A stretch of 64,000 bases of DNA, taken from NCBI GenBank assembly GCA_002633005.1, contig NMRA01000069.1:220203-284202 (forward strand), in the 5' to 3' direction. A program made the position numbers and the translations under genes. Below, one piece after another: positions 1-64,000 of the stretch. The stretch is from Phoronis australis. Its lineage: Eukaryota > Animalia > Phoronida. The notes beneath the pieces are model-generated. The model worked only from the letters and a program-made list of their open reading frames with translations, did not search any database and had not been told where the DNA came from. Position 1 is the stretch's first letter. The number at the start of each line of letters is the position of its first letter.

Positions 1-2925
1 AGATTAGAAAAGCGTAAACAGTGCCATCGACTCGACTTCCTTTACTCGGGGTGTCCCTCGGGCAGTTGTGACCTACTTTCATTTGGCGGGTTTTAGCTGA
101 CGACAGAATAGAAATATCGGTGAATCTTCACTGATTTTGTTCAAAAGATCCTGAATTCTATGGCATCGTACAGATAATTCGACTTTAAGGTACAGTCCCA
201 GCTCTTCATGAACGTAGTGCATCAATGGCTTTGTCATTTGTCAGGTGAAGTTGAACCCCCTGTGGGGTTCTTCGAATTTTCACTGGCTCCGAAATACTTT
301 ACCTCGAACACTTATTTTTTCATCGTCACCGCTACAAATTCCAATATTATGATCGTAAGATTCGCCTAATGTCTTTGTCGAAGCGTTTTTCGGATAGTGC
401 AAAAAATACATCGATTCCAACAGGAACGTCGTTTAACGACAGTGTATTTGTCTCTGACATCTTGTTTGTTTGTTTGTCGGGTGTCACGTGACTTTTCGTA
501 AGGGGGCGGAGCTTACGATACGTCAATTCCCGTGCATGTCTATTTGAGTGCACGGAGAGTACGAGTTGCTAAAACCGACATTTTTCAAATAATATCGCCT
601 TGATCGTCAAATGGTTTCTATTATGCCATTCTCAAACTGTTCATGATCTTCTCATACTCGTTCTCTTTTCTGACATCCACAAGCCCAAATTTGGAGTCCA
701 TATAAAAAAGCGGATGCTATCAGTAAAAATTCGGTAATTTGCAAAATCCTCCATATCCACTCAGGGTCATCATTCATTACCCATAATTCTGTGTTGTTGG
801 ACAACGAGCATGAACTTTAAAACTGCGTGCCGGGCAAAGAAAGCCTGCCAGTAAGACAAAAACTGAAGACCATGTTTCAGCAGCCGGGGATACCCGATGT
901 TGAAGGTTACTGCACTCAAAGATTTTTTGCAAAGATTTAGGAAAAAACACATTCACGTAAGAAAATTGGAATGTTTTTGGAAAAGATCCTGAATAGTTGT
1001 TAAAGCCTTTTGCAATTTGTTTGTGCTTCATTATCGCCGATTCTGTTATACTGAAGCCCAACTTTAGAAGCGGGCTCCGCGTATTTCAGCGCAAAAATAA
1101 TTTCATTGAATCACCGTTATTGCTTAGCTCCTCCCAGCGGCCCCGTTAAAGTTGGAAGCGAAGAAGGACAAAAACTAACATGGCTTATAGGTCATCCAAA
1201 TTGAGTCGTAAACTTGAGGCTGTTATGTACAATGCATGTATTGGTGTCTTAAAGTTTTTAGCAAGCGCTATTTTCGCCGCTTACTCGCCATTTTAAGAAG
1301 TACTTACATTTCACTTCTGATTCGTAATACAGCGCCATGTGAAAATCGAATTCTTTACCCCATCTAGTTCTCTAGGTCGCTACCAGTACGCATGCAATTT
1401 AAACTTTGAACTCGTGTATTCCAGGCGAAGCAAGTGATAAATGCGGAGCCACCGAAGACACATGAAAGAAAAGGCATTTCTCTGCGTAAGTGGTTTCCAC
1501 AACTTTTTGTAGCTGGTTCAGACGAAATGTTCTTATTTTGCTTCAATTTTGGGGCCTCGTAGATGAGGGTAGTGTTGTGTGCAAGTGTCTTGCGTCTGCA
1601 ATAACACGACACTGGAAACGCTTTTTTGAGTTGAGACTGCACGCTCTTTGAATTGGGAGATTGGCAAGTGTTCAACACGTCAAAATCACGCTTGTGAGCT
1701 TCACTCCGGAAACAAAGCTATCATTAAATCTAGTGATTGTCAAGGTGTATCATGTCAGAACGTAAATTATTTATTCAGAAAAATGCAAAATGAAATACAG
1801 ACAAAAAGCATGCCAGGTTATGCATGCCCACGACAATAGTCCCCCTGGTTGCGGACCTGGGATATGCAAGCGCAGTCTCGTCTTCATGACCATAAACGCG
1901 AGATAACAAACAAAAGGCCCTGTCTCACTTTTTCGAATATCAAACTCTTATGAGATTCTTCATAAAAATGTTCCAATACGCAGCCGTACACACAATTCTT
2001 GGAAATTACGAATGTACGTACACTTTCCACATTCGGTCGATTTCCAAATTGATACTGAAGTATCCTCTAGGGTCTCGTCAGACCCAAGCTATAACTTTCC
2101 TCCATCAAGGAAAAAGTCAACATCTGTTCCGTGTGTTGTGTACATTTTAACAACGGAACAAGGGGAGTTGTTCTCTATAGATGGGCAAACGCTCCTTTTC
2201 AATTTCTTTTAAAATAATTGCTATGGTATTAGTATTGGAGGGACCATTTAGTCTTGGAAGCGTTTGTCTCTACATTACCGTACGGTACATGAGAAAAACT
2301 AAATTTGTAATGGATAAATTTAAAGGGAAAGACGTAGGCATAAACAGAAAAATATCACTTGCCAATATATCGATGAAGATTATCACTACAGTAATGCAAT
2401 GTGATACAAAAACTATAACTCTTCCCTGAGATTACTCGAGAAGAGGTTGGTCTATGCCATGCGTACGTTCATGATTTCTCGCCGTTTGCCTCAAGGTCGA
2501 CAGACGACACCAGGTGTAGCATCAGCTGAAAGAGGTCAACAGTAGCCGACCAAACTTGACATGAAAGCATTCAACTGTCAAGAATGTCCAGAAAAGAGAT
2601 GTTTTCCGTGTCGTGTCACGTGCCGGTTTTGTAATTCCTGGTGCCCTTCTTTAACTTCTATGTTGTTTCATAATTTTGTAAAAATCAAACGACGATGCCT
2701 ATTTGGCTACTATAGAGATGCACGAGAAATGTTTTCTGTTTGATAACTGTCATAAAAATCTATATGATATTACGTATTAACTCGTGTCATCATCAATTGG
2801 TCTCAATCAAATAACACATGTACTCAGAACTAAGTATTGTATCGTCACATGTAAACAAACTCTTTTAATGTGCATAAAGTATTAAGATTTTTTGTTTTTA
2901 ATTACACAGATGCCGCATAATTTTG

Positions 2926-2996
2926 TATGGGCGGCGCAGCACTGAAAAAAGTGAGGGGCTATAGCCCTCAGCCCTCCCTGCGGTGTACCGCCCATA
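2926..2996. mobile_element. ~70-bp mini inverted-repeat element; partial second copy follows at ~3009-3045
   Basis: Ends TATGGGCGG...CCGCCCATA are inverted repeats; internal GCAGCACTGAAA..AGTG.GGGGCTATAGCCC recurs at 13944-14145. Confidence 0.55.
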
Positions 2997-3891
2997 CATG
3001 TAGACCACAGGCGGCGTAGCATTGAAAAACTGGGGTGCTATAAGAGGAGGCGCTGGTTTCCAAAACATGATGAATTACCCTGTCTGAATATTTACATGTT
3101 CGAGTAGCAAAAGAGACGGAGTAAAATTTGGTGGTCGCCAGCCCAGACAACTGCATTCTTGAGAAAGTCATCATTGAATTAAAGGTGGCGGTTGTTACCA
3201 TTGAGATAGCGTTGTGTACCTAGCCTTAGTTGAGTCTAGATATACTAAAGATCATTTATTCCAAAATTTTATGCTTTTAACAAAAATTGAACAATATAAT
3301 GGTTCACTTATTCTTCTCACTACTGCATATGTTGTGCCAACACATGCTGCAAATGACGTGGGCATGCCAGGCGTAATTGGGCAGAACCCAACTTACGCCC
3401 ATCGCAATCCTAGCGCAATACGTCGTTATTCGTCGTACCGGGCCTTGTACAAACGCATCTATGTTGCAAATACTGTACTCCAGCTACAGTCCAATGTACG
3501 CGACACATAGCTGGTGCAGGAAACTCCAGCTTGGCACTGCAGTGTGTGAGCTCCTCATCCCCCACAACAAACATGGCGTCCGGTACTGCACTCGACCTAT
3601 GGGAGACCGGTGGACTATAACTTATAACCTACATAATAGCGTGCACAGCGAAGGCAAGTCTAACTCGCCGCACTGCGCATGCGCAAACCGGTGTTCACAA
3701 AACTTGCACAGAACGATTGAGATGCCGGTGCACATTGTGTACGGTTGCGTGAGAAAAAAATATCGATGAGAGATAATAATGCGCGGAAGTGTGACAGCGC
3801 CTGAAGTTCTTGCAGTAGAAACACAATGCCTCTGGTCAAGCAATCGCGCGCAAAAAAAACCTATGCAAACGGATTTCGGCAATCTTTGACG

Positions 3892-4502
3892 TTAACTTGG
3901 TTTTGAAGCATCTGCTGTTTTAAACATTGGTACAACCACTAAAATGATGATAGACGCGAACAATGTTGCCAGAACATAAATATAAAACAGAAGCCTGTCC
4001 ACGACCTCGGCTAAATCGGTCCAATCTGAACGTCTGTTACCCTCAATAAGCCTGTCTTGTCGCGCAATCAGTTCATCCAGTTTATTCAAAACTTTTTCAA
4101 ACTCCATGATGGGAGAGGTCGGCTTCACAATCGATGAATCGTCTATCACGTGATCGTATTCGTCATCTATTTCCACCATGTGGCACTCGGTCTCAAGGTT
4201 ACCGTTACATTTGAGTTTCATTTCGCTGTAGCATGCTTCAATGTGATTTGGGTGTTTGCCGTTTTTATTCCTGTTCAATCGTTTCAGTTTCACGGCGTTG
4301 CTTTGTGTAACGGGTTTCAACTTTTGCATCTTTTTATTCTCCGATATATGGATACAACAGACCTTTGCCGTAGCATGAATGAATTTTTTCAAGCAAGCAG
4401 GCACGGGTCTGTTTGTGTGTGCACGTGCTTGCACGTTCGATACAAATACTGCCAGAATAACGGAAGACGCCGTTAGGGCCATGACGCACGTGATGTAAAC
4501 AC
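3892..4502 (-). CDS. nAChR alpha-type subunit, terminal exon: M3, intracellular loop, M4, stop
   Basis: Acceptor tttctag|GT at 4503/4502 (phase 1, completes Gly of VPLIG); encodes VYITCVMALTASSVILAVFVSNV (M3), then EFEKVLNKLDELI (MA helix) and SDWTDLAEVVDRLLFYIYVLATLFASIIILVVVP (W..LA.VVDRL M4 motif); TAA at 3894-3892. Confidence 0.93.
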
Positions 4503-5219
4503 CTAGAAATAAAAACAGAAATTACGTGATAATCGTTTCATATGATAAAACATGTAGATACGGTTTGCACACCTGTGTTTTAAAAACATAGCACGGTATT
4601 TGTTGTTACAAACCCAATAAGAATTGGGAAAGAACTTTTCGGTTATGATATACTTCGATAAAGAACTGTCTAATATAACAATCATTGACTTTTACTCTCG
4701 ATCATTACTGCGTTTTGAGACTCCCGTGCATTGGGAGTCTAAGAATATAATAATTTCCGAGAGGGTAAGATATAAATCGGTAAATAAAACAACAAGAATG
4801 GATCAACTGAAATTTGAAATTTTCGGATGTAATAACTTCCTTTGTCAACAGAAACAGAAACAGAGGGTAAGCAAATGTTTTAATTGTTTCATAAAAAGTC
4901 AATAGACGTCATCAATAACACTGAGACAAAATTTATAATTCCGTGACTGGTTTCAGAAGTTTCATCCCCCGAAGATATGCCGTTAACTTTCGAAAGCAGT
5001 AAATTAGCTTTACAATTAAGCCTTCCAACACGAGAATAAATGCGTTATCCTTATATACCATGTAGATTTATTAGCAGATAGTATTGCGTTAGTTAGTTAT
5101 TTCTTTGGTTCTTAAAGCGGCATTATGCCCATGCTTTCGGTCAAAAAGAACTATTGATTTAGGCCACTTACCGTGATAAGAGTGACTTTACTTGGTCCTT
5201 TCTCAGTTAAGAAGTGATT

Positions 5220-5608
5220 CCTGGGTACGGAATCTTACCTTTGTACTCGAAACGAACACGAAATTAGTTTTAGCAATTTGTCTGCTTTTTTGTGCGAACC
5301 CAAGATAAGTGGTTATTAAACTGTGCTCGAATACATTATAGTTTACGCATAAGAGTTTCTAGTCCAAGTCTGTACTTGATGACCCTTATCTTCGTGCTAC
5401 AAACCCAAATAAAAGCTCAAAATTTCGCTTTCCAACTCGAACTTTTAGGCTTAATGTTGGGTTTATCAACTGCAAACGAGGAGTAAAAAATATGCACGTA
5501 AGTCATTATGTACTCGAGCATAGACACTTGTCTTGGGTACAAAAGTAGAGTAGAAAGAGTCAAACATAACTTCGAGTTCCATTTCGAGTAAAAAGATTAG
5601 AACCCAGG
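5220..5608. mobile_element. Foldback/MITE-like element with ~120-bp degenerate terminal inverted repeats
   Basis: Left end CCTGGGTACGGAATCTT...ACCCAAGATAAGTG...TGCTCGAATACATTAT matches the reverse complement of the right end (CCTGGGTTCTAATCTT...ACCCAAGACAAGTG...TGCTCGAGTACATAAT). Confidence 0.65.
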
Positions 5609-5660
5609 CCTTGGGATCAGCAAGAGCTAACAGTTCGTTACTTTAGATCATCCTACCGTT

Positions 5661-5783
5661 CAGCAACCCTAGAACTTCGCTAAAAGCAAGATAGGTTTTG
5701 CGAGACTACGTGAGATATTGCCGTTTATTTGAAATGAGAACACGTGATTTTGGCTAGATTTAAGCGAGGTCCTAGCGTTACTG
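5661..5783. mobile_element. ~125-bp MITE; second copy inverted at ~33161-33259
   Basis: Termini CAGCAACCCTAGAACTTCGCT / AGCGAGGTCCTAGCGTTACTG are imperfect inverted repeats; the body matches the reverse complement of 33161-33259 (AAATCTAGCCAAAA.TCACGTGTTCTCATTT...GGCAATATCTCA). Confidence 0.65.
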
Positions 5784-5970
5784 GTTCATAAAATTTCTGG
5801 TCACGGCGTGACCTGAAGTTTCATGTGCTTGGTCTAACGACATAACAAAATGTAGGTTCTGTCGAAACCCTGGCATCTCGTCCAATTTGACAGAGGAACG
5901 AGATTCCATAACGGTCAGTGGTCTAAATGAAATTCCGATGAAAGTCGGTATGTATGGGGAATATTATTAC

Positions 5971-6325
5971 CTATGAGCGGCACGTAGAACGAGGTGGCCG
6001 GCATGTTCTCAGCAATGAGCAACATAAAGACGGAGAAGGAGAGTAAAACTGTCAGTCCCATTGTCACTTTTTCGCCGTTCTCTGGCGTCAGCCAAAACAC
6101 CAACAGCGTCAACGACGACAGCATTACGCATGGTACGATGACGTTGTACGTGTAGTAGAGAGTGCGACGGCGCATGTGGATTGTACACGTCACGTCCGGA
6201 TATGGCTCAGGGCAGCAAGGATACACTTTGACGTTTCGGATACATTTTGCTTCTACTAGTTCCCACTCGCCGTTGGAGACGTAATTGCTCAAGTCGACGC
6301 CTTCCCGACGCCTCAGGACGTCCAC
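5971..6325 (-). CDS. nAChR alpha-type subunit exon: loops F and C (vicinal Cys), M1, M2, M2-M3 linker
   Basis: Acceptor tttcag|GTG at 6326/6325, donor ATAG|GTAATA at 5971/5970; encodes DLSNYVSNGEWEL, YPCCPEPYPD, RRRTLYYTYNVIVPC, GEKVTMGLTVLLSFSVFMLLIAENMPATS, VPLIG. Confidence 0.96.
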
Positions 6326-6911
6326 CTGAAAACAATTTTATAAAACTGCAGTCAGATAGTTGCTCAGGTAATAATACATTTCAGTAGTACTGTTGTCTGG
6401 TAAATAGTGATAAAGCCGGACAGTGTGCATGTCGGAGACGAAAAATGACATTTCAAACTAAGAAAAAAATAGGATTGAAAAAGTTTGATCCGTCACAACA
6501 CCTACCGCGAACTCTATCTCAAACTCTTAATGCTTTAAGTGGCTTTCCGTCACAAAAACAACTTTTGATTAAGACAATATGTCTTTACGAAATTGGCCTC
6601 AAATTGTTTTGAAAAAAATACAGTTTGTTATTGCTTGATGCCAGGCTCTACAAGTTAACTTGTTACTGTTCGCCAGTTTATTCGCCGAGCGTGATTTAAT
6701 AATAAAGAACTGCAAGTTTAATGCAAAGCAACAATCACTTCTCATTTCAGTAAAGGACAAATGCAGACCAATTTAACACTGATCAGTGGTCTAAATCAAA
6801 AGATAGTTTGTTATATATAACATGGGTTCATAGGCGCTTAAACTACATTAAAAAATTCCTCAATATAATTTTTGCAAAGGCTTATACCAAGTCTACTTAG
6901 AATGTGCAAAC

Positions 6912-7092
6912 CTGCGTGCCGTCGTAAGCCCAAGATCCAAGTTTCATTTTACAAATTTGGTCGTCAAATGGAAAGTACGTGATGTCGATTTCACATGAGC
7001 TACGAAAACGCACGATTGGTGGCCAGAATACATTTCCGTCGAACGAGACCATGGCGAGTGCTTGCATGTAACTTCCGGTTATTTCGTCTACG
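6912..7092 (-). CDS. nAChR exon containing the Cys-loop and loop B (not in the ORF track)
   Basis: Acceptor ttttcag|C at 7093/7092, donor CAG|GTTTG at 6912/6911; 181 nt; [60 protein letters not shown]; phases fit both neighbouring exons. Confidence 0.95.
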
Positions 7093-8393
7093 CTGAAAAT
7101 AGCAAGTGGGGATTTTGGATTACAAAGACCAGAGTTTTACGATCGCAAGGGCACAAGAGTGGTGCAACATCGTGCGCCATAACTCAGACACATTTGAAAA
7201 TTCATCAAGTTGGCTGCTCCCGCAAAAGAACGATGCACAACATTAAACAGTTATAGCTAGAAAAACAACAAATATGAAAGACCGAATATACAGCACCATG
7301 GGTCAAAAACTCTTTGGTTTTACTTTGCTTATAACACCGAAAGGCCTCGCGTCGTTTAAATAGCAAAAACAATTTATGTTTTCATTGATATAATCAAATG
7401 AAGTCTAACCCATTGTCACGCATTTTACCTTAGATGTGGGGGTATATTATTTGTTGTTTTGTGTAACCCGTACTACACAGAGACGGAGCGAATTTTTGAC
7501 ATCTGGTAGAGCACAATTTTCGCCATATTTTGCATATCAACTTGCAGCCTTTGGTAGCTGCAATGCTCAACGAAGTATAGAGCGTTTTTCTTTCCACGAG
7601 CTGAATTGATTATCGCCTAGTCTGTTTGTTTCATCTATCGATAATTTCTCATTTTCAGCAGCGACTGAGTCCCGGAAATCCAGGTTAGCTAGGTCATTTC
7701 ATTCATAAAATGTTAAGTGATAAAAGGGATCACACATGTTCAAGCTTTAACTTTAATATATTAACTTGATGTATGCGAAGCTCATTTCAGGCGTTATTCA
7801 CACAAAAAGGCATCTGACTGTGTGTCACGTGTTGGGGCGTGGTTGATGCCAAATCCATACAGCGCCATCTTTTGAATCGATACGTTACTGAAGCCGTCTG
7901 CAAATGTGTACTATAAATAAATGCTTCCGTAATTCTCAAAAAGTTGATCAACATTATTACCATTGCCACATTCATCAGCACCATTACCATCATCAGCTGA
8001 CATTAATAAAGTTAATTCCCTTACACCACCACTTGTATATACGTGTAAATACTTTCGAGTCGAGAAAATAGTAAATAAAACATTGTTTTGAACAATCTTT
8101 CCAAGAATATTCTATAGCGAACGATGCTCTTAGGAAAAGGGGCGACTTTAATCTCAGGGCCATAGATAAGACAGTAACCTCTTTTGCAACATAAAGTGTC
8201 CTTTTTCAGATTTTTACGTTAGATGTACGAAAGTTGAAACTGTTTATGTGAAAAGTGTCGATTTGGTATCTCATCGAGATGGATAAAAAAGAAACGCAGT
8301 TGCCCACACCGTCGAAGTTATGCCTCCTCACAACTAAATGTCAGTGTGCAAATATTCTATCAACTGTATTCATTCATTCAATGTTTCATTATA

Positions 8394-9302
8394 CTGGGTG
8401 TCCCAGAAGTAATGTTGACGGATAAAAAACGGTAACAAGGATTCCTGTGAAATTCGACTAGAAATATATATGTCGAACATTTTGGTAGATTTTGGAAGTT
8501 TTGCACACATCAAAAACCGATTTGTCCACTTTTGCAATCTAACTTGTTACGTCAAAAACGGCTTATTTGGCGACTGTGGAAACCTTAATTCTGAATAAGC
8601 CATGTTAAATGCTCACGTTAGTTTATCATGCCAGCGTGTAACTATATCCTTTACTATACTCGTGGGTTATAAACCATGGATGGCATATCTGCCAAGGTCC
8701 CAAAAATCACTTCCGTGTCAACATGGCTGAAGTGCAGTTCTCATGAGAACAACGATCAATCGTTGTTCATCAATTAAAACACGTCAGTACCTCACCACTT
8801 GTACAAACCACCCTGCATTAAGACTAGCATATCTAAATGTTTAAGCCCAAAGTACAAATATAAACTTATCTAGTGTAACGTTAGGACGAATTCAAACAGA
8901 AATAAATGTCCTTGGTCTAAAAAGAGAATATGTGGAATGAACGCTTTGATTCAAATGCAGTGCCGAGCGACGAAATGCGTTTATGTTGACGGGGATGAAC
9001 ATTTCGATTGAAATTGTATTTAATACGAGTTTGTTTTAACTGTTTCGAAACATTGATTTCCGTCACTGTTTACAAGTTAAGAGATGTTCTTTGCGGGTCA
9101 TCAAGGAAAGAAATGGGAAAAAACTCTTCTGAGAGGCCATAGTCTAAAATTCATCACATTTATATTTTCAAGATATTTTTGGCGAAAAAAAATGACACAA
9201 GAAGACTTCAAATTTTGTTTCCATTCATCTTCGCGGATGTCCAGGGTCCCAATTCCAGTGCGAGCGTAATCAAATCGGTTTCATAATTTGTAGGACACCC
9301 TA
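8394..9302. mobile_element. Non-autonomous Tc1/mariner-like element (degenerate)
   Basis: TA-flanked imperfect TIRs: TA|CTGGGTGTCCCAGAAGTAATG ... CATAATTTGTAGGACACCCTA|TA; no transposase ORF seen. Confidence 0.45.
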
Positions 9303-11642
9303 TAAATTTGCAACGCACTCTATTTGTAAACCAAGTGCATCCAAAAGCACTTGTACCGTCTAGAAATCAAATAAACAGTTGATAATATTTGTTTTTGTGG
9401 AATCCGTACAATAAAACTTTCAACAGATAACGCCTATATTCTTGACTTAGGTGCACGATATCTAACACGTGAAAAGGATCTTCCTTAAAGTGGAACTTGC
9501 AAGCTGATTCCCAATCTCTGTGATTACTTGGTCAAATTAGTTAGAAACACAACATGTGGTGACGATGTGAATATGAAGTGGGTTGAAAATGTTTTAAAAA
9601 CGAGTTTTCTGTCGAAAATCATCAGCTTTAAGTCACCGAACTTTGTCCTGTAAGTATTGAAACTTGGTGTTAGGGAATAACACTGCATGGTCCCGGCTAT
9701 GTAAGCCCCCAAGGTACGTCATTAGTGCAAAGGTCGTTTATTCGCATATTTCTTTTGTTTTCACATTTACAATTTTTCAATGAATGCAAATGCACTTTGT
9801 TTAACGTAGATGGTGTTCAAATCGCATGTTGTTTAGTTCCTGCTATTCATTGGTACAGTTAGGAGCATTCAAATACATCTCTAAAGTGGTTATAAGCCCG
9901 CCTTCTCTCACAAAAACCTTCTTGATTTTGACCGCGTGTGGTTATGAAGTTGGTCAAACATTGTTTCTTAGCCAAAAATAGGTGAGATTTCTGGGTTCTT
10001 ATTGCTTGATACCAGACTGTGCAAGTCGATTTGTCTTTGATAAGTAACAACCAAAACATCACTTCTCATCTTAGTCTAATTCCATAGCTGTATATAACGT
10101 ATGTGGTTTAAATCACTGTGAGTTTATTGCCACTTTAAAGGGCAAATCTTAGACATGATGCGTTTACAGAAATTATATAACCGAGAAAGGAGAGCATACT
10201 GAGTGTTTTCACAACTTGGAGGATTGCATTCATTTGGCAAATGTGTTCTTTCTTCAATTAGCATGATACGTGAATTGAGTTATTATTCAGCGAACTCTGC
10301 CGAGAGTGTGGTTCTAATTAAAAGTGAAAAGACGTTTATCCGATATATCTTTCCGGGGGCAGTAAAACACATGATTCTTTGAAAAGAACCCTTTGAGATC
10401 CTGCTGGGCATAAACTCAGGGAAAATTAATTGGTTACAATATATGCGTTTCCTTAATAAATTAGACATCAATGTTCGTTTTGTGCTTATTGGATTTTTCA
10501 TAGGCAGCATCGTCAGTGACATATTTTTGCTCATGCGCCAGCTTGCGCTCTCTGACATTCAACGTCAATTGGATAGTTGAATTGACTTGTGGCTCACCTG
10601 CCGTTTTCATCCGAAAAGAAACTGATAACACCCAGGGCGTGTGCTCAGAGAGCGCAATATCTTACGCCAAAATAGAGAAATAGGGACGGGAAGAGTGACG
10701 TCACCTAACTGGGGTACATGTAGTCTGGGAGATTCCGCCATCTTGATCCTGGCCACTTCTCTATGTGAAATTACATTAGGTCAAAAGCTGTAACTGGAAA
10801 ATTACCACTTAACTAGGTTTTAGAACACACGTGGTTAATATGATACCCCGTAACACTATAAACATCAATATTACCTGCTGGTTGCCACAGACTGAGACTT
10901 ATACACATGCAGGCCACAAAATCCAGACCCATTCCTCACACAAGAGACGCGGTATGTCACAGGCATCGAGGTAAACTCAGACATACGAAAAGATACATGT
11001 TAGTTTAATTTTGCGCCCTAACCAAGTTACTGGGGTTGCTGGAGTGACCTCCGATGCACATGTCGGGTATCAACACAAAACGTAAAGTAAAATTTCGTTG
11101 CGACAGAGTGTTTCAGCTCACGATCGTTACACGTTGTGTTAGCCAATTTCGGTGAGAGAAATAGACAAGTTTTTAAACACTTTCCCTCAATAACCGGCCC
11201 TTCTCCGCGCTATTCGAAGTATTTTTCTCCAGCTTAAAATCATATAGCTCCGGCTCACTGATTCACAGACACGCTGATCTCACAAAACAGTGTTTACGCA
11301 CCTGAAACACGACTCACTGTCTTCATATGACTAAGAATTACGTCCATGACACAACGATGAGTCCGTAAGCCATGTTCGTAGGTGCCAAAGCTGTGTTTCG
11401 TGAGTCAATGAACTGAGTTTACACGTCCGTTAGCCGTGTTCACGGTTTCCGAGCAATGTTCATGAGTGTGTGATCCGTGTTGTTTGGGCAACCTGACAAC
11501 ATCGTGTTTGCAATCAAGTGACTGCGACCGTCTTCACCATCACCAGAAGTACGCCGAAGTTCGATAAAACGAAGGGCCCCCTGAGATTTTTTCAGACATG
11601 TCAGCTTACCCTGAGGCGCATCTTTTTGCTTCCGTCTCTTAC

Positions 11643-11752
11643 CTGTTATACAGCACTATGTCTGGCTTCCAAATCAGTTTACAAGGTAGACGTAGAGTTT
11701 GAAGTCCGTTGTAATCCGCTGGATCCCAGTTGAGTTTCTCGTCGTGCCATTC
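11643..11752 (-). CDS. nAChR 110-nt exon with loop A (not in the ORF track)
   Basis: Acceptor aatttcag|GAA at 11753/11752, donor AG|GTAAGA at 11643/11642; [37 protein letters not shown] (WxPDIVLYN motif). Confidence 0.94.
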
Positions 11753-12380
11753 CTGAAATTTGTTTTAAATTCACATCCTGAGTACTTCAACAAAAAATGG
11801 CTAGTTTCGATATCATGGACATTGTGCATTACAAGCATCCACGTTCGCACATCATGGAGCATTTCAGTAACAGCGATTTTGTATCAGTAGCGACTCAATG
11901 GCGGCATTCGAAAATACACCTTGAGAGTAAAAAAATTATTTTTGATTTGGTCCTCGGCGTGATGTTTTTTGAAATATTAAATTTCGAGGGTCACTGGCTT
12001 AGTTGTTGAGGTATTACTACGTCAAAGAAAGGCTGAATTTGACCTCAAAATTGCACCAAATTTAAGAATGCGATTATCCCGCGGCGTTTCACTATAGGAC
12101 GATTATGTTATTGTGTTGGGATTGTTTAATTTAGTTGATGTGAATAATTCAAGAAGAAAAAGTTCCTTGTTTACTAAATTCAAATTTGCCGCCTTTTGTC
12201 TTCACTTGCGTTTGCCTTAGTCTCAGGGTTCAGTGTGGCGTCATAGTGGATTTTTTGTCGCGCACTATTGATTAACGCCACAACAAAACGCAAAACCAAT
12301 ATGTTCCATATTAAATAATCAGTTTCAAATAGATGCACAAAACGTTCCGAGAGTGGCGTTGATGAAGTAATATCCCACGA

Positions 12381-12439
12381 GACATTATTCCGCGTATCGA
12401 CGGAGACCGAAAGTCGAGGTCGATACGCAGAATAATGTC
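12381..12439. repeat. Near-perfect 21-bp inverted repeat (hairpin)
   Basis: GACATTATTCCGCGTATCGAC ... GTCGATACGCAGAATAATGTC, one mismatch. Confidence 0.8.
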
Positions 12440-13048
12440 GAGCTTTGTATTTATCAAATACGCATCAAATTCCTAATTTTCTTTCACTTTTTGCCAGATT
12501 TTTCAAATACTCCACTCGAGACTGTTCACGTGGCGGATCACATCATATGTGTATTTGCGCGTTAGGTTGCAAGTTTTTTGTCTAGTAAAAGAAACAGTTT
12601 TAAATGTAACGGTTTATTACTTGAAAACAGATAACCAAGATGAAAGCAACGGTAACTGTGCATTGAACTTGTTAAATGTCCTGAAAATAGTTAAATATTA
12701 ACAATATTTCATATTGTAGTTACCGAGGAATCGGCTCCTGAGTTGTAGACAACATCTTATTTAACAATTGAAAACTGAGACAGACCTGTCATATAATTAA
12801 CAGTCATGTTCCGGATGTTGCGATTGAGACCTGGTTGCGCTTTGAGTGTTACTCACACTGTTGCAGTTCCATTACTTCAAACTATTTTCCGAAAGTTTGA
12901 TGATCGAACCGGCTATCGACGTCGAGTCGACATTGACCTACCTTTTGAACTTTCCATGTGTCAGAGGTCGCTGTTGAAGTGGTGCGGGAGGTGAATGCGG
13001 GAAACTTTATTACATGGCCGTACATGTATTTCCCTCGACTGATTCAAC

Positions 13049-13080
13049 GCGTATGGGATAAAATACGTTATCCCATACGC
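13049..13080. repeat. Perfect 13-bp stem, 6-nt loop hairpin
   Basis: GCGTATGGGATAA-AATACG-TTATCCCATACGC. Confidence 0.8.
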
Positions 13081-13943
13081 TGCTGCCACGGCTGCGGGTC
13101 ATGGATGTCGAGAACTATTTCATATTCGTTCTATTAAAATCTATTCAGAACCACCATTAACTGCTCCACTGGTCAAATTACGAATGCGAAATTGTTAAAC
13201 AAATGCTGTCTTAGTGAAGAGTTGAAAACTAAAGCATCAACTCCAACTCGCGTTTTCTCTTGCTTCACTCAGGCAAAACTTTCGCGTCGACTGCGTTATG
13301 AAGCCAGTATGCCCAGCAAGCCACCAAATATTATGTACATGTAGGTCTTATTCTTTAGAACCGATATAAACTGGCTTCTTTCAAAAGCACGTTCAGGGTT
13401 TAGCCCAATTTGGTCTCTGCTTGTTCTTTACGTATAATAACGATAATGTTAGCCTACATCCCATCAATAGTTTTCGCATTACATCCAGGTTCTCGTTTAT
13501 CCGCTTGCATACATTCACTAGTAAGACCAAGCTCAGAGGAATAGCGACACTTTTGTTGGCCAGTAGAGCCAGGATTTGAACCCGGTCTACCAAACGGGAG
13601 TATGAAGCATGGCTTTAAAAGACTAACCTAACAGTTAATATGCCGAAAGAGTAAAAACTCGATCATTCAAGAAGTGTCCAAACTCAAACTAATCGCCCCT
13701 AGAGGCTACAGTGGAGAAAGCGCACAAACATTTCGACTACTGCCAAGTCGAGTTGCCACTCTGGCCAAAATTGCACAGCAATCTTAGAAAACAATGTCCC
13801 GAGGTGTTATTTTTCAAATTCCCTAAGAATGGGGAAAGGTAAGACATTTATCCAAATTTGATTTGCCCGGCCCGAATCCATCCCCGGCATATTACGGGGC
13901 ACAAAACATTGGTATACATTCGAATCTGACTAGGCACCAACCT

Positions 13944-14145
13944 TATGTGGCGCAGCACTGACATAAGTGGGGGGGAATAGCCCCAGTCCCCTATGGTGGC
14001 GCATGGTCACATAGGCGGCGCAGCACTGAAATAAGTGGGAGGTATAGCCCCCAGTCCCCATGGTGCGCCACCTATGTGACCGTGGGCAGGGAATTACTGA
14101 AGTAAGTGGGGGCTATAGNCCCCCCCCCCCCCCAGCACTGCCATA
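13944..14145. repeat. Tandem array of ~3 copies of a short inverted-repeat element, ending at an N plus poly-C
   Basis: Repeated GGCGCAGCACTGA.ATAAGTGGG.G..ATAGCCCC; the central copy has TIR GGTCACATAGGCGGCGCA / TGCGCCACCTATGTGACC (14005-14081); same family as 2926-2996. Confidence 0.65.
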
Positions 14146-15594
14146 TTGTACCCTGAATTTTTTGTGTATTTTTCGCCATACAAATTACTTGCTTATTACT
14201 TTCCCTTACGTTTCCAATGACCCAAGCATGTGCAACATGCGGAAGTTGTATTTAACTGAACAAAAGATGATTAATACAATTAATGTGAGACTATGGTATT
14301 CCTATTGCCCTGACAACGAATGCAGTGCTTTGTTAATGTGTTTAAATAGGTAAGATATACGTAATTTCAAAATTTCATATCTGACTCTGTCGTACATCTT
14401 AGTATTCAGAATCAAATTTTATGGGGGAATTCTAGCCAGAGGAATTATTTTAAGCTCGACATAAGATACAACCTGCTTACACACTGTTTTAATTACATAT
14501 AATAGATTTGGACTCTGTAACAAGTTTTAAAAGCTTTTTAAAAAATAACAATCACCCGCTCTCACTGCTCCTGTTCGCTTTTAGTGTTTGAATCTACCAC
14601 TTTGTGGCGCTTCCAGTGGTGATCTTTCTTCCTGTAAAAACGTTTTGGACTACTTGGAAGTCCATTAGTATTTCCAGTTGAAACCAGGCTCAGCAAGTTG
14701 GCTCACCATGGCGGGTTAGCCTATTTTATGCTCTGAGCGTGGTCTCCTCCAATAACGAACTGTTACTTTCCATCAAACCCCAGACACGGCTGCTCCTCTG
14801 AATCTACTTGAGACTAGTTTTTATTACGGAAAGTGGTCTAAGTTGTTTCCTTGACGACCGACCACGGGTTTATAGCGGTCTAGTTAACCAATTTATTGCA
14901 ATCGAACTGTAGTATATATTTTCGGAAAAATAATATCCTATTTGTTAGCTCGCCTTTTAGTCATTGCTAATCTTTTTTAGGAGACGCCATCAGTTTGCAA
15001 AAAGCCTGACAACGTACATTTAATAACACGTGCCTATACGCCTTTGTACCGATTATGTAGTGCTCAAATTTGAGTGCTCTTTGCGACATGGCGCAATTTT
15101 ATTGTGACAGCGCAAAGTTGACAGAACACATGCGTCCCTCCGTCAAGGCAGCAAGTAAAAGAACTCCTAACCTTGTCCAGCTCCGAGCAACTAGAACACA
15201 AATCGTTTGCGGCTACCGCGTTCGGGTAAATGGCTAGTTACTCGGGAAGCACTCCATTATTTTTACAGCTGAAAACTGAGATGCCCATTTTTTTAGAGAG
15301 TCGGCACGATAAATAATACACAATTTATATAGTTTAAGGTGTTAGCGCGAATAACAAGAACCCGCACCATTGGTGGTGAACGTACGTGAAAGTCGCTCTT
15401 TCGTAAATGTTTTCGACGTAACATGATTCTTCTTTATTTTATAAACACAATAAAATGTACTGAATTTAAAGTGATAAAACAAGATTGCAAGCATCTATAG
15501 CCAAAAATTATTTGTCTTCATACACATGTTGGTCACATCGCGTGACCCATAGTAAGTCAGTGCGGTGAACCTTTCGGACTTAACTACATTGTGT

Positions 15595-15690
15595 ATAGGT
15601 CACGTGGTGTCACCAACATATGGCGCGTATGAAGACAAATAATTATTGCTTATCTGATATCAACGCGCTTACTTATAACAACACAATTAT
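15595..15690 (+). repeat. Dispersed repeat fragment, second copy at ~21711-21805
   Basis: ATAGGTCACGTGGTGTCACCAACATATGGCGCGTATGAAGAC...TATCAACGCGC..TTATAACAACACAATT aligns by eye with ATAGATCACGTGAAGTGACCACCATATGGCGTGCAAGAAGAC...TATCAACGCAC..TTATAACAGCACAATT. Confidence 0.6.
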
Positions 15691-16878
15691 GAACACTACA
15701 AAAAATTATTGGTTACAAGATGTGCAAAATGGTTCATTCCTTTTCAGACCATCAAGTCCGCCTTCTCTTAGGAAATCCGGCCATGATAACCCACGCATCT
15801 GCACGGCAAGTCCGATGTACACTCACACACCCACTGCACGTTTGAAGTACCTCTTGGGTTACAGTTACATCAAAAAGCCCAGGCGTTTCTTAGTATTCCG
15901 GTGATGTGGATTCCATTATGTTTTATTGTATCCGTCTGGTAACGAGGTACGTGCAGACGATAGATCGCTACCCTGCTATTGTAAAAGAAAGCTCTTCATG
16001 CACCGAGAGGTACGAACCGTCAGCATTTAGTTAAGGTCGTGTTTACTCGTTATTTTGATACTTTAAAAAACGAAGACACGACCGGCATCGTAAAAATCCC
16101 AATGAAGCACTTCTTTAAATAAAAGTATAATAAAATCGATGCAAATTGAAATATGTATGTCTTGTTTTGCCGGTGCCGAGGGAGCGGGGGGAGCACGGAA
16201 ATACACCAATCCGTTTTATACGGAGAAGATGGCGACGGCTACGCCCAATGTTGCCAGCGATCCTGGCGGCAATCCCCCATTTTGACGGTAGGTTCAGTGT
16301 TAGGCAGGCATATTAGGTGAACGGAGTCTGCACGTGTAGAATCAAATAAATTCTCATCATTATTGATACAGACGAGTTTGTAGATGGGTGAGTGAATAGC
16401 GGATTTGCAGCGACGCCATATTGAAATTAGTTAAAATGGTGCATTGTGGGTGCTGTGGTCAGGATTCCGAAAGCGGCCATAGTAACAAGCATAATACGCG
16501 GTATGAGCGCGAAGAAAACTTACGGCGGATACACTTGTTGTGTNAGACATTCTTGGTAGCTTAGTTTGGTAATGAGTCCAACGGTGAAATTTATTTTAAT
16601 GTTTACGAGTTGTTGTAATATCACGTATGAAACAAGTTGCGCCAAAATATTTCTGCACGTGCAACCGTAATTACCATGCTTTCAATAAAAATTCATTTCG
16701 TAATATAATGATACGCGCACCCCTATTTCTCATAATGATTGTGCATGCAACAACGTTTTTAAGGTTTTCAGATAAATTCATGTGATGCAAATGATTTTCT
16801 AACCATTATCGACGCTTTTTAAAGGATGTTACAAATGCGCAAGGCTTGTTGACGCGCATCCTCGTTTTTGATACTTGC

Positions 16879-17301
16879 CTTTCATGAGATGGTCGTAAAG
16901 CCTATGCTCGTCAAACCTCGTGTCCAAGCTTTCATTAACTTCGGCTTTCGACTCAGTCAAATGTCCAGCACCTGACGTAGAAAAATTAACACTTATTTGA
17001 CCTTCCGGTTGCACTGTGTTGGTTGGTGAAATGGAAGACGTGTGATCACGTGACAGGCTGAGCAGCCGATTTGAGCTTGTCTCTTCCCCACTACCCCCTA
17101 CCGTAACAGCAGGTCGACTGCTCATGCCTGACGTTGTTTTTGATACTGCATTCGATGTAGAAATAAATGCTGGCGTTGCAGGTAGCGAAATATCTGTAGG
17201 TTTTGCGAACGTGTAGTCACTGGTTACTTTTGATATGAGTTTGTCCGCTTTGTGTTGTGATTTCTCGCCACTTGGCGCTTTGGAAGATTGGCCAATTCCA
17301 T
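16879..17301 (-). CDS. Ser/Thr/Pro-rich stalk exon ending in the nAChR N-terminal helix
   Basis: Acceptor tctttcag|AT at 17302/17301; 423 nt, open throughout (DGIGQSSKAPSG...MSSRPAVTVGGSGEETSS...LDTRFDEHRLYDHLMK); probable GC donor AAAG|GCAAGT at 16879/16878; phase 1-1. DEHRLYDHLM resembles the (D/E)xRLxxxL first helix of Cys-loop receptors. Confidence 0.8.
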
Positions 17302-17733
17302 CTGAAAGACAGAAAAGTCATAAAATGGACAATAAATTCTTGTTTCAGTTTTTCTAACCTTGTAAGTCACAATTTGGAAAAACAGCACTTTTTCATTAGC
17401 TGACAGATGGTGTTATTTGGATACTCTGCAATATTTTGTTTTCAATCTCATGTATCCCTTCTGGTTTACGTGTACCACGGTGCTTCAGCATTAAGAAAGT
17501 GGGTTTCAACATCTGTCCTTAGTTTCAAACAATGAGACTATGAAATTTTAAGACTTTGAACGATACCCCTTGGCTATGGACAGTTCACACGAGACTCTTA
17601 AAGCAGCGTGCTTCCTTTCCACCTCAATCATCAAATCGGCTAATGTTAAATGTTTGTGCAATGATGGCGTAGATTGTTACATTATGTTGGAATATAAATA
17701 AGTAAAAGTTGAGAATATGGATCATAAACATTT

Positions 17734-17956
17734 GTCTGGTCTGCACGCCACCTGTTACGTATTCATATGCACTCACGAGTTGATGGGGGGATGCACACTG
17801 CTAAGTCTCATTGGATGTCTGTGTTTGATCGGTGGTCCCGATGGCTCGGTGTTTAGAGAAGGTCCTGGGTTCGAGTCCTGGGCGGGACAGAAGTCTTTTC
17901 AGATTGGTGATCATCAGGTCAGGTGATGTGGCCAACAGGTGGCGTGCAGAACAGAC
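17734..17956. mobile_element. TIR element enclosing a tRNA-like A-box/B-box segment
   Basis: 23-bp TIR GTCTGGTCTGCACGCCACCTGTT / AACAGGTGGCGTGCAGAACAGAC (one mismatch); internal TGGCTCGGTGTTTAGAG and GGTTCGAGTCC. Confidence 0.6.
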
Positions 17957-18601
17957 TTAAAAATGTTTGTGGTTATTTTGAAATAAAAAATAACCTGCGA
18001 TTGAATAAAGGCGGGCAGACTTTGGAAGAATTTACCCACGTTTTCGTTAAATGAACCGCTCTTTTGCCAACGGGAACAAAGTTTACTAGTGATTTCCCAG
18101 GCCCATATTGTAGGGGTAAGTGGCTTAGTTTGGATTTTTTCGGACAATTGACCATCTTAGTTTACATGCACAATCAATAAGTGTTTTTCATCCATAAACG
18201 TGGAGGAGGACACGCCAACGTCACTTGTACTCTAAACTCAAATGGCTGCATATTCTCGAGTACAGAGACGTAAACCACAGTACATGTATGTTAAAACACA
18301 AATATTATTCTATATTTCAACTCGATAATAACGATCCCTGTTTCGAAGTATCAAATGCTTTAAGCAAATCTACAAAAAAATCTGTTCCATAGTGCTACAA
18401 TTTCAGATTCAACCTGAATGTTATCCTTTGTTCTATTTGATTGTAAGTGCTGCTTAAGTTGAATGGTGTAACTTTTCGTCAGCTATTTCTACAAAACCGT
18501 AAGGGTAGGCTTTCAATACTGAGAAAAATTATTCACAAGCGAGTTTACAGTTAATGTCAGCCATAATTAGATCTTAGTAGTCAGAGGCTATACTCCAATA
18601 C

Positions 18602-18844
18602 CTTGACATAACGGGATGTCGCAAAACTGCCACCTTATGTTAGGATTGGTTGTGTAGCACCACGGTCTTTTCATTCCGTCGGGATTTCGACAGAAATTTT
18701 CGTGCAACTTCGCGTCTCCATGAAAATCACGTGTATGAGTGTGAGGTTTCTGGGAAAGCCACTGCTGACAAGGTATCCCCTTTTCTGTCATGTTTTCAGT
18801 TCCAGAATAATTTAAACCCTTGTTGTTTCTGCATCCGTTGTCTT
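18602..18844 (-). CDS. Kringle domain exon 3 (K3)
   Basis: Acceptor cattgcag|AA, donor CAAG|GTATTG; 243 nt, phase 1-1; CRNNKGLNYSGTENMTEKGIPCQQWLSQKPH...HENFCRNPDGMKRPWCYTTNPNIRWQFCDIPLC, six Cys and NFCRNPD/PWCYT kringle signatures. Confidence 0.95.
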
Positions 18845-19754
18845 CTGCAATGTGAATTATAATGAAAGGTCCCTGATGTCGTCTCTTGTAAAATTTCTGG
18901 GCTGTGGACTGTAAAAATATTGTTTGTTTTTGTTTCATATTAAAGTCAAAGCGTAGAAAGAAAACTTAGCAAACTGGCTAATCTGAAAGATAGAGAAACA
19001 TGCTATTAAAGTCGTGTAGGACGCTAGAGAAATGTCGAAATTTGTCAGTCTTTGTAATATCATATCTCAGAAATGGGTAATCGAAATCACATGCTTTTAT
19101 GCACTGTTTTCCGAAACATTTTGCCGGGCTCGTTTTGGAATGTACCGTTTTCAGTTGTATGAAGGGCTCCGGCCTGGATTACGTTTATTATTTTTGTGAA
19201 AAAAATCAAAAGTAAAACGAAAATGCAATGATAATTTAGAAAACTGCGACAGCGTTTTTATGAGATTTCGTCTTGAACTTTTATATTGAACAAAAGTTGG
19301 TAATCTTATTGATCTCGTAAATTTGCAAATGATGTACCTTTCTTTTAGGCTAAATTTTATCAAAAAGACAAAGTCACGTGACGCAATTTCAGTGGCAGAT
19401 TGGTAAAAAGTAAATAGGTCAAATTCTTCAGTCTTCCAACTTTCAGAAAACTTACACTTAACTGAGTCAATATCGATAGCTGTGTATATATTTGTATGAA
19501 TACACAGCTTTGTCGATATGGTCCCACACAACCTTAAATACGGAAATAAAATAATACTGACAAGGCTGAGAAGAAAGCATAATTAGAATGTTCTGAAATA
19601 CAATGAAATACAATACAGCATGTGGAGGAGGAGACATTACAAGCAGGTAAGCCGAGGGCAGACACAGTTAAGGAAATCATACGCTAGATATCACCTTTGT
19701 AGTGAACCACTGACGCAGTCTCCGGCCCGTCAGTGTTTTCCACAACATAAATAC

Positions 19755-20003
19755 CTTTTGCAGGTGTGCATAATGGGATATCGCAAAACTGCCATCTAGT
19801 GTCAGCTTTTGTAGTATAGCACCAGGGACGTGGAGAACTGTCCGGATTGCGGCAGAAGTTTTCGTGAACGTCTCCGTCGTCCCGAAAGTAACGGTGGGAG
19901 TGTGGGCTTTGCGCACGCCACCTTTGACACGAGACTCCCTGCTCCGTCACGTTGGTTGCTCCTGAGTAGTTGGCACCGTTATGTATTCTACAATTGATGC
20001 TCT
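19755..20003 (-). CDS. Kringle domain exon 2 (K2)
   Basis: Acceptor cattccag|AG, donor AAAG|GTATTT; 249 nt, phase 1-1; CRIHNGANYSGATNVTEQGVSCQRWRAQSPH...HENFCRNPDSSPRPWCYTTKADTRWQFCDIPLC. Confidence 0.95.
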
Positions 20004-20628
20004 CTGGAATGCACATTTATCGCGTAGTGAAAAGCGCAAGCTTTTCGGAGTTGACTAGATAAGAATAGAGCTCAAAAAAAACACAAAACGAAGCAAAGGA
20101 AGACAAAACTTATAATACATGCTATCAAGAAGCAACTATCACGCAAGATATGGTAAACACAAGCAGAGAACTGTGCATGCAACGAATGAAATGAAGTTAA
20201 TAAGCTTAATCAAAGATAAACAAAGACACAGCGTCAATAAGAATGAAATAGATTTCTAAAATATGTTTTGTATTCTATCCGTTGCATTGATGAATGGAAA
20301 TGTTGCTAGTAATTTTAGATATGTAAACGTATAAACCGAATTTTCACATGCGCAGAAACCTGTTCGGTTTCACTTTTTGTATTTTGGAACATTAAATGCC
20401 TCAAACGACGCATGTTCAACTTTTTTGGTTGGAAATAAGATCAAAATATCATTGGTTTCTATGCTTTGGGAGTCTTTGGTCTGATTTTTTATGGTTGGTA
20501 GAGGATTTCTCAAGTTTCTAACCATAAAAATTACAAATGTGACAATAGAATTGCTTATACCAGGAGTAACTTGTTAAATAAAATCGATTATGTTTCAGTG
20601 AACTTTCGTCTTCACCGTATTTGTGTAC

Positions 20629-20868
20629 CTGTACAAAGTGGTATATCACAGAACTGCCATCTAGTGTCAGTTTTCATTGTATAGCACCAAGGTCTAACTG
20701 CGCCGTCCGGATTGCGACAGAAGTTTTCGTGTAGCCACCCGCTCTCAGGGTAATATCGATGAGTGTGAGGATATTGGGAGCGCCACTGTTGACACGGGGT
20801 TCCCGATTCAGCCGTGCTAGTACTACCGAAATAGTCTAGTCCCCTGCCCTTTCTACAGTCTGTCTGTT
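20629..20868 (-). CDS. Kringle domain exon 1 (K1; not in the ORF track)
   Basis: Acceptor ccgttccag|AA, donor ACAG|GTACAC; 240 nt, phase 1-1; QTDCRKGRGLDYFGSTSTAESGTPCQQWRSQYPHTHRYYPESGWLHENFCRNPDGAVRPWCYTMKTDTRWQFCDIPLCT. Confidence 0.93.
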
Positions 20869-21409
20869 CTGGAACGGAACACCTACTCTCAATTTCAAGT
20901 CGCTTAGTTTATTCATGACCAGTGCACTTGGGAGAAAAACATTTACTGATTCTTCTGCTATCACGATAAAAAATTCTGTCGAAGATCTCTGATGGGGTGG
21001 TTTCTCTTGGAGTCGTTATGCATGCCTGGGATGGGGTTCATATTTTGAAAATATTGGCAAGAGGTTGATAATGTCTTGCAATTATTTATGCTCAAAAAGA
21101 AGCGCTGAACAACCCACGGTAGTTGCAGCTCAAAACCTTTTTATAACCATAACGCTTTTGCTGAACCAATGTTGGCTTGTGTTGCTTGTTTGCATTTTGT
21201 CTTGTAGCAATATCACGTTGCCTTGTAACTTCATGTCTTTAAACGTCTACAAGCAAATCTGATCGTGAACTAATAACATTACGGGAAAGATATCGAACAT
21301 AGCCGGCCGGCTCAGTTGGTTTTGACATGTAATTAATTGTATCATCACGCAACTCCTTTGAATAGACACTATCTATGTTGGCAATTCTAATTTTGTCATT
21401 GACACTCAC

Positions 21410-21424
21410 CAATTCTCAGGATGT
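21410..21424 (-). CDS. Candidate 15-nt micro-exon (phase 1-1, (D)ILRI)
   Basis: ataatttaacag|ACATCCTGAGAATTG|GTGAGT: AG acceptor, consensus donor, frame-preserving. Splice-signal evidence only. Confidence 0.3.
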
Positions 21425-21872
21425 CTGTTAAATTATAATCAATAACCTGTGATATTTACTATACTGTAGATCTACTCCATTTATTCACGGAACCGTAGTT
21501 GTTCTACTGAGCACGACATTTCAAGTGCGCTTAAGTTGTCCCATCGATTGCTAGTGAATTAGTAATAAAATTGATTGCATACAAATTGAGGCTAAGTATG
21601 ACGAGTGCCGACCGTACCTGGCCCCGTGCATCCTGTGTGGGTAATAAATACCATATTTTAACCTAATGATTTTATCTCCAGTTTGGACAAAGATCTTTTC
21701 AGACCTTACTATAGATCACGTGAAGTGACCACCATATGGCGTGCAAGAAGACTTATAAATCTCAATTGCTCTATATCAACGCACTGATTTATAACAGCAC
21801 AATTTCATGCTTGTATATGCACTCCTAAGTTTGGGTAATATCCCCGTGGTTGGATCCCTGTAATCGACCACA

Positions 21873-21932
21873 GGTTCCAATAGCTCAGTGGACTAGAGCG
21901 TCTGCTGTGTAAGCAGAAAGTCCCGGGTTCCA
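21873..21932 (+). repeat. tRNA-derived (SINE-head/pseudo-tRNA) segment
   Basis: A-box TAGCTCAGTGGACTAGAGCG, 5-bp stem TCTGC / loop TGTGTAA / GCAGA, then CCGGGTTC truncated before a complete T-arm and acceptor stem. Similar degenerate A/B-box segments at ~13565-13610 (-) and ~36860-36925 (+). Confidence 0.55.
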
Positions 21933-24900
21933 GCAAAAGATCTTTGCAGATTTAAAAGGGTACTAAATCCTGTTTTGAGGATATCAACAAATCCTCGTTC
22001 TACGGACACCTCCTAATGCACCACTGGCGTCCCACTTTAGTCACAGGTTCCAAATAAAAACTCATACTCTCTTTGTCACAGATAAGATATTTTGGTTCTT
22101 GGTTGGTGACCTTTCCCTGCAGTTGTCGCGCAACTCGCCTAACTCGTAGGTCACGATTGCCCGTTTAGCAGACTTTGCGAAGAATTTTCAAATTTTACTC
22201 AAAAATTTGAAGGTTGTCGAGGTTTGCAGAACATTATTTTGTTTCATTAAGAGTTAGATGGGAACGTCGTTTTAAATATCTGTTAATAGGCCAAATCCGG
22301 GTTTGGTACCCTTTTAACTACAGGACATCTCGTTCAGACCGACAGCGCGTTCAACCTGATAATACAGTTAAGTTCTTGACTGCATTGACGTCCTTATTTG
22401 AAATAGTCAAGGGAGTTGACGCGCCCGATAGGTGTCGTTACTTTACATCACCTAGAGAGCATTGCAAAGGATGATGTTACTTTCGCGTTTGAAAAAGGCT
22501 GTTACGAATACATAAAACGCTGTTTGTTTGTTATTTGTTTTTAATGTGAACATAATGCACTGTCCTCACTAATCTACGAAAAGAGTTGTACAGTCTGTAA
22601 GACAAATTTTGAACCATTTAACGCATCAACAACATAAACGTAGAGGCTGAGTCACAGGAATGACATCAACAGCGTGAAAAGTTGTGGTGCGATTTGGAAA
22701 GAGACCAGCCTTCGTTGCTTCGTCACTTAATCATGAGCCCGCATAGATTGGAGTTGTCTAGTATCAAAGTACTATTCTACTTGTGTTATGAAACGGGCCT
22801 CGCGCACCACATATGCCAATAATCACATTGATCAATTAATATTTCAGTCCAGTCATGTCGTTTAAATAATTATATTTTGTTACAGTCAGTATCTATTGAA
22901 AGCCGTAAGTGTGTTCAAGCGATACACATTTTGCATAATGTCGATCGATCCCACTTAGTTCGTTAACTGTTTTCCCTACCAGAGGGGGTTCTTATTGGCT
23001 CAGACTTTAGTGAAGTAGGCGGGTGTGCACTAGAGACCATTTATCAGTAATTAAAACCTCCGAAATAAGAGGTGCAGTAAAAAAATAAATGAACACAAAT
23101 ATTGGTAAAATGACCGTAATGTTCATTTGCTTAAGACACAATTAATTAGGGCTGCAACGAAGTCACCGAGAACTGCACTCCAGAGCTGTCGGTTCATTTC
23201 CCATCCACAAATCTGTATTTTCGGTTCGCTTCTAATAACACCACCTAACGGCAAGTAAACTAACTAAACTGAAACTGTGCTCGATTAACAGAAAAATACA
23301 AATTTAGGTCGTCATCTAAAACGATTGAATTAATCGTTATAAATAACCACCACATGCGCTGTTTTCATTGAGTAAAACCTACACTACAATACTTTTTAAA
23401 CATCTCACGTGACTTCTGACCATGGTATACGTTCCATTTTAAGTTAATGATGTCCGTAATTAGTTTTGGGTAATAAAATATGAGGTGATAAAAACACCAC
23501 AAAGGCGTAGAAGTATGTGTATTTTCTAGTACAACATACCGGTATTTCGATGCAGTTAATCAAAGTATAGTAATTGCTAAATGTTAAAGTTAGCTGGTGC
23601 TGTCACGTCTCTTGAACATGAGTCTAGTTTTGAGGATACTGGCGTTTTAAAGAGGGGATTTAGTAGGCGATGAATGTCGTTTGAGAGTAATTGCCAAAAA
23701 TTCGAGATACACTTCCCTGAGAATTGGAAGTTACAGTACATAGTTCTTCCCGAAGTCGTCCGTAGATTAGGTTTATTTAGAAATACTGGTTAAGAGTAAA
23801 AATGGCAAGTTTAGCAAAATAGTTGTCACGTGACAATGCGCAAATGCGCTACGCTTTAAAACATGAATTAATATTTTTCAATCATCGAAGATTCAGCGAA
23901 CACATTATTTTAGAAGTTGAAATTTGACAATTTTACAGTTATTCGATAAAACCTGAAAGGGCTAATGCTACTACAGTCGCCGGCGAACGTCAAAAGACAA
24001 TATCTCATCAACTCTGAATCAGGCAAATCAATGAACCAAAACATCCACGAATGGACAAGGCATATTTACACATGGCTAACCTTTCATAAAAATCGACACA
24101 GAGTTTAAATCAAAGCTTCTGTTCCGGAAAGGGAGCTGAAACTGACAATAATGCGGTGTATTGCATATCGTAATATCGATCTTCGAATGTATACAGTTGA
24201 AAATGTCATTGACTTTAACAAACAAACATGACATTAATTTAATGTCTTAAAAATAACGAAGAAGTGGACCGAACAAATGTTCCATTGAAGTTTCGTATAC
24301 AGTGTTTTAGCATTTTACAAAGGACCGCCCTTGGACCGTCGTGAGGTACATATAATGTTGTTTATTAAGATAATCGTCCTTTTATTAGTTTTACATTGAT
24401 GACATTCCGGGCACAATTTTCATGACGGCCACTAGTCGGTACGAAGTTTGTAAAATTTTAATCACGTACGCACATGCTACATTTAATAGAACAAGTGTTT
24501 ATACATACGAATACCATTCGGAACACCTGCGGTATTTTTGTCGCCTCATAATTCCCTCCCCTCGGAGATGAACGTTATCATGTGAGGACTTCAGTCCTGC
24601 GACCAGTCACGTGACTTTTAAACAGAAGAATTATCGGAAGGAAGCTGGCACATAAGCAGATAACGTTAACCGGGGAGGAGAAAGTTGAGGCTATGAAAAT
24701 ATCATAGGTGTTTCAGATGCTACGAGTGCGAGCGAAGTCAATACTTTAAGACACGGAAATTGCCGAATATTTATACATATGCATTTTACCAAGCGGCCGC
24801 GCCGCAGGTCTACTGGTGCATTTGTTCAACACATGTTGTAGAGATAGCAAGTAAGTGTGCTTGAAAAAGCAGCGCTCAATCGACGGAGTACATAATGAAT

Positions 24901-27900
24901 AGAAATCTTACCACGCACAATTTATGCGTCCCTATTGTAAATAACGTATTGTTATCAGGAATTAATCGAGCTGTTCTGGAAAGCTTTGCGTCCAAACAAA
25001 ATTGTGTCGTCAGTAAAACACTGTGTAGATAATTCAATTTGTCTAGGAATCCCAAACCTTCGTTCTTATTTGTTTGAAGTGTGAAAAACGAACAATTCGA
25101 CTATTTAAGATTTGAACTCCAATCTCAGAACTCGAACTGTACTGAACAATATGTGTTCGTATAATTCCCATTTAAGGTGCTGAATCATTGCATTTTTCAC
25201 GTTTATTCATCGGACTTAAATTGCTTGGAACCCAGTTGAGCTGTACAAAACGTTCCGAGTTTTCACAAAGATTTGATTTTTTCATCAAACACGTCTGTTT
25301 TAATAGACAAAATAAACTTTGAAAAAAGTAGGATGGTGTTACACCTCGTGACCTGTATTTTCACAAAATGACCAAAAAGAGGCGTAAACTGAAATGTTGG
25401 TGTCGGACTTCTTCGATCGTTCGTAAAAATCATTCATTGTAGTAATAGGTGAACTTATCGAATTCAATGAAACCCTGGCATGAGGACGTTGTTTGTTTTC
25501 TCGCCCATCCTCTCCCGCTGAGCCGATTCCACATCTCGGTCTGCGATCCAGTAAACCGCGCTCTGTGGTATTCAAGTTGAGGTCAATGACATTTGATTGA
25601 CAGTATTTCGGATTTTTTTACAATTATTATAAGAGAATGCAAGGTTTTGGGCATTTTGGTACCCGGATAAAAGACTGTGTTTTTCCTCGATGTATAAAAT
25701 ACAAAAATCTGGTTTAATTTGAATTTTAGCAGTCTTATTCGCCAACCTCGTGTCCATCAACTTTCAATTATTATCTGCACGGTCAGCCATGTCAATTTGA
25801 TGTCAAATTTTGTCATTAAATTAACGTCGAACTGCATTATAGTTCTTAGGGACTCTACTGGAAATTCCTTACGTGTCAATCAAGCTATTAACTCCAGCAA
25901 GCAAGCCGAAGGAAAATGAAAGCACTACGACCGCCCGCCATATTGACCAATCAACATCCGCTGCTACACGAGAAGAACGGTGGTATTAAGTATGCTTTGT
26001 ACAGTGACAGTGCAGGTCAAAGATCTACAAAAATACAACCATTTGATAGACCAAACGATCAACTTATTACACGCCGGGAGTATCCGTCACAATAAACAAG
26101 CCTAAAGTGAAATAAATTTACTTTCCTCTACCCAATCTTTAGGACCGCATGCCCCCGCATATAAAATTTCATAGGCGTTCTACGACTGTTTAACTCAGAC
26201 TAGCAGCCACGATTAGTTTTGTCTTGAATATTACGCATTGCATTTAGATTCTAGCACAACGACAATGCAGAGCAACTTGTCAAAACTCATGCCAATGACC
26301 AAAACAACAATATTGACGATACGGCTAGCACACATGTATTGTGAATTTACTGATGTGTTTGGTTCGGAAATGCAGTCACGTGCAATCGTTTAAACCAATC
26401 CCTAAGAGAGGGTAGTACTGATTTAGCAGACAAAATTGCTCCTTATCCCGTGCCAATCGATTAAAAACATTTAGGAAATATTCGTGTGACCCATATGTCC
26501 TGACGTGAGTTAATTGAATCGTGCTCATCTTTTTCTAAAATGATCCTTGACTACCATCTCGTACACGTTTCCTTTTGTTTTCTTTACTTGTGTCTCATGT
26601 GGTTGAGGGTAACAATCAAACATATGGAATATATGTGGGGGACACGTGACCTCACCCACAAGACTCGTGTATTCCTTATTCCAAGCACATGACCATAAGT
26701 GGCCAACAAAACAACTTTACATTGTTTGATCGAGTGAAGACAGTTCTCCTCATCGTCAGTAGTGCTATATGGACACTTTCCAGCGTACCCTACACGGTTG
26801 TAGTGGGTACAAAACAGCTATTATTGCATCTAGCCATCCACAGTACCTAACGTGTGTAATCAGTCTGACATCTGGATAAAGCTCAGTTGATGGGAACGGA
26901 TTAACCAATGAATGGGTCCATTTAAAATCGTGATAATGCCACAGTGTGTAACAATTAGTTTTCCTCCGGGGCCCATTTTGATTGTGGGAAAGACTATCGC
27001 GCTACACCTCGGCAGGGGTCGCTGGCCACATTCACGCTTTGTGGATTGTGGGAATTTGGCCTAACTGCGTTTGTCGGAACTACCAGAAGAAGTTGCCAGA
27101 AATATGAACCTCAAATTAAGCAGTAAGGGAATTTGTCACGTGGTCTCGCATTACGCTGCAAGAAGACAACAATGGAATTGCCGAGTAGCCGAAATACTCC
27201 ATGCCGCTGAATGCTTTTGGTGGTTGTCCGAGATTTTCCATACCACACATCCTGTGTACTCAACTAAAATGTTCCCTTGCACTAAATTATTCCAGTTTGT
27301 GTCGACCAGTGCCACTGTGAGGCGGCGTCGTATTTAACAACATGTAAATTAAGTCATGTTGAAAATTAGTCTGATCTATTCGTTATGCAGGCTTCTTTCT
27401 TTATCAGTGCCATAAGGAACAACTTTCAAAAAGAGCCAAAGAACTCAGTAGGTATTGAAGAAGAAACATTGATAATTTGTCATTACCTTGGGCGTAACAC
27501 GCGTACAGTAGTCACTTCCCGCCAAAAATCATTCCAGCGTGCTTTCTTCACTGCACAGGAACCCAAGTGTCACAAATTTCCTGATATTCCATGCAAGAAC
27601 TGGGTAGACACCGAGGCAGATTCAAACCAAAACTAAAGTTGACGCGAGAGGTCGCTACAGTAGAACAGCCCGAAATTGATGTAGACGCTAACAATTCTTG
27701 CCAAAGGTCATGGCGATTCTGTGGTTTGCGGAGAGGGAGGTCCACGCCAAAGGCACACACAAAACTTATTAGAATGGCTCAAAAAGACCGTCTTTTCTTT
27801 CATAGTGACTGGTATGCCAGATTTCATGAAGATCTGTCTAGGAATTTGGCAGAAATCCAGGCATGCGGAAAGAGAACCTTAATTGCCTGTAGGTTACACC

Positions 27901-28644
27901 ACAATAGTTGGACATGTTCTGGAACTAACGCCACCCGTCTTCCCCTGAACAGGGAAATAAGCTTTGTGATGGCCCACCAAGGAACTTGTTGAAAGTGTTG
28001 TCGTTATCTCTATAAAACTTATTTGCCAAATTTCGTATTCTTTCACGGAACTTGGTAGATACAGAGGTAAACTAAAAAAAACTAACATTGCCACTAGGGG
28101 CACAGCAATAATCGGATTTATCCAAAAGTCATCGTCTTCCGTCGTCAGTTCCGTGGCAACATATATACCGACTTTCATGAAGATCCTGTTTAGGAGGTAG
28201 TGCAGCGTACTCCAGGAAATACGGACCCCGGCATAAATGGCGCATGAAAAGTGAGAATAGGCGATATACTCTTAAACAAGAAGGCATTATTGCCAAAATA
28301 CAAGACATGAATATCTTTTGACGTAGAAGAAACACAATAGGAATCCAGTGGAGATGTTTAGCTATTTTGTGAAATTAGCGCGGTTTGAATGAGGTTAATC
28401 GATACAAAAACTGTGTTTAAATTCATCACCCTTGTAACACACTAATGAGATAATTCTTTTAACCATGGATAAAAAATAGACATGGCAAAATAAGTTCCGC
28501 TTAATGAAATACATAAGCGTGTACTTAAGATGTTGAAATATTAATTTGGACATTTTGCGCCTGGTTGTTGAACGCACAGCATATCCGGTATGAGTTAAGA
28601 CGCGCTGCATGGCTTGGTAACCCAGTGATCCATGGCTGCTTAGA

Positions 28645-29008
28645 TATGAAGCGCCAACGGGTAGTGCCTTTCTGCTCGTTGAAATGTGCTTAATCAAAAC
28701 GTAGCTTTGTTAGATCATCGCGTACTTTTAGCTCTTACAGATCATCGTTCTACTCAACGCACATTTTGCTAAATCAACGCGTAGTTTTACTTAATGAAAG
28801 CGTCTTTTCAGTCAGCTCTAATCCGCCCGTGCTTTCAAATTTCAAAATGGTGGAAGACTTACTTTTGAAGAATGTTGCAGATTCTTTAGGCAAACTACGC
28901 GTTGAATAAGAACAGAACGATGATCATTTAAAAAATAAAATTACGCGTTGATTAAGCACATTTCAACGCGCAGAAGGTACTCGTTTAAGAACCACTTGGC
29001 GCTTCATA
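28645..29008. mobile_element. MITE with long TIRs and subterminal ACGCGT-containing tandem units (copy 1)
   Basis: TATGAAGCGCCAA ... TTGGCGCTTCATA; inner GAAATGTGCTTAATCAA / TTGATTAAGCACATTTC. Confidence 0.75.
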
Positions 29009-29110
29009 CCTAGAAACTGAGTATTCGGTTATATTTTGACAAGGGTGCCACTTGGAAATTTGAAAACGGAACACCATTTTAGAGAGTCTGTAACAAAAAC
29101 CCCAACCCTC

Positions 29111-29268
29111 CAGGGCTCCGTTTCGTGAAATTATTTTAGTCTTAACATAGACCGACATAACAGTGCTGTCATTTCATCACATGCCATGTTGCGCTTGTTG
29201 AACAATGCTGTTGACGTCATGCCAACAATCAAACTTTGAGACCTGAACGTTCACGAAACGGATCCCTG
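29111..29268. mobile_element. ~160-bp MITE
   Basis: TIR CAGGGCTCCGTTTCGTGAA / TTCACGAAACGGATCCCTG. Confidence 0.55.
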
Positions 29269-29812
29269 AGAGAGATAACACGATTGCAAAGGATCCAATG
29301 GTAGATAATGTCTGTGAAAAAAGTCATTCGTTTAGAAAAAAAATCCATGACGAACTCCTTTTGTATCTTATAAAATATTGATGTTGAATTAAAATTAAAT
29401 TCAACCCTTTAGACAATGATCATTTTAACACAACGATTGAAACGACACATGAAACAGTTTTTTAAATCCATGCCGTGGATGATCAATTTTGAGTAACCGA
29501 TTTCCAAGTGAAGTTTGGTAGTCACGTGCCCTATCCAAGATCATCGCCGTTGTTGTGGCCGTAAGCCTTTGAATAAGACATTCTTACGCCTCAAGAACTT
29601 GTGCATCAATCTAAATTCGAGGCAGCTGTCTAGGCACGAGAAGTCTTGAAATTTAGGTATTCTTGTTATATATTTTATTTCATTAAACTCAATAAATAAC
29701 ATATCAGAAATCGAATTAACATTATACCTTGGCAACAGACAAACTTTGAACAAATGAATTATTATAGGCAAAGTGCAAAACAATGATGATATTTATTTAG
29801 GTGAATATATAT

Positions 29813-29844
29813 ACGCACACGCACGCACACACACGCGCACGTAC

Positions 29845-29904
<60 letters not shown>

Positions 29905-29908
29905 ACAC
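29813..29908. repeat. (CA)n microsatellite with CG interruptions
   Basis: Direct reading; it explains the HT/CV-repeat ORFs 29797-30069 and 29801-30019. Confidence 0.95.
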
Positions 29909-32900
29909 TTAGCTCGGCAAAAACATGTAAATGCACAGAAAGTTTGTCGTAAGTTACGTAAGCACATATATGTTGGCAAGAAAAAATCTGGTGTTATCCA
30001 TAACGGAAAGAAACGATGAAGAGCACGTGCAATGTACATTGATATTGAGATAAACTGCTGCGGAGACACGAAGCGACTTCATTCAGGTATTAAATAATTA
30101 ATTGATATCATTCGGAAAATCATGAGAACCGAACATTAAAAACTTAAATTTATAAATCTGCCGTGGATTACTGTAACAACGATAGCAGACTGTGCCCGTC
30201 GGAAAGTGCTTCGTCCGATACCGTGCCAAAATACTTACTGTAGTTGAAATTACGGTACATACTATCTAGTCGCTTTGAGTAAAAAGTAAACTCCCGAATT
30301 CTGTCAAAACGAAATTTTGATTAACGCCATTTACTAATAGAAAATCTATTTTACCTTTTTCCTTACAGAGATTATTATTGATTTCTCGGCTTGAGAAGTT
30401 CACTGTGGTTACTAGTACTTCAGACAATGCTGGTCGTCACCATGGGTTTCTAGTTAACAGTAAACAAGACAGTATATGGCCGTTAGGGGTATTACAGGTG
30501 ATTCCGCAGTAACTCAGTTCAAACCAAGCATAAGAACGCGATGACTTTGCTTTACTTGAGTTGAGCAAATGTGCCGGTTTAACAACAGAGGATGCAATGG
30601 ACATCACGTGGCTATTCTAATTACTTGGCGCCACAAAAATAGTTTGTTTTTTTTTTGAAAGTGTATTACGTTTCCTTTAGGCGGTAGTCTTGATCTCCCC
30701 CAAAATGCCATTGTTTAGTTACAAGGCACCTGTTTTCAAAGTGTCCACCAATTAGCAATGTTCATTTTCGAACAACGCTAATTCTTCTCGATTCAATTCA
30801 GACACGGTGGATGTGATTTCCTGGTGCTCACAGCACTAGCTCCAGACGAATATGAAATTATAGACGTTTGGGGAATAACGTCATTAATTCTACAAGCGAA
30901 ACACCTGTAATAAACATAGTTTCGTGACAGAATCTCGATACATTGATACAGGAACGCGCTGTTTAATGGAAACTTAATACTAATAATTATGTCTTCGCAA
31001 ATGACATCCTTGATTGCACGATTCTTTAAGAATAGACATTAAGGCGATAATTCTTTTAGTCATGCGTGGTTGGTTCTATAGAAGAAGTCAGCCTAGCCCC
31101 AGCCGTTCGAATCTAGTTTCTGAAAACGCTTTAGTAAACGTTTAACCAACACGCATAAACGTTTGGCTTGGTGGGCACATATCTGCACTTAGTGATCCGC
31201 AGAATAAAGGAAAATGTTTGCACGTGTTGAATAAACTCTGCCGCATCTTTGACTGTAGTTGAGTGTATCATTTTCCTGGAATCTTTCATTCCTCGTCTGT
31301 TTTGTTTTAACAGCGGCTGTGTGCGTTGGCAGCAAGTTTGCAAAAAAAGTGTGTAAAGAATTAAAGGCTTTTGCACTATTAGACTGAAAATTTCTTCTCG
31401 TCACCACAACCATATCGTCTGCTGTCCTTAACCACTCCGAATTCCATCAAAATTGTCTTGGGAATGTAGGGAGGCGGTAGGACGGCAGGGAGGGAGGGGA
31501 GGGTTTTTTGGTAAAAATTTATTCTACATGGAAGATGGGAGCAGTCTCATCCGCAATCTATTTGTAAAGAAGAGAATGTTAAATCCCGAGTATCTAACAC
31601 CCACCCTCTCATGTCGGTCAAATAAGTAAATTAGCGCCTTCTCATTGCACAGAAGATGTCCTTGGACTTTTACCATAGTTGCTTTCACCTAGTTGTCTCC
31701 CGCCAAAATATAGTGATATCCCGCAGTAAGATAAGATGGCGTGTCACTAAACCACGTCCATACAACAAACATGTTACTGTAGAGTGAGTCCAGTCTACCT
31801 AACGTGAAGGTGTAAGGCAGTGTATCATATTTTGTTTAATACACTTATCAATCTAAAATTGTAAGGATTAGAATAGAGTTCTGATAGGTGTTTAATGGTG
31901 GCATACGTTTCCGCTCGACTTCCGCTAATGACTGGGTCGACTCATCATGAATGAAAATTCATTATTAAGACGGCTCTCTTATCTTCACCTTTTACATCAC
32001 CCTTTCCAATTACAACGCTTTTCTTGCTTCTAGCAGCCGATAAACCTCGCGTTATACTAATTTCCGCTTCTCACAAATCAAAATTTACTACGTCATAATT
32101 GATAACAAATCCAGCTCTCACCACGGCGTATACAAATGTTTCTTTTCATAAACACGAAAAGTGTCTAATTAACGCCTAATTAGAGTCTTCATTATTAGAT
32201 TCTACCGGTGAAAAACTGAAATGCCCGCTTAAATAAACATCCTTTTGCAGATTCCAAGTCATTAGATGTTGTTTTTCGACGAGTGATAAATTGTCATTCT
32301 GTACAAACTCGATATGCTAAACGATTTTAGCATACCTTAGCCCTGGACAGTCTATATACCGCACATATTCCACGTGCAGTTAGACCTACGCCTACTGCCT
32401 GCCAATTCCAACTTGCGGTGTGAATGCCGTCTGAAAGGTACTTGTTCGAGTTTAGGTCATAGTTCATTGTAAGTCTGTGGTCGTAAAGAAAATGCCGAGT
32501 CATCAGTCTGCCCACTAGGGTAATTTTCATGCACCAATTAAACTTCATTGCTTTATAAAAAAACTGCTTCCGATATGTTCTAAGTTTCAATTGACCGCTG
32601 TTAGCAGTCAATGTTGAGTTTAAAAACCAAGGTGGCCCGATCTTGAATTTTTGCCGAATGAACCGACAACCCAAGTCACAGGCAATGCGTACATTGGTCG
32701 GTAAACCAACCATGGTTCAGAGCTGAGTATTGGCTAAGCGTACACGTACACGCGCCATTTTCGAATCCGCAATTTTAGGGTTAGCCAACAATACACTCTC
32801 AAGCGTTTTCTTTGATCGCTGATGGTTTCGATGTTCTTGTTGGTGACGGAAATGGAATCCTGTCACTTTAAGGACTGTTGGGAAACCTTTTCGTGAGAGT

Positions 32901-34316
32901 AAAATGTCTAATTCGGTTAACGTTTTAGTTACCTAATCAGGGCGATTGCAACTTTAAGTGTACTCGAAATGTAATGCATTGAGAATCGCGATGAAAAAAC
33001 ATTAGCCTGAAGTGAGGAAACTATCTTGCATTCTACAAACTTGTATGGCGATGTTTCTTTTCGGAATTTCAAATCAATTGTTATTGTAAGTGGCGGCAAT
33101 ACATGTGTGTTGAGTCTTAGCATAGCTGGGTAGACTTCAGTAGCTGTCTCGCGGCTAGAAAAATCTAGCCAAAAATCACGTGTTCTCATTTAAAATACAC
33201 GGCAATATCTCATGTAATCTCGCGAAGTCTTGCTTTTTAGCGAGGTCCTAGCGTTACTGAACTCTGCCTAGAAGGGAAACGCGAAACTGATGACAACCGG
33301 AGGGTATGGGTAGCAATCCGGGGTACCAAATCTACTAGTAAAATGAGTTTTGAACGAGGTAGGTTATTGCAACGACCAAGACAGCTACTTCAGTGGTGTC
33401 AAGTATGAAATAAATTAGATTCAGTGCAGCGGTATTTGATTAGCAGCATTTTTAGAAGGCATGTTTTACCTTTTTTGTCATTTTTGTAATTATGCATCGA
33501 CCAACTACTAGACAGTCATGTACATAATCATAGACGACTTACTAAAGATTCTGAGAGTGATGAACTCAAAATATACGCGGGATCCCAACCTAGTCATTTC
33601 CACTTGCAGAGCATGGCATCTATTATTAAGTTTGCGCATCATTTAAAGTGCTTAAAACCAACAATTTCATGTCAAAAACACCAAAAACATCAATTGATCA
33701 TCTGGCAAATTAGAGCACTCGAAAACACTACCTGACGACATGATAATTAGTTGGTCTCGAGTTACGAGTATTTATTCGTCGATACAAACTGCGTAGAATC
33801 GCGATAACCAAACAAAGTGCCAGGCACCCTCCGCTGTGTTTAGTGTGAAAAGTTGTCGGCTGTTTCTGCTTCTTTTCCCTGAGGTTAATGACGTAATAAA
33901 AATGGTAAGGAATTGCGTTTGTTTCTGGTGCGACAACTCGGTACTTGTGCACGCTGTGGCTCTTTTCATTTTCCCACGGACCACCAGAAAAGCACGCATA
34001 TCTACTTTTCGTACAAAAAAAACTCGCGTTTTAGTGGCATAACACACTGAGTCGATGCGTCACATTAGTGTCTGTGGAGGTAAGAAAATGGTCAATTGAC
34101 GCCGCTCGTCTTTTATTTTCTCGTTTTTGAGGATATTAAATTCACGATTCTGATACGCAATGGATGCTGAAAATATAGTCACTTGTCGAAACAAGGTAAA
34201 TAGTGCTTTCAAACATATTAAAACTCAGTGGCTGCATTGGTGTGAGTGGTCGATAAATCAGACATTAGATTCTCAACGCTGCAATACCTTATCTGGTAAA
34301 TTTTGGTATAGTTTCA

Positions 34317-34897
34317 ATGAAGCGCCAATTAAAGGGTTCTTAAACGAGTTACTTTCTGCTCGCAGAAATGTGGTTAATCAACGCGTACATTTGCTTAATC
34401 TACGTGTACTTTTGCGTAATCTACGCGTGCGTTTGCTTAATCTATGCGTACTTTAAACGAACATCGTTCTACTCTTGATCAACGCGTATTGTAGACAATG
34501 CGACCGTCTCGACTGGCCCCAGTAGTGACAGTGAAACTCCTATAGGAACTTCATACGCCCGAAGGTTTTGGGGAATTATGCCTCGCACTAATTAAAGCAT
34601 CTAAGTCTCGCTGGTATAAGTACATTATTTGCGCATAGAGAAAAAAAGGCCCTTAGGAGGCAGTCGGTGTTTTTAATTCCTTCCAACTCGAACAAAGTCC
34701 CTAACTTCTGTGTTCAGTTGCCAAATTGGCAACTGACCATGTTTAACTCTGCGCGCGCAGTGAATGGCTATACGAACTGACTAAACGTACACGTTGATTA
34801 CGTAAAACTACGCGTATATTAAACAAAAGTACGCGTACATTAAGCACATTTCTACGCGCAGAAAGATACTCGTTTAATAACCCTTTGCCGTTTCATA
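34317..34897. mobile_element. MITE of the same family as 28645-29008 (copy 2)
   Basis: ATGAAGCGCCAA..AAAGGGTTCTTAAACGAGT.ACTTTCTGC.CG.AGAAATGTG ... CACATTTCTACGCGCAGAAAGATACTCGTTTAATAACCCTTTGCCGTTTCATA; ~21-nt units TTGCTTAATCTACGCGTACTT in tandem at 34371-34454 and inverted at 34787-34850. Confidence 0.75.
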
Positions 34898-37800
34898 AGT
34901 TTCTGCTGCCTGCGTCTACTTAACGCTTTACTGGGGCATTTTTGTGAACGGAAATACAATTCTTTCCCATTAGATTGTGTTAAGTTCCTCCAAGAAAACT
35001 CAACCGAACTTTAACGTTATTTTTTGATACAAGAAATTAGATGGAAGTGATTGATTATTTTAATAGAAATCTCCATCACTGGATGTGTTCCTGACGTAAC
35101 GCTGACGCATGTTCCGTAAAAGTCGGTCAATATGGCATACAAGAATAGCCATCGTTGGCTGTTAGTGTGGGACTTTAGAAAAATGACCAAGTCGAATATA
35201 TGCGGAATAACATATCTCAGAAATGGCTGATCATATTAAACTACAGATACAATGTACTTGTGTTCTTCAAAACTCTTGTCTTTTGTATGAAGAACTGTCA
35301 AATATTGGATTTTTTAAAACTTTCATAAAAAAGTAAAAAGGTGCATAAAACATAAACGAAACGATAATTCAGAATACTGCAACAACGATTTTGAAATTAC
35401 CTTGAGCATTTACACGCACATTAAATAATGAGTAATGTTTTTGATACTATTTTCTGTGCCATAAATATAGCCTTCTTGTTTGCTGAATTCTACTTAAGAG
35501 ACAAGGCCACGTGACCCAATTGATGCCATATCGGCCACAAAGTCAGAACTCAAGTTATACAAGCTTTCTGCTTGAAGAACATTTACATTTACTGAGTTTA
35601 ATTGTACAGTTTTGTCGATATTAGGCTAAATCCACAAACTTTACACGTAATATCCATTCTTATCTACGCATGCGCTCAGCTGTGCCAAGGCGTATTGTCA
35701 AGCTTCAGCTCGAAAATTCAAGAACACTGTAGAATAGTTCCAGTTTCAACTCATAGTGAAGCCAGTGCCTGGATAAAGCATGTAACTGTAACTTTCACCA
35801 GCGACTGAAGAAAAGGCCTAAGAGATGCAGTGGCACTTTTAGCTGCAATTGATTATATGCAAAACTCGAAATATTTGCTGACGCACATCACATGGAAAGG
35901 ATTTTTGGCTTACTAATGAGAAATGATGCTGTATTGTGTAGCTCTCGTATAGGTTGCAGTTGTTGAAGAACATAGACAAACGTTTCGGTACCCGTTTGCA
36001 ACCATCTTCAGTCGCTCTTTCTTTTCTCTTAATGTATTTCATATTTTCAATTATAACAATTACAGTGTGTATCTATATGGTTAACATGTACCTTGCCAGC
36101 ATTACCAACGCGTCATGTGACGTCGCGTATGTAAAATATTACCCTTTTTACGAACTTTTCGCTCTCGTGGACGTGATTTTAATCACTGTGACGCTTATTT
36201 AACTTCCCAAAAACATCGGTGGCATTGCTTTTTATATAAAGTAGTCTATTTAATCGACAACATCTCTACACAACTGTTGTAATTCCTCACTCCAAAGAAT
36301 TGACGTTATATCACAGAGTACATAGTTAATGAAGTCGCTACAGGAACGTTATTCTTAGCACGTGTTTACATTACATACATGTAGATGCTTAAGAACTGAT
36401 TGCGTCGATAACGGACATCACAAGGCGAGAATTAATTGGCTAATAACTTTCACACCTTAACTATACCAGGATGAAACTATACAGATTCATCGTATCATCG
36501 ACCCTCGATCAACTTGTTGGCTGATCGAAATTTTATGTATAGTGGCTAACCTCTGCTCTCTCACAGGGCCCACTTAGACGGACATAATTGTCGTGTCTGC
36601 GGTCGAAGAACGCATTTTCGGGATTGTTGTTGGATAGGACAGACTTTTTTAGGTTATTAACTTCGATCAAAGCTTTAAAACAATAAAATATGTTGTTTCT
36701 GCGATTGTATTACAAATAGCTTATTCATTCTCGCCGTCATCTGCCAGACATTCCCAAGTTCAAGGCCAATGGCTTTACCGTAAATACGCTTAACACTCTA
36801 CCGTTTATCGAGTGGGGTCTAGCTGTGCAAGCAGAGCACTTCACTGCCATTTATAGAGTGGGGTTTTACTCAGTCAGTAGACCGCTTGACTGAGCGGGAA
36901 AGTTTTAAGTTCGAATCCGCACCCTGGGCTGATCTCAGAAGACCAATTTTGTCGTTGATAATTTTACTTTAAAACAACCCACAAAAATGAAAATAACAAT
37001 AAATAAAAGATATAAAAGAAATGAAAAGTTCAAAAAATATAAATGCATATGCCAATAATTGAGAAATAAACAAAAGCAATTGACGTTATAGAAGACGGAA
37101 TGGATTACATAAGAAATTAATTGAGCATGAAAGAAGTAATAATACAATTATTTTAAAAACTTTGATTTCATTTGATTTGAGTATGTGATAACACACGTGC
37201 ACAAACGAAATAAATAATGAGTGCACAATTAATATAAAATGAATATAAGCATGTATGTCACCAGGTTAGCTCCAAAAAAGTTAAAATTTTCTCCTCTATG
37301 ACAGTTCATGCAAAGTAGATATATAATACAAGGAATAAATAACACAGTATATATTATAGTGGACAAAATGTGAAAAAATCACTCACAGGTGAGAAAGAAA
37401 TAAAGAGGACGAGTATACGAAAGGATATGAAAAAGAAACACAGATTATTACATGGCAAAGTCGTTATCCCCCGCTATCTAGAGCCTGAGTGGATTTTTGG
37501 AGAATTATCGCCCGAGGGGATATTCAAAATTATTAGAAAACTGAGAGACAGACATCGGTAAATGTCAATTATCTATCATAATACACTTCTCCCTTCTTAA
37601 AAGATGGAAAACTGTGTCATACATTTCAAAAAGCAGTTACATTTTGTGTAATTAGGGCCGCTCGTAGGTAATTAAAAAGCTTGCTGGCGGGGTGGACAAA
37701 GTTTTACTTCCAAGCTCTGTCTCGGTGCATATGATTGTACAAATCTCCAGAACTATCTCAGGTCGTCTTGCGATGAATGTCGCTCACCCACGTGACTTTT

Positions 37801-38169
37801 CTGTGAGACTAGTTGGGGCTTGACAGTCGATACCTGACATAAGTACAATGCATTTTATGCGGGCCTTACACAGTTTTTCATGCATCGCTCTGGCACTAGC
37901 ATCCCTGAAGGCACCTAGGATGCACGCGACTGCTTAATTCTGTTGTCTTTGTATTGGGTAAAAGAAAAATGTCAAAGTTTGGCTAACTTTGGAACATCGT
38001 ATCTCAGAAATGGCTGATTGGATTCAAATGAAACTTAGTTATACAATGCTTTATGAACTGGTTCACGATACGCCGTTAGAAATTGTTTTCAAAATGTTAC
38101 AGTTTTGCATGAAAGACTATAAAAAATAAGACTTTTATGATTTCCATGAAAAAATGAATGACGAAACCG

Positions 38170-41070
38170 TATGGCGGGATTATTATCTAAGACATTGCAG
38201 TGTATTACACATGGTTGTTGAACTTCTTGACCTCTCAAACGACATGTGTTGCATGAAGAGATGTTATCCTTCGGCCTTTACCTTTGGCTAATTCATTAAT
38301 CTAGTCAATGTTTTATTGATGACTTGTACCGTTAGTAAGATGTACATGCTCTTAGAATGGTAATGTGATGGTGAGGAAAGGCTCTTAGGTGTAGCCAGGA
38401 GTGACACAACTGAGACATGACACTCCTGTCAATAAGTCTGTGATGATGGAAACTTTCATTTCCATTCCCATGTTGTTCAGCGTGTCACAAAAGAATTCAT
38501 GGCAAACGAACAAAACAGTCATCTTTTCGCTGTTAAGATTCTCGATCCAACCACGAAGTGAACTGTCTACGCATAACGGGGGATTTCGTCATCTTTCACA
38601 AGTTTCTGCGTGACCTCTTCTTCCAGCACCGTGAACACGAGATATTAAATCACCTCCCCTGAAGGAGTGTAGGTAAGATCAAAGACTTGTGTGCATAACC
38701 CTGGAAAGCTTCATCCCCGTTGTTTGAGATTGTTCCTTGGCGGTTTGTCTGATCTGAAATATAGTGGTTTAATGTCTACCACATAGTAATGTAGCAACAC
38801 CAATAGCAGGCATGTTTTCACTCTAATTAGAGTGGCTTGATAATTTGAAATTTTCACACCAGTCTCCTCTTCTGTCTGAATAACTGTGCATCTCATTTTC
38901 TTCAATCGGTCTCTTATGGTTGGAATAGATTGTTATTGCTGATTCATAAGAAATCGTCTCTCATAGTTTTGGTTAAGTTCACAGTCGGGTAGATTTTTTA
39001 CTTGTCCCCTTTTCTTCTGGGTGTTGTCCTTTATATTGAAGAACCAGTACCAAATTCATCAGTTGCCACCTTAAATTTTAATTTTATTTTTGTGAAGTCA
39101 GCCTAGTTATTTTGCCATAAGTACGTGTAACCTCTCTTGTTTGGTCTGTGCGTGTAGCAAAGACCCTCCATCAAATCACATGTTGTTCAATCTCAATGTA
39201 TATTAGTGACATCGTGACATCAGGACCTTCTTCACACGATCAATCCTTTGTACATAAGTCATAGATGACGTGGGTGAGTTGTGGGTTGTCAACCTTTTTC
39301 AGGATGTGATAATCCTAAAAATGATGACACTCGGCGGATAACCCAACACTACTTGCAGAGTTACTTTAGACTGGGACACATTGACGAATCGCTTAAACAT
39401 AAATCAGAGTTCCGTCGTGACGTAACTGATGAGTAGTGGCACTTGCCAGGGTCTTCTCTTATCAAAAGAAGACCTGAACCTGGTATCGATGTACCTATTG
39501 CTCCTAGACAGTGGTGGCGATTCCTTCAATTTACAGTTTTAGATGCCGCACTCACTTGTGATCGCAGCTGCTTCAGGTACAGAGGTGGCGGTGATCAAAC
39601 AGAAGTTATATGGTTGCAAAGTAATAAATTAAGTTCAGAGTGGAATTCTTTGTCATCACATATCAACGATTGGCAAATACAGAAGTTGTGAAGCACTGTC
39701 CAAGATGAAGAGTATGCCAACCAGGAAATGTCAGCTGGATTGATTCCCAGATGTCAATCCCATATCACAGACCTGCAGATTTGGAATATCTCGGAACTCA
39801 GTGTTACAAAAAATCATGGTCGGCGAAGCCATTTTGTGACATCTGCTTTTGATAGTTGTACATTGTACAAGTCGTGGAGTTGACGTTTTGTCTCCCTGGT
39901 GTAGCTGTAGATATCATACCCGTTCCGTGGAAGATACAGCTCCTGTGTCATCAATTATGATGCTGTTGTGATCTAAAGTGCACCTGTCTAACATCAATGG
40001 TAGGCCTGATCCATCGGTTTCTCCTTAGAACAAATGGGGTTGAAAAGTCCCATATTTTTATGACACGTCATAAACCATGTCCCGCAGGTTCGTTAATAAA
40101 GATTTTGGCTGGTGTAATGCATCTGCACAGAACTACTAGTCGGGCGTGGAGCAATGGCAGCTGGAGGTCTAATTACTGGAACTATGTTCTGTACCATACA
40201 ACGAACACAACGTGTTCCGAAGTCTTCAAAGTAATGACACTTATGATTCAAGGTCAAGGTCGTCTAATTTTGGGAAGCGATCAGTTGCAGATGCTGCCTT
40301 TCTTTTGATATCACGTTAGGCGTAATGCAGTCTCTTTTACGGCCTTCTCTTATACCTCTTCTTTTTTATCTCTTAGCATGTGAATATATGTGTCTGTGAT
40401 GCCTTCTTTCACAGTGGAACTATACCCCTTCAAAGACCTAGAAGGAGTCGTCATGTCGTTCCTTAGTAGTGGTTTCAGGCGGTTGTTGGCATAGGAATCT
40501 CGTACATTTTGCGTCACGTTTGTGACAACATTGTCCTTTCCACTTCATGTGCCGCATTTTTGGAAACGAGAGCTCTTTATCGCTGTCTCGCGGACGTCCG
40601 GATTTCTTACTTAATGGATCCACACCTTTTTGGAAGCGCGTCGATACGTTACTCCAGAAAATAAGTTACATTGATGAATACACATGCAGTCAATTGCAAG
40701 ACGATTTCCATAGCAATACACAAACCGTCCATTCATTGCCACGAACCAAGTATCGTCGGCACCGATTCTCACAACATTCCAATGTCGCCAGTCTTTACGT
40801 ACGTGTACCTGTAGTCAAACTTGAAAGTCACCATTGCTCCAGAAAAAACAGCTCTTGAAAGGTAAAGTCTGGGATGATTGGTTTGGTTCTCGTATTTTTT
40901 ATTCCTGTTGGTTCAGGAAGTCATGTTGCAGATCACGTGCTTTCTACAGCATACCCGTATGTACCTTGCACATTCTGTTACTTGGGTTTTGTGTTAAACT
41001 CTGTTCAATAATGAATATCGTCGAAATGATACCGCCACGTTACTCACCCTTTAAGACCACTGACTGGCAT
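38170..41070 (-). mobile_element. Degenerate Academ-like DNA transposon coding region (many frameshifts and stops)
   Basis: Collinear fragments on the minus strand: TLECCENR / GRFVYCYGNRLAIDC (~40780-40685), SGRPRDSDKELSF (~40604-40566), DHNSIIIDDTG+FHGTGMISTATPG (39973-39894), LLYLPIVDM (39685-39659), PLYLK, LGAIGTSIPGSGL (39507-39469), ATLIRVKTCLLLVLLHYYVVDIKPLYFRSDK (ORF 38711-38905), VIHCN (~38200). These match motif order I recall for Academ-type proteins (DHN..T.DG..TFHGMG; FDQPLY.KA; LG.IG.LM.GSGL; GEDTDLLVLL; Cys-rich tail). Family assignment is from memory, not a search. Confidence 0.6.
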
Positions 41071-44000
41071 AAAATATTTCACTGTTATAATTATTGACGC
41101 AGTTAAAACTGCTTTGTTGGTTTTTAAAACGTCACGGCAGCTATCTTGGAAATTGTGTGGTCTTAACCAATTTCTTGTGATCAGACGTTTTGCCTATTAG
41201 TTAGTGTACCAAGCAGAGTATAAAACCATTGTAAACCTTTTTGTTGCAATTTTTGTGTGTTGGGGGGGGGGTTTGTAACAAAACGACCCATTCAAACTCT
41301 AACATGGTGACCGCTAAAACGTTAAATGGCATGAGACGTTCGAGAAAGTTCTGAATCGCGTCCTGAATTCTTTAAGAGCCACCGCAGACGGGGAGGTACA
41401 TGTACGAGCTGAAGTGTGTGCCTCAATTGAACGGTAGCTGAACTGACGGTTCAAGTCAAGGCGTGTGTGTAACAACAACAATTGAATAGACTAGCTATAG
41501 TATCTTTGCCACTAGTTCACCTTCACTTGAGCTGCCAGCTCAGCTATCGTTCGCTTGAGACAGACAGCTCGGTTTGTAGCTCTATGTCTGCGGTCTCTCT
41601 TACGTTTCAGAGAGCGCCTGTGCTTGGCCATCAAGGCCTTTTCAATTTTGTGATTATCATTGCTGCCAAAATGAAGACCTCGAAGGTTGAAAGTCATAAG
41701 TTTATTACCTTTAGTTCGCTGTCGGACATGAAGCTGTTACGTGATTACAAACGGCAGGTCATTACTTTCATTCTTGTAAAGTTTCCAAGGATTAACAATG
41801 GCCATATTATCAGATGCATTTAATGTTACACAGGTGGTCATAAAATAAAATTTGGGGTCAAGAACCTTAAAACACAAGGGCGTAAAACCTTCATCAACTG
41901 TCACTGTTGATAATTATTTATATGTCTGCTTCTCCAGGTCTAAGTAGGAAAAGGTTAAAAGACGTCGATACTAGGACTAATTGTTGTTTTCAATGTCATA
42001 CATGCATATATCAACAGGAATCCATACTGTCGAATTACATAGCCACCTATGCCAACAAAACAATGCCTGTTGATATTGGGGGTCATACGCGCAAATATTT
42101 TACCTGAATTGTCTTTTTTTCTCGTCAGAAACACGAAAAATTCACCGTAGATAGCGTCTCGCAGATAACCGTATTTCCCATAATGACCACAGAGGCTTTT
42201 TACTGTAACTGGGAATGAGTTGTATGTGTTGCTATCAGTTAAATAATGGTGTTTTGAGCATTTTTAATTGAGGCATTACGTGAAAATTTTAAAAAATGGT
42301 GTTACGTCGTGGGCGGAAGACATCTCCACTAGTCACGTCAGAGTAGCCGCAACGGAGTTGCGCCAATGTGGGTAGAAATGTTTCTAGAATTCACTCAGCT
42401 AGGCAATTAAGTGTTGAATGCGATCAAAACAAAACGGTCTGCAACTTTTTAATTCCGAAAAGCCATGAAAAATCCACTCGCGGTCTTGACAGTCGGTGGC
42501 CGGGGAATCGAGCCCAACACGGAGACTGGAGTCGATTAACGTTGAAATGCGTCGCTCGCTTGGTTACTCAGTAATTACGTGTATTAACATTTCACAAATA
42601 AGAATTGTAAACTCAAACACGTTGGCAGAATGTATAGTTGCAACATTGCTTCGTGCCCGCCAGTAGGCGAGAGTGAAAGCCAGTAAAGGTTTACTGAAAC
42701 GTGTGCGTCACACAATTCTTACACAGATGTGTGAAAATAGCTTGTTAGCTTACTGATTGTGAAGACAGAAACACGGGCAGGACGGGTAGACGTTATAAAT
42801 GACTTCAACAATGATTTCTCCACTGCATGCTATGTAACCTAAGCGGGAAATTTCATGGAGATACGTAAATACGTAAAACGATTAAAAAAATTGGAGTGCA
42901 TTTATACCAATTTTTTATTTTGTTTTCACATCATCTTTTTATCACCTTCACTACTGTTTCGGCACCATTGTTTGAATAGTAAATACCCGTCTCCGGGCTG
43001 CAAGAGACTCTTGGTAAAAAAAATTCAAGCTGTGTCAAGATAGTTTAGAGTGAACAAACTTAAGATTTTGTCAACATCGAGTTCACCTGCAACTTCCAGT
43101 CATTATCGATCGGGTTGTATTTTTTACATTTCCGTTTTTATCGCAACGGTGAATTAACTGCTTCATCTGGCAACAGTATCGACACGGTTACGACTGGCAT
43201 CGCCGGTTGTCCTAGGTAAGATCGCAACCCATGACATCACTTGGCGGGAAACTAGTGAATTAACAAATTTTACTTTGAATTTAAAATCTTACAGTTATTG
43301 TGTTACAAAAGCAATTGTTGGTCCAGCTTGGTTTTGTGCCATACATGAAGGAGTCGAAACCACAGAAACTAAACAACAGCGGACTAGAAGCTCTTTAAAG
43401 TTTCGTTTTTATCCTTGTGCTAACTAGCACTTTGATTACGTGTCACATTTATGTACAGTTTTCAATTTCGCACTAACGAGCGCCGAGATGAAGAGAACGG
43501 AATTTCGATCGTTTGTTGTAACTAGGAAGAATAACAGAGTGCTCGGGCTGCGGCCGGCCCATACACCTCCTGTCGAAAGGTTCAAAAACACGTGATATAG
43601 GCAGTTGGCAACCAAGCGAACGTTTGTTTGAAAAGCAAACAATGAGCGAGTGACGTCTGATTCAACTACATTGACCGGTGTTTTGCTAAAGACGATATCC
43701 CAATATAATTTCACCTTGATAGTTGTAACAAGTGAATAAAGCGGACCTTGAAAGAACAAACGATTAGACAAAAACATTCCGGGTTTGACAAAGAAGACGA
43801 ATTCTCCGCATCTGTCATTCTTGGTATCCGTGGATACACAGATAATTAGCCGGAGGCATGGCCTTTACGTTTCTTATCACAGCTTTCATTTCTCTGAAAA
43901 CGCCCGTTCAAGAAAAAGCAAAAAGTTGTCACATTACAGAAAAAATATTTTCACATCAGTCACCTGGCAAATAAAATTATTTACTTGACCTTTGATCAAC

Positions 44001-47000
44001 CCGTGATTTATCGCTACTTTCTGGGACAATCCGAATGGATGTATCCTAGAAGGTTCCTGTCATCCTATATGGTTAGTGTTTAGTTTAAAGGGTTGACATG
44101 CAGTAAGTAAAATTTTCTATCAGTATCAGGGATATTCCAGGACTGTGCCTTTGCGCCATTAGCGCATGAAAAAAATGATAAAAAGGTACAAGTATACCTC
44201 CGCACTGCGCTCCCCCCCGGGCGCATCTTTTAAAACGCAACACTTTTCCAAAAATGCAAGATTCTAGTCAACTTAGTCGGGTAAAACATGACTCTGTTCT
44301 TATTTTGATTGCCCTTCTGGTTTCTGTTTCATATATGATGCCACTTTGATTACACTGTCTGCTTGGCACAAACTTTTTGAAAAAGGCACACTTTTTATCG
44401 TCAGGTGCGCCCAAAGCCGAGTGCACAGGTTCAAACCTGGTCGGAAATATCCCTGCAATATACTCGCGTGCACATAAGTCACCCAAAACACAGAAAATGC
44501 AACATCGTTGTAACTAGACATTGCAGTACCTATATAGCCGTACATTTTCTCAAGTAAATTGACAATCACAAGGCTGAGACGTTTAGTTAGGAAGCTTAGT
44601 TCAACAAAGATCAAATGGAAATGATGTTTTGAAACGCATGGTCACTAGACTTAGCCCGCCTCGGACCCTTTTGCCCCTAGACGATGATTGAAGCATAGGG
44701 TTGTAGTATTGCATTACTCAAACACTTTTAGGTAGTAATGGTTTTACATTTGATCAATAACACAAGTGACCCTCTCTGCTGATTCTGTGGCCAAGAGCCC
44801 GGAGCACGATGACGTCATTTATCTACAGTGCATTCGTACTCATGGTGACTTTTACTGATCTTGCTATAACAATGCCGCAATCTTATGTATTCAAAAGAAC
44901 GTGTAAACGTTGAATCTATAAGCAGATCAACTGAAATACGATTATTTTGTATAGATACGACATTAAAGCAAAAGTGACGGGTTTAAAGAAAAATGGAATG
45001 TGAAAAGGAAATTGTTTAGGTTTTTTGAGTATGTTTATAATGGCTTGCTATGGAAAACTGAATTCACTATTATTTCAAATATTGTTTCAATGTAGTGCGA
45101 CTGAATCAAGTAAAAAAACTCATGCTTTTGTTCTCCATGATTTTTAAGATGAGGTTCGGACACTTCAGTGCTATTTCTTGGGAGTAATGAAAATTTAACA
45201 GAAAAGTAACAACAAAACACAACCCGTGGATACATAGAATGTATTCATTCAGAAAGACGTGTTCCTTAATCTGCGGCAGAATGGCTCATTCGTGGTGAAC
45301 CAGGGAACAGACGCATTTTCAGTACGCCGAGGCCAGTACTATATCTGCCAGTAATAGGGCTCTTCAATCTCCCAGTTGATAACGATTTGATGGTTTCGCT
45401 ACAAATTGAAGGGAGACAATCTTTAGCGACTGCAACTCATTTCCTTGTCAGATCTGTCAAATTCGATTACGCCTGCCTTGTTTTGGCGCTCTCTTTTGAG
45501 AGCGCTGCGACATGTTTTGAGTAACGTTGCGTGTAATGAATTTAATTTCCCATAATTTTGTCCGTAAACCTTCCAACTCTTTGATGACGCCTTCCCGTAA
45601 AGAAACGGCGCGTAGACTATTCCCCGCGCTGCATAAGGTCAAACAAAAGATGTATGGCCGAATTGCGCACCCAGGAGTTAACCCACTACATGGGAACCTT
45701 AAGTAATTGTCGGTCGGAAGTTCTTGCGTCAAGAGACCTGTACAAGGTAAACAGTTATTAGTACAACATGTTTTTTATCAGCCAAGCGTCGACTTGCAGC
45801 AGCTACCGTGTTCATGATTTTAGTGGTATTTTTTCGAGATGTACTTCGCTTTGAAGAAGATAAGGTGCACAGCTTTTCGTTGAACATTTAAGTAGAAAGG
45901 GAAGAAACGTTTCGCGTTCCGTCTACTTCCTAATAGCGGGCGCATGCGCATAGGTAATTGCCTTGGGGCTCTCACGATGACAATGTTTGTTTTTATATAA
46001 TTATACTTCACAATTTGTGTTTAAGTTAATAAATACACCAACTCTCTTTCATAACGAGTCTATATGCTAATTGCAGGTCGAGGAGCTTGCGTTCGAGAGT
46101 TCGCGTAGACGAAAATATCCAGTCAATCAAGTTCGACGCAAATTGGTGCCGTCTAGAAAGAAATGGCTTTATTATTCAAGCACTCTGCATATGGGTCTTA
46201 ATGAAACCAAACTAACGATCGTATTACTGATCACATTGGCAATGTTTTGCAGCGGAATTAACCGATGTTTTGGGTTAACATATGCACTTTGACATAAGGT
46301 TCCTGCGCCTGATAAACAAACTAAAGCAAATCTTTTGAAAAATAATTAGGTAACCTATAAGTGGCATCTTAACAAGCTCAAACAGTTTATTTCAACCGCC
46401 TGTCTTTGTTTTCCCAATCATCGATACGAGTAGATGTGTTAATTTCCCAAACCTGTTTGTTTCTTTGTTTGGTTGTCCATTTGTTTTTGTTTATTTGCAT
46501 GTTTATTTGACATAGTCAAATTCATAAAAACATGGATATAAAGTTTTGCTTTCCACGATAAATGTTATTGTTTTATTTTGTCACATCATAACGAACGATT
46601 ATGAACAAAAAAATGATTATTGGACTTTGTACCAAAATGCAGTACTACACATTCACTATAATTCAGGTGATCTCTGACAGTTTACGCCATCTCACAGTAT
46701 AGGTTTAACTATCGCTGTTATCCTAAACACATCCGTTGAAAGCGATCTCACACTACAGAGTTTGATTTTTTAGTCAAGGTAAACTCTGTAGTAAACGCCA
46801 CGCATGGTAAACATTGATAAGCGTATCATTCACTAGTCAACGGAGAAACGGCAAAATATTGTAATCACTTCGACGGTTAAGTAAATTTAAGACTTAATTC
46901 GAAATTTTAATAATTAAGATCTGTTTAAGTCAAAAGAGAGTCTAGAGAGAGGCAGACTTCTTAATTGTAATCGAAGAGGCGACGCAAATTCACAGACGCA

Positions 47001-50000
47001 GCAATTCGACATCAAAGATAATGTGCTTCATTAGGCGATTTATCAAATTTGTTTTTATAGGTATATGGCTACCTTTCGTGGTTGAGCGGCGTCTATGAAA
47101 ATTATTCCCACAGGAGTCGCTCCGACTCATTGGTTACGAATAGAGTTATTTCTTGAGTGAGACTCGTTGTCTAAGAAAAAGATCTATGAATGAATAAATA
47201 AATTTCCCCGAAAGAAAACTACGGCAAGGTCAAAATTTCACAACAATGCCCCTCCTCTAGAAATCCATATCCGTATGATATCGATCGGGTAATTTGCTAG
47301 CATTTCGAATGCAAAGTGATGGCTGATACCCCGGCCCATATGCAATTTCAGATTTCAACAGAAAATGATTTGTTTTGCTCAAACTGTTGCAGTATAGAGC
47401 CGCATTGACAAAATGGGCCCAGGTGAAGCAATTAAGATTATTTTCACGACACCATTTGTAGATTAGGTGAACCCATTGACACGCCGAGCTTCAACCTTAC
47501 CGTTGTCTGATCGATTCGAACGTCTGTATTACAAGTGCCCCAAGTGCATTGTAAATCCGTCTGAACGTTTTCGTTCACAACCAATGTGGGTGGGACAAAG
47601 ATGGCCGGTTATCGCGGTGTTTACATGTTCCCTCGACCTGACTGAATGGAATTTTTAGTTTGAATCGATTTACCTGTCAGAACTATCCATCGCATTCTTT
47701 TTAATTGAAATTGTAAGACTTAAATGTAGCTGCGCACCTGTTTCGCGCATGACTTGTTCATTACTTTTCGTACTAGTTGCTGACTCTATAATTTGCATGC
47801 AACAGAGCGGTATTTCACGCCCGCGAGACTTGCACGTGCGTGATGCTTGTAAATGACGTATATACCTGACGCGACACCGGGTTTTGCATATTACGTATCC
47901 CACATTTGAGATGTCAATTTGTTTGGAAATGCGCTCAAATTCTGCTGCGAAAGACGGTTTCAATAAAATTCACGTAGCGAGAACTCATTAGAAGTGAAAG
48001 CTCACTGTCAATACTTATTTACGGATCAAACAGAGTAAATGAACGACTGTTAGAGACGGCTATTGAGTTTTGTATTATCAATTTAAGTTTGGTTCTCAGC
48101 ATCGTTAGCGATATTTGTTCATCCAAGACGGTCGATAAATTTCAAACCTAACTAAGTTGGTTTGTAGATTTATCTAAATTTATGTTAACCTTTCATATAG
48201 TAATAATATTTTTGTTTTTAACTATACTATAATGTATTCCAACACATTCCTTGTGATCCGAAGTAACTTAAGCACCGAAACGTTAACATCGAAAATTCTG
48301 CAAATTGATTCGATTCACATTCAGGAACAAACGTGGTTTGCGTCTGGGCGAAAGCAAGTACAGTAACACCTTGTTTGTGGTATTTTTTCAAGGGACTAAA
48401 CATTTGCAACACTTCCGCTAATGTCTAAAAGTCGTGTTTCTCTCAATGTTTTGCAACTATAAGTAGACCCCCCGGGTCAGCTTAGTGGCTTACACAGTAC
48501 AAGCATAGCAATTCTGCATAACTTTTGCTTTATTTTTCACATCTGTGAGAGATGTCATAACGCAAAATATTCACCAAATTCCCGAGGGTGATCAGTTTTA
48601 GACGCTGAAGATTTATATACCTGCCAGCCAATCAGAGGTATCCCAATGAAATCTTTGTTATGCCTTGGAAAATGTACTTTGGGCATAATATTCCCAAGAC
48701 TCCGTCATAAAAATTGGAACTGTTTGGTTAGATTAGATATTTTTAAAGCATTGAACCTACTACAAAAACGGTAGTGTGTTCGACTGTTAAACGTCCAATA
48801 AACCGAATTGTACCTTCTTTCAAAAACGCTTTTGGTTTAGATAAAGCCGATTTCACCTTGTGCTTTACTTAGATTAGTCGTGATTTCTAGGCTTAGGTTT
48901 ATCTCACTGTTCGTTATTGTAACTTCAGACCTACTGGTAATGTGGGTTAGTCTGAGTCGACGAAGAACGTTTTATCGTAACGAGTAAAGGATAAAAGCAT
49001 GATGACGAGGCTTTGAAAGAACAAACGGTTTAAAAAGTCGCCATAGCGTTTACGCTAACCTATCAAAAGACAGTACCTTTCGAGAGCGAAACACAATTTT
49101 CATTCAAGCGACTTGCATCTATCCGTCAAGTGTTAAATGGCCGGTGAAACCTTTCAGATGAAGCTATTTCTACACTTCTGCGAAGCATTGTTCCGTATGA
49201 TTCTGTTTCACGCCCATACAGTTGGAACACGTGTTGCATCGCACAGTGTTATGGCATATTGCAACTTGTCCTTAAATAAGTATTTATAGACACGGGGCTA
49301 CAGGTAGAAACCTACGGTGGAACTCACTTTGGCCTAAATTTTACAAACAAAAATCTTACCTTTGCGAGGCTATTTGCATCGCTAAATTGGAATGCGCTTT
49401 CTTTACACCATAAGATGGATCGATTAACGTTGTTTGTTTGCAATATTAATCAACAGATTTTCGACAATCTCTCCTGGAGACAATTTCTCGAAGCGACAAT
49501 TGCCTTTTGATTGTTGGCGAACAATCAGTCTACCAATGGCTTAGCGTCATTTAGTGAAACATGCTAAGCCAACCGTTGACTGTTTTAGCTAAAAGTCAGA
49601 AAATCTGTCTACAATTAGAAGCCAAAGCACAAAAATTCCTTGCCTGCTCGTGAGCAGACTAAAAACAAAGACAAAAGACAAAAAGATAAATTTTACTTAA
49701 TAGACTCTTCGAGAATCAGACCTTGGCCAGGTGGCGCCAATTTTTCATGAGTCAACCGCAAATTATCTTAGCATGCGGACACGACCTCGCCTACGGGAAC
49801 CCACCGAATGTCTCTTCGATCAGGACAGTTGAACAAGGAAATAGTTTGCATACGACAGGGAGGGGGCAATATTGGCAGGCGTAAACGATGTTTAATAAAA
49901 GAGTATTGTGTTTTGGATTTCTCAGCGGCGTTATGAAACGGCAGATTGGACCTGCGAACATTTACAAAGGCCACTTGAATAGAACAGAGCGTGATTGTTT

Positions 50001-50964
50001 TATAATCCGGATACGCTTCGCGATGAGCGAAGGTGGAGTACTGCATTTTTTGAAATTATCTGTTTTGCAAATATGTCCAGCGGCAATCACCACGAGAACG
50101 AATTGCTGATAGCAAATTACAGGAGTATTTGAAAGACAAGAGGGGCGTTCACGCATCACGAAGACTAGCCATGCACGTGCAACAAGAGTTCGTAACACCT
50201 ACGGCGATATCTCTCGTAATCCAGCACGATCTGTCTTTTAACTCTAACAGAGCAAGCTCAAGAAATCATCCAACAGTTATTTACAGTCGGGCTTGAATGT
50301 ACGCCACCTCTCCAAATTTCACTAAGAAGTGGCAAATATAGGATTGACCGTATGTTTTGAGCTAGATGTGCTGGTTGTGAATGATAATATGATAATTGGT
50401 TGATTTTTTTCGCTTGCACCGAGTAAAAAGTTGTTGACCTTTTAAATGGTCCATTTTAATGTTGGTGAGTGCGCACAGGGGCACCGCATCCGCCAACCAG
50501 GTTTTACTGTACCCTAGCAGATTGTTTCTCAAACTATCTCAGAGATCTCGAGAAAAAAATTACTGAGGAAAATGGCGAAGTCCGAACAAGTCGATCGATT
50601 TTCGGAAGGTATTCAAATCTATGTAGTGCCCTCTGTTGTTGTTGTAATCACCAAGAAGATATTTTTGAACCAGTACCAATTTATATACATTCGAGTCGAA
50701 CTACCCTTGGCCTCTGTTAGCTGTTTGATTTTTTAAACAAGATGATAACTATTTTTAAGTGACTCCTGAAATTTAGGCAAACCTTAACCTCAACTACTTC
50801 CGGGTGGCAAAATAAAATTCAACAGAAAATTTCAGTACCCCTTTAAATGTAATGAAATGCGGAATTAGAATTCATAGGTTTTCTGTGTACAATTTTAAAC
50901 CACAGAAAAGTTTCAACTATCTCTTCTACAGCAATGCAAACAACAGTGCAATATACTTGTTTTT

Positions 50965-51041
50965 CACACACCCACACGCGCACACGCACACACGCGCACG
51001 CAAGTGCACGCACGCACACATACACACACGCGCGCACACAC
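50965..51041. repeat. Imperfect (CA/CG)n microsatellite
   Basis: Direct reading. Confidence 0.9.
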
Positions 51042-54000
51042 CCAATAAGGTTGTGTTTTCACGATAAACTTGAAAAAACATTTGGTTTCAAGAAGTGGAA
51101 AATGGTGTTTCAATGACTGTGACATTTAATGAAGGGTTGCGACCAGTTTACCTTGTAATAATCAATTGCGACGAGATCTGGACTCATAAAGCTTGTCAGA
51201 TTTAGACACTACTCTAAAAGACGTAATTAATAATTCCACGAAAATGTAATACCGCGTTATTGATTTTAAACGCTTCGAATGTGACAGTTTAATAATTAAT
51301 CCACGGCAGAAATCTGAGCGTTTCATACATAGCCTATTTGCATTACACGTGGCCACAAGGATTGTAACTAAACTGGGTTCTGACTACTGAGCAAACATTT
51401 TGATATTAAACAGAATTGACAAATCAACTTTTAAATCAAAGTGTAATGAATACACGATCCTTACATTTGACCAACAAATTCGGTGACCACTGCACGTCAG
51501 CGCGTATTTTCGGTATACGCTTTTCTCAGCAAAATTAATATCCTGTCAAAAGTACATGTACTCGTTATCTATTGACACCAACGCAAACGTCAATAGGTTC
51601 GTGACGAGTGGGTCATTTTTCTTAATTTTGTTGTCTACATATATGTTTAACAATGGCCCCCGAACTGTCACTTTCAACTTTCAACTGGTCGAAAGTACTC
51701 ACAGTCTACTGAGAAAATTAGAACCACTTTGGCAATACTCGTAATCACGTGATCAAGTAATGAAAAGCCTTTAAGAAATAAAATTGCAATCGTTCGCTGG
51801 CATTATAGACATTTAGATGTTATTAAGATGTGAAGAGCAAATGCACATTAAACATGTTATTGAAAGCGTGGAATGAAAGTCCGAGAGATTACAATACACA
51901 TGAGCCACAAAATAACGGCAGCAAATGCCGGAATATTTACGCACAAGATTAGGCCCCCTCGGAGCTTAGAAAGGGGCGGAATGTAATATATCAAATTACC
52001 CTGGGGACAGCGGACGCTCTTCCGGAAGCCGTAAAACTTTCCCACGAGAAGATTTGAATTGTTATTGTTAAATGATGAAAATAAAAATGCTAATGATGTA
52101 TTTACCTGAAAGCATTCTTAGGACTCGTGAAAGTCGAAGTCGAAAATATCATACGTAAATCTTATTCAATTCAATGCACTTACATTTCACACTGACGATC
52201 AAACTTAGCAGCAACTGATTTTAAAATGGCAACCGACAAATAATGTTGTTCACTAGCCTACTACTAGGGGGGGCTGCGAAGCTGCCTTTGTCTTTTAAGA
52301 CAAAGGCAGCTGTGTCAGAAGTTAAAACTTCTGACACAGATCCAATATTGTATCTTCCGATGCGGCCACGCACCCAAATATTATTCTTTGTACGAAGGTT
52401 TTGGAGGTTTATCAAACACGATTTCCAAGCAAGGTACCACATCAGTTCGTTAAGATCATTTCAAAACCAGCAGCGTCTGTGTACTCCCACTGTGCTCGTA
52501 CTAGTTAACGCTCGGCGTACCGCCTACCCCAAACATTTACAAATTTACACTTCTAAGTGGCCATGCTCAGCTAACTACCCTCCCCCAAATTATTCAATCA
52601 AAACAACCTTAAGGGTGCCGTGTGTTTGTGAAAGCCTGTTTAATGAGAAGTTCGCATCGGGTATGTTAAAAATACACTACATGTTACTCATGGGTGCCGG
52701 AACAGGTACGGCCGGTCTGATGGACACAGAACCAACATTGTCCATAAAATAAGTCAAAAAGGCGTTTCGAGGCATCTACAATGCATCAAATGAGCCTTGA
52801 ATTCTAAAAATTTGAAGCTCCCAGACTTCCTACGGGGGAGTACCCCTCCAGTATCATAGTTATAGCCGACTTAGACGCTCGTCCATTTGGCGAAACAATG
52901 TTCTCGACGCTACTGGTACTGGACGTGATTACTCCATTCTAGACGGTATGTTAGTACATTGTCCGCATTCTTACGATTTTAATATTTGACTCCAACACGT
53001 GAGGTCCTAAGTTACCCGACTGATCGTTCAGGTAAACGCTTATCCGCAACCCACCTTGGGCTTAATGCCCGCCACCTCATTTTTTAGTTTTCCAGTTCAA
53101 GCGCCCTGGGCGTTAACCCGCATGACTTAGGAAACACCACACACCAAGAAACTTGCAACTTCTACGAGTCGGCATAATGCGTGCCAAATGGTGTTTACCT
53201 GGAAAATCTTTTTCCAGGACTACTAGAGGCCTTATGTTCTGCTGGGGGTGGGTCTACTGCACTATATTTTGGACGCTGCGTGCAACTGGAAATTGGGACA
53301 CGCACTCATTTGAAGAGTGGACAAGAAAATGGAACCCATTTGTAGGAAACTTCTATGGCTACGAAAAAATCACCCATACGAAGTTTTGTTCCAATAACAC
53401 CACCCTTTGTAGAGTTTGATTTCATAAACCTAGCATTTTCGTGTGTATTCGTGGACAGGCGTTTTTTTAACCAAAAAGCTTGAATCTGCAAGAAAAATTT
53501 TGCACTTTTGCAAATGAAATTTGTGAGTTGTGAAACTGAACCTTTTAAAAGATGTCTTAAGTTAAAACTGCCTTAGTGAACACTGATAAGGAATTAAATC
53601 GGAAACTGGTCGTGAAAAAGTCACCGATATCATCGGCACGTCTCGTACTTCTTTTCTACGGGAGTCTCCCCTTTCTCGATTCTTCCAACTTATGAGTCAG
53701 CTCGTGAAAAAATGCACCATGATAAAAAACGCTGTTAATGAAGACGCCGGCGTCGTCCGTGAGGACTGGAATATTGCCTATCTGCTGTAGAAAAGACGAG
53801 TTATGGCAGTTATCATTTTGGGTCATGCGGTAAATTAATTGATTTCCAATTAAGATCGCTAAAGGGTTGTTCAGATTAACTCCACTATGCAATCTCTGAT
53901 TGTAGTAAATGTGGTTACGTTCATAGTGAAATTGACTTTGTGTCATTCATCCGCCCCAGGTCTCCCAACTGTAAGCCCTCTTAGGAAAAGTTTTATTTCA

Positions 54001-54723
54001 CGCAGACAAAAGCCCGGGAAACGAACACTAGATACAGTACAAGCGAGATGTGGGAATTCAAACGCGCAGAAAACAAAATCAGAACTGCAATCGGCGGCAA
54101 ACTGTGTTGACGAGAAAAGGGCGATGATGTCTACAGCGTCAACGCCTATATAGATTGTTCAAGCAAACATGTTTCTGCAGAAACTATAAGGTTTCCTGCT
54201 ATCAAATGCGCTCTTTTGGACTAGAAGATGTACAATGATAGCCCATTCTACGCACATAGCAAGCCTTGGGGTATTGAAGCTAAAGTGGCACTGTTTCTCT
54301 CTTCCGCAAAGGTCCTAACTTGATGTTCAAGTCCCAGCGATGTCTGCTTTTCCGTGACAAAACTAAAAGATATTCTAAGGCACCGTGAGGGCTTCGCTAG
54401 ACTAGTGCTCACCAATCCCTTAGTCGATGACACCATGTCTAGTCGCTTACTGTCTAAATGCAAGTTGTGGAAGCTGCGCATTACTAGGCATGGGCGCAGT
54501 TCTGACACCGGGTGGAATAGGTGACTTCATTTTGTGGTAAGGCGTTAGCATAGACATCGCCACACAAATTCAAATTCCGCGTCCGGAAGTTGCGTTAACT
54601 ACCTAGATTTTCTTTATCATAAAAACGCTGCTTCAAAACTTCGCCGGTATCCTACTCAACTTTCCATCTCTCTGAGACGGCCTGTGTGTTTAGCAGGTAA
54701 ATTAACAATTCACAGTGACTTAC

Positions 54724-54784
54724 CTGCTCCTACCAGCGTGAGGACTGAAAAACAAATGACAAAAATCGTCAACACTTTCTTCAT
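54724..54784 (-). CDS. Probable first coding exon (signal peptide) of the kringle-nAChR gene
   Basis: acaATG AAG AAA GTG TTG ACG ATT TTT GTC ATT TGT TTT TCA GTC CTC ACG CTG GTA GGA GCA G|GTAAGT = MKKVLTIFVICFSVLTLVGA: basic n-region, hydrophobic h-region, V-G-A cleavage pattern, consensus phase-1 donor compatible with the K1 acceptor. Linkage across ~34 kb is inferred. Confidence 0.6.
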
Positions 54785-56021
54785 TGTTCCTGCAGTGCAG
54801 TGGACATCAGGGCGGAATAAACGCATCTCGGGTCTTTTTTTACCTTCATGGGAACACCTTTGCTGAAAATCTTTATTGACTGCAGCATGTGAACAGTTCA
54901 TTGAACAGTTTCATGTCTTCAAATGCTCCATCGAAGAGTTGAAACGAATTCTCGGTTGCTACTCCGCTTTTAAGAAAGCAAAAATGGCGAATCAAAAATT
55001 GTCAAATTCTTGTCAGTCACGGTTGTCAACGACAGAGGTTATTTTAACTGACAACGCTTCCTCGTGCGGATGGTGCAATCGCATTGTCATGAAAAATTGC
55101 GAGCAGCTTCAACAAAACTAGCGCTGTCCTAATCAGCCGATCGATCCACAATAGTTCGTGTTTTAATTTAGAAGTAGAGATCGTAGTCTAATCTGCATAT
55201 ACAGTAGTTGCTCGGAGGACGTCTTATACCAGTCATACAATCCGAACCATTTCGAATGCGAATTCGGCTTTTTTCGTACCAAGGCTTGTTTATCGCTTCA
55301 CTTCAATCTGCTTTGTTATTGGTAGATATGCTCACATGCGCGCCGCAGTCGTCGAGTAATAAAACTGCGAAATAAATTCCATCCGACTGCCTTAAATATG
55401 TCTTTTATCGACCTCGTACGCACATAATCCCAAGAGCATTCTTCTGTGGTCCTCTGCACCGATCAACAATTGGACGTCAGTAATTTCACTTTTCAACACT
55501 TGATCGAACTATTTTCCTTTGGTATCCGATTAATTGTTCCTCAGTACGGCACATATTTGTCCTGCCTATACAAAGTCCAATTCGCAAAACACTCCAATGT
55601 TAGTGTACTAAATAACAGCTACAAACGATGCACGCTCATTTATGTTGAATAGCATTGAAAACATTACCGCACCGTCTCGTATAGGACAAGTATTCGTACA
55701 TGTCTAATGTTAACGCTGCCTGTAATATTTATGCCATCTAACAATAACAAATAAGGCGTTCTCGCTTTCAAAGCAGACAAAACTGACACCTGGTGTTCAA
55801 GTGGCTGTTCGTCAGTGTTTTGAAACCAAGAAAACTCTAATTGAAACAAAATCTGAAATCAAAGATCCGTTCAAGTTTTTCGAGAATCATTGCAAAATTG
55901 GTTTCAAAACAATCGTATCAAAGCTTGTCTTCATAACATAAATGACGTTCCTACAAGTGGGTTCTCCAGAAAATTTTATTGAAGGCACGATAGAGTGATT
56001 TATAAGGGAGTGATAGTTTAC

Positions 56022-57356
56022 AACGCCATCTATTGGTGATCACAGGCTTTAAGCAATGAGATAAATCTTAAGCACCAATTTATGTCAGTTCATACCATTA
56101 AACTTCCCATACATGTAACGCACAAGTTTTAGCTAGTGTAGTGAATGCGGTCTTCAGGGGCGGATCCAGAATTTTTATTTAGGGGGGAGCCAGGTCAGAG
56201 TATTAGCCAGGAATTTTGCCCGTCAGACAACCTCACCCCCGAACGGCCAGATGGAATCTGGGAGAGTTTTAGGGGAGGCATGGTCCCCTTGGCCCCATCT
56301 AAATCCGCCAATGGTCTTTCTTCACTTGACCACTGAGGCTCCATCATACCTTGTCACCTAGGCTTATATCAGCAACAGATAGTTCCGACACGTCAATCAG
56401 AATTCCAACCAATCAGGGCGCTGGAACATGTAAACACATCAACAGTTCGCCATTCTTGTCCCATAAACACTGGTTGCAAACGAAAACGTTTCGCTATGTG
56501 TTTGGCTACATGCGATGCAGATGAAGGTTCCTGTCGCTGATAAAAGCATAATATGCCGTGGCTACATTGCCAGCATCGTTAAATCTTGCTTTATAGCACA
56601 GCATATCACAATCGTGAAGTATCCAAAAAACGAGAAAATAGAAGAGAAGTGAGTTCAATTGAAAACGTTGATTTCAATTTTCGGGCCATTATGTCTTAGA
56701 GCACCGTGAATAGTTTTGTCCCAAAACAGCTTATTTTGGTCCAAAAAGGTTAAGTTCGTGAATTAGTTTAAACCGGCTTAAAATAACGGGAACGAAAAAG
56801 TTCATTTTGTTTGTGCTGACACTGGATCTCTATCAGAAGACAGTCTATGCATTTTCAAAAGGATTTTCTTTAACCTTAATTGGAGTGCCAAGATTCGGTA
56901 ATTTTTCCGTTTTGTGTACTTGATTTTTAGCCATTCTGAGGTGCGCGGAAGGACAGTTTGAAATGCAGATGATTTCAAATATTATTTTCCCTCTGTTTAC
57001 TGTCTGACTATAACTTGAAAATAAAAGAATTAAAAAATGGTGTTTTTTTTGGTTTCCAAGCAACAGCCGATAGACAGGGCATATATTACAGTCCTTGAAT
57101 ACAGGCAGTATGCAGATGTATCTCGCAATCCCCATAAAGGGTCTTCATTGATTTTTTGCAGATATGTTTTCATAGGGATGAAATCGGTCGACGTCAATTT
57201 TTAGATAATTCTGCTACTGCTGGCCCCCTGGTGGTAGTTTATACAACGAGTTTTTTCTGCTGAAATTTCGTATAAAATTTAGCCATAATGTTTCTTTCCA
57301 GAAAACGTGGCAGATGCATGTTTTCTAGTGACTTTAACCTGTGCTGCCCCCCAGTG
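56022..57356 (-). promoter_or_regulatory. Three co-oriented CTCF-like motifs between the divergent genes
   Basis: Minus-strand CCAATAGATGGCGTT (56036-56022), CCACCAGGGGGCCAG (57234-57220), CACTGGGGGGCAGC (~57356-57343) resemble the CTCF core CCA(C/G)(C/T)AG(A/G)(G/T)GGC(G/A)C. Confidence 0.3.
56155..56313. mobile_element. ~160-bp MITE with 5-bp target-site duplication
   Basis: TIR CAGGGGCGGATCCAGA / TCTAAATCCGCCAATG; GTCTT flanks both sides (56150-56154 and 56314-56318). Confidence 0.65.
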
Positions 57357-60300
57357 ACAGTTTTAACATTTTGGAAACCGTTCAAATGTCTAACCTGTAC
57401 GATAGACATTTACTAGATTTTTGGAGTATTAATTTGTACACCTAAATTGCTCATTATGACCCATTGTTTCAATATTTCAAGAGCAGGCAAAATTGTTTTT
57501 AAAGTTGATTTTTGTGAAGTTTATGAAATGTTGTCACATGACACTTTTTCATACAAGTGGTGTTGTTCATTTTTTTAAGTTGTTTTGGTAACGAATTGTG
57601 TTTTTTTAGAAGAGTCTGGGTAAAACGTGCACCAACACAACTCTGCGGTTTGATAAAGACAGATGCTTGCGATACAGTTCCATTAAATACCGATGGTGAC
57701 GTGCCTATCGCACCGGCTGCTGACGTCACATTAAACAACCAAAATTCATTACTTTGGACAAATACTGATAGTAATTATCAATTATCACCACACGCACGTA
57801 TGTTGAAGTGGTTGCGAAAAATAACTAAGTCAAAAGTGGAGGTGCTTCCGTACACGTAGTTATTCTCAACCCAATGCAATGCAATTGTGGTTATAATGCT
57901 TGCAGTTAGAGAAAGAATGGGACACTCTTTCGGCTTCATTTTCATAAAAATCAAGAAAAAATCATTTAATGCAAACCAGCTTCATTAAAACGTATTCTCA
58001 AAATATGCCCTTTCAACACGACATCATTTTTTCAAAAGTAGATGTACAAATTTTTGTAATCCTGTGCTACACTTGACTCAGCAGTTTGATTGTTTTCCTG
58101 AAACACCATGGAAATGCCTTGACGCATGGTACGTGTGTTTACACATTTTTTAGTGTACCTTTTCATAATCAGATTAAAGATTGACAATTGCTACTCGTTT
58201 TGATAGTACTTTAGGTCCAGCAGTCAAGGATTTTTACTCTGGTACCCACGGCAGTTGCACAATCTACCAAGAGTACCAGAAGCGTGCCTCGGCTTGTGAT
58301 TGACTAATGCCGTTCAAACGCACTCTAATACTTAACGTATGTGACAATTTAATCCAGATGAACTTCGGGGTTTTTTCGAAAATGTACAATTTAAATCTTA
58401 ATCTTGAATAATGATCTAGAAATAATTCAATTAGTGACAGAAGGAAAAGTAAATTGTCAAGTGAAAGTACTCGCAAAATGTTCTCCTAATAGCTTGTCGG
58501 ACCCTCGCGTTCAATTGTTAGCTCACTGAATTTTTAAATATCCACAATTTTGTCGACTGTGTTGTGTTGACCTGCATGCATTCTAGACGTACAAGTAATA
58601 TAAGAATATTTTTTTCTATAAGTTTCCACAAAACGCGTTTAGGTCAACTTTCAACATGAAGTAATAATGAATTAAATAAAACGTCCTTTCAAAAAAGTTA
58701 AACAAAATGAATTCCCGCTTGATATGATATTTTCACAACTCCATAACCAATTTTATTGATTTAAATACTAAACAATATCTTGAATAATTCATCGTGAAAA
58801 CTGATGTGAAAATTCTGGGTTTCAGTTCGTTTCCGGCAAATTTCGTCAAATATTCAAATTTTCGCAAAGAGAATTACTAAAGACACAGCGACGGTTGCCA
58901 CGAACTCGTCAGGTAAGCGCTTCTCTAGTACCTGAAAAGGAGGCTCTGTAGAACTGTCTACCATGAAACAGGAGGTGTTGCCTGAATATACACATACTGC
59001 CAATCAACATTTAGGGCTGTTTTAAAGACAGTAATATTCCAATGAATTTTGTAATTAGTAACCAGGTAGACGATACCGCCCAACTTGCTGAATCGCTTTA
59101 CATTGGTAGGTCCTGGATAGTCTTTCAAAGATTGCATCTGCTCAACGATGAGCACCCATTGCCTAAGTAATTAAAACACTTGACATGGTAACGAAACCTT
59201 CGACTATTCATCTGGGGCAATACAGAAATGTACTGCCACCCAGAGATAGAAACATTGACCTTTAGGAATAATGGTTGATGACATGTGCTATCAGATTCCT
59301 TGCTTCCGACGGACGTATCACTCATTTTGAGTCACACTGTTATTTGAGTCACATGACCTTGATGTTTACTGTTTTCCGAAAGAAAACCGAAAATTGAACG
59401 ATTCAGTGAAATGTGTTTTGGTCACGATAAGCTGGCGTGCCATTCTATTTTACTATTGTTCTTAGACATACGTGTACTTGAAACTTTAAAAAATTCATTT
59501 TTGTTAATAATTTGCGACCCAGGGCAAAACGCCTACCCTTGGGCGTTTTACAACAAAGCAGAGGGTGTTTTGCCTCAAGCAAGGGTCAAAACGTTCTGAT
59601 TTGTTAATTAAGTCGTTAGTTCCCAGTGATGAGCAACGCTTGTGCAAATTAGTTCAAGACACTGGAAGAGATTCGTTACTCATGTTTTTCTATTCTGAAA
59701 GTTCAGGCGGGAAAGGAAATTATGGATTTTCTCGCTCAGCTAGTGCGTCGTGCCCTATCCTATTGTATGAACGGCATGTCCTAAGAATCGAGATACAAAC
59801 TCGAGTAAAATCTCGAGATTTCATGCAAAATCTCGTAATTTCGAGTCCAGGCTCGAATCCATAGTTACAATACTGGAACCGTCAAGCTGTAAATTTGGAT
59901 TATCGTGCCAACTCTGTCAAAGTTTGGGAATCCCGAGTAACTAAATCAAACGTATTCCATCTATCCAAACATGGTAGCCGAGTACGAAAATTATTTTTCT
60001 TAGCTTTCAACAGATGTAACTGACAGTTCGTTACTTTTTACCAAGCCCGAGAGACACGCGTGCACTGCAAAACAGTCGCAAAACAAGAATTATAAAGTAC
60101 CAATAACAAACAATGAAGAAACTGTCATTCTTTAAGAAGCGGAAGTCTTAATTGTTGACAGTGGAGCTCTCGGGCTAAAAGCCCGTCAAAGAAAATTTCG
60201 GATACGGTCTGTACCTACAAGAGCAAAAAGTTTGAAAGTTTCGTGCGAACTTTTGTATTATCTAAAGGTCCACTTCCCGGCGAACGGTGAATCAATAAAT

Positions 60301-60444
60301 ATTCATGTGTCGAATTTGTTATATGTGGAATGTTCTTATTTGTCGGTAGTTTGACTCTTAGAAAAGAAAGCAGGCGTTCTGTTGGTCAAAAGATCAAGTT
60401 GTCATATTTTACTTACAGCACTCGAAAACATGTTCAGATTCGAT

Positions 60445-60473
60445 ACGCGCGCGCGCGCGCGCGTGTGTGTGTG
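60445..60473. repeat. (CG)n(TG)n alternating purine-pyrimidine tract
   Basis: ACGCGC...GCGTGTGTGTGTG upstream of the ABHD17 coding exon. Confidence 0.9.
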
Positions 60474-60986
60474 ATTTCATATAAATGAGTAATGTGCCTG
60501 TGTAGGCGTGAAATTTGTGTATGATTATTTATGGTGTAAGTATCTAATTTGTTCCTGTAATATCTTGAAAGTCTAGTACATGTAGGTGTGTGGGTACTTA
60601 TCTTATTTAGAGAATGTGCAAACGTAAACAGTGACTTTACCGTGATTGTATTGTAAAATGAAGTCTTGAGTATACAATTGTGGTTGCGATATGTAAAATT
60701 TTTTAAAGATATTGTTAAGCAGGATCATATCAAAAGTGTCCTAGAGCAGAGGTATTTTGAAGAATTCGCGTATTGGATATGTGTGTGGTCAAAGTATAGT
60801 GTGAACTCAGCTCGGTTGATTATTTCGTTTCTGAAGGAATTGTTATTTGTTTGAACAAATTCCCATAATATTATGATACCAAATATTAAGTGAGATTTGA
60901 TGTGTATGCATTTTCCATCCCTCTGAAGAACTGGAAGTCTTTTTAAATACTTCAGCTTTCATACTTGACACATCATTTCGTTTCAG

Positions 60987-61236
60987 GGAAAATACTGCTC
61001 GCCTCTGGCGGGATCTAGATTCCTCCTAGTTTATCTTGTAAGCACTAGACGGCGCTATAACCGGTCTCGTTTTCATGACAATGACGTCACGAGAAATGGA
61101 AAAAGGGAAGTAGATTCGATATATTTGTCATTTCACAAATCGCAATTATTTTTGGTTTGCGGTCCATCAAATTTTATAACAGAGTGGTCACAAGTCATAT
61201 ACTGTTACCGGAATAGGCACAGAAACCAAACCAAAG
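60987..61236 (+). other. Probable 5' UTR portion of the ABHD17 coding exon, with a 12-codon uORF (61075-61113)
   Basis: Acceptor catttcgtttcag|G at 60986/60987; ATG ACA ATG ACG TCA CGA GAA ATG GAA AAA GGG AAG TAG. A possible upstream donor is CAG|GTAAGC at 58912/58913. Confidence 0.45.
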
Positions 61237-61883
61237 ATGAATGGTCTTAGTTTTAGCGAATTATGCTGTTTGTTCTGTTGTCCACCTTGTCCGTCGAAAA
61301 TTGCAGCGAAGCTGGCATTTTTGCCTCCCGAACCTACTTACTCTATTTCAACAGACGACACAGGATCGAAATATAATTTACATCTTACTGATAGGGCGGA
61401 ATGGCAGTACACTCAGAAAGAACTAGACTGCATCGAAGTATTCCAAACGCGCAGCAACCGTGGAAACCGAATTTCTTGTATGTTCGTTCGCTGCAGTCCG
61501 AACGCCAAATTCACCATATTGTTTAGCCATGGAAATGCTGTCGATCTTGGACAAATGAGCAGTTTCTACATCGGTCTGGGATCTCGCTTAAACTGCAACA
61601 TATTTAGCTACGACTACTCAGGCTATGGAACCAGTACAGGAAAAGCATCGGAAAAGAATCTGTACTCTGACATTGATGCTGCCTGGCAAGCACTGAGAAA
61701 CCGTTACGGTATTACTCCGGACCATGTCATTGTGTACGGGCAAAGCATAGGAACAGTCCCCACAGTAGATCTAGCCTCAAAGTATGAAGTAGGCGCGGTC
61801 ATCTTACATTCCCCATTGACGTCTGGAATGAGAGTGGCATTCCCTGATACTAAAAGAACCTGGTTCTTTGATGCATTTCCCAG
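61237..61883 (+). CDS. ABHD17: ABHD17 (FAM108) alpha/beta-hydrolase protein depalmitoylase, first coding exon (partial)
   Basis: [36 protein letters not shown]-terminal Cys cluster, [20 protein letters not shown], nucleophile elbow [22 protein letters not shown]; donor CCCAG|GTAAAG at 61883/61884. Exons with the catalytic Asp/His were not found in the window. Confidence 0.96.
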
Positions 61884-62917
61884 GTAAAGCTTGAACGGTT
61901 TTGTACTTTTTTCATTAATTATTTGCGAGTTGGATGCCTTATTCTCAAAAACATTTCAAAACATTTTGGAGCAATATTTCTTTCTGTATGTAGCAGCACT
62001 GTTCCAAATGGAAATTCTCTTTTTTCGAAAAGGTGGTACTTATAGTTGAATATATTATAGACACTGATTTTGAAGTCTCAGACTCTTCTAACTTCTAGTT
62101 CTAACCTGATGCAGTCTATCCAAAGACGATACATTGGTCATCCATGGATTTTTGTCTAGTTTGTCATATTTAGTGTCGAACTGTCTGCTACTTGGTGCTG
62201 CTTGATCGAGTGGTGATGACAATCAAGTTTATGTCACTTTTAGCCTCAGTTGATTGATAGATGGTATATTTTTGTCAAAAATTCTTGATTGAAATTATGT
62301 ACAAGTGTGTTCTAAGCCATTTGTCTTGTCACTTTTACTAGGTTTAGTTTTAAATTCTACTGAGTCTATTTGAAGTTGGCGAAGTGAAATTCAAAGTGGT
62401 TATGTGAAGTTGTAAAATGTGGACTTTCAATAGTTATGTCAAAAACTGTATGTCTTGCAAAGCTAGCGACACAAGTGCTTGAGGGATTTTCCAGTTTGAG
62501 AATCTTTGTTGCATAGTATAAAAACGTATGCATGATTTGTAAATACTCTGTGAGCTGTAGTCTTGTCTGAAATTAGGGTGGTAGTCAAAACAATGGACAA
62601 ACATCTCTTGTGACATCAGTCTTTCCTTTGGCTGAGTCATTGGCTTGAGCCAAGAGGTCAGAGTTCACCTGTGACCCCACTGTGTTTGCATTGTGGCCTG
62701 ACCTTCCTAAATACAAACAAAATAAATTCTGTCAACAGTAGTATTCAACACCCAGGTCTTTGTTTAATTGGAGGAGTTCAAATATAAATCTGAATGCCTG
62801 CTTACTCTGTTCATTAGTAAGTGCCATTGTGTAAGATTTGTCGATTTGATTCAATGTTTGCCTAATTATTGCTAGATAAGCTAACCAGAAGCTACTTTAT
62901 GGAAATTACCTTCAAGT

Positions 62918-63011
62918 TGTTTACCTGAGATTTGTACCAGATGGCCTAACAAAATCTGAGGTGGTGTTTACCTGAGATTTGTGCCAGATGGCCTAACGAA
63001 ATCTGAGGTGG
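62918..63011. repeat. Tandem duplication, 2 x 47 bp
   Basis: TGTTTACCTGAGATTTGT(A/G)CCAGATGGCCTAAC(A/G)AAATCTGAGGTGG twice. Confidence 0.9.
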
Positions 63012-64000
63012 CCTTGCCATGAGCTAAAATATATCAGGGTAGCATGTAAGGCACATCTGTTTCTAAATTCTTTTGCCAAAGTTCATGTCAACCATGTGAA
63101 TGCTCCATTTACTGAACTAGAAAATCTGTAGGCATAAAGCAAGTGATTTATAAGCTAGATGGCCATCATTTGTTGACAGCTAATTTTGCTACTACGCTAT
63201 GCCATCACTACACAAAAGCCTCTAATAGCACTGGGCAATTAGATTAAGGTCTTGGTGACCTGCCAAACAAGTACTGAAGAAGTGTCACGCTTGTGATCGT
63301 GATTTTTAGTGCCGCACAGTTTCGGATACCAAAACCTCATCTACGAAGCAGCTTACCTTATTTGCACTGAGTGCACCCAGAGGGGGCTGGGGGTGGGGCT
63401 TTCTTTTATTCAAGAAATGTTACACTGTTGTTTATAACTGTCAGTTAGTTCTTGTTTCTCTTAAAAATAGTCATTTGTTCATTACTGGTGTTATTATACC
63501 AATAAATGTTGTAATATTTAGCAGTGCCTGAAGGTGCTTTTGAACGGATACCTTAAACTCTTAGAATTACGTCATTAAAAATGACACCTAGATGTCAGAA
63601 AAGGAGTTAGTGATTAGGGCAAACAAATAGCCCCATCCCTTGTCATGTTTTGCACAATTTTTGTTAATTTATTTAGAAAGACGAAGACATCATGTTTGGT
63701 ATATTTTCAACTGAATCTGACCTCTGGGAGATGGTTGTGGACTGTGGAGCCAGTTAAGAATTTGGGGCGCTGTCTTCGGAACTACCTCTTGTCAGATTTT
63801 GGTCAGATTTTGCACAATAATTGACTTGTAGAGGAAGACGTGTACCATGAGTTGATTCTGCTCTCTGGTATTTGGGATGGATAATTCTGTTGTTTGAGAG
63901 GGAGTAATTCTGTATTTTGAGGTCCAATGTATTCCCATTAGTATGTTTTGACAAGGAAGGCACATTGAACGCCCTGCTCAAGTCTTCTGAAAACTCTACG

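Follow-up and report, generated by a model that had tools for sequence, protein, structure and literature searches.

Three kringles and a long stalk predicted ahead of a nicotinic acetylcholine receptor subunit in Phoronis australis

The analysed window, 64,000 nucleotides of contig NMRA01000069.1 of Phoronis australis, contains a nicotinic acetylcholine receptor (nAChR) gene with three kringles and a long stalk ahead of the receptor, an architecture that, judged from the sequence, appears real. We assign a probability of about 0.5 to the reading that the locus is one gene for a predicted acetylcholine-gated, cation-selective alpha subunit, in which the kringles, held on the stalk, anchor the channel to an extracellular partner or cluster it there and do not serve gating. 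In animal nAChRs, a few dozen residues at most separate the signal peptide from the ligand-binding domain (LBD), and clustering depends on separate proteins; vertebrate MuSK carries a kringle in some species.

Architecture of the locus

All exons of the locus lie on the minus strand. RNA depth was taken from three raw-read runs (X1–X3, about 18–19% of each read) and one contig run (X4).

54724..54784, minus: signal-peptide exon, 61 nt (20 codons + 1 nt), phase-1 GT donor
20629..20868, minus: kringle 1 (K1) exon, 240 nt, phase 1-1, six Cys; PF00051 E 4e-24
19755..20003, minus: kringle 2 (K2) exon, 249 nt, phase 1-1, six Cys; PF00051 E 5.1e-24
18602..18844, minus: kringle 3 (K3) exon, 243 nt, phase 1-1, six Cys; PF00051 E 5.4e-26
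16879..17301, minus: stalk exon, 423 nt, 141 codons, first LBD helix at its end; GC-AG donor
16971..16990, minus: candidate internal acceptor, phase 1, in frame, 20 residues ahead of the helix
11753..16878, minus: interval expected to hold ~134 coding nt; rest of ancestral exon 2 and a 45-nt exon absent
11643..11752, minus: nAChR exon with loop A, phase 0-2; PF02931 E 7.5e-13
6912..7092, minus: nAChR exon with Cys-loop and loop B; PF02931 E 1.6e-17; RNA depth in X1–X3
5971..6325, minus: nAChR exon with loop C (vicinal Cys), M1 and M2; PF02931 and PF02932
3892..4502, minus: last exon with M3, intracellular loop, M4 and stop; PF02932 E 3.6e-11; sense-strand RNA in X2 and X3

Joined by coordinate, the signal, kringle and stalk exons give 405 codons with zero stops, and the 3′ nAChR exons (11752-11643, 7092-6912, 6325-5971, 4502-3892) give 418 codons with the terminal codon as their sole stop; apart from it, the nine assembled exons are free of stops and frameshifts. 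The predicted subunit has about 868 residues. A preliminary description of this DNA had placed the signal exon, K1, K2, K3, the stalk and the nAChR exons in this order on one strand, in compatible phases. The order stands, as do the phases of the signal donor (phase 1) and of K1–K3 (1-1), and the Pfam check that it had called for matched Kringle three times, Neur_chan_LBD and Neur_chan_memb. However, the receptor is not seamless: a hole of about 134 nt had been overlooked, and the stalk exon ends in phase 1 whereas the next assembled exon (11752) starts in phase 0.

The receptor half

Neur_chan_LBD is followed by Neur_chan_memb, both above the Pfam cut-off, over four exons that encode M1–M4. 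The C-x13-C loop with FPFD is present, and the residues characteristic of nAChR alpha subunits—the vicinal Cys of loop C with flanking Tyr, the loop A Tyr and the loop B Trp—are intact. When aligned to human alpha7, which is also the best PDB match (E 3e-40), the pore is of the cation type, with a GEK motif (Glu at −1′, no Pro-Ala), L9′, V13′ and E20′. The assignment as an acetylcholine-gated, cation-selective alpha subunit is predicted from these features.

In a 28-row tree, from which P0024 was dropped by the trimming pattern, the subunit falls within a lophotrochozoan “type D” clade of 14 rows (SH-aLRT 96.1 / UFBoot 96), type D being the name given to the homologues by their source records; a 48-row quick tree gave the same grouping with an SH-aLRT of 93. 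Its branch length over the conserved region is 0.30; the three closest rows, from annelids and nemerteans, have 0.21–0.27. Identity to the type D / alpha9-10-like subunits of Biomphalaria (P0009), Aplysia (P0016), Pomacea (P0002), Capitella (P0008) and Lineus (P0003) is 69–74% from the LBD to M3. The type D homologues share the downstream intron positions, the alpha-type loop C and the GEK pore, while they have no kringle and the subunit in the window has three. The GC-AG intron directly after the helix is absent in five homologous genes (4/13 loci). The retrieved passages of PMC8634148 and PMC4193815 contain nothing on the function of subunit D.

A missing segment of the ligand-binding domain

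About 134 nt (44 residues) of the LBD are absent from the window on both strands and in all six frames. The absent pieces are two conserved segments, 29 and 15 residues long in 66 of the 120 homologues. The best PSSM scores for them in the window, −22.1 and −8.4, fall below the leave-one-out minima (54.0 and 41.9), and tblastn for these segments was also negative. The LBD profile positions after the helix up to 54 are missing from the assembly, and loop D (W55), whose Trp on the complementary face a homomer would need, falls within the missing piece.

Single Ns at 14119 and 16544 lie between the stalk and the channel exons. The N at 16544 interrupts a repeat (16395-16543), and the loose RNA ends behind 16543 agree with one another at 0.98–1.0 (X1, X2, X4), so that the repeat continues differently exactly at the N. 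This N likely marks a gap, and we infer that the 134 missing nucleotides sit in an assembly gap. Rfam gave no match, and 84 intronic ORFs are listed at 7200-18600.

The kringles

The profile search of the window found exactly three kringles, with six conserved Cys each and PF00051 scores of 85–91 bits (E 5e-26 to 5e-24; Pfam cut-off 34.3 bits); by the same search, tblastn matches near 21000 were rejected as a fourth kringle. K1–K3 have in common with kringles of the plasminogen/HGF type (PDB 4a5t, 7mo7) the six Cys, the NxCRNPD and PWC motifs and the encoding of each kringle by one symmetric phase-1 exon. They are 57–59% identical to one another, whereas their best matches among the fetched kringle proteins reach 51–55%, a pattern that fits local triplication. 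Pairwise, they differ at 40–46 of 79 third codon positions, as compared to 15–24 at the first and second positions, and from this excess the kringles look selected. The ESM Atlas, which covers large clusters only, returned clusters of kringle-only proteins for K3. Kringles are also carried by the oyster LRR-GPCR models P0130 and P0134.

The Asp-x-Asp/Glu anionic centre of lysine-binding kringles (plasminogen K1, K2, K4 and K5) is incomplete: K1, K2 and K3 have DGA, DSS and DGM at the site where plasminogen K1, K2 and K4 have DND, DRE and DAD. The second acidic residue is missing, as it is in the HGF kringles and in plasminogen K3. Kringles without a complete lysine-binding acidic pair bind proteins.

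The stalk exon and the first helix

The stalk comprises 130 residues, 32% of which are Ser or Thr, with no Cys and two N-glycan sequons. AlphaFold2 models it mostly as low-confidence coil (pLDDT mostly <70), followed by a helix at residues 131–139. A stalk query at 0.9 returned nothing from the large clusters of the ESM Atlas. In total, 394 residues precede the first helix, as compared to a median of 38 and a maximum of 94 in 66 homologues.

That the stalk exon ends in the first helix of the receptor is confirmed, although the helix match is weak on its own, its PSSM score of 15.5 being exceeded by the top score among 50 shuffled windows (16.3); we base the assignment on position and RNA, not on the score. 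The final residue of the exon directly precedes the missing segment (Gly occurs there in 14/66 homologues), and the exon has a phase-1 GC donor, AAG followed by GCAAGT. No other helix with the RPV segment after it is found in the window. A helix-like string in an intron at 8777 (PSSM 22.0) was rejected as a chance match; a stop lies just upstream of it and the RPV segment is absent.

Within the stalk exon, the acceptor at 16971 has the best pyrimidine tract (10/14) of 29 AGs. It is possibly the ancestral exon-2 acceptor, and a kringle-less isoform through it is possible; 63 of 842 intronic YAGs score as well, and such a site is therefore not rare by chance. With symmetric kringle exons and this in-frame acceptor, a subunit could carry 0 to 3 kringles, and the earlier figure of up to 15 per homopentamer is not supported.

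RNA evidence and gene unity

Splice joints were decoded from depth tables; mapping listed no exon joint. Six reads on 16560-17690 all lie within the stalk exon and are sense for minus-strand RNA, five of them fit the exon, and the flanking introns have zero depth. The reads are clipped at both exon ends. At the upstream end, an X1 read that is clipped at 17303 covers 52 nt of the stalk, and its end point fits K3 or K2 but neither the signal exon nor K1. Since only K3 has a matching depth (98–103 nt, sense strand, X1), this read very likely shows K3 spliced to the stalk in one RNA molecule. At the downstream end, three reads stop at the GC donor: an X1 read at 16877, 2 nt past it, and an X3 pair at ~16878, 1 nt past it. 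At the single-molecule level, these ends support use of the GC donor; from the alternative GT at 16875, 27 nt would be expected. Beyond the donor, the X1 read does not pass into exon 11752, where X1 depth is 0. X3 depth there spans 98–103 nt, and the X3 pair, with its 1-nt overrun, could therefore also come from splicing straight to that exon with a shift of frame.

Two X1 reads lie upstream of 16971, in the stalk proper, and one clipped 33-nt X1 read, probably the read with <90% identity, lies just 3′ of it. RNA depth is greater on the 3′ exons than on the kringles, with zero reads on K1 and K2 in the portion of X1–X3 read; X2 has no read on the stalk, and the X4 contigs cover repeats only.

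The exon at 54784 is the only signal-peptide candidate with a 7/7 donor; an in-frame ATG also occurs upstream of it, at 54826. It lies 34 kb from K1, and none of the 86 ORFs of at least 72 aa at 21000-61000 matches a Pfam family above cut-off; its joining to K1 across this distance is presumed. No signal-peptide candidate was found between 11753 and 20868, in agreement with the earlier view that the receptor has no signal exon of its own. The claim that the stalk–receptor junction lies inside a single open exon also holds, the first LBD helix being within the stalk exon. These two observations, together with the read very likely joining K3 to the stalk, support one chimeric gene.

Search for similar receptors

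None of 289 fetched nAChRs contains a kringle. PF00051 is absent from the best 120 of 156 nAChR matches, as is PF02931 from 55 kringle matches. No kringle occurs in 27 long nAChR matches (946–2700 aa, a range that does not include the predicted 868 aa), in 23 proteins, most with late-starting or long matches, among 150 listed of 8941 representatives, or in 13 metagenome loci. The closest-looking layouts, P0311 and P0306, were rejected, as their extensions are low-complexity and not kringle. These sequence searches found no kringle-bearing orthologue, and conservation thus offers no argument for function. Among the literature matches listed, none describes a fusion of a kringle with an nAChR or another Cys-loop receptor. 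The word “kringle” is absent from the text of Jiao 2019 (PMC6896357) and seven supplements, one picture PDF being unsearchable; that paper tallies nAChR models “with other functional domains”, not all of which it names. The retrieved passages of Jaiteh 2016 (PMC4795631) include none of relevance.

Within these searches, the pairing of a kringle with an nAChR is new, as had been proposed. The broader novelty falls away, as the excerpts used of Polinski et al. 2021 (PMC8221624) already describe extra extracellular modules on animal Cys-loop receptors: 66 lobster ligand-gated ion channels with CLECT, pentraxin or LDLa domains, proposed to be neuro-immune receptors. This class, whose function is unknown, is distinct from the 24 lobster nAChRs; the authors found no members in lophotrochozoans, and the word “kringle” does not occur in their text. 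As far as these excerpts go, both cases are animal PF02931+PF02932 channels with extracellular recognition modules in the same chain. In contrast to the lobster class, the host here is a canonical alpha-type nAChR with a long Ser/Thr stalk, and only kringles were found, with no CLECT, pentraxin or LDLa. Prokaryotic pentameric channels, in the part of PMC549065 used, likewise bear extra N-terminal domains (PBP-I, Cache or MCP-N), but these are small-molecule sensors on Cys-less bacterial channels, of independent origin. In the excerpt of PMC9304021, the extracellular clustering complex of the C. elegans L-AChR, with LEV-9 and LEV-10, positions receptors and changes currents. LEV-9/LEV-10 and MuSK are separate proteins, whereas here the modules would belong to the pore-forming subunit.

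Proposed mechanism and alternatives

Exon capture: A kringle exon would have entered the phase-1 intron downstream of the signal peptide by exon shuffling and later given rise to three copies, and the stalk would be an upstream extension of ancestral exon 2.

Channel placement: The predicted disordered, glycosylated stalk would hold the three kringles. Such a long, flexible stalk may uncouple kringle binding from the gate, so that the kringles would set the location of the channel, by analogy with the separate scaffold proteins of the C. elegans receptors. A clustering or adhesion role is plausible.

Splicing control: More tentatively, the gene may have captured an anchoring or protein-sensing arm by exon shuffling, and splicing, through the symmetric exons and the internal acceptor, may dial the number of kringles from 0 to 3. 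If so, a single gene would yield a free receptor as well as one that clusters itself or responds to proteins, for which separate proteins (MuSK, LEV-9/LEV-10) serve elsewhere.

The 374 extra extracellular residues in a natural subunit would show that the alpha N-terminus tolerates large folded modules, and deletion of the kringles would offer a direct test of extracellular tethering as a sufficient means of placing or tuning a Cys-loop channel. Chimeric Cys-loop receptors would be extended from crustacean orphan channels to a true nAChR of another animal lineage. The significance is limited, as it attaches to a single gene from one assembly with few supporting RNA reads.

Alternatively, the chimera may be functional with its kringles as sensors, which bind a protein, glycan or microbial pattern and alter gating or trafficking. 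The lobster lectin-bearing receptors (PMC8221624) and the prokaryotic channels with fused sensor domains (PMC549065), both as excerpted, provide precedents, and kringles also occur on P0130 and P0134. We consider this unlikely, as a Cys-free stalk of 130 residues that is predicted to be disordered would couple the kringles to the gate only poorly in mechanical terms, the checkable acetylcholine-site residues are intact and give no sign of a ligand switch, and the lobster mechanism is itself merely proposed in those excerpts. Somewhat less probable still is a kringle-less nAChR as the main product, spliced from the signal exon to 16971, with the kringle-stalk form as a minor or tissue-restricted isoform. 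This product would have about 40 residues before the helix, close to the homologue median of 38 (n=66), and the in-frame acceptor with the best pyrimidine tract, the 33-nt read and the higher 3′ depth are in its favour; but the 63/842 intronic YAGs score equally, the read could match by chance, the depth gradient is accounted for by 3′ bias, and two X1 reads lie in the stalk upstream of the acceptor.

The absent LBD segments could instead signify a broken gene or allele, in which the 134 nt are truly deleted and the frame is shifted, leaving no channel or only a secreted kringle-stalk fragment. The X3 pair fits a direct splice to 11752 about equally with a splice to a missing exon, and the gap is marked by a lone N that carries no size. 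The nine exons without stop or frameshift, the repeat cut exactly at N 16544, the X1 read leaving the donor for a sequence other than exon 11752 and the ordinary branch length argue against this reading, and we rate it slightly below the kringle-less one. Least credible are two genes or an assembly chimera, with a secreted kringle-stalk protein beside an nAChR whose 5′ end is hidden in the gap. In its favour, Ns at 16544 and 14119 lie between the stalk and the channel exons, the helix score taken by itself falls in the range of chance, and no single read demonstrably links the stalk to an assembled nAChR exon. However, the window holds no second helix with an RPV segment, the stalk exon stops at the very residue that precedes the missing segment, and the stalk is spliced onward in RNA instead of being read through to a nearby stop.

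Structure of the gene

The gene lies on the minus strand of the window (GC content about 40%; two Ns, at 14119 and 16544) and has nine assembled coding exons.

Assembled coding exons, in order of transcription
54784-54724 (-), signal-peptide exon, 5′ part, join in phase 1
20868-20629 (-), kringle exon K1 (Pfam kringle), 5′ part, join in phase 1
20003-19755 (-), kringle exon K2 (Pfam kringle), 5′ part, join in phase 1
18844-18602 (-), kringle exon K3 (Pfam kringle), 5′ part, join in phase 1
17301-16879 (-), stalk exon, 423 nt, ends in phase 1 at a GC donor
11752-11643 (-), nAChR exon, first of four in the 3′ part, starts in phase 0
7092-6912 (-), nAChR exon, second of the 3′ part
6325-5971 (-), nAChR exon, third of the 3′ part
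4502-3892 (-), nAChR exon with the stop, last of the 3′ part

The signal-peptide, kringle and stalk exons together form an open frame of 405 codons with all joins in phase 1, and the four nAChR exons supply 418 codons up to the stop. Pfam confirmed the three kringles and both channel domains. The preliminary description took the phases to be compatible throughout; this fails after the stalk, whose phase-1 end is followed, in the assembly, by an exon that begins in phase 0. Between these points, 66 of 120 homologues have segments of 29 and 15 residues. A search of every frame of the window recovered neither segment, with best scores of -22.1 and -8.4 against leave-one-out minima of 54.0 and 41.9. 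Five homologous genes, from 4 of 13 metagenome loci, encode the receptor's first helix and the first segment in a single exon; in the three of them where the 15-residue exon was found, it stands on its own. Since homologues keep this arrangement, the GC-AG intron at the AAG/G site (16879/16878), which falls within the single exon of the five genes, is likely a lineage-specific gain, and about 134 nt of coding sequence between the stalk and exon 11752 are absent from the assembly. The N at 16544 interrupts a repeat, and RNA reads of this repeat diverge in sequence exactly from 16543; we read this N as a contig break.

RNA reads across the stalk

Taken alone, the profile match of the stalk helix is within the chance range, and the RNA evidence therefore matters. 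An intronic string at 8736-8777 (-) even scored 22.0 with the helix profile, above the real helix and all 50 shuffles; it has a stop just upstream and no RPV segment (the conserved stretch expected after the helix), and was rejected as chance.

We examined about 18-19% of each of three raw-read runs carrying the same species label (X1-X3). Expression of the gene is weak there, and every exon joint stayed below the listing threshold of three reads. At 38-nt resolution, the region 16560-17690 holds six reads (X1, four; X2, none; X3, two), all within the stalk exon and oriented as expected for minus-strand RNA. Their end points were obtained by decoding depth into bases. One clipped X1 read spans 17250-17303, and its clip point agrees with a preceding exon whose last bases are AAG (K2 or K3), not CAG (signal or K1). 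Its remainder is 99 nt (151 - 52). Depth in the K3 bin amounts to 98-103 nt, and the K1 and K2 bins are empty in the examined portion. This read is thus very likely a K3-stalk junction, seen in one molecule. Use of the GC donor follows from the clipped ends of a second X1 read, at 16877, and of an X3 pair, at about 16878. This second X1 read does not run on into exon 11752, consistent with the presence of the missing exons in the mRNA. The X3 pair runs one base beyond the donor, not two, which would suit splicing straight to exon 11752, with a frameshift, about as well as a missing exon that carries a synonymous change. The fourth X1 read (33 nt) lies immediately 3′ of 16971, an internal acceptor that is in frame, and is probably the one below 90% identity.

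Channel, kringles and stalk

The channel exons retain intact loops A and B, the Cys-loop, loop C with vicinal cysteines, and M2 (GEK, L9′, V13′, E20′); loop D falls within the missing piece. The protein is predicted to be an ACh-binding, cation-selective alpha subunit. In trees it groups with lophotrochozoan type-D subunits (support 96.1/96; quick tree 93), closer to annelid and nemertean rows than to molluscan ones, the latter placement with weak support (88.7/59, 90/35). The stretch ahead of the helix is no longer than 94 residues in homologues but 394 here, and the kringles thus look like a lineage-specific gain. One metagenome locus (L008, 4861-6979 and 8748-10457) carries two nAChR genes in tandem; in the second, loop C and the M2 region are divergent.

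K1-K3 share 57-59% identity among themselves and at most 55% with any fetched kringle, and their differences fall mostly at third codon positions; this pattern fits a local triplication maintained under selection. In all three, the second acidic residue of the lysine-binding site, seen in plasminogen K1, K2 and K4, is absent, which makes plasminogen-type binding of lysine or fibrin unlikely. HGF kringles bind protein or glycan, and by analogy K1-K3 may do likewise.

The stalk comprises 130 residues (Ser+Thr 32%) with two sequons, no Cys and no R-x-x-R site. When AlphaFold2 was run on the single sequence, most of the model came out as low-confidence coil, alongside a hairpin (89-109) and a helix (131-139). 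At residues 68-74 (window 17088-17096, -), Ser-Gly is followed by acidic residues, resembling a glycosaminoglycan attachment site; it is one of four SG pairs, a number near chance for this composition.

Proposed role of the kringles and competing explanations

We propose that the kringles, carried on a long stalk, tether or cluster the receptor, and give this role a probability of about one half. A disordered stalk of 130 residues would couple poorly to the gate, yet could reach across an extracellular gap. This is why we favour tethering or clustering over sensing by the kringles, which we rank next and hold to be unlikely. In C. elegans, an extracellular complex of separate proteins clusters receptors and alters their currents (PMC9304021).

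We weighed three further explanations. A mainly kringle-less product, which we consider less likely than sensing, could arise at 16971: this acceptor is in frame and ranks first among the 29 AGs of the stalk exon. Splicing of the signal exon to it would put about 40 residues ahead of the helix, as in an ordinary receptor (median of the homologues, 38). However, 63 of 842 intronic YAGs score as well. A broken allele ranks below this and appears improbable; the X3 pair is compatible with the frameshifted splice, but the X1 read leaves the donor without reaching exon 11752. Two separate genes, the last in our order, are very improbable. The preliminary description had named, as evidence against a fusion, transcripts in which the kringle exons always end before the nAChR exons and the nAChR has its own signal exon between 11753 and 16878. 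Our scan for an ATG with a hydrophobic stretch and a donor turned up no such exon there, nor anywhere between 11753 and 20868; a perfect donor occurred only at 54784. None of the 86 ORFs of at least 72 aa between 21000 and 61000 matched a Pfam family above the cut-off.

Comparable proteins

The kringle-bearing nAChR is probably real. None of the 289 fetched nAChR-like proteins has a kringle, and none of the 55 kringle proteins has a channel domain; the search aimed at long proteins began at 946 aa, and these counts thus describe the samples, not absence from the databases. Literature pairing kringle with channel terms gave no account of such a fusion among the matches listed. Jiao 2019 counts extra domains on models without naming them, and the word "kringle" is absent from its text and seven readable supplements. 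Lobster has Cys-loop receptors that bear lectin, pentraxin and LDLa domains (PMC8221624), and prokaryotes have channels with fused domains (PMC549065); channel fusions as a kind are therefore already known. The pairing of kringle and nAChR appears new within the sampled proteins and literature, with a putative function.

In two oyster models (P0130 and P0134), kringles are joined to LDLa-LRR-7TM receptors; kringles were therefore shuffled onto other lophotrochozoan receptors too. Two alpha7-like subunits (P0311 and P0306), which resemble insect alpha5, have 300-400 low-complexity residues before a hydrophobic segment, with no folded domain found in these extensions. An ostracod nAChR model (P0183) has a Sushi match after M4 and may be a merged gene model.

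Elsewhere in the window, an alpha/beta-hydrolase exon (61180-61884, +; Pfam Hydrolase_4) with an N-terminal Cys cluster, resembling the depalmitoylase ABHD17, lies head-to-head with the signal exon, about 6.4 kb away. Short dispersed and inverted repeats, some hairpin-like, occur at 5658-5761, 28641-29012, 33161-33262, 34317-34897 and 52280-52339, and CA microsatellites at 29816-29908 and 50965-51041.
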